Virus record (IMG/VR): IMGVR_UViG_3300037418_000929
DNA length: 30,805 nt
Strand: one strand, 5' to 3'
DNA from: an uncultured virus (IMG/VR IMGVR_UViG_3300037418_000929)
Lineage: Duplodnaviria; Heunggongvirae; Uroviricota; Caudoviricetes
Shown: piece by piece, positions 1 through 30,805 of the stretch
Layout of the letters: each line of letters begins with the position of its first letter
How positions within the stretch are numbered: the first letter of the stretch is position 1
Translations under genes and position numbers: made by a program
The notes under the pieces: model-generated
The model's input: the letters and a program-made list of their open reading frames with translations, nothing else
Told to the model about the DNA's origin: nothing
Database searches by the model: none

Positions 1-2
1 AG

Positions 3-845
3 AACTCTCCGGATAAACTCAAGGAGTGTCTGTTTCTCGGTGACACCTTGATGCTGTTCGGTACGGAAACTGTTGAGTTCTGGCCCGCGTCTTCCAGTAA
101 TCCCGATCTTCCGTACACACCTCTCGTAGGTCGTACGTTTCAGGTTGGCATCCGCGACACAGGCTGTGCGTCGCTGTTCAAAGGCACGTTCGCTTGGATT
201 ACCAACCACAATCAGATTTGTGTAGGTGACGCCAACAACGTCATCTCTAATCCCTCGCTAGAGGAGAAGATTACTGACAGTGTAACTGCTAAGCTGTGGT
301 CTTTTCATCTAGAAGGAACAGAGTTCTTGGCTGTCACTCTTGACGACAGCACTTGGGTGTTCGCTTCTACGGCGAGCCAGTGGAGTGTGTTCGAGAGTTA
401 CGGGGAGGGTAATTGGATTCCTCGATGCTACGCCAACGGGGTATTCGGTTCGGGAGTTGACGGACGGTTGATCCAGTGGAGTAACGATCACGCAGACTTC
501 GGGGAAATCTTAGAGCGTCGATTCCGAGCTGGAATGCCGCTGACGGCTGAAAGCACTCCGCTCAGCAGCGTACTACTTCGTACCAATCCCGGCCACACAA
601 GTTATCTAACTGGCGACTACTCCAATCCGACGGTAGAACTCCGTACGTCTAAAGACGGTGGGTACACGTGGAGTGATTGGAAGCAAAGGTCTCTCGGAGC
701 TGTAGGAAAGTACAGGACGTCCGTGATGTGGCGTTCTTTGGGCTTCTTTTCGTTTCCTGCGATGATGGTTGAAATTCGCGTTACCGATCCGGTTCCGTTC
801 AGAGTTTCCGGAGTTGTGGCTAACGAAGGCTACGGCAGAGTATGA
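3..845 (+). CDS. P22 gp10-like DNA stabilization / tail hub protein (5'-truncated by window edge)
   Basis: Frame is open from position 3 (NSPDKLKECLFLGDTLMLFGTETVEFW). C-terminal SKDGGYTWS...SLGAVGKY...WRSLG...RVTDPV is typical of this family. Confidence 0.85.
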   Translation, partial: NSPDKLKECLFLGDTLMLFGTETVEFWPASSSNPDLPYTPLVGRTFQVGIRDTGCASLFKGTFAWITNHNQICVGDANNVISNPSLEEKITDSVTAKLWSFHLEGTEFLAVTLDDSTWVFASTASQWSVFESYGEGNWIPRCYANGVFGSGVDGRLIQWSNDHADFGEILERRFRAGMPLTAESTPLSSVLLRTNPGHTSYLTGDYSNPTVELRTSKDGGYTWSDWKQRSLGAVGKYRTSVMWRSLGFFSFPAMMVEIRVTDPVPFRVSGVVANEGYGRV

Positions 846-1510
846 GTTTAACTCTTCCGCGCTTTCAGGAAATGGCTGAACTAGTAGATCAGTACGGTCG
901 CCCGACTATGGCTTTCCACATCTGGTGGGACAACTTCGCTTCTGCTATTGAAAGCAGTTTCAACAATCTCGCTGACATCGTTACTGACATTCAGACTTTG
1001 CAGACTCAGCAAACTGCAATCCTAAGTGACTTGGCCGATCAGCTGGCTCAAATCGAAGCGGCTCAGGCAGCTGCCGACGCAGCTCAAACTACGGCAGATA
1101 CAGCTCAGAGTACCGCGAATACGGTTAACCGCAACGACTCCATCTCGACCTCGTGGACCTCGCCGGGAACGATTCTTTCGGCCTCTGACACGGGTTCGGC
1201 CGCTAGGATTACAGTCTCCGGTCACACACGGAAGTACACCGACGTTTCGTCCAAGTCCGTCACAGGCGGTAACATCAACGGCCTGAACTACTCGACAACC
1301 TATTACGTTTACTACGACGACACGAACCGTTCAGGTGGTTCTCAGGTTTATCACGCCACGACCAACCCGAACACGGCTCTTCCGGGGGCTGCTGCGGGAC
1401 GACACTACTGTGGTGTGATCACCACTCCGGCTGCCGGTGGCGGCTCGACCAGCGGTGGTGTTGACGCCCCGTCTGGCGGTGGAGGCGTTCAGGGAGGACA
1501 AATCCCATAA
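842..1510 (+). CDS. Tail needle/spike-like structural protein
   Basis: ATGA overlap with gp10-like gene; N-terminal coiled coil (Q/A/T rich) then Gly/Ser/Thr beta-rich domain; occupies the P22 gp26 position. Confidence 0.6.
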   Translation: MSLTLPRFQEMAELVDQYGRPTMAFHIWWDNFASAIESSFNNLADIVTDIQTLQTQQTAILSDLADQLAQIEAAQAAADAAQTTADTAQSTANTVNRNDSISTSWTSPGTILSASDTGSAARITVSGHTRKYTDVSSKSVTGGNINGLNYSTTYYVYYDDTNRSGGSQVYHATTNPNTALPGAAAGRHYCGVITTPAAGGGSTSGGVDAPSGGGGVQGGQIP

Positions 1511-1953
1511 AGGTTGAAACCAGAAAAGACTGGGACTTGTTGATTGAAGCCACCGAATGCAACAGGGACTTCGTTCCAGTCAGTGATTTAGAGATTTGGT
1601 GGAATCTCCCGCACAACATAATGTTCATCTCGGGAGACAACGTAGGACTGGCTACGCACGAGTATCCCGGAATGTACAGCGTACACTGGTACTACCAGTC
1701 AGCGAGGAGCCGAAAGGCTATCGACCTCGGTAAGGAAATGTGCCGCCTGCTGTTCGAGGAACACGGGGCACAGTGTTTGAGAGGGTTGATTAAAGATCAC
1801 CTCAAAGCCTCTCGGTGGGCGTGTAGACAACTTGGTTTCAAATCACAAGGGTTAGTAGAGTTTCCCAACAACGACGTGAACGAGCTTTTCATAGCTACAA
1901 AGAAAGAATTCTTAGAAGGACTGAAGAAGAACAAAAATGGGTACTGTAGGTAA
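1507..1953 (+). CDS. GNAT-fold virion assembly protein (P22 gp14-like position); start ATA 1507 or TTG 1537
   Basis: C-terminal ASRWACRQLGFKSQG resembles the GNAT end motif; lies between needle and ejection genes. Confidence 0.65.
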   Translation: MKVETRKDWDLLIEATECNRDFVPVSDLEIWWNLPHNIMFISGDNVGLATHEYPGMYSVHWYYQSARSRKAIDLGKEMCRLLFEEHGAQCLRGLIKDHLKASRWACRQLGFKSQGLVEFPNNDVNELFIATKKEFLEGLKKNKNGYCR

Positions 1954-3223
1954 TTTCCTTTTCGGAGGAAGTCAGCAAAAGCAGAAGAGTACGAACACCA
2001 GTTCGTCTACGTCTTCCAATCAGTCGTCTAACAGCAACGTTCAGGCGTCACAGAGTTCTAGTAATCAAAACTCAGCTAGTGGCAGTGCCAATCGGTCTTA
2101 CGATGCGCTGGCTTCGGCTTTAACTCCGTCACTGGGGTACGTCTCCAGTGCGGGCAACATGCTCGGGGCTCTTCTCGGCTTGCCTCAGTCCACCTTCAAC
2201 TACACCCCTCCTGCACCGTCTGTTCTTCCGGCTAATGCGGGCGGCTCAAGTGGTGGTGGCGGAGCCAACCGAAATATAATCAACACTCTTCTCAAGAGGT
2301 ACATGGCGGGCACACCAGCCGCTCCTGCTCCGGCCCCTAATCCCTATCCGGTTCCTCTTCCCTCCGGAGGCAGTTACGTACCTGTTTCTTACGGCCCTAA
2401 CGACACAGGTGAACTCGGGAGCAAGGGAGAGCGACTGCCTGTTCCAATCAACACCGGAGAGCACGTTCAGTACAGGGCTGCCGGTGGTCCCGTTCAGGCA
2501 GGACAGCCTTACGTCGTAGGTGAAAAGCGGCCTGAGTTGTTCGTTCCTCACACTGACGGCACGATAATTCCTTCAGTACCGCAGACTATGGCTGCTCCGG
2601 CAACTCCACAAGTTACGACTACAGCCCCGCTTAGTTTACGTGATTTGACTAAACACCAGCCTCGCGGAGTTCGAGGCGGGCCGATTACTGTGCCTCCGGT
2701 GACGACTCCCCCTGTCACGACTCCCCCTGTCACGACTCCTCCGGCACCCACGACACCGCCGCCTCAGCCGGTATACAACCCTGCGGCCCCTAATCCCACA
2801 GACGCACTCAACACGTTCGCCAACTCGGCGGGAATGAACTTCATTCTTGACCAAGGACAGAAGGCTCTTTCGGGGGCGTCTGCGGCTAACGGCGTGTTTA
2901 ACTCCGGAGCAACCGGCAAAGCGTTAACCCAGTACGGGCAGCAACTCGGCAGTCAATATCTCGGGAACTACATGGACAAACTTCTTGACTACGCCAAACT
3001 CGGTCTTGGTTCGGCCGGTGCCCTTAGTGGTGCTGGTGGAATTAGCCAGAGCACAGGTAGCGGAGGCTCGAACAGCACCTCGTTCGGTTACGGCTCAGGT
3101 CTGTCAACTGGTACGTCCAGCAGCAACAGCACAGGGACTTCTTCTGGTTCTGGTAACTCTAAGAACGGATTGGTTCCGGCACTGACTAGGGCTGCGGCTA
3201 CCGCCGTTGCGGCAGGAGCTTAA
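1937..3223 (+). CDS. DNA ejection/pilot protein (P22 gp7-like)
   Basis: Ser/Gly-rich ends; motif ASAANG..NSGATGKALTQYGQQLGSQYLGNYMDKL; synteny. Confidence 0.7.
   Translation: MGTVGNFLFGGSQQKQKSTNTSSSTSSNQSSNSNVQASQSSSNQNSASGSANRSYDALASALTPSLGYVSSAGNMLGALLGLPQSTFNYTPPAPSVLPANAGGSSGGGGANRNIINTLLKRYMAGTPAAPAPAPNPYPVPLPSGGSYVPVSYGPNDTGELGSKGERLPVPINTGEHVQYRAAGGPVQAGQPYVVGEKRPELFVPHTDGTIIPSVPQTMAAPATPQVTTTAPLSLRDLTKHQPRGVRGGPITVPPVTTPPVTTPPVTTPPAPTTPPPQPVYNPAAPNPTDALNTFANSAGMNFILDQGQKALSGASAANGVFNSGATGKALTQYGQQLGSQYLGNYMDKLLDYAKLGLGSAGALSGAGGISQSTGSGGSNSTSFGYGSGLSTGTSSSNSTGTSSGSGNSKNGLVPALTRAAATAVAAGA
2693..2746 (+). repeat. 15-bp coding tandem repeat (PPVTT x3 plus partial)
   Basis: cctccggtgacgact / ccccctgtcacgact / ccccctgtcacgact / cctccggca. 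Confidence 0.9.
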
Positions 3224-3227
3224 CTAA

Positions 3228-4385
3228 ATGGGTAATCCTAACAAAGACGCCCTGCTTCAAATCGCGATGGGTGACGACACCACCCCGATGGTTCAGCTAA
3301 TGAGCGATCCGTTGGCTGGAATGATAGCCAACAACGGAGCTGTCGCTAGTCAAATTGGTTTGAGTCAGGCTACTCCTGACGCATCTCAAGCTGGTGCTCC
3401 CGTACCTCAGCCAGACCAAGGTGGTGGTTTAATGCCGACCATGCTAGGCCAGTCTGCTCCTCAGCCCGCTGACAATCAGTACACGGACTTCGATCCTTCG
3501 GACGTGGCTAAGTCTGTTCCTCAAATCGGCAGCGAAGACGACGACTCTCTTTCGATTTCTCCTGCGTTCAAACCGCACCAGCTAAGCACTCTCGGACACA
3601 TCGCAGACATTTTCCTGTCTGGTTTGCTGAGTAAGCACAACAACGACCGCAACATGCGCGAGGCGGTACAGGGGTTCACCAAAGACCCTGAACAGGTAAT
3701 CAGACGTATCGCTACGTTCAACCCTAAGTTGGCTCTTGATCTTCAAGAAAGGTACGTAGACAACCAGCGTCAGCAAATGAACGTTGACAAAAGCCTCAGA
3801 GCGCAGAACCTAATTGTAGACAAGTACGTTAGGGACCGTGCTGCCAGCATGGCTAACACACTCAGTAACTACAAAGACCCCACTAAGGCTCAGCAAATTT
3901 GGCCAACGCTTCGAAAGAGAATCATCGCTTTTGGGAACAACAGCGGTGTTGACTTGAGTTCTGAACTACCTGAAAACTACAGCGACTTCGACGTTAACTC
4001 GTTTGTTGCTGGTGGGATGTCCGTGCCTCAGGCTGAGCGCATCAAGCAGGGCGAACGCAAACTTGATCAGGGCGACAGACGCCTCGATCAAGGCGAAATG
4101 AGGCTTGAGCAGACTGGTGCCGATACGGAAAGCAGGATTGACGCCCGTGTTGCCAGAACTAGTCAGGGGCAGCAGCGTCTCGATCAGAGTGCAGCCAATC
4201 AGGCACAGTCAATTAAGAACAAGAACGACACCATCGCTAGGAAGTACGGTCTGCCGGTCGATCCCGCAGAGGGCTTTGCAAAGATCAGCCCTGACGGAAA
4301 ACGCGGACTGAAGTTCCACAACGGTCGTTGGATGCGTTTCGAGCGTGGTTCAGACGGAAACCTTCATCCGATAGGATACCTGTAA
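3228..4385 (+). CDS. DNA ejection / internal virion protein
   Basis: AGGAG SD; Gln-rich helical protein with QG.R.LD heptads; lies between two other ejection genes. Confidence 0.6.
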   Translation: MGNPNKDALLQIAMGDDTTPMVQLMSDPLAGMIANNGAVASQIGLSQATPDASQAGAPVPQPDQGGGLMPTMLGQSAPQPADNQYTDFDPSDVAKSVPQIGSEDDDSLSISPAFKPHQLSTLGHIADIFLSGLLSKHNNDRNMREAVQGFTKDPEQVIRRIATFNPKLALDLQERYVDNQRQQMNVDKSLRAQNLIVDKYVRDRAASMANTLSNYKDPTKAQQIWPTLRKRIIAFGNNSGVDLSSELPENYSDFDVNSFVAGGMSVPQAERIKQGERKLDQGDRRLDQGEMRLEQTGADTESRIDARVARTSQGQQRLDQSAANQAQSIKNKNDTIARKYGLPVDPAEGFAKISPDGKRGLKFHNGRWMRFERGSDGNLHPIGYL

Positions 4386-4388
4386 AAC

Positions 4389-7300
4389 TTGGCTAGTCTT
4401 TGGGACGACCCCGACATTTGGGGTGACAACAAAAGTGGAAAGAAGACTGCTCTAGGGCGGCTGGCAGACTCCGTAACTAACACCCTCGCCAACATTGGTG
4501 AAGGGGCGGTTCACGCCGTACCGGATACCCTTGGGTTCCTAGGCGACATTCTTCAGAGCGGTGCATACCTAAGGCGGGGCAATCTCTCTGCCATGAGTAT
4601 CCCGGGAACTGGTCCGATTTCTCAGGCAGTCCAGAAGTCGTTCAGCGAGGCTGAAGACAAGTACACCAAAGGCCAAACCCCTAAGCCTAAGAACAAAGTT
4701 GACGAGTACGCCAACAACATCAGTCGCGGTATCGCTGACGCCATGATGGGGGGTGGGCCGGAAACTGCTGTGCCCGCTTTGCTTTCCGGTGCCGCCGGTG
4801 GTGCAGCCGCCCTGGGTACGTACGACCTAACTGGAAACAACACCCTAGCTACTTTGGCCGGTTTGACAGCCGGTATTGCGGCTCCGGGTGCCCACGCGTA
4901 CTTCAGCAGCCCCGCTCGGATGATCGCTCGCGGTGCGTCCTACCCTAACTTCTCGTTTCTCGTGCGTACGGTAGAAGACCTCGAAAGAGGTGGAACCCTC
5001 GACAACCCGAAGGTCAATCCGAAATCCGGGGCGATGGGAGTGATGCAGGTTACTCCGGAGACGGCTCGTCAGCCGGGATACGGTATTCGTCCGTGGAACG
5101 GAAAGGATCAGACTGACCTAGCCCGAGTAGGTCGTCAGAAGCTGGCCGCTCTAAACGGTAAGTACGGCGGTGACACCGACAAGGTTCTCGCTGCGTACAA
5201 CTGGGGTGAAGGAAATCTCGACAGGGCTATTAAGAAGTACGGAGACGACTGGTACTCCCACGCCCCCCACGAGACGCAGAACTACGTAGCCAACGGTGCT
5301 CGTCAGCCAGGCGAAGGTGGAAGTGTTGGTGGTCCGGTCCGTTCTATGGAGTCAGAGGACATTGCCTCGGCGTTGGGGAACAAGCAGGCGGAAGACCTAC
5401 AAGACCTTGCGTCTGTTACGCAAATTCCGGACGACAACATTATTCAAGGGCGCTTTGGACATCCTTTTGAAACTCTTCAGGACCAAATTGATGCTGTGGG
5501 TAGGTCAGGAGAAACACACCCTCGAACTAAATGGGATGGTGCTTTAGATCAATTAGAAGCTAATTATAAAGCGGGACGAATTTCTGAAGAAGAGTTTGAT
5601 GCTCAGTTGAATCGAATCGGCCGTCAATTTTCTGACGAATCTCAGTCCCAAAATGTTCTAACCCCTGCTGAACGGCAGGACATGGATGCCTCAGTTCCCA
5701 CTCAGCCGGTAGATAACACCGGTTACGAGAAGTACACTCCGTACGTTGAAGAGCCTCCCGCTCCGGCTAATGATGTCGAAGGCAAGTCTCCAATGGATTT
5801 GGAGCTGGAGAATAGGGTTAATACGCCCGAAAACATTGCTGGAGCTAAGGACGTTTGGGATAAGGCGCATGAAGATTACATGTCGCAGTTCCAACAGCCA
5901 GACGATTACAATTCGGCTTTGATTCGCCAAAGGGGCGGAACTGGTCGCAAGTTCACAATGTCACCTGATGATTTTCAGGCAGCTCTGGATCATGCTGACG
6001 AAGCAGTTCACAAATACTGGCAAGACAAGGTAGACACAGCCAAAGCCGATTTAGATAAGGAGGGCTTCGGAAGTGGCGGACAAGAGCCTCCGAATGAACC
6101 ACCTTCGGGCGGTGATGGAACAGGTCCGACTGACGGTGGTGAAGAGCCCCCTGTCTCTCGCTCTGACGAAGAGCTGACTGACAAGCTCGCCCTCACTGTA
6201 AAGAACGCCAAGCCTCTTCGTGAGCAGCAGGAAAGCCTGTACCACAAAGAACGCTCCAAGCGACTGAAGGCCATGCAAGACGCCGCGAAGATGACTTCCG
6301 GCGAGGACAGAGTTCGTGCCCGCCTCTCGGCTCTCGGTGGCGATCTTCCTAAAGTTGACTACGAAGGTGTTCGAGGACAGTTCTCCCAAGAAGAGATCAA
6401 CCGCCTGAACGACATCATTGAGGAACACCCCCGTCTCGGAGACTTCGACAAAGTACACGCCGAAGCCGGGTTGAAGAAACTCCTCGAAGGTTCAGTACCG
6501 ACCCACGGTGAACTCCGTCTGTTGGCCGAGGCTTTCCCCGACAAAGTAATCAAGGCGATTCTAGATAAGCGAGAGTTCGGAGAGAAGTTCAACGACTTCA
6601 TCCTGAACGCCTCTTCAGCCAGCCGTGCCCTTCGAGCTTCGGGAGACCTTTCTGCACCACTTCGTCAGGGTATCAACCTAATCGGTACTAAGGCGTTCTG
6701 GAAGAGTTTCTTCACGATGTTCAAGTCGATGGGGAAAGAAGGCTTCGAAGCCGTACAGAACGAAATCGCCAGTCGCCCTACGTTTCCGCTGATGCAGCGT
6801 TCGGGATTGGCCATTACCAAGGTCAGTCGAATTCTCGACGACCGAGAGGAAATGTTCCTTTCTACTTGGGCGGAAAAGCTTCCTCACGTCAAGTACTCAG
6901 AACGGGCGTACATCGCCTTCCTCAACAAGCTCCGTGCCGACACTTTCGACAGCCTAGTTAAGCAGTCGTACGCAGCCGGTATCGACTTCAGAGAGAGTCC
7001 GAAAGCTTTGAAGGACATTGCCACGTACGTTAACAACGCCACCGGAAGAGGCTCTCTCGGCCAACTGGCTGGCTCTTACAAACTCTTGAACGCCACGTTG
7101 TTCGCTCCACGCCTCATGGCTTCGAGGGCGAAGATGCTTACGTGGTTCTTTAACCCGAGCTTCTACACGACGTTGAATCCTGTAGTCCGTCGGGCTTACA
7201 TCAGTAACATGATTAAGATGGGGGGAATAGTCGGAACTGCTGTGGGGCTCGCCAAGATGGGCGGCCTAGGAGTCGACGTGGACCCGAGGAGCAGTGACTT

Positions 7301-7814
7301 CGGTAAGGTTAAAGTGGGGAATACTCGGTTCGACCCGTGGGGCGGCTACCAGCAGTACGTTCGACTGGCTTCCGTACTGGTAGCCGGTGAGAAAGTCAGT
7401 CCAACCACCGGAGCCGTGACTTCACTTACAGACGGCAAGTTCGGACACGGTACTCGCTTCGATGCTGTCGTTGACTTCTTGCGCAACAAGGAGTCGCCTA
7501 TGGCCAGTATCGTAGACGATCTCCTCAGTCTTCCGAAGGACAGGTTCGGACAGAAGATCACCCCCACGAAAGAAGCAATTAATCTGTTCGTCCCGATGGT
7601 TGAAGAGGACATTCGACAGGCTTGGCAGGACAATCACGCAGCCGGAATAGCTGCCGGTCCTGCTGCGATGTTCGGTGTTGGAGTACAGACTTATCAGCCT
7701 AAGGAGCCGAAGACTGGGACGAAAGACCCGTTCAGCGATCCTGCTTTGTGGGGGGGTGCCTCTCCGACCACTAAAGACCCGTTTAGCGATCCTAGTATTT
7801 GGAGTGGGCAGTGA
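4389..7814 (+). CDS. Large internal virion/ejection protein with SLT-type lytic transglycosylase domain
   Basis: LERGG...SGAMGVMQVTPETA...LAAYNWGEG...ETQNYV motifs; 1141 aa. Confidence 0.85.
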   Translation: MASLWDDPDIWGDNKSGKKTALGRLADSVTNTLANIGEGAVHAVPDTLGFLGDILQSGAYLRRGNLSAMSIPGTGPISQAVQKSFSEAEDKYTKGQTPKPKNKVDEYANNISRGIADAMMGGGPETAVPALLSGAAGGAAALGTYDLTGNNTLATLAGLTAGIAAPGAHAYFSSPARMIARGASYPNFSFLVRTVEDLERGGTLDNPKVNPKSGAMGVMQVTPETARQPGYGIRPWNGKDQTDLARVGRQKLAALNGKYGGDTDKVLAAYNWGEGNLDRAIKKYGDDWYSHAPHETQNYVANGARQPGEGGSVGGPVRSMESEDIASALGNKQAEDLQDLASVTQIPDDNIIQGRFGHPFETLQDQIDAVGRSGETHPRTKWDGALDQLEANYKAGRISEEEFDAQLNRIGRQFSDESQSQNVLTPAERQDMDASVPTQPVDNTGYEKYTPYVEEPPAPANDVEGKSPMDLELENRVNTPENIAGAKDVWDKAHEDYMSQFQQPDDYNSALIRQRGGTGRKFTMSPDDFQAALDHADEAVHKYWQDKVDTAKADLDKEGFGSGGQEPPNEPPSGGDGTGPTDGGEEPPVSRSDEELTDKLALTVKNAKPLREQQESLYHKERSKRLKAMQDAAKMTSGEDRVRARLSALGGDLPKVDYEGVRGQFSQEEINRLNDIIEEHPRLGDFDKVHAEAGLKKLLEGSVPTHGELRLLAEAFPDKVIKAILDKREFGEKFNDFILNASSASRALRASGDLSAPLRQGINLIGTKAFWKSFFTMFKSMGKEGFEAVQNEIASRPTFPLMQRSGLAITKVSRILDDREEMFLSTWAEKLPHVKYSERAYIAFLNKLRADTFDSLVKQSYAAGIDFRESPKALKDIATYVNNATGRGSLGQLAGSYKLLNATLFAPRLMASRAKMLTWFFNPSFYTTLNPVVRRAYISNMIKMGGIVGTAVGLAKMGGLGVDVDPRSSDFGKVKVGNTRFDPWGGYQQYVRLASVLVAGEKVSPTTGAVTSLTDGKFGHGTRFDAVVDFLRNKESPMASIVDDLLSLPKDRFGQKITPTKEAINLFVPMVEEDIRQAWQDNHAAGIAAGPAAMFGVGVQTYQPKEPKTGTKDPFSDPALWGGASPTTKDPFSDPSIWSGQ

Positions 7815-8005
7815 AGTTAACAGAGTTGGAGCGTATTACAGCCGTGGAAGTCAGACTGACCACCCTCGAAGAGAAGATGGACAAGATGGACAAGAAGCTG
7901 GACGACCTTCTGGCTCTTCGCAACAAAGGTGCGGGTGTCCTGTGGTTCTTCGGCCCCGTCGGCCTAGTAATACTAGAACTAATACACTACTTTTGGAGTA
8001 AGTAA
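7811..8005 (+). CDS. Small coiled-coil protein with C-terminal TM helix (holin-like/lysis accessory)
   Basis: GTGA overlap with upstream stop, GGAG SD; ERITAVEVRLTTLEEK coiled coil followed by hydrophobic segment. Confidence 0.6.
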   Translation: MKLTELERITAVEVRLTTLEEKMDKMDKKLDDLLALRNKGAGVLWFFGPVGLVILELIHYFWSK

Positions 8006-8008
8006 ATC

Positions 8009-8473
8009 ATGGCAATACCGTTTCTGGACATTGCTAACATCCTCGGCCAAGTGATCGACAGGGTAGTCCCCGATCCTCAGGCTAAGATGGACCTACAACT
8101 TCAGTTGGCTAAGCTGGCCGATCAAGACGCACAGCGAGAGCACGACGAGAACATGGGTCAAATCCAAACTAACATTGCGGAGGCCAACAACAGGTCGGTC
8201 TTCGTTGCTGGCTGGCGTCCGTTCATCGGGTGGGGCTGCGGTGGGGCACTTCTGTACAACACCCTGTTCGCTCCGCTGTTCCACTTTCAAGTGGCTGACT
8301 TAGGCTTCCTTCAGACTATTCTCATGGCGATGCTCGGCCTCGGGGCCATGCGCTCGTACGACAAGGCCAAGGGGACGTCCAACGACGTGCTTCCTATCCT
8401 GCCCCCTAAGTCGGCGGAGGTCCCGCAAGCCGCGCCCGGAAAAAAACGGAAGAAGTTTCTCGGCCTATTTTAG
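8009..8473 (+). CDS. Holin (3TM / GTA-type holin family)
   Basis: WRPFIGW motif, MLGLGAMRSYDK, basic C-terminus; directly before endolysin. Confidence 0.8.
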   Translation: MAIPFLDIANILGQVIDRVVPDPQAKMDLQLQLAKLADQDAQREHDENMGQIQTNIAEANNRSVFVAGWRPFIGWGCGGALLYNTLFAPLFHFQVADLGFLQTILMAMLGLGAMRSYDKAKGTSNDVLPILPPKSAEVPQAAPGKKRKKFLGLF

Positions 8474-8493
8474 CTGAGAGTAACTCCGTCAAG

Positions 8494-8922
8494 TTGATGC
8501 AGCCCTCAGAGGCTTGCTACGACTTAGTTAAACGATCAGAGGGGTGTCGTCTAAAGGCTTACAAGGATACCGGGGGCGTATGGACTATTGGCTACGGACA
8601 TACTCGTAACGTGCGTCCCGGCCAAACGATCAGTCCAAATGATGCTGTCGCCTTCCTTAAGGGCGATCTGCAAGCATCCGTTGAAGTAGTCAACAAGAAC
8701 GCGTTGCCTTGCACTCAAGGACAATTCGATGCGTTGGTAGATTTCGTCTTCAATCTCGGGGCTAAGCAATTCTTGTCCTCCACTCTTTTAAATAAACACA
8801 AAAAAGGCGACTACGAAGGAGCCGCCAAGGAATTTGGACGATGGGTCCACGACAACGGGAAAGTTCTACCCGGTTTGGTGAAACGACGTGAAGCAGAAAG
8901 GAAAATGTACGTTGGGTCTTAG
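8494..8922 (+). CDS. Endolysin, GH24 phage lysozyme
   Basis: E-x8-D-x5-T triad in SEGCRLKAYKDTGGVWTIGYGHT; QFDALVDFVFNLG; GLVKRREAE. Confidence 0.95.
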   Translation: MMQPSEACYDLVKRSEGCRLKAYKDTGGVWTIGYGHTRNVRPGQTISPNDAVAFLKGDLQASVEVVNKNALPCTQGQFDALVDFVFNLGAKQFLSSTLLNKHKKGDYEGAAKEFGRWVHDNGKVLPGLVKRREAERKMYVGS

Positions 8923-9559
8923 TGGTGTGTTGGCGTTGATTGGGTTGGTTTTAACGCCGTCGAGTACTTTCCAGCCTAAGGACGTTGACGTCCCGCCTTC
9001 CATGAACCTCAGTAACATCCACGCGATTTATTGTACGGACGGAGGCATGTTTTACCAAGGAACGGGTTTCCTGATTGCCAAGAACGTAATCGCCACGGCT
9101 AACCACGTGGCTGAAGATCAGACGTGCATAGACAAGACAACTGGTGAGCCGTTGAAGACGTACAAGACGGACAAGCGTCACGACTTCGCTTTGATGACTG
9201 AAGCAGCCGAGTCCGTCGGTCCGTACACCCGGTATTCCTGCCAGCGTCCTGATCCCGGCCAGTACTACATTTCGTACGGATGGTCGTCTCTCGGGATGCC
9301 TGACTTCTTTACCCCGATCCTTCGGAACAACAACCTGCTTTCGACTAAACGACACAGCAAAACCGGAGACGTGTCAAGTTTCCTTGACAGCTCCGGCATG
9401 AGAATTTACAACTTTCCGATTGCTGCTGGTACGTCAGGCGGGCCTGTGGCCGACATCTTCGGTAACGTAATCGCTATTAACAACGCAGGTAACGACGAGG
9501 AAACGTTGTTGTTTGACCTCGCCGATACCGCGCTGTGTACGGGTAAGTGGGATAAGTAG
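8912..9559 (+). CDS. Trypsin-like serine protease with N-terminal hydrophobic segment (start TTG 8912 or GTG 8888)
   Basis: GTGF, TANHV (His), HDFAL (Asp), GTSGGP (Ser); AAAGGA SD before TTG 8912. Confidence 0.85.
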   Translation: MGLSGVLALIGLVLTPSSTFQPKDVDVPPSMNLSNIHAIYCTDGGMFYQGTGFLIAKNVIATANHVAEDQTCIDKTTGEPLKTYKTDKRHDFALMTEAAESVGPYTRYSCQRPDPGQYYISYGWSSLGMPDFFTPILRNNNLLSTKRHSKTGDVSSFLDSSGMRIYNFPIAAGTSGGPVADIFGNVIAINNAGNDEETLLFDLADTALCTGKWDK

Positions 9560-9658
9560 GGTCCGGAGCTTTCCATTAGTCGAGATATTTACTCCGACAG
9601 GATTGTGCTTATCTCCGGCTTACGTCTTGGTGCACAGTCTTCGACCATCAGACCCCAT

Positions 9659-9820
9659 TTAATCTTGCGGAGCATCGCTAGGTTCGAACTGACTTTCGAA
9701 GTCCTCGAAGCTTAGGAAGAAAATGTTCTGATCGTTGGGGTAACACTGTCTGACAATTACCCCGTCGTTCATCAGCTTGGCGTCGTAAAGTAGCCAAGTT
9801 TCCTTATCCCTAAACCTCAC
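9659..9820 (-). CDS. Small hypothetical protein (about 53 aa)
   Basis: 3' part of the listed 157-aa ORF; GTG start overlaps the nrdJ end. Confidence 0.5.
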   Translation of the reverse strand: MRFRDKETWLLYDAKLMNDGVIVRQCYPNDQNIFFLSFEDFESQFEPSDAPQD

Positions 9821-11687
9821 AAAATCCGGCGACGCAGGCGAGTTCTTGTGTTCCTGTGGTATTATCTTCTCTTTCGTATTCTGAGAGCCTCGTCCAGTCA
9901 ATTTGGGCGGGGCTTTTTCGTACCCACTCTTCGTACTGTTCTTCTGTGAGAGTTTGGTACGGAGCCTGCGGATACTCGGTTGGGTCAAATGGTAGAAAGC
10001 TAACGCCAGACAACAGATCGAAATGTCTGTGACACCAAGCTGCAACGTCCAACCACTCGTCCTCTGCAACAGAGATTGTAACCGACGGCTTGTGTTCGCA
10101 CCAGTCTTGCTGAAACTTTTTCCAAACTTCAAGGAACTCTACCGCTTCCAAATCTTTCCGAACCACGGACCCACTAGGAGATTTCTGCGGGAAGTAGAAG
10201 ACCATTGTAGAAGAGTTTCGTTGATCTTCTTCACACGGAACGCCGCATTCGACAAGAAATTGTGTGATTGGGTCTTTCTTGTCATTGCGAACTGAACGAA
10301 GATAATATGGAGACCAACGAGGATGAATTCCAGAGGCACTGTTAACAAGCTGACTGACAGTTCCGCTAGGCTTAACGCAAGTAACAGCAGCGCTTCGAGA
10401 TATTCCAAGACGGTCCGCCCACTCTGCGTTAGTTTCGTTCGCAACTCTTTTAAGTCCATTTAGATCAATCTTTCCGTTAAAAAGATCACGATTGTCAGCA
10501 ATACCAGTAAGCGAAACACCTAGGAGTCGCTCTTCTTCGGTGTTCTTTTGCCAGATTTTCCGAAGGTATCTGAAGTTCGTGAACGTGGACTGAATTGTGC
10601 CGAGAATTGTAGCGAGGCGGACTTTCCGTTCAAGGTCGCTACTTTTATCTTCAGGTCGGACAACAACTTCCGTGAGGTTGCAGAACTGGAAAGGTCGAAG
10701 GATGATCTCTGAGCATGGGTTTGTGCCAAAGTCATAGTTCGGATCGCGTTTTCCAAGCTTTTCAACGATCCTTCGAGAAGCGTCTCGATTGAAGATACCT
10801 CGCTCTCCCGACTTGCTGTCGTAGAGGGCTTTCCACTCTTTGAGGAATTCTCCGACTTCTGGTTTGCCATTGTACACCGCCGAGTTGTTAGCTAGCTGGC
10901 GATGAACGTGGCCTTCCCACCAAGCGCCAGACTTGGCGGTGGCCATTGCCTCGGAACCGAGGTCACTTAGACTGATCATTGCCGACCGCCTGACACCGCC
11001 TACTACAACGACGTCGGCGATCATGCACATCAAGTCGTGTGCTTCAATGGGAGACAGACGACGACCCGCTCCTCCCTTAAAGAGTCGCACACTGAAGTCA
11101 AAAAGTCGAACAAGAGGCTCGGGTCCCGAAGCTCTTCCTCCAAACGTCTTGAGTCGTGCACCAGCAGGTCGTACTCGCGACACGTCCCACTTGGGGATTC
11201 GACCAGCAATGAGTAGGGTGAGTAGCTCACGGAAGGACTTGCACCAGCCCTCTTTACTATCCTCAACGACAATAGTTGTGTCGGTTTCTTCGAACTGCTC
11301 AGTAATGCGCGGGAGTTGTTGGACATACTTTTCTTCTACGCTAAAGCCTACGCCGGTGCCACACATGAGAATGTACATGGCTTCGTCGAAACTGCGGATA
11401 CTATCTACGGGAAGGTACGCACAGTTGTATGCACCGACGTTACATCGGTCGAGTGCGGGACCGGCAGTCATCATGCACCTCATGGAGGGCATGACTTCCA
11501 TGTTCAGAATGGCTGTTCTCAATTCAGCATGAATTCCTTCATATCCAAACTGATCTTTAAGTCCCACCTGCTTAACGTAATATTGAATTAGGCGCTCTAC
11601 CGTCTCTTCCCAAGTCTCTCTGCGTCCGTCTTCCTCTCGCCACCGTGCGTACCTACTTCGGTGAATGAACGTTTGATAGTCGTCTAT
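9810..11687 (-). CDS. nrdJ: Class II (adenosylcobalamin-dependent) ribonucleotide reductase; inferred ATA start at 11687
   Basis: YNCAY, GTGVGFS, GGVRRSA, TNPCSEI, VKPSGT and C-terminal ELACVAGFCEV. Conserved N-terminus DDYQTFIHRSRYARW...RRETWEETV lies upstream of the called GTG. Confidence 0.93.
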   Translation of the reverse strand: MDDYQTFIHRSRYARWREEDGRRETWEETVERLIQYYVKQVGLKDQFGYEGIHAELRTAILNMEVMPSMRCMMTAGPALDRCNVGAYNCAYLPVDSIRSFDEAMYILMCGTGVGFSVEEKYVQQLPRITEQFEETDTTIVVEDSKEGWCKSFRELLTLLIAGRIPKWDVSRVRPAGARLKTFGGRASGPEPLVRLFDFSVRLFKGGAGRRLSPIEAHDLMCMIADVVVVGGVRRSAMISLSDLGSEAMATAKSGAWWEGHVHRQLANNSAVYNGKPEVGEFLKEWKALYDSKSGERGIFNRDASRRIVEKLGKRDPNYDFGTNPCSEIILRPFQFCNLTEVVVRPEDKSSDLERKVRLATILGTIQSTFTNFRYLRKIWQKNTEEERLLGVSLTGIADNRDLFNGKIDLNGLKRVANETNAEWADRLGISRSAAVTCVKPSGTVSQLVNSASGIHPRWSPYYLRSVRNDKKDPITQFLVECGVPCEEDQRNSSTMVFYFPQKSPSGSVVRKDLEAVEFLEVWKKFQQDWCEHKPSVTISVAEDEWLDVAAWCHRHFDLLSGVSFLPFDPTEYPQAPYQTLTEEQYEEWVRKSPAQIDWTRLSEYEREDNTTGTQELACVAGFCEV

Positions 11688-11848
11688 TCGTCTTCTCCAT
11701 ACAGATAAATCTCTTTTAGCATATCATAATCCAGAACTCCCCGATCATTAAGAAATGCTATAACGTCGTCGGCGGTTTCTTCTGTGAGGTAAACCGTTTC
11801 TAAAAGTTCTTTTCTGAACTCGTCATAAACATCAACATCCCCCATCAT
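11684..11848 (-). CDS. Small acidic hypothetical protein (54 aa, not in ORF track)
   Basis: MMGDVDVYDEFRKELLETVYLTEETADDVIAFLNDRGVLDYDMLKEIYLYGEDE; overlaps both neighbours by 4 nt. Confidence 0.7.
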   Translation of the reverse strand: MMGDVDVYDEFRKELLETVYLTEETADDVIAFLNDRGVLDYDMLKEIYLYGEDE

Positions 11849-12276
11849 AGTCCCCTCATGTCGATTGTGTCACCTGTCTGAATGGCGTTGATCAGTCTCT
11901 CGTATGCTGCGTTACCGTCGAACCGAAGAACCCACGCTACCTTACTCAGGGCTGCCTGAGCGTACGCCCACTTCTCGATCACCTCCCTGCGGGCGTAAGA
12001 CATACGGGATTCGCTGTCCTCGTCCACCGGCCTGTCGAGTTCGTTGAGATACTCTTCTAGAGCTACGAACAAGTTGGCTTCGTGGGTGTCGAGAGTGTCG
12101 GAGACTTCGTTAACCCGAGTGGCGTCCTTTCCGTCGTACTGCACCCGCTCAGGGTCGGAGTGTAGGTCTGAAATGCGGTCTTCCCTGCTGTGATAGATGC
12201 GACTAACTGCTGCGTTTTTCAGCGTAATAATCCTTCCAGTAAATCCAGCCATTTGGTCTGTGAAAACCCCACTCAC
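11845..12276 (-). CDS. MazG/PRA-PH-like helical protein, apparently degenerate; start uncertain
   Basis: REVIEKWAYAQAALSKVAWVLRFDGNAAYERL parallels the KELADxQYV...LDxAFxRV pattern. Confidence 0.45.
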   Translation of the reverse strand: MSGVFTDQMAGFTGRIITLKNAAVSRIYHSREDRISDLHSDPERVQYDGKDATRVNEVSDTLDTHEANLFVALEEYLNELDRPVDEDSESRMSYARREVIEKWAYAQAALSKVAWVLRFDGNAAYERLINAIQTGDTIDMRGL

Positions 12277-12619
12277 GGGTTTTAGGACCCATTAAGCAAA
12301 GAGTGAGTGTGTTAGGTTTGACGAAGATAATGGTGTGTTGATCTTCTTCATTAGCTCGGATGAAGTTGAACCAGCTAACTACGTGAGTCTTTCCGTTTCG
12401 CTTTTCTGAGTACCCTCCGCGAAGCACAAGGGACAAGAACGTTACAGGATGGTCGTGGTCGTAAGGCTCCGGGTCAGGCTTGTTAATCCAGTGAAGCATG
12501 ATACTGCCAAATGGTGTTTGCAACAGGTGCAGTCTAGTAATGTACTTGCTGTCAACGTCTGTCCATCTCCACACGCACCACTTGGTTCCTGACTTATACT
12601 TTCGATTTTTCCAGATCAA
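12203..12619 (-). CDS. Cupin-fold (HxH) phage protein
   Basis: LHWI..PD....HDHP..FLSLVLRGGYSE...H.I...TL.LMGP..REWGF pattern. Confidence 0.65.
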   Translation of the reverse strand: MIWKNRKYKSGTKWCVWRWTDVDSKYITRLHLLQTPFGSIMLHWINKPDPEPYDHDHPVTFLSLVLRGGYSEKRNGKTHVVSWFNFIRANEEDQHTIIFVKPNTLTLCLMGPKTREWGFHRPNGWIYWKDYYAEKRSS

Positions 12620-12830
12620 TCAACAACTCCAAATAGTGAAGAGCTTTGTTCAGGTCTTCTATTCCGCCTTTATCCCTCCATCTCGTCACGTACTTTATCA
12701 CGTTTCCTTCGAAGTAGCCAATACTGTTGGCGTGGATGTATTCGACGGGTTGAATGGCGTTCTTCTTGTAGTGGCGGCCACCAACTTGCATGTGGAGCGG
12801 AGAGTCCCCAGTGGTAATACTCTTCCTCAT
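12594..12830 (-). CDS. DUF3310 / T7 gp1.7-like nucleotide kinase domain protein
   Basis: QVGGRHY, GNVIKYVTR..KGGIEDL.KA.HYL. Confidence 0.88.
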   Translation of the reverse strand: MRKSITTGDSPLHMQVGGRHYKKNAIQPVEYIHANSIGYFEGNVIKYVTRWRDKGGIEDLNKALHYLELLIDLEKSKV

Positions 12831-13000
12831 TCGTCTCTTTCGTTTCGTCTGAGTCCCATGAGTTCCTCGATGTCATCTAATGCACTCTCTATCTCATCTT
12901 CAAATGCGTCGATTAGCTCGGAGACTGGGAGTTGCAAGAACTCGGCAAGCTCCCAACTTTCGAAGTAGTCTTCGATACGCAGTTTTGTCTCCCTGTCCAC
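12827..13000 (-). CDS. Small acidic hypothetical protein (57 aa, not in ORF track)
   Basis: MDRETKLRIEDYFESWELAEFLQLPVSELIDAFEDEIESALDDIEELMGLRRNERDE; fills the gap exactly with an ATGA overlap. Confidence 0.75.
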   Translation of the reverse strand: MDRETKLRIEDYFESWELAEFLQLPVSELIDAFEDEIESALDDIEELMGLRRNERDE

Positions 13001-13708
13001 TTAACTAATCTTAGTCCTTTTACCTGTAGTCCATCCGAAACACTTCTGACACTGAAGCCGTTCAGTCTTGTAGTGTGCCGTCAGTCTAAATCCTCTCCGG
13101 TGTACACGAGCAGAAGTACACTTAGGACAACTACGACCGCTTCCAATGTTAGGATGATTGGTGATGTAGGGTCTAACACGTTTGTAAACTCCCTCGGTCA
13201 AACGACAGTCGTGGACGCAGTACTTCTTCATCTTCGCCTGTGCCTGCTCGTCTCCTGCCATGACCTTCTTCCACAGGCCGAACCCCTCGTGCTCCATCTT
13301 GTGTCCGATGTTCAGCATCGACGCGATGTGTTCTAGCTTGTTGGAGAAGAACCTAGTCTTGTGACGAAAGAATTTATATAAATCTACATGGCTAGGTGGA
13401 GGAGGAGGGCTGACGCCAGCAAGGATAAACTCAGTGACAAAATGCGGATAGTCAAACTTTTCTCCGTTGTAGGTTATGAGTACGTCAGCTTCTTCTAGAA
13501 GATCACGAGCCGCCTCTAGCATCCCTAGATAGCCGTGTTCCCACTCGGAGAAAAACATGATCTCTTTCTTACCGAGCCACTTGGCGGAGAAACAAAGCAG
13601 CCCCCCCGGCTCTTCAATTTGGACCGGTGCGATGTTCTCGCGCCAGCCTTTCCACACCCATGCTTTTGTAGGTCGGGTCTCTATATCGAAAGTGAGGATT
13701 TTACTCAT
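13001..13708 (-). CDS. RNase H-like (DnaQ/YprB-type) 3'-5' exonuclease with C-terminal Zn ribbon
   Basis: FDIET, YNGEKFD, YCVHD; CPKC...CQKC. Confidence 0.88.
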   Translation of the reverse strand: MSKILTFDIETRPTKAWVWKGWRENIAPVQIEEPGGLLCFSAKWLGKKEIMFFSEWEHGYLGMLEAARDLLEEADVLITYNGEKFDYPHFVTEFILAGVSPPPPPSHVDLYKFFRHKTRFFSNKLEHIASMLNIGHKMEHEGFGLWKKVMAGDEQAQAKMKKYCVHDCRLTEGVYKRVRPYITNHPNIGSGRSCPKCTSARVHRRGFRLTAHYKTERLQCQKCFGWTTGKRTKIS

Positions 13709-14109
13709 GGTTTCTTCCTTTTCTTGGGCTTCTTTTTAGGAACAAACCACCCCGTACCCTGCTCAAGGTACTCTGCCATTTTTCGCAGAAGAGTGCTATC
13801 CCGATGCCTACCTAGTAACCTGTGATTACAATAGGCGCAAAGAAGACCACGTATCTCACCAGTATAGTGGTCGTGATCTACGTGCATGTTTCGTTTTTGT
13901 TCCGAAGTGTGCTTATCACATATGGCACACTGATGATTTTGTTTATCCAACAACTCATCATATTGTTCTAGTGTTATGCCATAGGCATTCTTAAGATGTC
14001 TTCGCCGGTCCGCGAGCTTATCTCGTTCACGGTATCCCGTGTCCTTTCTCATTTTAGCCCGCCAGTTTCTCTGGTATTCGTTTTTGGTCTCGCGTTTCGT
14101 ATAACCCAA
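13705..14109 (-). CDS. Endonuclease VII-family (His-Me finger) nuclease
   Basis: YGITLEQY..Q...CAIC...HVDHDH.TG.IRGLLC..CN..LG. Confidence 0.92.
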   Translation of the reverse strand: MGYTKRETKNEYQRNWRAKMRKDTGYRERDKLADRRRHLKNAYGITLEQYDELLDKQNHQCAICDKHTSEQKRNMHVDHDHYTGEIRGLLCAYCNHRLLGRHRDSTLLRKMAEYLEQGTGWFVPKKKPKKRKKP

Positions 14110-14970
14110 CTACCAATCCTCTTTGGGAACCTTGGGTTCACGAACTACCTTTGTTAGAAACTTCGGTCCTGACGAATATGTGTAAACTTGAAGTCCCTGA
14201 CCACCGTTGGTGTCTCGATAGCAGTGGAATTTGTAGGAGCAGTATGAACAGCCAACATCGAGGACGCGGTTTCCTGAAACACCATCTGGCTTATCTGGAT
14301 AGCATCGAGGAGGTTCAACTTCACTTTCGAGGACGGAACGAAGATGCTTAATCCTTGGTGCGGGCTTGTTGGCGGCCAACACCGCAGGGCTAACTTCACA
14401 AAAAGCCACGTCGCCGTGAACCTTATCCGCCACCAGAAATCCGGCCCTGTCAGTACCGAGGGCGGCACGATAGCCAGAGATTTGCCCGATGTAGCCGAAG
14501 GGGTCATTCTCCACGAATGCACCCGATACGAACTTGTTGAAAGAATATGAACTAGCGGACTTAACGTCCACCGTAACACCGTCGATAACCGCGTCACAGT
14601 GTCCTTTAACGCCGTCCACTTCGACTTCAGCTTGTTCGTGAGTGACTTCATGTCCGGCTTCCTTAGCAAGAAAGAGCAGCAGCAACTCAATCAAGTCTCC
14701 GTAAAGGAACTTGAAGTGGGTTTTAGGAAGCAATCGTTCAGCTTTGTCCGCCGCGTGTTCTGCGTACCAAAGTTGTCTGGCAGGCCTACCGAGACTCGAA
14801 AACCTCAACGTTGCTGCTGCTCGCTCCCGACTGGAAAGCCGTCGACGCAGTAGCTCTTTGACGCTACCAGCAATCCAGTCGAGATTCTCTTCCGACGGCT
14901 CGTGGTTGGTGTCTTCGTCCAGCAGGGCGTAAATGTCAGACACCAGCGAGTCGACGGTTTTACTAGGCAT
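14110..14970 (-). CDS. PD-(D/E)XK (RecB/Cas4-like) exonuclease
   Basis: LRFSSLG, KGHCDAVIDG..VDVKSAS, Y..Q..GY, CSYCSYKFHC. Confidence 0.88.
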   Translation of the reverse strand: MPSKTVDSLVSDIYALLDEDTNHEPSEENLDWIAGSVKELLRRRLSSRERAAATLRFSSLGRPARQLWYAEHAADKAERLLPKTHFKFLYGDLIELLLLFLAKEAGHEVTHEQAEVEVDGVKGHCDAVIDGVTVDVKSASSYSFNKFVSGAFVENDPFGYIGQISGYRAALGTDRAGFLVADKVHGDVAFCEVSPAVLAANKPAPRIKHLRSVLESEVEPPRCYPDKPDGVSGNRVLDVGCSYCSYKFHCYRDTNGGQGLQVYTYSSGPKFLTKVVREPKVPKEDW

Positions 14971-15166
14971 TCGCTAGAGAGATACCCTTGCGGTCTGCCC
15001 CACGAATTGCGTCAGTCTTACGCGTGTACGTAGCGACTACACCGTCCGTAGTGTGAACGATTGCGTACTTGCCACTCGGGGTCTTCTCCAGAGTGAACGT
15101 CGGGGTTGTAGCCACGCTCGCGGGCGCTCGCAGAGTACGCTTTTCCTTGTTAAACCATCCAAACAT
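14963..15166 (-). CDS. Small hypothetical protein (67 aa, MFGWFNKEK...)
   Basis: AAAGGA SD before ATG 15166; the longer listed ORF runs through the ribozyme and is probably over-extended. Confidence 0.65.
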   Translation of the reverse strand: MFGWFNKEKRTLRAPASVATTPTFTLEKTPSGKYAIVHTTDGVVATYTRKTDAIRGADRKGISLANA

Positions 15167-15214
15167 ATTCTTACTTCCTTTCTTAAATAATTGTGCGGCT
15201 TGGCTCTCCGACCG

Positions 15215-15281
15215 ACCCACCTTGGGAGAGGCTATGCGACCCGAAGGTTTCTGCTTTCGCTTCATCAGGCAAATGGTGGGC
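15215..15281 (-). ncRNA. Type I hammerhead ribozyme variant (copy 1)
   Basis: UGC-CUGAUGA-A GC GAAA GC A-GAA-ACC UUCG GGU-C-GCA inside outer stem GCCCACC/GGUGGGU; intergenic. Confidence 0.72.
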
Positions 15282-15328
15282 TGCGTCCCCAACTCTACCG
15301 CACTGGGGGACCTGTGCTCTGTTAGTTC

Positions 15329-15883
15329 TTACTCAGGAACGTCGTCGTCCAACTCGTCGAGTGCATCCTGCACTGTCTTAAGCTGTTGCTTCGGCATTTC
15401 ATCCGTAGTGTACGTATCGCTGCCAAAGAACTCGTCATCCGTGCTGAGCGGAGCGAAGTCCTGTGAAACGTACGGAACTAGGTCGAGGACTCGAATCGCT
15501 CGGATGTAAACACCCTTCTTCTTGCCTACGCCGTAGTCCTTGACGACGAACTTTACGTCCACCTGCGAACCGTTGCCGATCAGGCGTCCGTCCCAAGCGT
15601 CGTTGTTGGCGTCCACGATGCGAAGAGGCTCGGCCTTTTCTCCGTTCGCCTTCATCTCTCGGTGCCGAAACGAAATGAACGTGTCCTCTCTGCTGTCACC
15701 TTCCTTAGGCTGCCGGAGGCGGTCTTGAATACCGAGCTTCTTGAGAAGGGTCCGACCTTCGGCGTCTGGCGTCAAGTCAATGGACCACTCTCGTTCGCCG
15801 GTGAAACTGTTCATCCTCGGGGCACCGATTACCTTAGCCCAGTGAGCAATTCCACGAACGATAATGTTTTCTGTACTAGCTAT
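15329..15883 (-). CDS. ssb: T7 gp2.5-like single-stranded DNA-binding protein; inferred ATA start at 15883
   Basis: RGIAHWAKV N-terminal motif, IGNGS.V.V, AIRVLDLVPY, acidic tail LDDDVPE. Confidence 0.85.
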   Translation of the reverse strand: MASTENIIVRGIAHWAKVIGAPRMNSFTGEREWSIDLTPDAEGRTLLKKLGIQDRLRQPKEGDSREDTFISFRHREMKANGEKAEPLRIVDANNDAWDGRLIGNGSQVDVKFVVKDYGVGKKKGVYIRAIRVLDLVPYVSQDFAPLSTDDEFFGSDTYTTDEMPKQQLKTVQDALDELDDDVPE

Positions 15884-15915
15884 TTTCTAAACCTTTCTTC
15901 TTTACTTACTCTCTA

Positions 15916-15944
15916 ATTATACCACGCTTTACTACAAATGTCAA
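15916..15944 (-). promoter_or_regulatory. Consensus sigma70 promoter upstream of ssb
   Basis: TTGACA-17 nt-TATAAT with GTGG before -10. Confidence 0.92.
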
Positions 15945-15956
15945 GAACTATTTACA

Positions 15957-17780
15957 CTAGTGGGTTTGACTCCACGTTAGTCCTGACTTGACGCTAGCTT
16001 CAATTGGCACGTTATAGTTAAATGATCGTCCTGCCCTTTCGAATGCTCCAAGAGCCAGTTCCGAAAATCGGTCAACATCTCCGGTAGCAACGACATATTG
16101 GAACTCGTCGTGAATTGAACCGACGAGCTTTGCGTCAAGTTTGTTTCGTCTGATTTCTTCATCTAAGTAAATACTCGCTTGTTTCATAATCCGTGATTCG
16201 TCCCCTTGGAGCAAGTACGGGATTACCATGTGGTCTGAAGATACTAGGACTTTACTTCCATCGCAGAGAGTAATTCGTCCAGTTCGTTTAAGCTCACCTT
16301 GGAGTCGAGCAATGAGTCGAGACAGTCCTGGAACCTGTTCAAAGAACTTTCGTTTAGCGTCTTTAGCTTCACGCAAAGGCACATCTGCTTCTGAAGCAAT
16401 TCGGGCATCTCCCGCCCCCATAAGTGTAGCGTAGACAATTGTTTTAGTAAGCGCTCTCGAAGCCAGTCCAAGTCGCTCTTGATTAGCTGTGTGTGGGTCA
16501 TTGGAAAGGATAGCCTTTGTAAATTCTTCGTCTTCTAGGTAGTGGGCAAGCACCCGCAACTGGATGCCTTTTGCGTCAACACCAACCAGCCGATAACGGT
16601 CCACATCGCCACAGGTCCAAAGATCGCGAGCTTCGTAAGTCCACGAACCGTCTTCTCCCAAATCAGGTCGTTCATTAGTGATCCGCACAGCAGGAATGTT
16701 AGCGGTGTTAGGATTGTCATGCCGGTAGCGAAGAGTGCTAGCCAACCACACGTTCCCATGTATTGCTCCTGTCTTTTCGTTGTAGGCGTTTAGCCAAGTG
16801 TTCACCATGTTGGCTCGGGAGTTAGTTACGACCCATTTAGCAAGTCGTCTACTTCCTTCATTGTTAGACGATTCGGCGAACTTGATGAGACTTTCTTCGT
16901 CGACTTTTGGGTTGCCCGCTTTAGTGTACGAAGTCGCCTTCCAGCCCGCCTCAGTGAGTTTGTCAACCCTTTGGCTTGGGCTTCCAAGATTGAACTCAAC
17001 CCAATCAAACGCGTCGTATCCTCCGTCGTCACGGAGTCGGAGTTCCGGATATTGCTCTCTATGTCTCTCATAGTTTGCAGTGCGACTTCCATCTTTCTTA
17101 AAGGCTTTTGCAAACGATCCAACACACCGAAACTCAGGTGGCCACTGTTTGTAGATTTCACGCTTTAGGTCCTCTTCACGGGTTCGAAGGAGTACGTAGA
17201 GTTCTTCCGCCCGTCGTTTGTCAAACGGAAAACCGTGCCTTCGCTGTTTATTCTGTATGATGTGCCACGAACGAGTCTCCAAAGCGGCCCCCCGTTCGGT
17301 GAAGCCAACATCTCGCATCCGTCGTGTGAGACGATTGAAAAGCCGTTTCGTAAGCGCTGTGTCGTTTTCACAGTACTGTCTCATTTCCTCCGAGTAGTGT
17401 GTGAAGTCCTTGAACGGAAGTTTAGGAAACCTTAACCGCCCACCCCAAACTTCCAAACTATGACCGCCAGTAAAGCTAGGGCTGTACAGCATAGAAAGGA
17501 CAAAGGTATCAACAAGTTTGGAGACACCAATTTTGCAACCCCAAATTTTGTTGAGGACCGGGGCGTCAAAGGCGACGATGTTATGCCCAACCAAATAGGC
17601 ATCTCGCGGTAGCCACTTGTTGAAATCTTCCGCACTGGTGAACGTCCTTTTCTCGTCTGTTACTGCGTTCTCAACACATACGACGAATATCTTCGTACAC
17701 TCGTCACGAAGCCCGTCCGTCTCTATGTCCAAAACCCAGTGGTTTTTTGTCGGAGTTAGATATTTTCCTTCTACGTTCAA
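15957..17780 (-). CDS. Family A (T7-like) DNA polymerase with 3'-5' exonuclease domain
   Basis: DIETDGL, GHNIVAFD, YCEND; motif A DAKGIQLR, motif B RALTKTIVY, motif C IHDE. Confidence 0.95.
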   Translation of the reverse strand: MNVEGKYLTPTKNHWVLDIETDGLRDECTKIFVVCVENAVTDEKRTFTSAEDFNKWLPRDAYLVGHNIVAFDAPVLNKIWGCKIGVSKLVDTFVLSMLYSPSFTGGHSLEVWGGRLRFPKLPFKDFTHYSEEMRQYCENDTALTKRLFNRLTRRMRDVGFTERGAALETRSWHIIQNKQRRHGFPFDKRRAEELYVLLRTREEDLKREIYKQWPPEFRCVGSFAKAFKKDGSRTANYERHREQYPELRLRDDGGYDAFDWVEFNLGSPSQRVDKLTEAGWKATSYTKAGNPKVDEESLIKFAESSNNEGSRRLAKWVVTNSRANMVNTWLNAYNEKTGAIHGNVWLASTLRYRHDNPNTANIPAVRITNERPDLGEDGSWTYEARDLWTCGDVDRYRLVGVDAKGIQLRVLAHYLEDEEFTKAILSNDPHTANQERLGLASRALTKTIVYATLMGAGDARIASEADVPLREAKDAKRKFFEQVPGLSRLIARLQGELKRTGRITLCDGSKVLVSSDHMVIPYLLQGDESRIMKQASIYLDEEIRRNKLDAKLVGSIHDEFQYVVATGDVDRFSELALGAFERAGRSFNYNVPIEASVKSGLTWSQTH

Positions 17781-17842
17781 ACTCTTTCATAATCCCTTTA
17801 ATTTCACGCCAGTGATCTGTGAACAACTGTTCCAGCGTTTCG

Positions 17843-19537
17843 TCAGAAAGCTCTTTGATCATCTCTGACTGACTCTCCGGCTTCGTACTGCTCGGCCTCT
17901 TCTTGACTGAGTTCCTCCAGTCTGCCCGTGATCCCATTATAGAAGAGGTAGCAGGCTGGTCCAGTCCTACCGCAGAAGCGGTTCTTTTCCACCACGACTT
18001 TAGTGACATTTCGTCTCCATTCGTTTAGGTCGGTGTTGTTCCTGTACAGCTTGATTACGATGTTAGCGAGCTGCTCGACACCGGCTGTGCCTCGGATTTG
18101 CCCTTGGCGGTTCTGGTGAATTACACAGATCAGCGCTAGATTGAGTTCCATACAAAGCGTCTTGGCTTTGGTGGCAATCTCGTCTAGCTGTTTCCTCTCG
18201 TCACCAGACTGATCACTAACCACAATGCTGAGGTGGTCCAGAACAATGTACTTACAGCCCAAAGCGTGCATGTGACGGATTTTGTCAAGGACTGCATCCA
18301 CTGTGTTGGAGCCAAAGTGATCCCAAATAACCACACGACTGCTGTTGATAACGTTGTCGTAAGCAGTTCGGAGTTCTTCGACAGTACGCTCAGTGTCAGG
18401 AAGATGATAAGGCTTATCAGCGTAAATAGACATAAGCCCGAGAGCAGTGTCGTAGTTGGGTTCTTCAAGGTGGATGAAACCCACCCCGTAACCCTTGTCC
18501 TTAAGCTCTTGATTGCTGAGAAGAGCATACTCTACTTCCTTGAGGACGCTTGTTTTTCCGATGCCAGTTTCCGCAGTGACGACAACCATCTCGGAGAGAC
18601 GAAGGCCGTAAGTGAGTCTGTTAAGACCCGCAAACGGATAGTCGACTTGGAAATGCTTAGGTCGGTTGATGATTTCGTCCCACATGTCGGAGCCGAGTTT
18701 GATCCCGTCCGGCATGTACACTGGTGCGTCCCACCACTCTTTGTGGAACTCTTTGACTTTGCCGTTTTTGAGGTAGTCATTGGGGTCTTTCTCCTCTTGG
18801 AACTTGACGATGCGGACTTTACCCGGCTTGAAGCCTAGCTCGGCTATTTGCTTGGCCGTCTTCTGCCCTACTTCGTCTCCGTCTAGCGCGAGAACAACAC
18901 GCTCAAAGCTGTCAAGATACTCAAAGTTGTTACGTACGTCACGTACAGCAGTCCCGCCAGAAGCAACGCTGACAACAGGATACCGACTCCCACAAAGTAC
19001 CCAAGCCGCCGCCGCATCGTACTCGCCTTCGACGACAGTGATTTGCTTAGCGCAGCCTTGAGGGAAAAGATGCTGTCCAAACAGTTCAACTTCATTGGCT
19101 TCACCTTCCCAAAAGAACTTCTTGTCTTTCGTACGTACTTTGTTACCGACGTGCTTGCCGTCTTTGAAGTACGGATACCTAGCTTCGACACGTTCGTCGT
19201 TCTGTACTAGGTCGATGCCGTACTTCTGGATAGCTGCCTTCGGGAGTGCCCTGTGTTCGGCAGCCCGGAATACGTCAGTTACCGGCGTGACAGGGTTAGA
19301 ATAAGCCCGGTTAGGCCGACCCCCACCGTCAGTCCCCAGATGAACTCCAAAATCATGTTCGCTGTTTGATAGCACATTGTTTTTATCCTTGTTAGGTGGT
19401 TGTCTGTATCCGCAGAGATTGTTGAAGCACTTGCCCCACCCGGTCTTCGGGTCAATGCTGAAGGCATCTGACGAACTACAGTTAGGACAAGGCAGGTGAC
19501 TTACTGATGATTGTCGCGTAGAAATTGAGCTATCCAC
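17843..19537 (-). CDS. T7 gp4-like primase-helicase
   Basis: CPNC..SDA Zn finger, TOPRIM VEGEYDA/DGD, Walker A ETGIGKT, LDHLS, VEKNRFCG.TG. Confidence 0.96.
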   Translation of the reverse strand: MDSSISTRQSSVSHLPCPNCSSSDAFSIDPKTGWGKCFNNLCGYRQPPNKDKNNVLSNSEHDFGVHLGTDGGGRPNRAYSNPVTPVTDVFRAAEHRALPKAAIQKYGIDLVQNDERVEARYPYFKDGKHVGNKVRTKDKKFFWEGEANEVELFGQHLFPQGCAKQITVVEGEYDAAAAWVLCGSRYPVVSVASGGTAVRDVRNNFEYLDSFERVVLALDGDEVGQKTAKQIAELGFKPGKVRIVKFQEEKDPNDYLKNGKVKEFHKEWWDAPVYMPDGIKLGSDMWDEIINRPKHFQVDYPFAGLNRLTYGLRLSEMVVVTAETGIGKTSVLKEVEYALLSNQELKDKGYGVGFIHLEEPNYDTALGLMSIYADKPYHLPDTERTVEELRTAYDNVINSSRVVIWDHFGSNTVDAVLDKIRHMHALGCKYIVLDHLSIVVSDQSGDERKQLDEIATKAKTLCMELNLALICVIHQNRQGQIRGTAGVEQLANIVIKLYRNNTDLNEWRRNVTKVVVEKNRFCGRTGPACYLFYNGITGRLEELSQEEAEQYEAGESVRDDQRAF

Positions 19538-19665
19538 TTACACCTTTCTGAATTGTACACGTTCGCCCAGTACGCCCGGTCTTCTCCTCCTGTAGGGCGG
19601 TTGGAGAAATACTTAGCAGCTTCGTCTAAAAACTTAATTGCCCCGTCAACAGACATAGGCAGCAT
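19501..19665 (-). CDS. Small hypothetical protein (54 aa, not in ORF track)
   Basis: MLPMSVDGAIKFLDEAAKYFSNRPTGGEDRAYWANVYNSERCKWIAQFLRDNHQ; AAAGGA SD, TGATG coupling. Confidence 0.7.
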   Translation of the reverse strand: MLPMSVDGAIKFLDEAAKYFSNRPTGGEDRAYWANVYNSERCKWIAQFLRDNHQ

Positions 19666-19844
19666 CAAATTGATCCTTTCCCGTTGTACTGGGTGAGTTC
19701 AAGTCCTAGCTTTCTTTCAAGATCGTGGATTTCATTGAGGATGTACTGTTTGGTTGACTTACTGTGAAAGCCTTCAAACAGACGTCTCTTGGCGTATTCT
19801 AGCTCGGCCTCTAGTCGGGCCAGCTCTGAGGGGTTCTTAGGCAT
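19665..19844 (-). CDS. Small hypothetical protein (59 aa, not in ORF track)
   Basis: MPKNPSELARLEAELEYAKRR...; AAAGGA SD; first ORF after the promoter. Confidence 0.7.
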   Translation of the reverse strand: MPKNPSELARLEAELEYAKRRLFEGFHSKSTKQYILNEIHDLERKLGLELTQYNGKGSI

Positions 19845-19925
19845 TGAGTTCCTTTGTTGGAGGACTCGGCAAGCCTCGCCCTCTATATAGGAGTATAGTA
19901 GATTACCGCTCGCAACTTGTAATTA

Positions 19926-19954
19926 ATTATACCACAGTCGAACGGGTTTGTCAA
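19926..19954 (-). promoter_or_regulatory. Consensus sigma70 promoter upstream of the replication operon
   Basis: TTGACA-17 nt-TATAAT with TGTGG before -10. Confidence 0.92.
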
Positions 19955-20148
19955 GTAAAATCGTCACCGTCTGGTGAAAAAGGGAAATCCTGTGTTTCAA
20001 AGTCATCGTCTGTGAAGACGGCGTTATCCTTGTAGCTGTTGATAACGTCCTGAATGACTTCCGTGCATTCTTCGCACGGTTCCCACGCTTTTAGTTCTCT
20101 GTTATATCGGGGTTGCGACAACAGGCGGTCGCAAATGTGACACCTAAT
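19951..20148 (-). CDS. Small Zn-finger protein with acidic tail; inferred ATT start at 20148 (alternative TTG 20208)
   Basis: RCHICD...PCEEC; GAGGA SD 7 nt before ATT. Confidence 0.65.
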   Translation of the reverse strand: MRCHICDRLLSQPRYNRELKAWEPCEECTEVIQDVINSYKDNAVFTDDDFETQDFPFSPDGDDFT

Positions 20149-20208
20149 GGTGAATTCCTCTCTTCCGAACAATGGCGGGCCTTCGTACGCATCCCGCCCG
20201 AAAAACAA

Positions 20209-20361
20209 CTACTGGGCGTCGTCCCAATCAGCGGCAACGACACCGTTACGGTATTCTTGGGATATTTTCCCTTCTGCTAAAAGTTCGTTGGCCTCTTCGA
20301 CTGTAATCTTTTCATTCATCCAATCATCAAAGCCGAACTCCCAATCTGTCTTTTCTCTCAC
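20209..20361 (-). CDS. Small acidic hypothetical protein (50 aa, not in ORF track)
   Basis: MREKTDWEFGFDDWMNEKITVEEANELLAEGKISQEYRNGVVAADWDDAQ; AAAGG SD, GTGA overlap. Confidence 0.65.
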   Translation of the reverse strand: MREKTDWEFGFDDWMNEKITVEEANELLAEGKISQEYRNGVVAADWDDAQ

Positions 20362-21134
20362 ATCGGAACCTTTCCTAGATTAAACGCTTGATTCTGTAGG
20401 GCCCACGACGGCTGAGTCTTTACCGTCTTGCCTCCGTTTACGGCGTTCGATTTCACGCTTGTGCTCGTGGGGCTTGCCGGTGTGCTTGTTGATTTTTGGG
20501 TCCACGGTGACTGTGTTTCCTTTCTCTCTTCTTTTTCTTTCGTCTTGGGTTGATCGCCGCGAGTCCCCGCAAGATACACAGGAACACCGGCCTTGCGGAG
20601 TTCTTCCTCCGTCAAGAACTTCGCCTTCGGGAGTTCGTCCCAGATTTCCTTCTGGGTTTTCTGGTTGTCGGGGAGGCCCGTCCACTCGGTAGGCGGGGCG
20701 AATGGATCGAGTCCGCGATCCTTAGCATTCCTAAAAAGAGCAAAAAGATAGTTCCTTCGAACACCAGAGTAAACAGAGTTATCCACTGCTCTAACGAATT
20801 CAAAGCCTGTCTCCTTCAAGATTTTCAGCCACGCCAAGCCGAAGCCGTAGTTAAGCTGGTTCTCCGTAATAACTGCGAGAAACCCGTGGTTCGGCATGTC
20901 TGTGTCGTAGAACGTCCCGACACGCAGACGAGAGTAGAAAATGTCCTTGTTCGTAGGGCCGAAGTAAACCTGCTTGCCGTCGTGGGTGATTGGAAAAGCC
21001 CCGTCACCGTTAATCAGCTGGATGCTGGCCTTGGCTTTGGGGTCGCAGTCGAACCCCTGAATGATGTCAAAAGCACAGCACCCGATGCCCGTGCCTGAAA
21101 TCCTGCTACCGAACCTGAGAAATTCCACCGTCAC
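20358..21134 (-). CDS. CC-motif hypothetical protein, paralog 1 (possible GNAT-like fold)
   Basis: GCCAFDIIQGF...AVITENQ...AWLKILKETGFEFV...N shared with ORFs at 28013 and 28500. Confidence 0.7.
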   Translation of the reverse strand: MTVEFLRFGSRISGTGIGCCAFDIIQGFDCDPKAKASIQLINGDGAFPITHDGKQVYFGPTNKDIFYSRLRVGTFYDTDMPNHGFLAVITENQLNYGFGLAWLKILKETGFEFVRAVDNSVYSGVRRNYLFALFRNAKDRGLDPFAPPTEWTGLPDNQKTQKEIWDELPKAKFLTEEELRKAGVPVYLAGTRGDQPKTKEKEERKETQSPWTQKSTSTPASPTSTSVKSNAVNGGKTVKTQPSWALQNQAFNLGKVPM

Positions 21135-21319
21135 AAACTCCCATTCTCGTCATAGATTGGAGGACACTTGGACAGAAATATCTGCCACTTACCTAAACAA
21201 TGGTCGAAATCACTGATACTGTCGCATCTCTTAACATACTCCAGCGAACCTTCTAAAAGAGAAATCATTTCATCCTTGCTCGGATATGAGTTGTCGAAAT
21301 CCGCTGGCGTAGTCATCAA
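21131..21319 (-). CDS. Small hypothetical protein
   Basis: Fills the gap between ATP-grasp and next gene; start uncertain. Confidence 0.5.
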   Translation of the reverse strand: MMTTPADFDNSYPSKDEMISLLEGSLEYVKRCDSISDFDHCLGKWQIFLSKCPPIYDENGSL

Positions 21320-22007
21320 CTGTACTCCCTTCTAATCCCGGTGCGGTGTTGACTTCGAGGACGTAGGCCCGCTGTCTTTCTTCGTTCCAGATAATATCCA
21401 CTGCTCCAAAATCCAATCCAAGGGCACCCGTGGCCTTGATTGCCTGTTCTTCAACTCCGACAGGGGGATTAACGTCATTCCTGACGAAGATAAAACCATT
21501 TCCATGATTCCTTACTTTCCAGTTTGGATTGTCGCAGCGTGGATCACGGGCCTTTCTTTGGACCAGCACGACTCGCTTTCCGACCACGTGAACTCGATAC
21601 TCAGCTTTCTTGGGGACGTACTGGACGTAGAGAGGAGCACTCGGCAAGTCTCCGGCGTCTCGCAGTTCGATACCTTCGCCAGAATGTCCTGAAAGCTTGT
21701 GCCGGACAACCGTAAGGCCTTTCCAGTTAACCTGAGATACGTCAGCAGCAAAACTTGGCGTAGAAACCCCCGCATCCTGAAATCTACGGAAGGATGCAAG
21801 CTTGTTGGCAGCGGTCGCAACGTTTCCCGCGAGGTTGAGGCATGATAGATTGCCTGCATTGGAATCTCCCCAGTTGATGATGATATCGCCGGGACGGCGT
21901 ATATACGTGGAGCCCTCTTTCTTGAGGACTTTACCCCCGAGGACGTCGGCCAACGCCTTGGCTGACCGACTCCCTTGCTTATACGGATTGATTCTGATGC
22001 GTGTCAT
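21270..22007 (-). CDS. ATP-grasp peptide ligase (RimK/glutathione synthetase-like)
   Basis: IINWG, ANKL, GHSGEGI, EYRVHV, LGLDFGAVD, VLEVNTAPG. Confidence 0.92.
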   Translation of the reverse strand: MTRIRINPYKQGSRSAKALADVLGGKVLKKEGSTYIRRPGDIIINWGDSNAGNLSCLNLAGNVATAANKLASFRRFQDAGVSTPSFAADVSQVNWKGLTVVRHKLSGHSGEGIELRDAGDLPSAPLYVQYVPKKAEYRVHVVGKRVVLVQRKARDPRCDNPNWKVRNHGNGFIFVRNDVNPPVGVEEQAIKATGALGLDFGAVDIIWNEERQRAYVLEVNTAPGLEGSTVDDYASGFRQLISEQG

Positions 22008-22009
22008 AC

Positions 22010-23113
22010 TTATCCTTGAGCAAAAGTATTGGTGTTAATCGTGAATGCGTGAGCTGCGTTTAGATTCTGTTGCAGGTTTTGCATCGCTTGCATCTCAGCT
22101 GCGTTCCACTGATTTCCGGCAAATGTGTTCCCGTCCTCAGGCAAGTCCGGCTCAACGGCAACCCCGTAACCTCCCGCCACAACACGTCGAGTCTTCTTCG
22201 CAGTCTTCCTACCGAAAGGGTCGGAGGCAACCTTAACAGGATTGAACGTCGACCAGTCTCTTGAGTACGCAATGTCCTGAGCGAACCGCATCCCCTCGAA
22301 CAGCGAAGCCGAGACGTTGACTTCGTTCTGTACTGCTTGAAGGATAGCCGGAGCTTCGTTGCCGAACAACTCCGTGAAGAACTCCATCGGACCTTGGATG
22401 GAGAACCGTTCGATGATGGTCCGCGGGTCTGTGTACTTCTCACTTTCGTCGTACAGACGTTTGAGGATGCGAACCCACTGCTTCACCGGAGCGGCTTCGG
22501 TCAGTCCTCGCATGGTTCGGAACTCCACGGACCCGAACTTGTACAGCGCGGAGACGTTCAAGGCCGAGTAGTGCAGCCCTTCGGTGTCCATGCCGTACTC
22601 GCCTTTGTTCTCGAACCAGTTCTTGACCTCCGTAATAATAGCCGGTCCGTCCTTGGCACGAATGCAGAACAAGTTGCCTGCCCTGTGGTCCCCGCAGAAG
22701 TGCGACAAGACTTCCTCACAGATGAACCACAGAGCCAGCAGAGACGCCAGCCGGTTCTGGTAGAACGAGAGTACGTTAAGGTGGACGTGGACGCTGGTAC
22801 GCACGCTCTCGGCGAGCACGGCCTTGTTGACGGCGAACTCAGCCCAAAGGGCGTCTACGGCTGCGTCAACCTCGGTGAAGTCCAGCGGCTTACTAAGTAC
22901 AAACTCGCCGTTGTCTGCTCCACGCAGAGAACCGTCTTGGTGGTATCCCCAGTACGTAGCCACCTGAGGCAGCTTCATCTTGGCGAACGCCCCCGGCGTC
23001 TTTGACTCGCACTCAATTTCGAGGCCGACGTGTCCTTTCTTGACCCGCAAGCCAAGTTGTCCGGCAATCGTCAGGTCTTCGCCGATCTTACTCGTCTTTT
23101 TAACAAAAACCAC
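22010..23113 (-). CDS. COOH-NH2 ligase (amidoligase, glutamine synthetase-like fold)
   Basis: GLEIECE, DGSL, EFV, TSVHVH, YSALN, GSVEFR; GGAG SD before GTG 23113. Confidence 0.9.
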   Translation of the reverse strand: MVFVKKTSKIGEDLTIAGQLGLRVKKGHVGLEIECESKTPGAFAKMKLPQVATYWGYHQDGSLRGADNGEFVLSKPLDFTEVDAAVDALWAEFAVNKAVLAESVRTSVHVHLNVLSFYQNRLASLLALWFICEEVLSHFCGDHRAGNLFCIRAKDGPAIITEVKNWFENKGEYGMDTEGLHYSALNVSALYKFGSVEFRTMRGLTEAAPVKQWVRILKRLYDESEKYTDPRTIIERFSIQGPMEFFTELFGNEAPAILQAVQNEVNVSASLFEGMRFAQDIAYSRDWSTFNPVKVASDPFGRKTAKKTRRVVAGGYGVAVEPDLPEDGNTFAGNQWNAAEMQAMQNLQQNLNAAHAFTINTNTFAQG

Positions 23114-23129
23114 CTTGTCGTCTCCAAAG

Positions 23130-23897
23130 TTATTGCCTGAGTTTAATGTCGTGGAACTGGCGGGTTTCTTCAACCGCCTCTTTAAGATGAGCAAACTTCT
23201 TGCCAAGTTCAACCGTAGGACGCTTGGTCGGAGGCACAATCCCAACCACGTCAGTTTTGTACCCGAGAAAGAAAGTGTCCATCGGACCACGGACAATCGC
23301 GAAGTTCCTGTGGCAAGCCACCGAAGTGTTCTCCACGTTCGGGTCCAACATGTTCTCCATGCACTCTTCAGCACTCGGATGATTTCCTTTCACACAGTCG
23401 TAGAACTCCGGTCCGACGAGGCTGTCGAGACTGTTGTTGCCCACTCTCGACCGATCCGTAGTGACGGGATTACATTCGACCATCTGGCGGATCAAACCCT
23501 GCTGAGTCCTGCGTTCGGGTGAACGCTCCAAGAACAGGGCCCTGCCGTTTCGGTTCATCATACCGAGGGAAAACGGACGGAACTTGTTAAACGCCGGACT
23601 GTTGGCTTGTTTACGAAGAAGCTTCGTGTCTTTGTTCTCTTCCATCCACTTGTCCAGTGCAGGACCAAGCCGCTGATCCTGTCCCGGATACTGGGACACC
23701 GCCAGTGGGAACTTTCCGTTTTTGGCTGCCTCGTTCACGCTGTCTTGCACCGGCCAAAGATACAGCCGGAAGATGCCGTCTGCCCTGTGATTGGTGATTG
23801 CGATAACTCGAACAGGTTCACCGTCGTACGTGACCACGGTGTCGTAGAGGCGACGTTGCATCTCCTCTAGGTTTTCGTAGAAGTTGGGATGGAGCAT
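23130..23897 (-). CDS. Hypothetical protein within ligase cluster
   Basis: 255-aa ORF tightly packed between the two COOH-NH2 ligases; no motif recognised. Confidence 0.75.
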   Translation of the reverse strand: MLHPNFYENLEEMQRRLYDTVVTYDGEPVRVIAITNHRADGIFRLYLWPVQDSVNEAAKNGKFPLAVSQYPGQDQRLGPALDKWMEENKDTKLLRKQANSPAFNKFRPFSLGMMNRNGRALFLERSPERRTQQGLIRQMVECNPVTTDRSRVGNNSLDSLVGPEFYDCVKGNHPSAEECMENMLDPNVENTSVACHRNFAIVRGPMDTFFLGYKTDVVGIVPPTKRPTVELGKKFAHLKEAVEETRQFHDIKLRQ

Positions 23898-23900
23898 GGT

Positions 23901-24740
23901 TTAAATCACTGACACAAGAGGATAGTGAATCGACCGGAACAACATGCTGGACCTGTCTCCTGTGTTAATCAGGTCGACGATTGCCGAGTTGTACTTCTTG
24001 TACGTCCCCTTGGACAACTCGTTGGTGGACATCGCATCCACGGCCCGCTGAAGCCTGTTCCAAACGTCTTTGCGGAGTTGCTTCGACGTAATCCAGAAGT
24101 TACTCAAGACCCTGTACTCAACTCCGTAAGGCTTCGGACGAAACGCCCCGGCCTTGCCATACAGTTGACGGCGGGTTACGTCTGCGTCCTTCTGAACAGA
24201 CCACGCCCCGAGAAACCAGTCGAGTTGCTTCACGAGATCGCGGCAGTGGCCTACGTGGATTTCGTCCGTCACCGGCATCGGCTCGTCTGCGCACCATCCG
24301 ATGTGGACGTGGCCCGCTGCGGTACGCAGGAGCGGGTCTTCCGTGGTATCTGGATACGGGTTCACTTCACCCGACCAAGCGTTGAAGTCAGGGTCACACC
24401 CCAACTCCTTCGCCTTAGGCGGTTGAGCATCCATGACCGACTCGGAGAAGCGAACAGCCGGTTCGATGCGGAACCCGTACCCCTTCGGCAGCATTCCTTT
24501 CAGCTGCTTCAGAACGGTTACGATGTTGTCGTTCCACTCGTCGAAAGAACTTGCGGGGTCGATGTTGAATTCTGCCGCCATTCCGTCCACCTGAACCGCA
24601 CCTTTGTCCACTTTGTGTGGCTCTTGTTTTGTTCCGGGGATCAGATCGACGGCAGAAACTAGTTCGTTCTTCTCGTTGGTAATGAACAACTCGGGATCAC
24701 AACCGAACGTGAACCCTTCGACACAGTGTAGTGCAGTCAT
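23901..24740 (-). CDS. phiEco32-like COOH-NH2 ligase type 2
   Basis: GCDPELF, DG.AAEFN, GCDPDFNAW, RTAAGHVHIG, RRQLYGKAGAFRPKPYGVEYRVLSNFW. Confidence 0.93.
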   Translation of the reverse strand: MTALHCVEGFTFGCDPELFITNEKNELVSAVDLIPGTKQEPHKVDKGAVQVDGMAAEFNIDPASSFDEWNDNIVTVLKQLKGMLPKGYGFRIEPAVRFSESVMDAQPPKAKELGCDPDFNAWSGEVNPYPDTTEDPLLRTAAGHVHIGWCADEPMPVTDEIHVGHCRDLVKQLDWFLGAWSVQKDADVTRRQLYGKAGAFRPKPYGVEYRVLSNFWITSKQLRKDVWNRLQRAVDAMSTNELSKGTYKKYNSAIVDLINTGDRSSMLFRSIHYPLVSVI

Positions 24741-24759
24741 AGTCAGTCTTCTCCGTTAG

Positions 24760-24939
24760 TTACATAAGCCAATAAATTATTTGAGCAGGGATCGCATTCC
24801 CTAGAATTAGCGTGATGAAGTACAAAGCCCACCCCAAAGGCCCCTCTACAACTTCAACGCCTAGATACAGGGCTAGGCTGAAGACAGCCACTTCGTAGGC
24901 GGCTATAAAGCAAATCAACAACGCAATGGCGATAATCAT
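24760..24939 (-). CDS. Small two-TM membrane protein (59 aa, not in ORF track)
   Basis: MIIAIALLICFIAAYEVAVFSLALYLGVEVVEGPLGWALYFITLILGNAIPAQIIYWLM; AGGAG SD. Confidence 0.75.
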   Translation of the reverse strand: MIIAIALLICFIAAYEVAVFSLALYLGVEVVEGPLGWALYFITLILGNAIPAQIIYWLM

Positions 24940-24948
24940 TGATAGCTC

Positions 24949-26040
24949 CTAAGCAACTTGAGGTAGTTCTTCTACGTAAATTCTCGTCTTCTCTGAGTTG
25001 GAGAACGACGAGTGATCGGGGCAGAGAATGATTTCGTCTTTCTTATAAATCGTAATTCCTTTATCTCCGTACTCGATCTTCGCCTCGCAGAACGTACAAC
25101 CGTTGGCTGCCATTCCTTCGAACTCCTCACGAGTGATGTGCCCCGCGTACGGATTCACCTTGGACCCTTCAACGGTTACGAAAGGAAGAGGATCAGTCCT
25201 TCCACGGGAGATCGTCGTCGAGGAATTCGTCTTCTTCCACGGGCTTTTGGATGGGGTGTGGACTCCAAAGTTTGGCGAGGCTTGAGAGAAAGGGGCCGGC
25301 TCCTTACCCTCCAGCTTCTTGCAGACGGGTTTCTGAGCCTTGCCTGACATGAAGTCGGAGATGCTGTACTTGAAGTGGTAGTCCTCTGCGAACGCAAAGA
25401 AGCGGCAGCCTTGCTTGTCAGTTTTGATTTCCCTGTTGGCAAGGTGCCGGATACCAGAGTGAATCGTCTGCCACTCGGAGGCGTAGTACAGGAAGCGGTT
25501 GTCCTTAGTCACCGCGTTCCACAGACTGCGCTCTTTGTTGCGGAGGAAGTTAATCGTGCCTTCTTTAAGATCAACCCACGTAATCGCCCACGCACCTTCG
25601 CACAGCTTAATCGTCTCTTCAATGCCGATGGTGGCGATTGCAGCGATCAGCGCCATGCTGTCCACGGGAAACTTCTCGCCGACGGCCTTCTCTAAGTCGT
25701 TGTGGCTGGTGCCGAACAGCGTCCCGTTGTGTGCCCCGACGATGTGTCCGATGTGATACGGATGCGCGTTGAAGTCGTTGACACCACCGCGAGTTGCCTT
25801 CCGGTTGTGACCTAGAAAAGCACACGACTGATTGGCGTTAAGAGCCTCCTTGAACTTCGGCATTTCAAAAAGGTGCAGCGGGTGACTGGCCATTTTCGCA
25901 ATCCGGACGTCTCCGTTCGAGCGGATCGCAGCCATTCCCGTAGAGTCTTCGCCCCTCCAGAAATCGTCCAACAGCATTCTCTTCATCGGCTCTTCGTCAC
26001 AGTACTGAAGAGCACCAACCATTCCTACGAGTCCGCACAT
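24949..26040 (-). CDS. Class II (Ntn) glutamine amidotransferase with C-terminal Cys/His knuckle
   Basis: N-terminal MCG, RG.DSTG, GHNRKAT, NAHP, HNGT, VDS, RN.ER; CTFC...CPDH. Confidence 0.92.
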   Translation of the reverse strand: MCGLVGMVGALQYCDEEPMKRMLLDDFWRGEDSTGMAAIRSNGDVRIAKMASHPLHLFEMPKFKEALNANQSCAFLGHNRKATRGGVNDFNAHPYHIGHIVGAHNGTLFGTSHNDLEKAVGEKFPVDSMALIAAIATIGIEETIKLCEGAWAITWVDLKEGTINFLRNKERSLWNAVTKDNRFLYYASEWQTIHSGIRHLANREIKTDKQGCRFFAFAEDYHFKYSISDFMSGKAQKPVCKKLEGKEPAPFSQASPNFGVHTPSKSPWKKTNSSTTISRGRTDPLPFVTVEGSKVNPYAGHITREEFEGMAANGCTFCEAKIEYGDKGITIYKKDEIILCPDHSSFSNSEKTRIYVEELPQVA

Positions 26041-26897
26041 TATTCTTTCTCTCCCTTCTTGGCCGGACTCGGAAGGCCGAGAATGACCGAACGCTTGTGT
26101 CTGTAACGCTGTTCTTCAAGATACACGTGAGGGTTGTTGAGGATGTACTTCTCAACCATTTCGAGGCACCAGACGGTGTAGCGGATGTACCCCGCGTACT
26201 CGGGATGCCCTTGGAAGCCGAGGCAGCAAGTTTCAGGAAGGAAAAACGCCTCGACGTCCTTCGTCCTGCCCGTTTGCTTCTGAGACGGCTCAGGACCATA
26301 CCACCGCTCGTCGGAGCAGAAGATGAACCCGAGGACTTCCATCCCCTCGCCTTGGATTACGGCTTGATGGTGAGTGGATGAAATCTTGTCGAGGTATTGC
26401 CCGTTCCCCGGTGTAGGCACCATTGGATGCTCGCCGTTGTGCTTGTCGAGGTGTTGAATAAGTTTGTATCCGTTCATCGCAGCCAAGAACTGCGCCCCAC
26501 GGCAAATCCCGAGCATCGGAATCCGCTTCTTCAAGCACTCGACGTACAGCTCCATGTCCCGCTTGTCTCGGGCGGGATCGACGCTGGTGAGTGCGTGTGG
26601 CTTTTCGTGATAGATGACCGGATCGACGTCCGCCCCACCGCAGAACACAACGAGGTCGGCCTCGTCCACTGTGTTGGCTTTGTAACACCGAGCCCTGCCG
26701 AACATCGCCCCCATTTGAGCTTCGTAAGTGTCCGGCTCGGAAATGTACACGTTCATGTACAGTTCGGGGTACTTCACCAGCGAAGACTTCATCAGCTGAA
26801 CTTCGGTCTTACCTTCGGCTTCAGACACTTCTGGCTCTTTCTTCGGTTTGTTGCTATTCGCAGCCATTGCGAGAGCCTTTCGTCTACGCGTGGACAT
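26040..26897 (-). CDS. Class I glutamine amidotransferase / peptidase C26 (PuuD-like gamma-glutamyl hydrolase)
   Basis: GGADVDP, GICRGAQ, STHHQ, FQGHPE; AAGGAGG SD before ATG 26897. Confidence 0.9.
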   Translation of the reverse strand: MSTRRRKALAMAANSNKPKKEPEVSEAEGKTEVQLMKSSLVKYPELYMNVYISEPDTYEAQMGAMFGRARCYKANTVDEADLVVFCGGADVDPVIYHEKPHALTSVDPARDKRDMELYVECLKKRIPMLGICRGAQFLAAMNGYKLIQHLDKHNGEHPMVPTPGNGQYLDKISSTHHQAVIQGEGMEVLGFIFCSDERWYGPEPSQKQTGRTKDVEAFFLPETCCLGFQGHPEYAGYIRYTVWCLEMVEKYILNNPHVYLEEQRYRHKRSVILGLPSPAKKGEKE

Positions 26898-27288
26898 AGT
26901 GGTGGTGTCCTCCTTCCCACACACCGTTCTCTACGAGCAGCGTGTCGTGAACTTCGGGGTTGTACTCGTACACCCACACCGTCCTGCCCTCTTCGGTTCG
27001 GTACTGCGACCGCCCGTAGTAGTTCGGATAGCCCTCGTAGTTGTCGAGCATCTGTGGGAGGATTTCATCCGTTATGCGGTACACTTCACCCGTGACCGTG
27101 GGTTCCTCTGGATGAAACCGAGCACCGGCTTCGGCCACAGCTTTGAACCCCGGAAAACCTCCCAACGAATACATCTTACCGTTGACACGATCTTCTCCTA
27201 CGAATTCGCTGCGGCCTTGCATGACGGAGCTGGCACCGAACCCGTGCTTGAGGGTTCCGTACACGAGGATGTGATCACCGACCTTCAC
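26884..27288 (-). CDS. Gamma-glutamylcyclotransferase (AIG2/GGACT-like)
   Basis: VYGTLK.G, GEVY, LD.YEG.P..Y.R; GGAGG SD before GTG 27288. Confidence 0.92.
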   Translation of the reverse strand: MKVGDHILVYGTLKHGFGASSVMQGRSEFVGEDRVNGKMYSLGGFPGFKAVAEAGARFHPEEPTVTGEVYRITDEILPQMLDNYEGYPNYYGRSQYRTEEGRTVWVYEYNPEVHDTLLVENGVWEGGHHHYVHA

Positions 27289-27610
27289 GGAGAGCCTCCA
27301 ATGCTTTAGGAAAGCAAGTGCCGTGAACATACGTACCGTATGTTCGAACCAAGGTCGCAGCGCCCCTGAATCCGAACGCGTCTAGTATTCGAGCAAGCCG
27401 CTCGCGCTCTTCCGCCGTGGGTTCGTCGGGGTTGATGATGTTGTAGCCATCAAATCTTCGGCCGTTGGGCCCGATGTAAGTGCCGTCTGGATTGCGGTAG
27501 ACAAGCTGACGAGCCTTGTCGCAAATAAGTCGACCGTCGGAATGAAACGCCACCAGAGTGACTATCGAACCATTTCTGCACTTGTATTCCTTACCGATTT
27601 CCCACTTCAT
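27275..27610 (-). CDS. Hypothetical protein (MKWEIGKEYKCRNG...)
   Basis: AAGGAG SD before ATG 27610. Confidence 0.7.
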   Translation of the reverse strand: MKWEIGKEYKCRNGSIVTLVAFHSDGRLICDKARQLVYRNPDGTYIGPNGRRFDGYNIINPDEPTAEERERLARILDAFGFRGAATLVRTYGTYVHGTCFPKALEALREGR

Positions 27611-27633
27611 TTTGCCTCTCCTTAATTTTTCTC

Positions 27634-27661
27634 TTGACAAATTAAATTTACGTGGTATAAT
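27634..27661 (+). promoter_or_regulatory. Consensus sigma70 promoter oriented antisense to surrounding genes
   Basis: TTGACA-16 nt-TATAAT with GTGG before -10, same signature as the two minus-strand promoters. Confidence 0.8.
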
Positions 27662-28012
27662 GTATTATCTCTTGCGGTCCGTAAACCATACCTATGTAAG
27701 AGTGTAGGGGCATTTAGCCTCAGCCCCTACGAAAGAGGGTCGAACAAGGCAGTCTGCCTACCCACCCACCTCTAACAATCCACGCAGTTTCTCTGTCTTG
27801 CTCGACTGTTTACCACGCTACCGTGGTTGCATCACTTAGACATTTTCCGTCTTGAGTTAGTCCTACCCCACGTACGGTTGCGTCCTTTGGTAAGGTCCGT
27901 ACGCTCTAGGCTGTATGTTTTACTCTGAGGCAGCGCGGACGCTATTAAGAAATCACCACAGATACATGAGCCAGACACTAGAAGATTGAGGAGTCAGGAG
28001 TCGAACCTGATC
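27662..28012. ncRNA. Candidate structured non-coding RNA region
   Basis: About 350 nt without a credible ORF; several hairpins and a tRNA T-arm-like element. Confidence 0.4.
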
Positions 28013-28498
28013 TTAAGAGGCCGCTTTGCTCCCGAGTACTTCTGTCGTAGTGATGGAGTCCTGCTTCCCGGGTGGAATAGAATCCCATCCAGTTGGCGGG
28101 ACGGTGTGGTCCCCGTTGCACCTACCCTTTTCATCGGTGCAGAGGACGAACAAGTAAAGGTATTCGGGGTCGTCGTGATTGGCGTTGGTCCACCTACGTA
28201 CGCACTCGAACCCCTCGGACTTGATGATTTTCAGCCACGCGTCGTCGTAGCCGTGGGCTTGCGTCTCGTTCAAGATGAGGCAGAACATACGTCCGCCAGC
28301 CTTGTAAGTCCTTTTTTGATTGGCGATGCCGTCTCGAAAAGCCTGTTCATAACTTTTGGCTTTTGGGTTCGGCTCGTATCTCTTGGTCAGGGGATTGTAA
28401 ATGTTAGCATTCATACCAAACGGCGTCTTCGGATCATTGGCGAAACCGTATATCACGTCAGCACCGCAGCATCCAATAAACCCGGAAATGTTGCTCAC
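28013..28498 (-). CDS. CC-motif hypothetical protein, paralog 2
   Basis: GCCGADVIYGF...LILNETQ...AWLKIIKSEGFECV...N...PPTGW. Confidence 0.75.
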   Translation of the reverse strand: MSNISGFIGCCGADVIYGFANDPKTPFGMNANIYNPLTKRYEPNPKAKSYEQAFRDGIANQKRTYKAGGRMFCLILNETQAHGYDDAWLKIIKSEGFECVRRWTNANHDDPEYLYLFVLCTDEKGRCNGDHTVPPTGWDSIPPGKQDSITTTEVLGSKAAS

Positions 28499-28499
28499 G

Positions 28500-28901
28500 T
28501 CACCTAACCCCCATAATTCTCACGGGTTCATCTCTCCACCAGTCCGGAACTTTGTCGTCCCGACAGTTTCCTGTACACTTGTGGAATACGTTGCACCAAC
28601 CGCCGGTGGAGTTGTGGAACCGAGACACGAGCCGAAAGTCCCTGTCCTTCAGTTCTTTGATCCAGCGCGGAGAAGACGTGATTTGTCCATCTGTGAGAAT
28701 AACCTCAACGAGCTTGCCCCGGTTGTTTTCGGTGTTAGGTCCGACCTCAGCAAGTTTCTTTTTGAACTGTGTCAAAAACGTTGTGTACCGTGGCTTACCC
28801 GTCCTTGAGCTGTAGCCGTTGAAAACACGTGACGTCGGTCCGCCGAATCCCCACAGGTGGCGAACGCCACAGCAGTTGCCGCCGTGTTGTGACAAGTTCA
28901 T
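28500..28901 (-). CDS. CC-motif hypothetical protein, paralog 3
   Basis: NCCGVRHLWGF...VILTDGQ...RWIKELKDRDFRLV..F.N; GGAG SD. Confidence 0.75.
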   Translation of the reverse strand: MNLSQHGGNCCGVRHLWGFGGPTSRVFNGYSSRTGKPRYTTFLTQFKKKLAEVGPNTENNRGKLVEVILTDGQITSSPRWIKELKDRDFRLVSRFHNSTGGWCNVFHKCTGNCRDDKVPDWWRDEPVRIMGVR

Positions 28902-29471
28902 GGATGCTTCTCCGTTGCTCGTGTGTGTGAAAAATCGTGATAGATGAATGTGAGCAGTTGTTAACCGAGAATGCTCAGCTCGTCGGCGCGTGGATGGTTG
29001 AGGGGAGAGCTTAAGTCACCCTCTGTCGTGATCCAGTGGCCTAACTGAAATTGTTTTAGGGGAGATTGTCTCTCGACCCACAGGACGTGGGGAGATTACG
29101 TTAAATCGTAAGGTTCTTCACTCGGGGCTTGGAGCCGCAGAGGAACCTCGCTTCGATCTTACTTGTACTTGTGGAAGTGACCATCGTTCCGGTCTTTCTC
29201 GTTGACGTCTCACTGTTGTCGTGAGACTTGCCCTCGTGCAGCTTGAGCCCCCGCCCTCGCTGTTTGCTTAAAGTTGGCTGGCTTAAATGGCTCTTATCCG
29301 TCGGCCAGCCAGCGACGGAACCATTCGCACTAATTACAAAACTATCTCTATCTCTCTATGTCTCTAGTTTAACTTAAACTCTTAAGTCTTCATAGTCCGT
29401 TCCTCCTTTATTCACACGTCGGCGTGAATACTTCAAAAGAATAGGTGGTGAGCTTAGGTACTCATTTATTC
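28902..29471. ncRNA. Structure-rich non-coding leader with pseudoknots
   Basis: No credible long ORF; many hairpins; H-type pseudoknots at 28951-28982 and 29275-29325. Confidence 0.4.
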
Positions 29472-29539
29472 CCCGACTGGGAGGACTCCACGCGACGCCG
29501 TAGCGTTTCTGCTTGCGCTTCGTCAGGCGAAATGTCGGG
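29472..29539 (-). ncRNA. Type I hammerhead ribozyme variant (copy 2)
   Basis: CGC-CUGACGA-A GC GCAA GC A-GAA-ACGC UACG GCGU-C-GCG inside outer stem CCCGAC/GUCGGG; intergenic. Confidence 0.72.
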
Positions 29540-29584
29540 CCAGATGCTCCAATGTCCTCACCTCGGGAGCCAACGCCTCTTTAA

Positions 29585-30187
29585 TTACTTCAGCGAAACG
29601 ATCCGCATCGCCGCACCAGCCCGAGGCTTGTGGCAGCGGTCGAACAGTTCTTGCCACTTGTGCGGGGCGACTTCGCGCAGCACGGCCTCAACCAGTGCCT
29701 TGTCGATCACCTTGCTTCCGGCGTTCTTCTTGACGGAGATTGAGAACTCCGCCGAGTTGTACGTCATCTGCGTTTCGCCTTCGACGTAATCGGAAGGATC
29801 ACCGAACACACCTTCTTTTGCAGCTTGTTCAGCCGCTTGCTCAAGGCGCTTGTTACAACGCCGAGCTACGTGATCCCACATGGCGAACTCGGCAGCCGCC
29901 TGTCCGTTGTTGTGACTGCGAGACACAGGGAATTGCGTCTGAGGCAGCTTCTCCGTACCGAAGGCGTTGATGAACCCGTCTAACGAGTCCTTCGCGTCCT
30001 TCGCCGTCTTGCCTTCGGGGTCGGCGTGTTCCGGTAGGTCCAGAACTACGTCCACCTTCATCTGCGGAGGCTGCTCGACACCGCCGAACATTTCCTTCAC
30101 TCTGTCTTTGCTGTTAGGGGAAGGCGGCTGCGAGGTTGCCCCCGCCTCCGGGGCTTTGATGCCCAGCGTCTTTCGTTTGTTAGCCAT
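29585..30187 (-). CDS. Hypothetical early protein (200 aa)
   Basis: AAGGAG SD before ATG 30187; no family recognised. Confidence 0.75.
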   Translation of the reverse strand: MANKRKTLGIKAPEAGATSQPPSPNSKDRVKEMFGGVEQPPQMKVDVVLDLPEHADPEGKTAKDAKDSLDGFINAFGTEKLPQTQFPVSRSHNNGQAAAEFAMWDHVARRCNKRLEQAAEQAAKEGVFGDPSDYVEGETQMTYNSAEFSISVKKNAGSKVIDKALVEAVLREVAPHKWQELFDRCHKPRAGAAMRIVSLK

Positions 30188-30359
30188 GTTCTTCTCCTTC
30201 GAGAATGTTCGCACAAATCAACTCAATTCGCTTGCGTTCTACAATCGACGCCGCTACGTTTAAGCCTGCGCCAACGAACGCCTTAGCGGCGAACGAGCCT
30301 TCTATTTCTTCAGCCTTAATGGCGTCGACTAGCTCGCTAAGTAACTTATCGTGATCCAT
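30180..30359 (-). CDS. Small hypothetical protein (MDHDKLL..., 59 aa)
   Basis: 3' part of the listed 101-aa ORF; overlaps the next gene start. Confidence 0.5.
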   Translation of the reverse strand: MDHDKLLSELVDAIKAEEIEGSFAAKAFVGAGLNVAASIVERKRIELICANILEGEEHG

Positions 30360-30511
30360 AGCGCCGTTCCCAGCAACGTGATAGATGCAATCCACGCCAG
30401 CGCCCAGTGACCGTCCACATACGTTACGCCAGAGCAACGCCGGCACTGGCACCAAGCTACGTGGTAGTCGTAAACGTCGTGGCACGTTCTAGTTCTGTGG
30501 CGTATCATCAT
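30329..30511 (-). CDS. Small Cys/His-rich protein with C-terminal TM helix
   Basis: H...CQCRRC followed by WALAWIASITLLGTALWITISYL; GGGGG SD-like run. Confidence 0.6.
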   Translation of the reverse strand: MMIRHRTRTCHDVYDYHVAWCQCRRCSGVTYVDGHWALAWIASITLLGTALWITISYLAS

Positions 30512-30534
30512 CGTTCACCCCCTTTTAATGTGCC

Positions 30535-30805
30535 CTATCGCCGACCGAGTAGGACGGTGATCGTGTCGATTGCCTGTTCAACGATTTTTGCCGAGGCGAA
30601 GTCGGCATCACTTTCCAGCATGCCCCTGACGTATTTCAGGTTCTCCACCAGCTCCTCGACATTGCTGAGGTCGGGGGCGGGGCGGGCGGCTTGCATGGCG
30701 GTGTAAATCGCGGCCACATGCTGCGCCTCAACGTCTGCCCGAGTGTCGCCGCAGTAGATGCCTCCATTGAGCGCGATGCGGCCCGCTTCGAGCATTTCGC
30801 GCGTG
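30535..30805 (-). CDS. Hypothetical protein, probably 5'-truncated by window edge
   Basis: ORF continues toward the window end; no family recognised. Confidence 0.5.
   Translation of the reverse strand, partial: TREMLEAGRIALNGGIYCGDTRADVEAQHVAAIYTAMQAARPAPDLSNVEELVENLKYVRGMLESDADFASAKIVEQAIDTITVLLGRR

Follow-up and report, generated by a model that had tools for sequence, protein, structure and literature searches.

Does this phage genome translate some of its genes from AUA and AUU codons, and if so, what does this mean for their expression? The window, i.e. the whole analysed stretch of 30,805 nucleotides, had been credited in the initial annotation with three AUA starts and one AUU start behind well-spaced Shine-Dalgarno (SD) motifs. 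All four are present in the sequence as described: ATA at 1507 (plus strand), 11687 and 15883 (both minus strand) and ATT at 20148 (minus strand), each with an SD-like motif 7-9 nt upstream. Throughout the window 154 of 1,875 ATH trinucleotides (8.2%) carry an SD-like 4-mer 5-10 nt upstream, a frequency that is not to be read as a p-value since the four sites were pre-selected for their SD. The decisive test of the weak starts was the comparison with relatives, not SD frequency. In alignments with related contigs all four codons lie at the column where the relatives start, with a canonical or a weak codon. The tabulation of ortholog start codons proposed earlier was carried out, and the aligned columns are occupied by ATG/TTG or by a different weak codon. 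Three of the genes, nrdJ, ssb, and GNAT, have no in-frame ATG/GTG/TTG compatible with the conserved N-terminus; ahead of their first canonical start, conserved protein sequence continues for approximately 40 aa (nrdJ), 23 aa (ssb), and 10-11 aa (GNAT). Judged from these alignments, the GNAT, nrdJ, ssb, and zinc-ribbon genes are very probably intact and translated from SD-positioned AUA (three) and AUU (one) starts.

The GNAT-fold gene at 1507

842..1510, plus strand: upstream ORF of 222 aa; its TAA (1508-1510) overlaps the GNAT ATA (ATAA)
1493..1497, plus strand: Shine-Dalgarno sequence GGAGG, spaced 9 nt from the ATA of the GNAT-fold gene; SD/anti-SD duplex -11.1 kcal/mol
1507..1953, plus strand: gene for a predicted GNAT-fold protein of 148 aa, start ATA 1507-1509

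The product of this gene is predicted from its AF2 model (pLDDT 92.9) to have a GNAT fold. At E<=0.001 the model had 346 matches in the PDB; of those listed, all whose titles name a family are GNAT acyl/acetyltransferases. A Pfam search of the protein gave no family, and hhalign against the GNAT protein of phage ICBM2 returned a probability of 0.12. No match was obtained in the family search with the upstream 222-aa ORF; the ATAA stop/start overlap may allow translational coupling of both genes. All 23 aligned database homologs begin with M-I-x-x-R at or next to the ATA column, where an opening M tells no more than that some canonical start was available to the gene caller. The two related contigs L022/L023 (G007) hold an in-frame ATC in this column, 5 nt after GGAGG. 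Starts at TTG 1537/1540 have poor SD pairing (-2.3/-3.9) and would cost the modelled protein strand 1 and part of helix 1.

The ribonucleotide reductase gene at 11687

9810..11687, minus strand: class II (B12-dependent) ribonucleotide reductase gene nrdJ, 625 aa, start ATA 11687-11685
11698-11695, minus strand: SD GGAG of nrdJ, 7 nt before the ATA; -6.4 kcal/mol
11684..11848, minus strand: ORF of 54 aa; its TAG overlaps the nrdJ ATA (ATAG), its ATG overlaps the stop of a 143-aa gene (ATGA)

Sequence matches identify the gene at 9810..11687 as class II RNR (NrdJ). The Pfam RNR domains PF02867, PF21995, and PF17975 were found, and identity to the annotated nrdJ of Lentibacter phage ICBM2 and Roseobacter phage CRP-2 is 61% over the full length, with alignments beginning at query residue 2-3. 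At least 80% of the query was covered by 1,186 of 1,220 phage records. GTG 11567, the earliest canonical option, would cut off 40 codons of conserved sequence and pairs poorly (-0.6). At the start column of 12 loci ATG was found seven, ATA three, and TTG two times; the ATA loci are L015, with a TGA three codons upstream and no canonical option, and L010/L011. Through their overlaps, the 143-aa gene, the 54-aa ORF, and nrdJ may form a coupling chain; the 54-aa ORF is not conserved in relatives.

The single-stranded DNA-binding protein gene at 15883

15329..15883, minus strand: gene for a putative T7 gp2.5-like single-stranded DNA-binding protein (ssb), 184 aa, start ATA 15883-15881
15896-15892, minus strand: SD-like AAAGG of ssb, 8 nt before the ATA; weak, -4.2 kcal/mol versus a background mean of -3.8
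15916..15944, minus strand: sigma-70 promoter of ssb, perfect TTGACA-17-TATAAT with 12/12 matches and extended -10 TG

The SSB protein gave no sequence match in Pfam, PHROG or PDB. Its AF2 model (pLDDT 76.6) had T7 gp2.5 (1je5, E 1.8e-6, TM ~0.5) and the SSB of phage Enc34 as top Foldseek matches, and the C-terminal tail is acidic, ending with ...LDELDDDVPE. On this model, the product of 15329..15883 is identified as a T7 gp2.5-like SSB with OB fold and acidic tail. An in-frame TAG is located two codons upstream of the ATA. A start at ATG 15814 would remove residues 1-23, including the modelled OB-fold beta-strand at 7-17; its SD pairing reaches -6.4, but with no spacer between the motif and the start codon.

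Among 18 loci the ssb start column holds ATT in 14, TTG in 2, and ATG in 2. In the wider set of 52 loci 17 ATT, 17 TTG, and 15 ATG starts were counted, with two loci cut at the 5' end and one unclear. Canonical options near the ATT are a TTG six codons upstream in L009-L011 and a downstream GTG in L017. In the DNA-polymerase tree the window's clade comprises 16 rows (SH-aLRT 93) with ssb starting at AUH in 15 of the 15 rows with data, while four outgroup rows start ssb canonically. In the SSB tree AUH has at least two origins, in separate SSB lineages that both fall inside the one DNA-polymerase clade. Approximately 30 nt separate the promoter from the ssb start, and relatives show the same architecture. 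That a weak codon is kept throughout the clade suggests that selection acts to limit SSB synthesis from a very strong promoter or to make it conditional.

The zinc-ribbon gene at 20148

19951..20148, minus strand: gene for a CxxC...CxxC zinc-ribbon-like protein of 65 aa, start ATT 20148-20146, giving (M)RCHICD
20160-20156, minus strand: SD GAGGA of the zinc-ribbon gene, 7 nt before the ATT; -8.8 kcal/mol
20174..20198, minus strand: GC hairpin GGCGGG...CCCGCC, conserved upstream of the gene

In 13 related loci the start column holds ATG (9), ATC (2), ATT (1), and TTG (1), and in L010/L011 a TAA lies immediately upstream of the ATG. The window offers two upstream in-frame TTGs, 20208 and 20172, with poor SD pairing (-3.9/-3.3). 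TTG 20172 aligns with an in-frame TAG after the hairpin in G007, G008, and G010, and TTG 20208 is located before the conserved hairpin.

The initial annotation had pointed to alternative TTG starts for the genes at 1507 and 20148, which do exist, and had left these two sites in doubt; the N-termini of the GNAT homologs and the upstream stop and hairpin of the zinc-ribbon gene favour the weak codons. That all four genes simply use their nearest canonical starts, as assumed by default in annotation (nrdJ GTG 11567, ssb ATG 15814, GNAT TTG 1537/1540, zinc ribbon TTG 20208 or 20172), is very unlikely. These codons are in frame, but their use would sacrifice conserved sequence and modelled core strands, pairing is poor at the nrdJ, GNAT, and zinc-ribbon alternatives, and the motif before the ssb ATG leaves no spacer. 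For the zinc ribbon, one TTG corresponds to a TAG in relatives and the other precedes the hairpin.

Sequencing errors, pseudogenes and recoding

Logan contigs from four soil or rhizosphere sequencing runs showed no other letter at 1507 (X1, X3, X6), 11687 (X1, X6, X10), 15883 (X1), and 20148 (X3), with word depths of approximately 7 (X10) and 33-97 (other runs); X1, X3, and X6 are perhaps the assembly source, X10 alone is not flagged as such. The identical letters in contigs from four runs argue against sequencing error. The same weak codons recur in contigs of other samples, and all reading frames are intact. Record G001 is the same assembly as the window, circularly permuted, and their lack of independence is the one point in favour of an error. 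Orthologs and independent run assemblies agree with the initial annotation, which had argued against isolated sequencing errors.

Reading of ATA as Met was ruled out, since internal ATA codons align with Ile/Val: at 128 aligned positions I (73%) and V (20%) were found, and Met was outside the six commonest residues. Together with the intact frames and the recurrence in other samples, this leaves next to no probability that the sites are explained by errors of sequencing or assembly, by pseudogenes or by a different genetic code (ATA = Met).

Start codon turnover in relatives

The tabulated gene families were picked because they show weak starts. Most genes use ATG/GTG/TTG, and in the window's genome only 4 genes are without a usable canonical start. 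Families with canonical starts are the 57-aa GTG gene, the 85-aa gene, the 143/148-aa gene, and GATase II, the latter with the exception of G002, which has no start codon ahead of the Cys. Further weak starts were found in the relatives. Their exonuclease starts with ATC in G002, G004, and L012 and with CTG in G003 and L004, and their DNA polymerase with CTG in G004 and ATC in G008 and G010, both genes with a conserved SD ahead. The primase allows only ATT in G002 and G003, with no clear SD there. On the DNA-polymerase tree a minimum of three start-class changes was obtained for nrdJ, three for the zinc ribbon, and two for the exonuclease. Across the group, each of the seven table-11 start codons turns up in place of others at homologous SD-preceded columns of several genes. 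In these soil podophages the starts of replication genes drift among ATG, GTG, TTG, CTG, ATT, ATC, and ATA, which has the look of cheap tuning.

Proposed mechanism and alternative explanations

The AUA/AUU starts would be read by the ordinary initiator tRNA. Translation would be lowered because AUH pairs imperfectly with this tRNA and IF3 discriminates against it, and it would lean more on ribosome delivery and host physiology. Ribosomes could be delivered by a good SD, by the stop/start overlap at nrdJ and GNAT, or by abundant mRNA from the consensus promoter at ssb. Near-cognate initiation probably keeps the output of the four genes low or makes it conditional. Of the proposals in the initial annotation, the real non-canonical starts are supported and the expression tuning fits our data and the literature; the translational switch offered there as the other option appears unlikely. 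Such a switch would let the AUH genes respond to the level or activity of IF3, to ppGpp and nutrient state or to an initiation machinery altered by the phage, with replication genes on only under the right conditions. The uniform AUH of ssb in its clade and its at least two origins speak for it, as does the known phosphorylation of initiation factors by the T7 protein kinase. ssb alone is consistently weak, which leaves room for a regulatory role. Close relatives, however, have ATG in some cases and ATA/ATT/ATC in others at one and the same gene, which argues against an obligatory switch for nrdJ, zinc ribbon, and exonuclease, and the canonical/weak flips of DNA polymerase point the same way. 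Also counting against a switch, the search for phage tRNAs in the window's genome came out negative, and the subset of ORFs that was scanned contained no initiation-factor-like gene. In its favour, ppGpp and nutrient limitation preferentially inhibit non-AUG mRNAs in the experiments described in PMC5499595, and raised IF3 inhibits non-canonical starts and re-initiation as described in PMC2268962.

The frequent ATG-to-AUH flips could also mean that the codon hardly matters in the host, weakening attenuation as a function. It is possible, though doubtful, that AUH/CUG with an SD initiates nearly as well as AUG in a tolerant host and that the codons are near-neutral drift instead of attenuators. 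The interchange of all seven start codons fits, and AUA mRNA behaved like AUG at 20 to 40 C in the E. coli extracts described in PMC5499595; the predominance of ATG/GTG/TTG starts, with only 4 genes in the window's genome lacking a usable one, stands against it. The host search by scan of genome contigs gave only a partial match of 26%. A rather improbable reading is that start proofreading is systematically relaxed or exploited in this host-phage system, with AUH/CUG as condition-dependent starts across the replication module. The weak ssb codon, fixed at least twice in separate lineages and each time behind a consensus promoter, could then reflect a sensor that gates phage DNA replication on the host initiation state, through the level of IF3 or ppGpp or through feedback of SSB on its own short leader.

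Comparison with known systems

Near-cognate initiation with attenuated or conditional expression, the reading preferred here, adds a dense new case to a mechanism already known; no new mechanism is revealed. In the S. aureus reporters described in PMC13009471 AUA/AUU output was approximately 10% of AUG, with up to approximately 30% for ccpN in rich medium, and in PMC5499595 nutrient limitation and ppGpp are described to hit non-AUG mRNAs harder. E. coli infC (IF3) and pcnB, both with AUU starts, are likewise SD-led AUH genes using initiator tRNA, with IF3 discrimination limiting or regulating output (as described in PMC5499595, PMC13009471). The product of infC itself proofreads the codon, resulting in autoregulation, whereas here phage replication and virion genes are concerned, several per genome. 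S. aureus and B. subtilis ccpN (AUA) and S. aureus cvfC1 (AUU), citZ (AUA), and infC (AUA) are also non-canonical, conserved, and SD-led according to PMC13009471. The sites described there have extended SDs and conserved codons, while SD strength in the window differs from gene to gene, being high for GNAT (-11.1) and the zinc ribbon (-8.8) and low for ssb (-4.2 kcal/mol), and the codon flips among relatives, except for ssb.

Gene callers limited to ATG/GTG/TTG truncate or misplace core genes here, the RNR by 40 aa and the SSB by 23 aa, and the annotated short forms lose structural elements. The group forms a natural series of homologous SD-preceded start columns with varied codons, with ssb fixed weak behind a textbook promoter. 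This series is useful for asking whether weak phage starts simply throttle expression, drift near-neutrally because the host tolerates them, or sense the translation state of the host. For ssb, the translational autoregulation of phage T4 gene 32 offers an analogy only: that SSB is regulated at the step of translation initiation, on a leader free of structure, but through an AUG and an mRNA operator, compared to the predicted weak start here.

Four probable weak start codons preceded by Shine-Dalgarno-like sequences

The initial annotation had proposed AUA or AUU starts behind well-spaced Shine-Dalgarno (SD) sequences for four genes, and all four sites were found in the sequence exactly as described.

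Probable weak start codons in the window
1507 (+): GNAT-fold gene, GGAGG-9 nt-ATA, overlapping the TAA of ORF 842-1510
11687 (-): nrdJ, GGAG-7 nt-ATA, overlapping the TAG of a 54-aa ORF
15883 (-): ssb, AAAGG-8 nt-ATA
20148 (-): zinc-ribbon gene, GAGGA-7 nt-ATT

The 54-aa ORF ahead of nrdJ overlaps the stop of its preceding gene with its own ATG. In the window 154 of 1875 ATH trinucleotides (8.2%) have an SD-like 4-mer 5-10 nt upstream; as SDs had been searched for when the sites were selected, this background provides context and no test. When start codons were compared among orthologs, the aligned columns carried canonical (ATG, GTG, TTG) or weak start codons in the relatives. In the window's own genome this comparison, tabulated for the gene families inspected by eye, flags only the four genes.

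Sequencing errors, recoding of ATA and canonical starts nearby were considered as alternative explanations. That isolated sequencing errors are not responsible, as previously argued, agrees with the Logan contigs of four runs, which contained 0 other letters at every covered site. Position 1507 was covered in runs X1, X3 and X6, 11687 in X1, X6 and X10, 15883 in X1 only and 20148 in X3 only, with X1, X3 and X6 being possible sources of the assembly itself and X10 not flagged as such. Inside nrdJ, at 10656-10850, several alternative short contigs with 5-16 differences were observed in all four runs, reflecting either a local strain-variation hotspot or cross-mapping from related phages. Recoding of ATA was rejected, as in six genes the internal ATA codons stand opposite Ile (73%) or Val (20%) in the alignments. 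A phage-encoded initiator tRNA was not found; the window and G001, the nearest IMG/VR record, contain 0 tRNA genes, and the scan gave only a tRNA-Pro in record G003 and a tRNA-Leu in G005. Some alpha-proteobacterial initiator tRNAs may lack the full three G-C pairs; a literature search gave no confirmation and the point was dropped.

Canonical starts nearby were weighed gene by gene. For nrdJ the first one after the in-frame stop is GTG 11567, yet residues 2-41 (DDYQTFIHRSRYARW...) are conserved. By tblastn, alignments to 1220 phage records begin at query residue 2-3, with at least 80% of the query covered in 1186 of them. A start of ssb at ATG 15814 would remove residues 1-23 including the modelled strand 7-17. 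A start of the GNAT-fold gene at TTG 1537/1540 would, according to the model, cost strand 1 and part of helix 1. The TTGs upstream of the zinc-ribbon gene are unlikely starts judging from the relatives, since in G007, G008 and G010 an in-frame TAG occupies exactly the column of TTG 20172.

Start codons of the orthologs

Among 12 nrdJ loci the start column holds ATA in L015 and L010/L011, ATG in L013, L014, L006, L007 and L017, and TTG in L021; L001 and L002 start with an ATG a few codons farther upstream and L019 with a TTG farther upstream. In L015 a TGA three codons upstream of the ATA leaves no canonical option. The same GGAG-type SD precedes ATA and ATG alike in the versions inspected.

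The ssb, GNAT-fold and zinc-ribbon genes gave no Pfam or PHROG match and no tblastn match to cultured phages. For SSB, a PDB sequence search with the profile yielded 0 matches; the AlphaFold model (12 orthologs, pLDDT 76.6) matches T7 gp2.5 (1je5, E 1.8e-6) and also the SSB of phage Enc34, and the protein has an acidic tail at its C-terminal end. In 18 loci the ssb start column holds ATT (14), TTG (2) or ATG (2), and alternatives are offered in L009-L011 by a TTG six codons upstream and in L017 by a downstream GTG. A wider search gave 17 ATT, 17 TTG and 15 ATG among 52 loci, two of which were cut at the 5' end (L060, L089) and one unclear (L096). A perfect TTGACA-17-TGnTATAAT promoter (15916-15944, minus strand) lies about 30 nt upstream of the ssb start, and relatives carry an equivalent promoter. 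Promoter-like sites in total were not above shuffles (9 vs 11.7), three of them, including that of ssb, being exact. The further perfect 12/12 sigma-70 promoters with extended -10 TG are located at 19926-19954 (-) and 27634-27661 (+).

For the GNAT-fold protein a GNAT fold is predicted (model pLDDT 92.9), and 346 PDB matches reach E<=0.001. Of 29 homologs found 23 were aligned, and all 23 begin M-I/V-x-x-R... at or adjoining the window ATA; the segment KVETRKDWD is therefore conserved. The only related contigs, L022/L023, both belong to G007. There the window's ATA is out of frame, and an in-frame ATC stands 5 nt after GGAGG, at the Met column of homolog P0019. No GNAT homolog was found in G002-G006, and hhalign against the GNAT of Lentibacter phage ICBM2 gave a probability of 0.12.

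For the zinc-ribbon gene the column before RC.IC[DN] holds ATG in 9 of 13 related loci, ATC in L005 and L006, ATT in L012 and TTG in L003; in L010/L011 a TAA directly precedes the ATG. Upstream of the gene a GC hairpin (20174-20198, minus strand) is conserved in G007, G008 and G010, where the TAG follows it. Since the leader RNA folds no more stably than shuffles (z 0.71), it is conservation that speaks for this hairpin. A terminator-like hairpin with T-run (20211-20228, minus strand) comes before the GC hairpin, both lying in the interval that separates the 258-aa gene from the zinc-ribbon gene.

Weak starts across the phage group

The exonuclease gene starts with ATG in the window. Its 10 relatives, counted with duplicate loci dropped, show ATC (G002/L009, G004, L012), CTG (G003, L004), TTG (L003, L007) or ATG (L018, L019). 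For DNA polymerase the codon is CTG in G004 and ATC in both G008 and G010, and for the Cas4-like gene it is CTG in L004. In the primase of G002 and G003 an ATT is the only start available before the zinc ribbon. These further weak starts stand in homologous columns with a conserved SD upstream, except for the primase, where no clear SD precedes. Canonical throughout were the 57-aa GTG gene, the 85-aa gene, the 143/148-aa gene and, G002 excepted, GATase II. In L028 (G002, ~1095-2385) the codon directly before the catalytic Cys of the class II GATase ortholog is GGC instead of a start codon; there is no SD, and the frame continues open upstream.

In a DNA-polymerase tree (20 rows, quick search) the window falls into a 16-row clade (SH-aLRT 93), with ssb AUH starts (AUA, AUU or AUC) in all 15 rows that have ssb data; in the outgroup, four rows, ssb starts at canonical codons. 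On this tree at least 1 change between canonical and weak is needed for ssb, 3 for nrdJ, 3 for the zinc ribbon and 2 for the exonuclease. An SSB tree of 50 rows places AUH starts in two separate lineages (minimum 2 gains). The nearest relatives of both start with TTG or ATG and have more distant polymerases (52-55% identity). Both trees are small and partly unresolved. An initial proposal restricting weak starts to the DNA-polymerase clade of the window was abandoned in view of the ATC codons in G007 (GNAT) and in G008 and G010 (DNA polymerase).

Proposed effect on expression

On AUH codons the initiator tRNA pairs at two positions, and IF3 disfavours them. Published studies put the output of AUH starts at ~10% of AUG in S. 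aureus (PMC13009471) and at 5-7.5% for a phage hydrolase in E. coli (PMC5499595). They also describe ppGpp and nutrient limitation as preferentially hitting non-AUG mRNAs (PMC5499595), and excess IF3 as depressing non-canonical initiation and re-initiation (PMC2268962). Because of this low, IF3- and ppGpp-sensitive output, the four sites are interpreted as true weak starts attenuating or conditioning expression. The stop/start overlap might help initiation at nrdJ and the GNAT-fold gene, and the maximal promoter might help ssb. Most genes change their start codon often, suggesting cheap tuning or near-neutrality. Only ssb, with its retained and convergent weak start, hints at a specific regulatory function. 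The IF3 switch suggested in the initial annotation is a hypothesis. With the observation confirmed and extended, the window adds a dense and well-supported case to a mechanism already known. A literature search covering few subscription journals found no report on this phage group or on weak starts of phage SSBs.

Genome and relatives

The window represents 30.8 kb of a ~48.9-kb uncultured podophage genome.

Gene modules in the window
1-9.6 kb (+): virion and lysis genes
From 9.8 kb onward (-): nrdJ, exonuclease, endonuclease VII, Cas4-like nuclease, SSB, DNA polymerase A, primase-helicase
21270-26924 (-), after primase-helicase: ATP-grasp/amidoligase/GATase cluster

NrdJ shares 61% identity with its counterparts in the cobaviruses ICBM2 and Roseobacter phage CRP-2, whose gene order recurs in the replication module. 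No cultured phage gave a megablast match to window 1-20000, hence no close cultured relative was found; a search for loci related to the 428-aa virion protein found none. At least 0.89 of sampled words were present in ten soil or rhizosphere runs, and no RNA run was among the runs found to hold the sequence. The contig search for a host gave only a 26% partial polymerase match to a gammaproteobacterial MAG and no usable lead.

G001 is the window sequence circularly permuted (0 and 2 mismatches) and thus not independent of it. Its two ends share an overlap of 153 bases (2 mismatches), in spite of an IMG/VR classification as linear and lacking end repeats. A 286-aa protein (14110-14970, minus strand), whose gene is flanked by endonuclease VII and a small ORF, matches PHROG 1990 (Cas4-domain exonuclease, E 3.9e-37). 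The cluster at 21270-26924 encodes a RimK-like ATP-grasp protein, amidoligase_2, a phiEco32-like COOH-NH2 ligase, class II GATase and peptidase C26, at least 4 of the 5 genes having relatives in G002-G005 and G007. A link of this cluster to ribosome modification would be purely speculative; parts of the cluster also occur in G005 and G007, and their examinable replication genes all have canonical starts. Compared with G002-G005 and G007, G001 is a mosaic genome, sharing its replication module with G002-G004 (DNA polymerase identity 69-80%) and its virion module with G007 only (polymerase identity 57%).

What the first reader, a model, noticed from the sequence alone, without database searches (positions are those of the whole stretch)
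15215..15281. Hammerhead ribozyme variant (copy 1) between ssb and the nuclease genes
Seen: the minus strand reads GCCCACC AUU UGC CUGAUGA A-GC-GAAA-GC-A GAA ACC-UUCG-GGU C GCA...GGUGGGU. Established: CUGANGA...GAAA...UH with three stems is the hammerhead core. Predicted cleavage is after GUC, between 15238 and 15237. Unusual: stem II is only 2 bp plus a GNRA loop, and the normal R10.1-Y11.1 pair is replaced by A.A (or by two symmetric A insertions). Inference: cleavage would separate the ssb message from the downstream cistrons and leave a 5'-OH end on them.
Basis: partly seen in the sequence, partly recalled or inferred. Interest (0 to 1): 0.85.

Follow-up and report, generated by a model that had tools for sequence, protein, structure and literature searches.

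The report
Hammerhead ribozyme variant in pseudoknot scaffold
This is a real relative of the self-cutting hammerhead RNA, sitting between two phage replication genes, with an unusual A-A mismatch at the family's most conserved base pair and embedded in a larger knotted RNA frame that also exists in other phages without any ribozyme.

Summary
The sequence is exactly as described (minus strand 15281-15215), and the predicted cut lies between 15238 and 15237. It is not chance. A second copy lies at about 29570-29447. The 22-base core with stem II AGCGNAAGCA occurs in 96 IMG/VR stretches, in both type I and type III hammerhead topologies.

Stems I and III covary strongly. Sister elements with the same flanks but a normal G-C stem II are recognised by Rfam hammerhead models. 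The A-A forms are missed.

New here:
- A10.1-A11.1 is a recurrent, selected state. In this lineage only 5 of 24 elements keep G-C.
- The hammerhead is only the centre of a roughly 130-nt cassette (15320-15193). Four further covarying helices form two interleaved pseudoknots.
- The same scaffold occurs without any hammerhead in Microcystis phage Mwe-JY26 and 17 IMG/VR loci, often beside tRNA genes, and matches no Rfam family.

Self-cleavage is inferred, not shown. The extra helices would hold the two products together, so simple separation of the messages is doubtful. The nearest relative phage lacks the element.

Verdict: a genuine hammerhead variant (new variant of a known kind) in an apparently undescribed scaffold.

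The parts
15193..15320 (-). Whole cassette of copy 1: upstream conserved box, scaffold helices e, d, a, c, and the hammerhead (stems I proximal, II, III).
   Evidence: About 85% identical over this span to the cassette of G002/L251, with the differences concentrated in compensating helix positions, while the flanking SSB-like proteins are 45% identical. Architecture shared with 70 of 127 type I candidates.
15314..15320 (-). Upstream conserved box AGAGCAC, just 5' of helix e.
   Evidence: The same or a similar box (AAAGAGC / AAGAGGCG) precedes the cassettes of all subclasses. Function unknown.
15306..15311 (-). Helix e, 5' arm (GUCCCC).
   Evidence: Pairs with 15285-15290. The equivalent helix covaries in 47 class-A1 cassettes (helix 1: 90.8% paired, 5 of 6 pairs with double changes) and in subclass A2/A3 sequences.
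15285..15290 (-). Helix e, 3' arm (GGGGAC).
15297..15303 (-). Helix d, 5' arm, lying in the loop of hairpin e.
   Evidence: Pairs with 15193-15199. It compensates against G002 (GUGCGG/CCGCAC versus GUACGG/CCGUAC). The equivalent helix has 7 of 7 pairs with double changes.
15193..15199 (-). Helix d, 3' arm; the 3' end of the cassette, 27 nt before the ATG at 15166.
15275..15281 (-). Helix a (distal stem I), 5' arm.
Evidence: Covaries: 6 of 6 pairs with double changes, 97.9% paired.
15215..15221 (-). Helix a (distal stem I), 3' arm.
15269..15271 (-). Proximal stem I, 5' arm (UGC).
   Evidence: Pairs with 15235-15237. Stem I proximal pairs covary in 37 sequences (helix 1).
15262..15268 (-). Hammerhead core CUGAUGA (C3-A9).
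   Evidence: Position 7 varies (U, C, A, G) among relatives, as expected for CUGAnGA.
15252..15261 (-). Stem II module: A10.1, two G-C pairs, GAAA loop, A11.1.
   Evidence: The identical module is found in type I and type III elements. A..A-flanked stems II of 2 to more than 6 bp occur in relatives.
15248..15251 (-). Core G12 A13 A14 and A15.1.
15239..15248 (-). Stem III hairpin (ACC, UUCG loop, GGU), with A15.1-U16.1 as the closing pair.
   Evidence: Stem III covaries (helix 3; helix 6).
15237..15238 (-). Predicted cleavage site: after C17 (15238), before G15237.
   Evidence: Position of H17 in the hammerhead consensus. H17 is C in 87 and U in 5 of 92 classified loci. Cleavage itself was not tested.
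15235..15237 (-). Proximal stem I, 3' arm (GCA).
15225..15230 (-). Helix c, 5' arm (CUCUCC), inside what looked like the 3' internal loop of stem I.
   Evidence: Pairs with 15204-15209 across helix a (pseudoknot). The equivalent helix is 98.2% paired with 5 of 6 pairs showing double changes, and 100% paired in ribozyme-less scaffolds.
15204..15209 (-). Helix c, 3' arm (GGAGAG).
15329..15814 (-). Upstream gene: 161-aa putative ssDNA-binding protein (stop codon 15331-15329).
   Evidence: No Pfam/PHROG hit. Atlas neighbours carry Enc34/T7-type SSB families. Homologues in L250 (70% identical) and G002 (45% identical).
14963..15166 (-). Downstream 67-aa ORF (ATG 15166, RBS AAGGAAG), first gene after the cassette and followed by the nuclease genes.
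   Evidence: A homologous start is seen in L250. The longer TTG-started ORF 14963-15292 would run through the RNA element and is taken as spurious.
29447..29570 (-). Copy 2: same architecture (subclass A1), CUGACGA core at 29526-29520, GCAA loop, C17 at 29494. Helix c has one C.U mismatch.

Best explanation
The element is a type I hammerhead ribozyme by descent, transcribed from the minus strand as part of the long replication-gene transcript. All catalytic-core nucleotides are present. Stem III is a 3-bp hairpin with a UUCG loop. Stem II is a fixed module: an A.A opposition at 10.1/11.1, two G-C pairs and a GNRA loop.

Stem I is not a simple helix. Its distal part (a), a helix between its 3' 'internal loop' and downstream sequence (c), a long-range helix (d) and an upstream hairpin (e) form a double-pseudoknot scaffold of about 130 nt around the ribozyme.

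Most likely mechanism:
1. The scaffold forms co-transcriptionally and insulates the ribozyme from its flanks.
2. It presents a docking surface for the short GNRA-capped stem II.
3. The core then cleaves after C15238, giving a 2',3'-cyclic phosphate on the SSB-side RNA and a 5'-OH on G15237, 71 nt before the next start codon.
4. The two ends stay buried in the base-paired scaffold until unwound, which would shield both new ends.

Shown here: the anatomy, the homology, the covariation, and selection on the core. Inferred: the cleavage itself, the docking, and the consequences for message stability or expression.
For: Anatomy and recurrence:
- Exact anatomy at the stated coordinates. Two copies in the window against 0.075 expected.
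- The 22-base pattern occurs in 96 IMG/VR stretches. Of these, 48 were classed type I (3 look like coding coincidences), 44 type III, and 4 unclassed (1 is a real type I with a bulged stem I; 3 look coding). The same stem II module therefore serves two circular permutations of one three-way junction.

Covariation:
- 37 type I sequences: 90.2% of cells paired against 23-40% when partners are slid, 71 double-change cells against 7-26, 0 of 500 shuffles as high.
- 47 cassettes, all seven helices: 90.5% against 35-43%, 443 double-change cells against 63-122, 0 of 500.

Homology to accepted hammerheads:
- Sister loci with the same flanks but a G-C-closed stem II score with Rfam: L224 39.1 and L228 37.9 bits (Hammerhead_3); L138 35.4 and L136 34.1 bits (Hammerhead_1, cut-off 34); others 19-29 bits.

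Selection on the core without asking for it:
- 10 of 10 loci fetched only through a 23-mer of the 3' scaffold carry an intact CUGAUGA...GAAAC...GUC and an A..A-flanked stem II of 2 to more than 6 bp.
- Mycobacterium phage Gaia carries the cassette with U3 and A8 together, the compensating core pair described in PMC3088659 (section 8).

Strand and context:
- G.U wobbles in helices a and d of copy 1, and many UG/GU cells, fit RNA of this strand only.
- The element is intergenic, co-oriented with the genes, 18 nt after a stop codon and 27 nt before a start. No promoter-like or terminator-like site lies in 14800-15500.
- Hammerheads flanking genes in prophages, and stems II of two pairs, are documented (PMC3088659, passages read).
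Against: - No cleavage data of any kind were obtained.
- The G10.1-C11.1 pair, called the most conserved pair of the consensus apart from A15.1-U16.1 (PMC3088659), is replaced by A.A. That paper says U.U supported more activity than any other mispair in an earlier mutational study, so A.A may be slow in a minimal context.
- No Rfam hammerhead model reports copy 1 even at E<=10 on 301 bases, nor any of 15 A.A loci, nor genomes G001-G004.
- Thermodynamic folding does not favour the hammerhead fold: -14.4 against an MFE of -20.7 kcal/mol for copy 1, -16.8 against -28.9 for copy 2. Z-scores are -0.07 to +1.38, no better than shuffles.
- Helices a, b and d would hold the products together, which argues against simple release of two messages.
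- The element is absent at the syntenic site of the closest relative found, L250, so it is dispensable for this gene pair.
- The scaffold exists without any ribozyme, so part of the conservation may serve a function unrelated to cleavage.
Confidence: 0.65

Rival explanations
1. The scaffold is the functional unit and the hammerhead is an accessory that only nicks it, perhaps conditionally. The scaffold could be a nuclease-blocking or end-protecting fold, a processing punctuation mark in tRNA and mRNA arrays, or a binding site for a protein or small ligand. The weakened 10.1-11.1 position would make cleavage depend on scaffold folding, so the element would act as a switchable rather than a constitutive cutter.
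For: - The same four scaffold helices occur without a ribozyme in Microcystis phage Mwe-JY26 and in 17 IMG/VR loci. They covary strongly: 95.5% paired against 37-49% slid, 94 double-change cells, 0 of 500 shuffles.
- The single-stranded boxes of the scaffold are almost invariant.
- The ribozyme occupies exactly the gap between helix a and the linker that serves as the stem I 3' arm.
- In this scaffold class only 5 of 24 hammerheads taken without regard to stem II keep G10.1-C11.1 (7 A.A, 7 U.U, 2 G.U, 2 C.A, 1 A.G).
- After cleavage the products remain paired by about 17 bp in copy 1.
Against: - No ligand, protein or nuclease partner is indicated by any result.
- The type III elements use the same stem II without this scaffold, so the A.A module does not need it.
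- Core conservation and the U3-A8 compensation show selection for catalysis itself.
- A ribozyme-less form of the A2 subclass, to which copy 1 belongs, was not looked for.
Confidence: 0.2
2. A decayed hammerhead: descended from an active ribozyme but crippled by loss of the 10.1-11.1 pair and shortening of stem II, and kept only as passive intergenic structure.
For: - A.A at the most conserved pair (for the conservation).
- No Rfam score.
- The fold is not favoured energetically.
- The element is missing in the nearest relative.
- Copy 2 has a mismatch in helix c.
Against: - The identical module recurs in at least 86 loci that fold as hammerheads, across unrelated flanks and in two topologies.
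- A..A persists while the rest of stem II changes length and sequence with compensation.
- All core positions are intact in 10 of 10 core-independent loci.
- U3-A8 compensation in phage Gaia.
Decay would not produce these patterns.
Confidence: 0.1
3. A chance resemblance, or a DNA-level signal (promoter, recombination site or repeat) rather than an RNA.
For: - The conserved linker of subclass A1 (GAAUAACUG..CCUAG) superficially recalls single-subunit polymerase promoters. This is my own recollection, not a tool result.
- Some of the exact pattern matches elsewhere lie in purine-rich coding sequence.
Against: - Descriptor hits far exceed shuffles.
- Compensatory changes in seven helices.
- G.U wobbles are specific to one strand.
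- No sigma-70-like promoter or terminator in the region.
Confidence: 0.03

Closest known systems
Type I hammerhead ribozymes between genes of phages and prophages (Perreault et al. 2011, PMC3088659; Rfam RF00163, clan CL00010)
   Same: CUGANGA...GAAA...UH core, three stems, open stem I, intergenic position in phage operons, stem II as short as two pairs. Sister cassettes with G-C-closed stem II score with these models.
   Different: A.A at 10.1/11.1. No score with any Rfam hammerhead model. Stem I is elaborated into a double-pseudoknot scaffold, a feature not mentioned in the parts of that paper I read (passages, section 8).
Natural hammerheads with a U10.1-U11.1 mismatch (PMC3088659, section 8, read)
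   Same: A non-Watson-Crick opposition at the first pair of stem II in natural elements. U..U forms (7 of 24) share the very same scaffold class as the A..A forms.
   Different: Here the opposition is purine-purine (A.A). I found no mention of this in the texts searched: literal-sequence search, A10.1/A11.1 search, G10.1/C11.1 search, and the supplements of PMC3088659 except file 11, which could not be read.
Pseudoknot-containing (PK) hammerhead (PMC11300833, passages read)
   Same: A hammerhead whose active fold depends on a pseudoknot rather than a loop-loop contact.
   Different: There the pseudoknot replaces helix II and G10.1-C11.1 is kept. Here helix II is an ordinary, very short hairpin, and the pseudoknots involve stem I and the flanks.
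Non-circularly permuted hammerheads with several pseudoknots (Eckert et al. 2023, PMC10085705, abstract and section 13 read)
   Same: Hammerhead cores embedded in multi-pseudoknot structures found by covariation.
   Different: Those pseudoknots are the hammerhead stems themselves in a rearranged order. The present element has the classical type I order (blocks C, G, S), and its pseudoknots are additional helices.

Membership tests
Hammerhead ribozyme class (Rfam clan CL00010) | Core C3 U4 G5 A6 N7 G8 A9 | tested here: met
   CUGAUGA at 15268-15262. N7 varies among relatives.
Hammerhead ribozyme class (Rfam clan CL00010) | Core G12 A13 A14, A15.1-U16.1 pair, H17 at the cleavage site | tested here: met
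   GAAA at 15251-15248, U16.1 at 15239, C17 at 15238. A-U is invariant in 37 and 47 sequences, though partly forced by the search patterns.
Hammerhead ribozyme class (Rfam clan CL00010) | Three helices around the core, supported by covariation | tested here: met
   Stems I and III. Stem II is invariant in the exact-match set. It covaries in relatives: second and third pairs GC/UA/CG and CG/GC/UA (helix 5), and UC/GA in L163.
Hammerhead ribozyme class (Rfam clan CL00010) | Watson-Crick 10.1-11.1 pair (G-C in nearly all members) | tested here: not met
   A15261 opposite A15252. This is not an absolute criterion: an active natural U.U exception is documented, and sister cassettes differ only at this pair.
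Hammerhead ribozyme class (Rfam clan CL00010) | Tertiary contact between stems I and II | not testable with these tools
   A GNRA loop on stem II and a structured stem I are present. No 3D modelling of RNA was available.
Hammerhead ribozyme class (Rfam clan CL00010) | Site-specific self-cleavage giving 2',3'-cyclic phosphate and 5'-OH | not testable with these tools
   The only RNA run found holds contigs of relatives and does not cover the cassette.
Rfam RF00163 Hammerhead_1 (as modelled) | Covariance-model score at or above 34 bits | tested here: not met
   No match at gathering score in the window, at E<=10 on 15100-15400, or at E<=1 in G001-G004. Positive controls in sister loci reach 34.1-35.4 bits.
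Double-pseudoknot scaffold described here (no published name found) | Helices e, d, a, c in the order e-d-e'-a-(insert)-c-a'-c'-d' | tested here: met
   Copy 1: all four helices of 6-7 bp. Family-level covariation. Copy 2 meets e, d and a, but helix c has a mismatch.

The most novel reading that the evidence does not exclude
The double-pseudoknot scaffold is an independent functional RNA class of phages. It could be a sensor for a ligand or protein, or a nuclease-resistant end-protecting fold. Hammerheads have been repeatedly inserted into its apical gap, so cleavage is gated by scaffold folding. That would make these cassettes natural allosteric or scaffold-dependent self-cleaving ribozymes, with the relaxed 10.1-11.1 position as the tuning point.
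Probability: 0.12. Interest if true: 0.9.

Novelty: new variant of a known kind. Interest (0 to 1): 0.6.

Why it matters
Three reasons:

1. **Model blind spot.** Current covariance models overlook a sizeable, clearly selected branch of hammerheads because of one mismatched pair. At least 86 of the 96 IMG/VR stretches fold as hammerheads, and copies occur in cultured phages such as Mycobacterium phage Gaia, where the region is unannotated. Surveys of ribozymes in viromes therefore undercount them.

2. **A testable structural question.** The base pair regarded as the most conserved in the family is replaced by A.A, U.U, C.A, A.G or G.U in 19 of 24 members of one scaffold lineage. It can now be tested directly what that pair does when tertiary structure is supplied by a different frame.

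3. **An unnamed RNA motif.** The ribozyme sits in a covarying double-pseudoknot RNA that also exists alone, often inside phage tRNA arrays. This motif has no Rfam match. Its relation to RNA processing, and to the long-sought natural allosteric ribozymes, can be addressed with simple bench assays.

Tried and rejected
- **Rfam.** No hit at gathering thresholds over the whole window or in E-value mode over the site and 15 A.A loci. I do not take this as evidence against, because the same search finds the G-C-closed sisters.
- **Weak Rfam hits near the site.** PhotoRC-I (E 0.11, plus strand 15358-15398) and DUF2815 RNA (E 7.2, covering only the RBS region 15164-15210) are far below their cut-offs and treated as chance.
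- **Thermodynamic folding**. The hammerhead fold is not the MFE and z-scores are not negative. This is uninformative for a pseudoknotted ribozyme with 2-3 bp stems.
- **RNA evidence.** Only one metatranscriptome run held 5% of the words. Laid, it gave six contigs of relatives (85-95% alike) over the nuclease and SSB-like coding parts. None covered 15004-15323, and one diverges just past the SSB-like stop. This says nothing about transcription or ends of the cassette.
- **GenBank phages.** No blastn match for 13000-18000 or for the copy 1 cassette.
- **Synteny.** The only close relative retrieved through the SSB-like protein lacks the element.
- **Partner-swap control** for helices a and c. Weak, because many sequences share similar arms (own 6.9 against swapped 6.0 bp). 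Replaced by column-based counts and a shuffle control.
- **A further helix** between the GCGUGG box and the region after d' in subclass A1: no consistent pairing.
- **Second GGTAGAGTT 9-mer** at 10143 (minus strand): lies in the ribonucleotide reductase gene and has no scaffold features.
- **Type III-like descriptor hit** at 23074: inside the amidoligase gene with weak stems, taken as chance.
- **Literature.**
  - Literal sequence strings: 0 relevant papers.
  - A10.1/A11.1: nothing relevant.
  - Supplements of PMC3088659: no occurrence, but file 11 was not read.
  - My recollection that the 'drum' motif accompanies hammerheads was not borne out by PMC5737381.
- **Earlier scan notes.** Nothing for this genome or these sequences.
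- **Covariance model.** I did not build one of my own.

Full report
**1. Observation**

In order it contains:
- a 7-nt arm, AUU, and UGC;
- the heptamer CUGAUGA;
- a ten-base module made of A, two G-C pairs closed by GAAA, and A;
- GAA;
- a 3-bp hairpin with a UUCG loop that begins with A and ends with U;
- C, then GCA;
- a 14-nt stretch, then the complement of the first arm.

C17 is base 15238. The element lies between the stop codon of a 161-aa gene (15331-15329) and the ATG of a 67-aa ORF (15166). That ORF is followed by genes for a Cas4-domain exonuclease, endonuclease VII and a polymerase exonuclease subunit.

The 161-aa protein has no Pfam or PHROG match. Its nearest protein-atlas clusters carry Enc34/T7-gp2.5-type ssDNA-binding families, so 'ssb' is a reasonable label but not a proven one.

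**2. Not chance**

A descriptor scan for type I and type III hammerheads on both strands of the window found three sites:
- this site;
- a second one with the same stem II (core 29526-29520, C17 at 29494);
- one weak hit inside a coding region.

200 shuffles averaged 0.075 hits. The virus record nearest to the window (G001, 48.9 kb) has the same two copies.

The 22-base pattern spanning the core and stem II occurs in 96 IMG/VR stretches and in 22 stretches of the species-representative genomes. Four of the 22 are real cassettes, all in Rhizobiales/Hyphomicrobiales records. The rest are purine-rich coding sequence or a tRNA spacer of Acinetobacter lwoffii.

**3. It is a hammerhead by descent**

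*Two topologies.* Of the 96 IMG/VR stretches:
- 48 fold as type I (three look like coding coincidences);
- 44 fold as type III, where the identical stem II module follows a closed stem I hairpin and stem III is formed by the flanks;
- 4 were unclassified (one is a real type I with a bulged stem I; three look coding).

One fixed module serving two circular permutations is what a three-way-junction ribozyme predicts. A linear sequence signal would not behave this way.

*Stem II left free.* The same flanks carry ordinary hammerheads. The type I pattern gave 121 loci, mostly with G...C-closed stems II. 24 had A..A-flanked stems and 7 had U..U. The type III pattern gave 30 loci: 22 with the A.A module and 8 with normal stems.

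*Rfam recognises the sisters.* Scores were L224 39.1 and L228 37.9 bits (Hammerhead_3), L138 35.4 and L136 34.1 bits (Hammerhead_1, cut-off 34), and others 19-29 bits. Rfam reports nothing for copy 1 or for 15 loci with the exact A.A module. Among nine further A..A- or C..A-flanked loci, only L166 scored (HH9, 20.6 bits). Genomes G001-G004 gave no hit.

*Core-independent sample.* Ten loci were fetched only through a 23-mer of the 3' scaffold, with no core constraint. All ten have an intact core and an A..A-flanked stem II of two to more than six pairs.

*Compensating core pair.* Mycobacterium phage Gaia carries the cassette with U3 and A8 together. This is the compensating core pair described by Perreault et al. 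(PMC3088659, section 8).

**4. Covariation**

| Alignment | Cells paired | Slid controls | Double-change cells | Slid controls | Shuffles as high |
|---|---|---|---|---|---|
| 37 type I sequences, stems I, II, III | 90.2% | 23-40% | 71 | 7-26 | 0 of 500 |
| 47 cassettes of subclass A1, seven helices | 90.5% | 35-43% | 443 | 63-122 | 0 of 500 |

The search patterns fixed some columns: the core, the first two pairs of stem III, and part of stem I. Those columns say nothing either way.

**5. The 10.1-11.1 position**

Perreault et al. call this the most conserved pair apart from A15.1-U16.1. They report a natural U.U exception and note that U.U was the best-tolerated mispair in earlier mutagenesis.

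In the A1 scaffold lineage, 24 elements were taken without regard to stem II. Their 10.1-11.1 states are:
- G-C: 5
- A.A: 7
- U.U: 7
- G.U: 2
- C.A: 2
- A.G: 1

A.A persists while the rest of stem II changes. Examples are UC/GA in L163, three pairs in AGCC..GGCA, and five or six pairs elsewhere. The mismatch is therefore a maintained state of this lineage and not a lesion.

I found no description of an A.A form in the searches, nor in the supplements of PMC3088659 that could be read (file 11 was not read).

**6. The element is larger than reported**

The 14-nt '3' internal loop' of stem I pairs with sequence downstream of the distal stem. This is helix c (15230-15225 with 15209-15204), and it forms a pseudoknot with the distal stem, helix a.

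Upstream there is a hairpin, helix e (15311-15306 with 15290-15285). Its loop pairs with sequence after c'. This is helix d (15303-15297 with 15199-15193).

The whole cassette spans about 15320-15193. It is about 85% identical to a cassette in record G002, with differences that compensate in helices a and d. The neighbouring SSB-like proteins are only 45% identical.

A per-sequence helix finder recovers all four extra helices in 70 of 127 type I candidates, against 289 of 2540 (11%) when the 3' partners are shuffled. A handful of the 70 are false candidates.

Column-based counts on the A1 alignment give 83-98% pairing for helices e, d, a and c, and 5-7 pairs per helix with changes on both sides.

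Copy 2 has e, d and a, but one C.U mismatch in c.

**7. The scaffold exists without the ribozyme**

A blastn search with copy 2 hit Microcystis phage Mwe-JY26. There helices e, d, a and c and the conserved linkers are present, but the segment from the stem I 5' arm to C17 is missing. The scaffold sits between two tRNA genes.

A pattern that only fits this short form found 17 IMG/VR loci. Fifteen distinct sequences give 95.5% pairing against 37-49% slid, 94 double-change cells, and 0 of 500 shuffles as high.

No Rfam family matches them at E<=10. tRNA genes lie within 120 nt in 5 of 16 loci (ARAGORN) or 6 of 14 (Rfam).

Among the hammerhead-bearing type I loci, 6 of 35 have tRNA genes on the same strand within 300 nt. 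L080 lies inside a tRNA array.

The hammerhead thus looks like a module inserted between helix a and a linker that doubles as the 3' arm of stem I. Alternatively, the short forms are precise deletions that remained under selection.

**8. Mechanism proposed**

The anatomy, the homology, and selection on both core and helices are shown. The rest is inferred.

1. The scaffold folds co-transcriptionally.
2. It isolates the ribozyme from arbitrary flanks, which suits an element that appears in unrelated contexts and is absent from the nearest relative.
3. It offers a surface for the GNRA loop of the very short stem II.
4. The core cleaves after C15238.

Self-cleaving ribozymes leave a 2',3'-cyclic phosphate and a 5'-OH (abstract of PMC8782182, seen in the listing). 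The downstream RNA would begin at G15237, 71 nt before its start codon.

Helices a (7 pairs), b (3) and d (7) join the two products. They should therefore stay together until unwound, so both new ends would be buried. I take this as an argument for protected ends or controlled processing rather than simple release of the two messages.

From memory, not from a call: A at 10.1 keeps a purine N7 at the position that, with the A9 phosphate, binds a divalent ion in hammerhead structures.

**9. Against, and open**

- There is no cleavage evidence.
- Folding energies do not favour the hammerhead fold.
- Rfam does not score it.
- A.A may be slow.
- The element is dispensable at this locus.
- The only RNA run found does not cover it.
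- A ribozyme-less form of subclass A2, to which copy 1 belongs, was not sought.
- All comparative samples come from pattern scans, so they are not exhaustive and carry the biases stated above.

**10. Comparison and verdict**

- *What it works like:* an intergenic phage hammerhead as described in 2011.
- *Membership:* it meets every core criterion except the Watson-Crick 10.1-11.1 pair and the Rfam score. I therefore file it as a hammerhead variant, but not as a member of RF00163 as currently modelled.
- *Distinct from two other pseudoknotted forms:* in the PK hammerhead the pseudoknot replaces helix II and G10.1-C11.1 is kept. In the non-circular permutations the pseudoknots are the rearranged stems themselves.
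- *Apparently new:* the A.A state as a lineage character, and the double-pseudoknot scaffold that also stands alone.

Noticed in passing
window 29447-29570 (minus strand): Second cassette (subclass A1): CUGACGA core, GCAA loop, C17 at 29494. All scaffold helices are present, but helix c has one C.U mismatch. It follows a 209-aa ORF of unknown function.
   Followed up: partly
window 28902-29440 (minus strand): About 540 nt downstream of copy 2 with no ORF above 31 aa on the transcribed strand, no tRNA and no Rfam hit. A strong RBS-like AAAGGAGG is followed by a 3-codon ORF.
   Followed up: no
L275 (Microcystis phage Mwe-JY26, PP438418.1 about 99010-99115) and L277-L293: Ribozyme-less double-pseudoknot scaffold of about 95 nt with almost invariant linkers. 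It matches no Rfam family and is often wedged between tRNA genes. Several copies are enclosed by an additional outer helix of 12-17 bp (L278, L281, L293).
   Followed up: partly
L274 (Mycobacterium phage Gaia NC_026590.1, 77872-77986): Unannotated cassette between tRNA-Ser and gene 147, with a U3/A8 covarying core and an A..A-flanked 3-bp stem II.
   Followed up: partly
L001, L009, L014-L019 and 36 other loci: 44 type III hammerheads with the same A.A stem II, a 6-7 bp stem I hairpin with a UGUGUR loop, and an RBS plus ATG 15-40 nt downstream, in AT-rich viral contigs.
   Followed up: partly
L008, L022, L029, L039, L047, L074, L082 (downstream of helix d'): Subclass A3 cassettes are followed by a conserved CUGACA box and a covarying hairpin with a GGAAAGAC loop region.
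   Followed up: no
L255, L257, L263, L265, L268, L269 (five Acinetobacter lwoffii stretches and one short contig, L265, filed as Sagittula salina): The exact 22-mer lies in a spacer between two tRNA genes of the chromosome. No convincing stem I, and stem III would use the T-arm of the upstream tRNA. Unclear whether this is chance or a degenerate type III element.
   Followed up: no
L116 294-342 (minus strand): Weak match to the permuted tmRNA model (27.2 bits, cut-off 47) just upstream of a G-C-closed cassette. ARAGORN finds no tmRNA there.
   Followed up: partly
window 15329-15345 compared with L250 1690-1705: The last codons of the SSB-like gene differ from the 70%-identical relative exactly where the cassette-bearing sequence begins. 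The string around the stop codon recurs about 60 nt before the cassette in G002 (about 390 nt past its SSB-like stop). This hints at a mobile insertion with its own border.
   Followed up: partly
window 21270-27330 (minus strand): Cluster of amidoligase, COOH-NH2 ligase, two glutamine amidotransferases, gamma-glutamyl cyclotransferase and an S6-glutaminyl-transferase-like ATP-grasp gene, upstream of the replication module.
   Followed up: no

Follow-up and report, generated by a model that had tools for sequence, protein, structure and literature searches.

The window is the whole 30,805-nt stretch of DNA of the uncultured virus IMGVR_UViG_3300037418_000929, and it carries two hammerhead-like elements on the minus strand, here called copy 1 and copy 2. 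Both lie directly after stop codons, between same-strand genes, and the setting of both is contained in a same-strand ORF run from ~30.8 kb to ~9.7 kb, which we take to be one leftward transcription unit. The element of copy 2 starts at 29575, which is 9 nt past the stop codon (29587-29585) of ORF 29585-30214. The ORFs flanking the two copies had no Pfam or PHROG match and no common functional theme. No promoter-like site was found in 28800-30300, and we rejected a sigma-70 promoter reading of the upstream TTGACA-like motif, since the window has GAGGACA and the surrounding helices covary. Among the 11 matching sequencing runs listed there was no RNA sequencing run; all were DNA-type, from soil or rhizosphere.

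The interval described in an earlier note, 29539-29472, is only the middle of the conserved element 29575-29447, and the surrounding domain was overlooked there. The features of copy 2 are listed below in 5' to 3' order. A1, A2 and A3 are alignments, of which A1 holds hammerhead-bearing relatives and A3 hammerhead-less ones.

29570-29575, minus strand: conserved 5' junction CGUUGG (family consensus CGUGGG), columns invariant or nearly so in A1 and A3
29546-29570, minus strand: hairpin Pa, 5 bp (29570-29566 with 29550-29546); its loop holds the Pk1 5' strand and GACAUU (consensus UGACAU)
29557-29562, minus strand: Pk1 5' strand GGUGAG in the Pa loop, pairing with CUCACC at 29452-29447
29540-29546, minus strand: junction CAUCUGG, linking Pa to P2; its CATCT shows no variation in A1, A2 or A3, the motif being demanded by the A1 filter and by the A3 search pattern
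29534-29539, minus strand: 5' strand CCCGAC of P2 (outer stem I), pairing with GUCGGG at 29477-29472
29527-29533, minus strand: linker AUUU (29533-29530) and stem I 5' strand CGC (29529-29527)
29520-29526, minus strand: hammerhead core strand C3 U4 G5 A6 C7 G8 A9 (CUGACGA)
29510-29519, minus strand: stem II, with A10.1 (29519) and A11.1 (29510) flanking two G-C pairs, and a GCAA tetraloop
29495-29509, minus strand: G12 A13 A14 (29509-29507) and stem III ACGC-UACG-GCGU (29506-29495), with A15.1-U16.1
29493-29494, minus strand: predicted cleavage site C17 (29494) / G1.1 (29493), from hammerhead numbering
29487-29493, minus strand: stem I 3' strand GCG (29493-29491) and conserved UGGA (29490-29487), together corresponding to CGYGGA of the hammerhead-less domain
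29458-29486, minus strand: pseudoknot Pb, GUCCUC (29486-29481) with GAGUAC (29463-29458), 5 of 6 pairs and one C.U mismatch; between its two strands lie CCA, the P2 3' strand (29477-29472) and GAAUAAAU (29471-29464)
29447-29457, minus strand: junction CUAAG (29457-29453) and Pk1 3' strand CUCACC (29452-29447), where the domain ends

We re-read the minus strand of 29539-29472 and obtained the same letters as had been written before, CCCGAC AUUU CGC CUGACGA A-GC-GCAA-GC-A GAA ACGC-UACG-GCGU C GCG UGGAGUCCUCCCA GUCGGG. GUC occupies 29496-29494 and the predicted scissile bond is therefore 29494|29493, where the earlier note had correctly placed it. A descriptor search of the window with CTGANGAAGCGNRAGCAGAAAC gave exactly two matches (15268-15247 and 29526-29505, both minus strand), and none in any of 100 dinucleotide-preserving shuffles. 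Both copies have the type I core, which in copy 2 consists of CUGACGA (29526-29520), GAA (29509-29507) and C17 (29494). Its A15.1-U16.1 pair is present, N1.1-N2.1 is paired, stems II and III are closed and stem I is open. Stem I has 3 bp, the fourth pair being U.U. The pair 10.1-11.1, which is normally Watson-Crick (G-C), is replaced by A29519.A29510. We regard copy 2 (29539-29472, minus strand) as a convincing and complete type I hammerhead core, for which self-cutting is predicted.

The order of the blocks is that of type I hammerheads in Rfam (RF00163), namely stem I 5' strand, CUGANGA, closed stem II, GAA, closed stem III, GUC and stem I 3' strand, and all catalytic nucleotides are present. 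Copy 2 differs from RF00163 in having A.A in place of G10.1-C11.1 and in its short stem I, which runs into a pseudoknotted domain, whereas RF00163 has a simple helix with a loop-loop contact. As to a tertiary contact that would align stems I and II, the covarying Pb and P2 lie on either side of stem I, whereas no pairing partner for the stem II loop, which is GNRA-like in most sequences, was found across the alignment of 73 relatives. The RF00163 model aligns copy 2 in the exact type I block frame, with a score of 11.3 bits in a 51-nt search against a gathering score of 34. At gathering score no family of Rfam 15 matched over the hammerhead or the domain in the window, for both copies, or in 60 related loci, and no hammerhead match appeared at E ≤ 10 over 401 nt around copy 2. 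The expectation that standard descriptors would miss this element was thus borne out. For relatives whose stem II is canonical, the scores are 21-29 bits with Hammerhead_1 (RF00163) and 22-31 bits with HH9, also below threshold.

In order to assess the proposed structure, we used an alignment (A1) of 73 distinct hammerhead-bearing relatives that were collected without constraint on stem II. Overall, 96.4% of the A1 cells are paired compared to 72.1% after shuffling, and 0 of 500 shuffles reached the observed value; with the partners slid, pairing dropped to 33-45%. Changes on both sides occur in 22 of 28 pairs. Pa is paired in 99.8% of A1 (5 of 6 pairs changed on both sides) and in 98.7% of the hammerhead-less alignment A3; the corresponding values for Pb are 98.9% (5 of 6) and 99.1%. 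P2 is 99.1% paired in A1, with both-side changes in all 6 pairs. Stem I (columns 145-148/196-199) is 96.2% paired, its core-adjacent pair being G-C in 42 relatives and C-G in 31, and stem III is 99.3% paired with covariation in 2 of 4 counted pairs. In the 73 relatives the best within-sequence helix for Pk1 has a mean length of 7.6 bp, versus 4.9 bp in cross-sequence controls, and it reaches at least 7 bp in 64 of the relatives; the window copy has 6 bp. These values agree with the earlier claim of changes that preserve the stems: covariation among the 73 relatives is seen in stem I, in stem III and in the outer helix. The core itself is strongly conserved. CUGANGA...GAAAC is kept in 85 of 89 untruncated loci, although the scan pattern specified neither motif; one of the 4 exceptions, mycobacteriophage Gaia, has a U3/A8 covariation, and two members carry G8-to-U. 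Position H17 is C in all 73 relatives, a value to be read with GTC having been part of the A1 search pattern.

The helices around the core place copy 2 within a larger RNA. From the alignments, the copy 2 hammerhead is an insertion in the loop capping P2 of a conserved double-pseudoknot domain of ~130 nt (29575-29447). We defined a class-A domain by CGUGGG, CAUCUGG, CGYGGAG, GAAUAACUG and CUAG in order, together with the four helices Pa, Pk1, P2 and Pb; the corresponding motifs of copy 2 read CGUUGG, CAUCUGG, CGUGGAG, GAAUAAAUG and CUAAG, and each of the helices is present. Copy 2 is weaker than the family norm in its 3-bp stem I, the mismatch in Pb and the 5 bp of Pa. The host domain contains ~35 unpaired nucleotides that are nearly invariant. 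A covariance model built only from hammerhead-less domains (R1) matches 29443-29575 of the window at full length with 43.1 bits (E ~1e-11), compared to 51-68 bits for three relatives, and the alignment shows the hammerhead as a single insertion just before cCGUGGA. Elsewhere in the family the P2 loop holds other insertions, or none. The homology of the flanks to hammerhead-less domains is established here, along with the sequence, its conservation and the covariation of all helices.

Phage contigs carry the domain in three arrangements: hammerhead-less, with the hammerhead inside, and circularly permuted behind the hammerhead. The hammerhead-less form is represented by the 38 sequences of A3, in which Pa, P2 and Pb are each 98.7-99.6% paired. 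The permuted form occurs in the late leaders of E. coli prophages, between the antiterminator gene and the holin gene. It has the same host domain as the window, with the same conserved junction motifs, and R1 matches both of its halves in one such locus (L309). In the E. coli form the hammerhead is followed by the whole domain and stem II is canonical G-C, whereas in the window the hammerhead lies inside the domain and has A.A; the E. coli form also sits in an extra clamp helix between the two genes. The hammerhead family has >100 members in phage contigs. Close relatives are present in 148 of 5426 complete E. coli genomes, at one fixed site that has the late antiterminator gene on one side and the lysis genes on the other.

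The A.A stem II of copy 2 recurs in copy 1 (AGCGAAAGCA), whose host domain is alike in topology and belongs to a different sequence class. Its features are as follows.

15193-15312, minus strand: hammerhead (15280-15216) and host domain of copy 1
15311-15306 with 15290-15285, minus strand: Pa
15303-15298 with 15198-15193, minus strand: Pk1
15280-15275 with 15221-15216, minus strand: P2
15230-15225 with 15209-15204, minus strand: Pb
15238/15237, minus strand: predicted cut

The differences that the earlier note listed between copies 1 and 2 are all present: N7 (U and C, respectively), the stem II loop (GAAA and GCAA), the stem III loop (UUCG and UACG), stem I (UGC/GCA and CGC/GCG) and the outer helix (CCCACC/GGUGGG and CCCGAC/GUCGGG), the last with two compensatory pairs. 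The description of copy 2 as a second copy of the same variant holds for the A.A stem II, which is common to both, but not for the host domains; that of copy 2 is class A and that of copy 1 belongs to another class, and the class-A model R1 matches copy 2 only. Similarly, the AUUU linker and the CUCCCA element are present as stated, but that view of them was too narrow. Both are pieces of the host domain, AUUU being the linker between the outer helix and stem I and CUCCCA the 5' strand of a pseudoknot. In sequences of the copy 1 type (class C) the helices are in the expected windows in 7 of 7, with an ambiguous Pa assignment in 4. Classes C and D have the same topology as class A with different junction sequences.

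We then considered the A.A pair. According to Perreault et al. 2011 (PMC3088659), no hammerhead base pair other than A15.1-U16.1 is more conserved than 10.1-11.1, and U.U is reported as the best-tolerated mispair at this position in minimal hammerheads; matches with a 10.1-11.1 mispair were rejected according to the methods. The same source counts natural U10.1.U11.1 hammerheads as active natural variation. On these grounds A.A may cost activity. Among our 73 relatives the states of 10.1/11.1 are A.A (31), G-C (22), U.U (15), C.A (4) and A-U (1), and no others; a standard pair is thus found in only 23, and 50 are non-Watson-Crick. The A.A flank persists although the inner stem II sequence varies, with at least 13 versions. 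With A.A in 31 of 73 among so restricted a set of states, we conclude that it is a selected, recurrent state and not decay; the earlier note had likewise inferred selection. The suggestion of a distinct subfamily, taken as one by descent, did not hold, since A.A, G-C and U.U replace one another inside a single family (26 changes over a 73-tip tree) and the stem II cassette is also found in type III hammerheads. In this hammerhead-bearing family, by comparison of its members, A10.1.A11.1 is an accepted alternative to G-C, and it probably extends the stack of non-canonical pairs beside A9.G12.

The mispair bears on whether copy 2 is a ribozyme at all. It could be a non-catalytic look-alike, a three-way junction that caps P2 and in which A.A and the 2-bp stem II abolish useful cleavage. 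The reported conservation of 10.1-11.1, the Rfam scores far under threshold and the acceptance of other insertions, or none, by the P2 loop are in line with this, and so is the minimum-free-energy (MFE) fold, which is not the hammerhead. For the isolated 68 nt, the MFE is -23.1 kcal/mol versus -15.4 kcal/mol for the hammerhead and -17.9 kcal/mol for the best structure retaining the hammerhead pairs, a preference of 5-8 kcal/mol, although the energy model is blind to pseudoknots and to the non-canonical core and is uninformative for pseudoknotted RNA. The folding z-score of the same 68 nt versus shuffles is an unremarkable -0.83. We nevertheless consider a look-alike unlikely. A scaffold would not need C3, U4, G5, A6, G8, A9, G12, A13 and A14, which are kept in the 85 of 89 loci, or the U3/A8 covariation of phage Gaia. 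In addition, AT-rich phage contigs contain 44 type III hammerheads in which the AGCGNRAGCA cassette, with its A.A, stands in quite different surroundings, and U.U hammerheads lie within reported active variation (PMC3088659, accessible part).

The competition between the hammerhead fold and a more stable alternative would also fit a conditional ribozyme, in which the domain would respond to a ligand, RNA or protein by turning a weakened hammerhead on or off, so that cleavage of the operon is regulated. The conserved junction nucleotides resemble an aptamer-like core, and a hammerhead with so minimal a stem I should rely on the domain for its activity. However, the domain is conserved also without any ribozyme, the variable gene context yields no ligand candidate, and classes C and D keep the topology with other junction sequences. 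We regard this possibility as the least probable of those considered, and a slight one.

Published comparisons were then used to place the fold. Like copy 2, the phage and prophage hammerheads of Perreault et al. 2011 are intergenic in phage operons, commonly have a 2-bp stem II and are often supported in their active fold by pseudoknots; both U10.1.U11.1 and the U3/A8 covariation reported there, the latter with earlier in-vitro activity cited, are also in the present family. Their pseudoknots link stem I/II loops or tails, whereas those of copy 2 belong to a separate domain that also exists ribozyme-free (PMC3088659, accessible part). In the available portion of the report on the hammerhead structure PDB 8YDC (PMC11300833), the core is likewise stabilised by a pseudoknot and not by a loop-receptor contact, and non-Watson-Crick pairs cap a helix. 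In 8YDC, however, the pseudoknot is in place of helix II and G10.1-C11.1 is standard, whereas helix II of copy 2 is an ordinary short hairpin with A.A and the pseudoknots are on the stem I side. In the comparison with published variants that the earlier note proposed, A10.1.A11.1 is absent among those named in the accessible main text of PMC3088659, and our search of mostly open literature, in main texts, found no natural A10.1.A11.1 hammerhead or such a double-pseudoknot domain. The supplementary alignments of Perreault et al. 2011 may hold members of the present family.

Our preferred reading, which we consider on balance probable, is that copy 2 is a type I hammerhead in the P2 loop of the double-pseudoknot domain that serves transcript punctuation and end protection. 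As the transcript emerges, Pa, P2, Pb and Pk1 would fold around the hammerhead and hold its 3-bp stem I in place. The hammerhead would cut between C29494 and G29493, so that the upstream RNA ends in a 2',3'-cyclic phosphate and the downstream RNA begins with a 5'-OH. The two cleavage products would be held to each other by P2, Pk1 and stem I, and we propose that this keeps both new ends hidden inside a compact knot. With copy 1 cutting at 15238/15237 as well, the long message would be divided, and the new RNA ends would be shielded from end-dependent RNases. Re-ligation of the clamped halves could limit net cleavage. Cleavage, the retention of two pieces and the biological role are what we infer for this element. 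RNase III hairpins in T7-like and lambda late transcripts cut polycistronic messages intergenically and leave protective end structures, which is the role proposed here for copy 2. RNase III sites require the host enzyme and give 5'-phosphate and 3'-OH products, whereas copy 2 would cut itself and give the termini described above. For prophage hammerheads in clusters, Perreault et al. 2011 proposed that long transcripts are split into gene-length mRNAs (PMC3088659, accessible part). A point against our reading is that around our relatives the orientation of neighbouring naive ORFs is mixed, with same-strand ORFs on both sides in 27 of 77 loci.

A possible, though clearly less probable, alternative is that the domain is the functional unit, as a stable small RNA or a cis element, and that the hammerhead is optional and nicks it or frees its 5' end. 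It would engage some conserved machinery of the host, for example RNA polymerase, an RNase or the enzymes of tRNA processing, and punctuation would be a side effect. There is no hammerhead in 40 of 41 distinct domain loci from one scan, and two hammerheads carry G8-to-U; the domain therefore does not need cleavage. The ~35 near-invariant unpaired nucleotides seem to go beyond the needs of end protection, and in both hammerhead-bearing arrangements the cut is placed 3-4 nt before the same GGAG. tRNA genes lie within ~35 nt at 8 of 20 tested hammerhead-less loci, and 18 of 91 hammerhead-bearing loci hold one, within 130 nt in 11 of the 18. On the other hand, the window has no tRNA gene, both copies are inside protein-coding operons, and the domain has no known partner. 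The catalytic core is strongly conserved wherever the hammerhead is present, so cleavage matters there. With a tRNA gene in only those 18 of 91 loci and none in the window, tRNA processing was rejected as a general role.

Kinship of the domain to tmRNA was also examined and rejected. The idea came from weak tmRNA_permuted and beta_tmRNA matches upstream of the E. coli-type element L120, with a shared 9-mer. The nhmmer profiles of both halves scored at or below shuffles versus E. coli tmRNA, the best score being 0.2 bits, below the best of 500 shuffles, and this chance-level similarity also weighs against the domain as the functional unit. The Rfam tmRNA families had no match over the domain in the window copy or in 20 hammerhead-less loci.

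More tentatively, and as something we would not yet call probable, the hammerhead may be a movable accessory of an uncatalogued, widespread phage module, an interlocked double pseudoknot of ~100 nt. The module would occur bare (often in tRNA arrays), with the hammerhead in the P2 loop, or permuted behind the hammerhead; the self-nicking knot would make ends and then bury them, with the 10.1/11.1 mispairs (A.A, U.U and C.A; 50 of 73) tuned so that catalysis requires the folded module. The host domain, a conserved RNA fold that accepts both circular permutation and a ribozyme insert, is of structural interest and would be a natural insulator design. About two thirds of this one natural family have A.A, U.U or C.A at 10.1/11.1; such members escape any survey or Rfam threshold in which the pair is required, and hammerheads are under-counted by current surveys. 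The role of bacterial and phage hammerheads is still unknown according to the accessible part of a 2023 paper (PMC10085705). With >100 phage members and a fixed site in 148 of 5426 E. coli genomes, genetics and end-mapping are therefore within reach, and the movable-accessory reading, if true, would give phage hammerheads a defined and testable job in the late leaders of E. coli prophages.

The sequence that the earlier note had given for 29539-29472 on the minus strand is in exact agreement with the window, and this hammerhead (copy 2) consists of the following parts.

29529-29527 with 29493-29491, minus strand: stem I, CGC with GCG
29526-29520, minus strand: core strand, CUGACGA
29519-29510, minus strand: stem II, A-GC-GCAA-GC-A
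29509-29507, minus strand: G12 A13 A14, GAA
29506-29495, minus strand: stem III, ACGC-UACG-GCGU
29494, minus strand: C17

Since this layout of core and stems places C17 at 29494, the cut is predicted between 29494 and 29493. The descriptor CTGANGAAGCGNRAGCAGAAAC matched the window twice, at 29526-29505 and 15268-15247 (both minus strand), and matched 0 of 100 shuffles; G001, a record of 48.9 kb that is rated complete and shares all sampled words of the window, contains the same two copies only. With Rfam 15, nothing reached the gathering score over the whole window and nothing was found at E≤10 in 29300-29700, while Hammerhead_1 in a search space of 51 nt aligned in the expected frame with stem II skipped (11.3 bits, where the gathering score is 34). 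When viral contigs were scanned for exact matches to the earlier note's descriptor, 96 loci came up, which we sorted by inspecting the printed sequences, the automatic classifier being too strict (25 of its 31 'other' loci were reassigned by eye). Type I hammerheads account for 46 loci in three sequence classes, namely A (the type of copy 2), C (the type of copy 1, the second hammerhead of the window) and D; another 44, from AT-rich contigs, are type III hammerheads situated immediately upstream of ribosome-binding sites, and the last 6 have the look of chance hits within coding sequence. A pooled Rfam search of 20 same-cassette loci gave none at E≤1 for any hammerhead family, and one type III example scored 23.2 bits against 48.5 for Hammerhead_3 (small search space). 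This recurrence across loci, together with the low Rfam scores, indicates that the stem II cassette with A.A at 10.1/11.1, the pair next to the core, is real, recurrent and sub-threshold for Rfam.

In order to collect relatives of copy 2, we used a scan that fixed CTGANGA, GAAAC and GTCSCGYGGA only and left stem II unconstrained. It gave at least 119 loci and, among the matches listed, 100 distinct extracted stretches, 72 of which carry the class A marks (upstream CATCT and downstream GAAYAA); among the remaining 28 listed, at least two are chance (L123 and L166) and most others are the permuted form described below. Those 72 and the window copy make up alignment A1 (73 sequences, among the matches listed), which shows that the copy 2 hammerhead forms the central part of a conserved and much larger RNA with the following layout.

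29575-29570, minus strand: CGUUGG
29570-29566 with 29550-29546, minus strand: hairpin Pa
29562-29557 with 29452-29447, minus strand: pseudoknot Pk1, GGUGAG (in the Pa loop) with CUCACC
29546-29540, minus strand: CAUCUGG
29539-29534 with 29477-29472, minus strand: helix P2, then linker, hammerhead and UGGA
29486-29481 with 29463-29458, minus strand: pseudoknot Pb, GUCCUC with GAGUAC
Last in this order, minus strand: GAAUAAAU, then CUAAG

Pairing in A1 holds in 96.4% of 2043 cells, compared to 72.1% in shuffled alignments (0 of 500 reach the observed value) and 33-45% when partners were slid. Both sides change in 22 of 28 pairs, and pairing is at about 99% in each of Pa, P2, stem III and Pb. Pk1 is out of register in A1 and was therefore tested sequence by sequence; its best helix has a mean of 7.6 bp within a sequence versus 4.9 bp cross-sequence, and reaches at least 7 bp in 64 of the 73 sequences among the matches listed. 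G.U pairs are confined to the minus (element) strand, which fits an RNA of that polarity.

A scan free of bias on the core, in which GTC and the domain's 3' half were all that was specified, returned 91 loci (not de-duplicated), two of which are cut off at contig ends. CUGANGA...GAAAC is present in 85 of the 89 untruncated loci. Of the four exceptions, mycobacteriophage Gaia has UUGAUAA, the U3/A8 covariation described by Perreault et al. (PMC3088659); one has a one-base insertion (CUGAACGA) that also occurs in a Bacteroidetes genome match; and two have G8 changed to U, which probably leaves them inactive. Among prokaryotes, scanned with one genome for each species, there were 15 matches, 6 of them chance-like and 9 real (Lysobacter, Bordetella trematum, Pseudomonas nitroreducens, Marinibaculum, Sulfuriferula, and alphaproteobacterial, Rhizobiales, spirochaete and Bacteroidetes assemblies).

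The domain also occurs without a hammerhead. Scanning for CGTGGG, CATCTRG and GAATAACTG at a spacing too short for a hammerhead gave 49 loci, 41 of them distinct (L337 looks like chance), in which P2 is capped by 2-6 nt that lead directly into CGYGGAG. Excluding L337, the truncated L338 and one duplicate stretch left 38 loci (alignment A3), with Pa paired at 98.7%, P2 at 99.6%, Pb at 99.1% and Pk1 at 68% in the MAFFT register; both partners change in 23 of 25 pairs, and the observed values were reached in 0 of 500 shuffles. A covariance model, R1, built from A3 alone matches positions 29443-29575 of the window along the whole model (43.1 bits, rough E 9e-12), the hammerhead being accommodated as one insertion immediately ahead of cCGUGGA, and it scores 51-68 bits on three other hammerhead-bearing members. 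The host domain is independent of the hammerhead. No Rfam family covers the hammerhead-less domain, and a likeness of the domain to tmRNA was tested for similarity and rejected. Other insertions (small hairpins in some cases, unrelated sequence of 15-35 nt in others) are found in the P2 loop or linker of L311, L323, L343 and L164, and this site appears to tolerate them. tRNA genes lie within about 35 nt of the domain in 8 of 20 hammerhead-less loci tested, and in L314 a weak match to the 3' end of the GOLLD RNA model (positions 1-105; 23.1 bits, E 0.005) directly precedes a hammerhead-less domain.

On the form found in E. coli prophages, as checked on L309, R1 matched the two halves of the domain in swapped order. 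The element there reads hammerhead, cut site, GGAG-Pb-P2(3')-GAAUAACUG-Pb-Pk1(3'), a hairpin, and finally CGUGGG-Pa(Pk1 5')-CAUCUGG-P2(5'). In both hammerhead-bearing arrangements, 3-4 nt separate the predicted cut from the same GGAG downstream of it. This permuted layout fits 19 distinct sequences, or 18 without L292, a viral contig with two class-A hammerhead-domain units in tandem. Among the 19, P2 has 6/6 pairs in 16, Pa 5/5 in 18 and Pb 6/6 in 15, and Pk1 has at least 6 bp in all. In the prophages the element lies between an antitermination gene and a holin gene; similar DNA is present in 148 of 5426 complete E. coli genomes, covering at least 80% of the query length in 3 and 79% in most among the matches listed. 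In one prophage late leader (L309, 3795-3865), a second copy of the long clamp helix (AACAGGUAAGAGCAUU... / ...GUGCUCUUAUCGUUGUG) lies upstream of the hammerhead unit and surrounds a cargo that is different and has no hammerhead. Upstream of the L120 hammerhead, tmRNA_permuted (25.9 bits) and beta_tmRNA (18.9 bits) match weakly, both below threshold. At 21 loci (L008, L022, L029, L047, L082, L111, L162, L210, L284, L394 and others), a small motif made of UGACA and, after it, a covarying hairpin of 5 bp closed by a GAAAGA loop adjoins the hammerhead-domain elements, upstream or downstream. We take this motif, which was looked for in the window and is absent there, to resemble a boxB-type hairpin.

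Among the matches listed, the 73 sequences of A1 have A.A at 10.1/11.1 in 31, G-C in 22, U.U in 15, C.A in 4 and A-U in 1, and no other combination. The A.A flank encloses at least 13 covarying inner stems (e.g. GC/GC, GCC/GGC, GGC/GCC, GCAUC/GAUGC, GUGC/GCAC), which means that A.A is kept while its neighbours covary. On a tree from domain columns without stems II and III, noisy with about 150 columns, the 10.1/11.1 state requires 26 changes versus 29-41 (mean 35.3) in 300 label shuffles; the state is thus inherited, yet often exchanged. The earlier note had argued that stem II is selected rather than decaying, and this part stands, as A.A is an accepted alternative that is probably selected. 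Its proposal of a distinct subfamily does not, since with 26 changes A.A does not mark a separate lineage. In Perreault et al. 2011 (PMC3088659), a stem II of two pairs is common and a U10.1.U11.1 variant is reported, and the methods reject hits mispaired at N10.1-N11.1, which would explain why the A.A form is missing from models.

The differences that the earlier note had listed between copies 1 and 2 are all as it described. Copy 1 has the topology of copy 2 with different junction sequences, and its class is smaller: seven class C sequences could be aligned, with helices in the expected windows and compensatory changes (the Pa assignment is ambiguous in 4/7), and with A.A in 6/7 and G-C in 1/7. 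R1 gave no match at E≤10 to copy 1 or to eight class C and D loci. The two copies are therefore members of two classes with a common architecture and stem II cassette, and are not recent duplicates.

This is a podovirus-like phage, with structural and lysis genes on the plus strand as far as 9.6 kb; the minus strand has one long run of same-strand ORFs with both hammerheads inside it, each directly after a stop codon.

29587-29585, minus strand: stop codon; the copy 2 element starts 9 nt past it
15331-15329, minus strand: stop codon; the copy 1 element starts about 17 nt past it
Run, minus strand: ribonucleotide reductase, exonucleases, endonuclease VII, DNA polymerase A, primase-helicase
Run, minus strand: ATP-grasp, amidoligase, amidotransferase cluster

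The ligase cluster that had been noted downstream of copy 2 was found about 2 kb downstream (21270-27330, minus strand), with three unassigned ORFs between. Its members are an ATP-grasp (RimK-like), an amidoligase, a COOH-NH2 ligase, two glutamine amidotransferases and a gamma-glutamyl cyclotransferase. The ~540 nt downstream of the copy 2 element (28902-29440, minus strand) have no ORF of at least 50 aa on the gene strand; a hairpin lies at about 29429-29408 and is followed by a strong Shine-Dalgarno sequence and a three-codon ORF (AUG AAG ACU UAA, 29392-29381). The stretch may function as a leader, as a small RNA or as a regulatory region.

The ribozyme class is already known. In Rfam 15 and the literature searched (few subscription journals, no supplementary alignments), both A.A (and C.A) at 10.1/11.1 as the majority state of a natural family and the modular union of a hammerhead with a permutable double-pseudoknot domain are absent. 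At the level of sequence, we have established that the core and the helices are present, that the helices covary, and that the flanks are homologous to an independent domain. The hammerhead would cleave at 29494|29493, and P2, Pk1 and stem I would then hold both products, with the 2',3'-cyclic phosphate and 5'-OH ends buried. The two elements would split the leftward message of the phage into three parts. However, for the isolated 68 nt a thermodynamic model favours a different fold, stem I of the window copy is 3 bp long and its Pb has a mismatch, and naive-ORF orientation around relatives is mixed. It also counts against this reading that hammerhead-less and G8U members exist and the domain is thus useful without cleavage.
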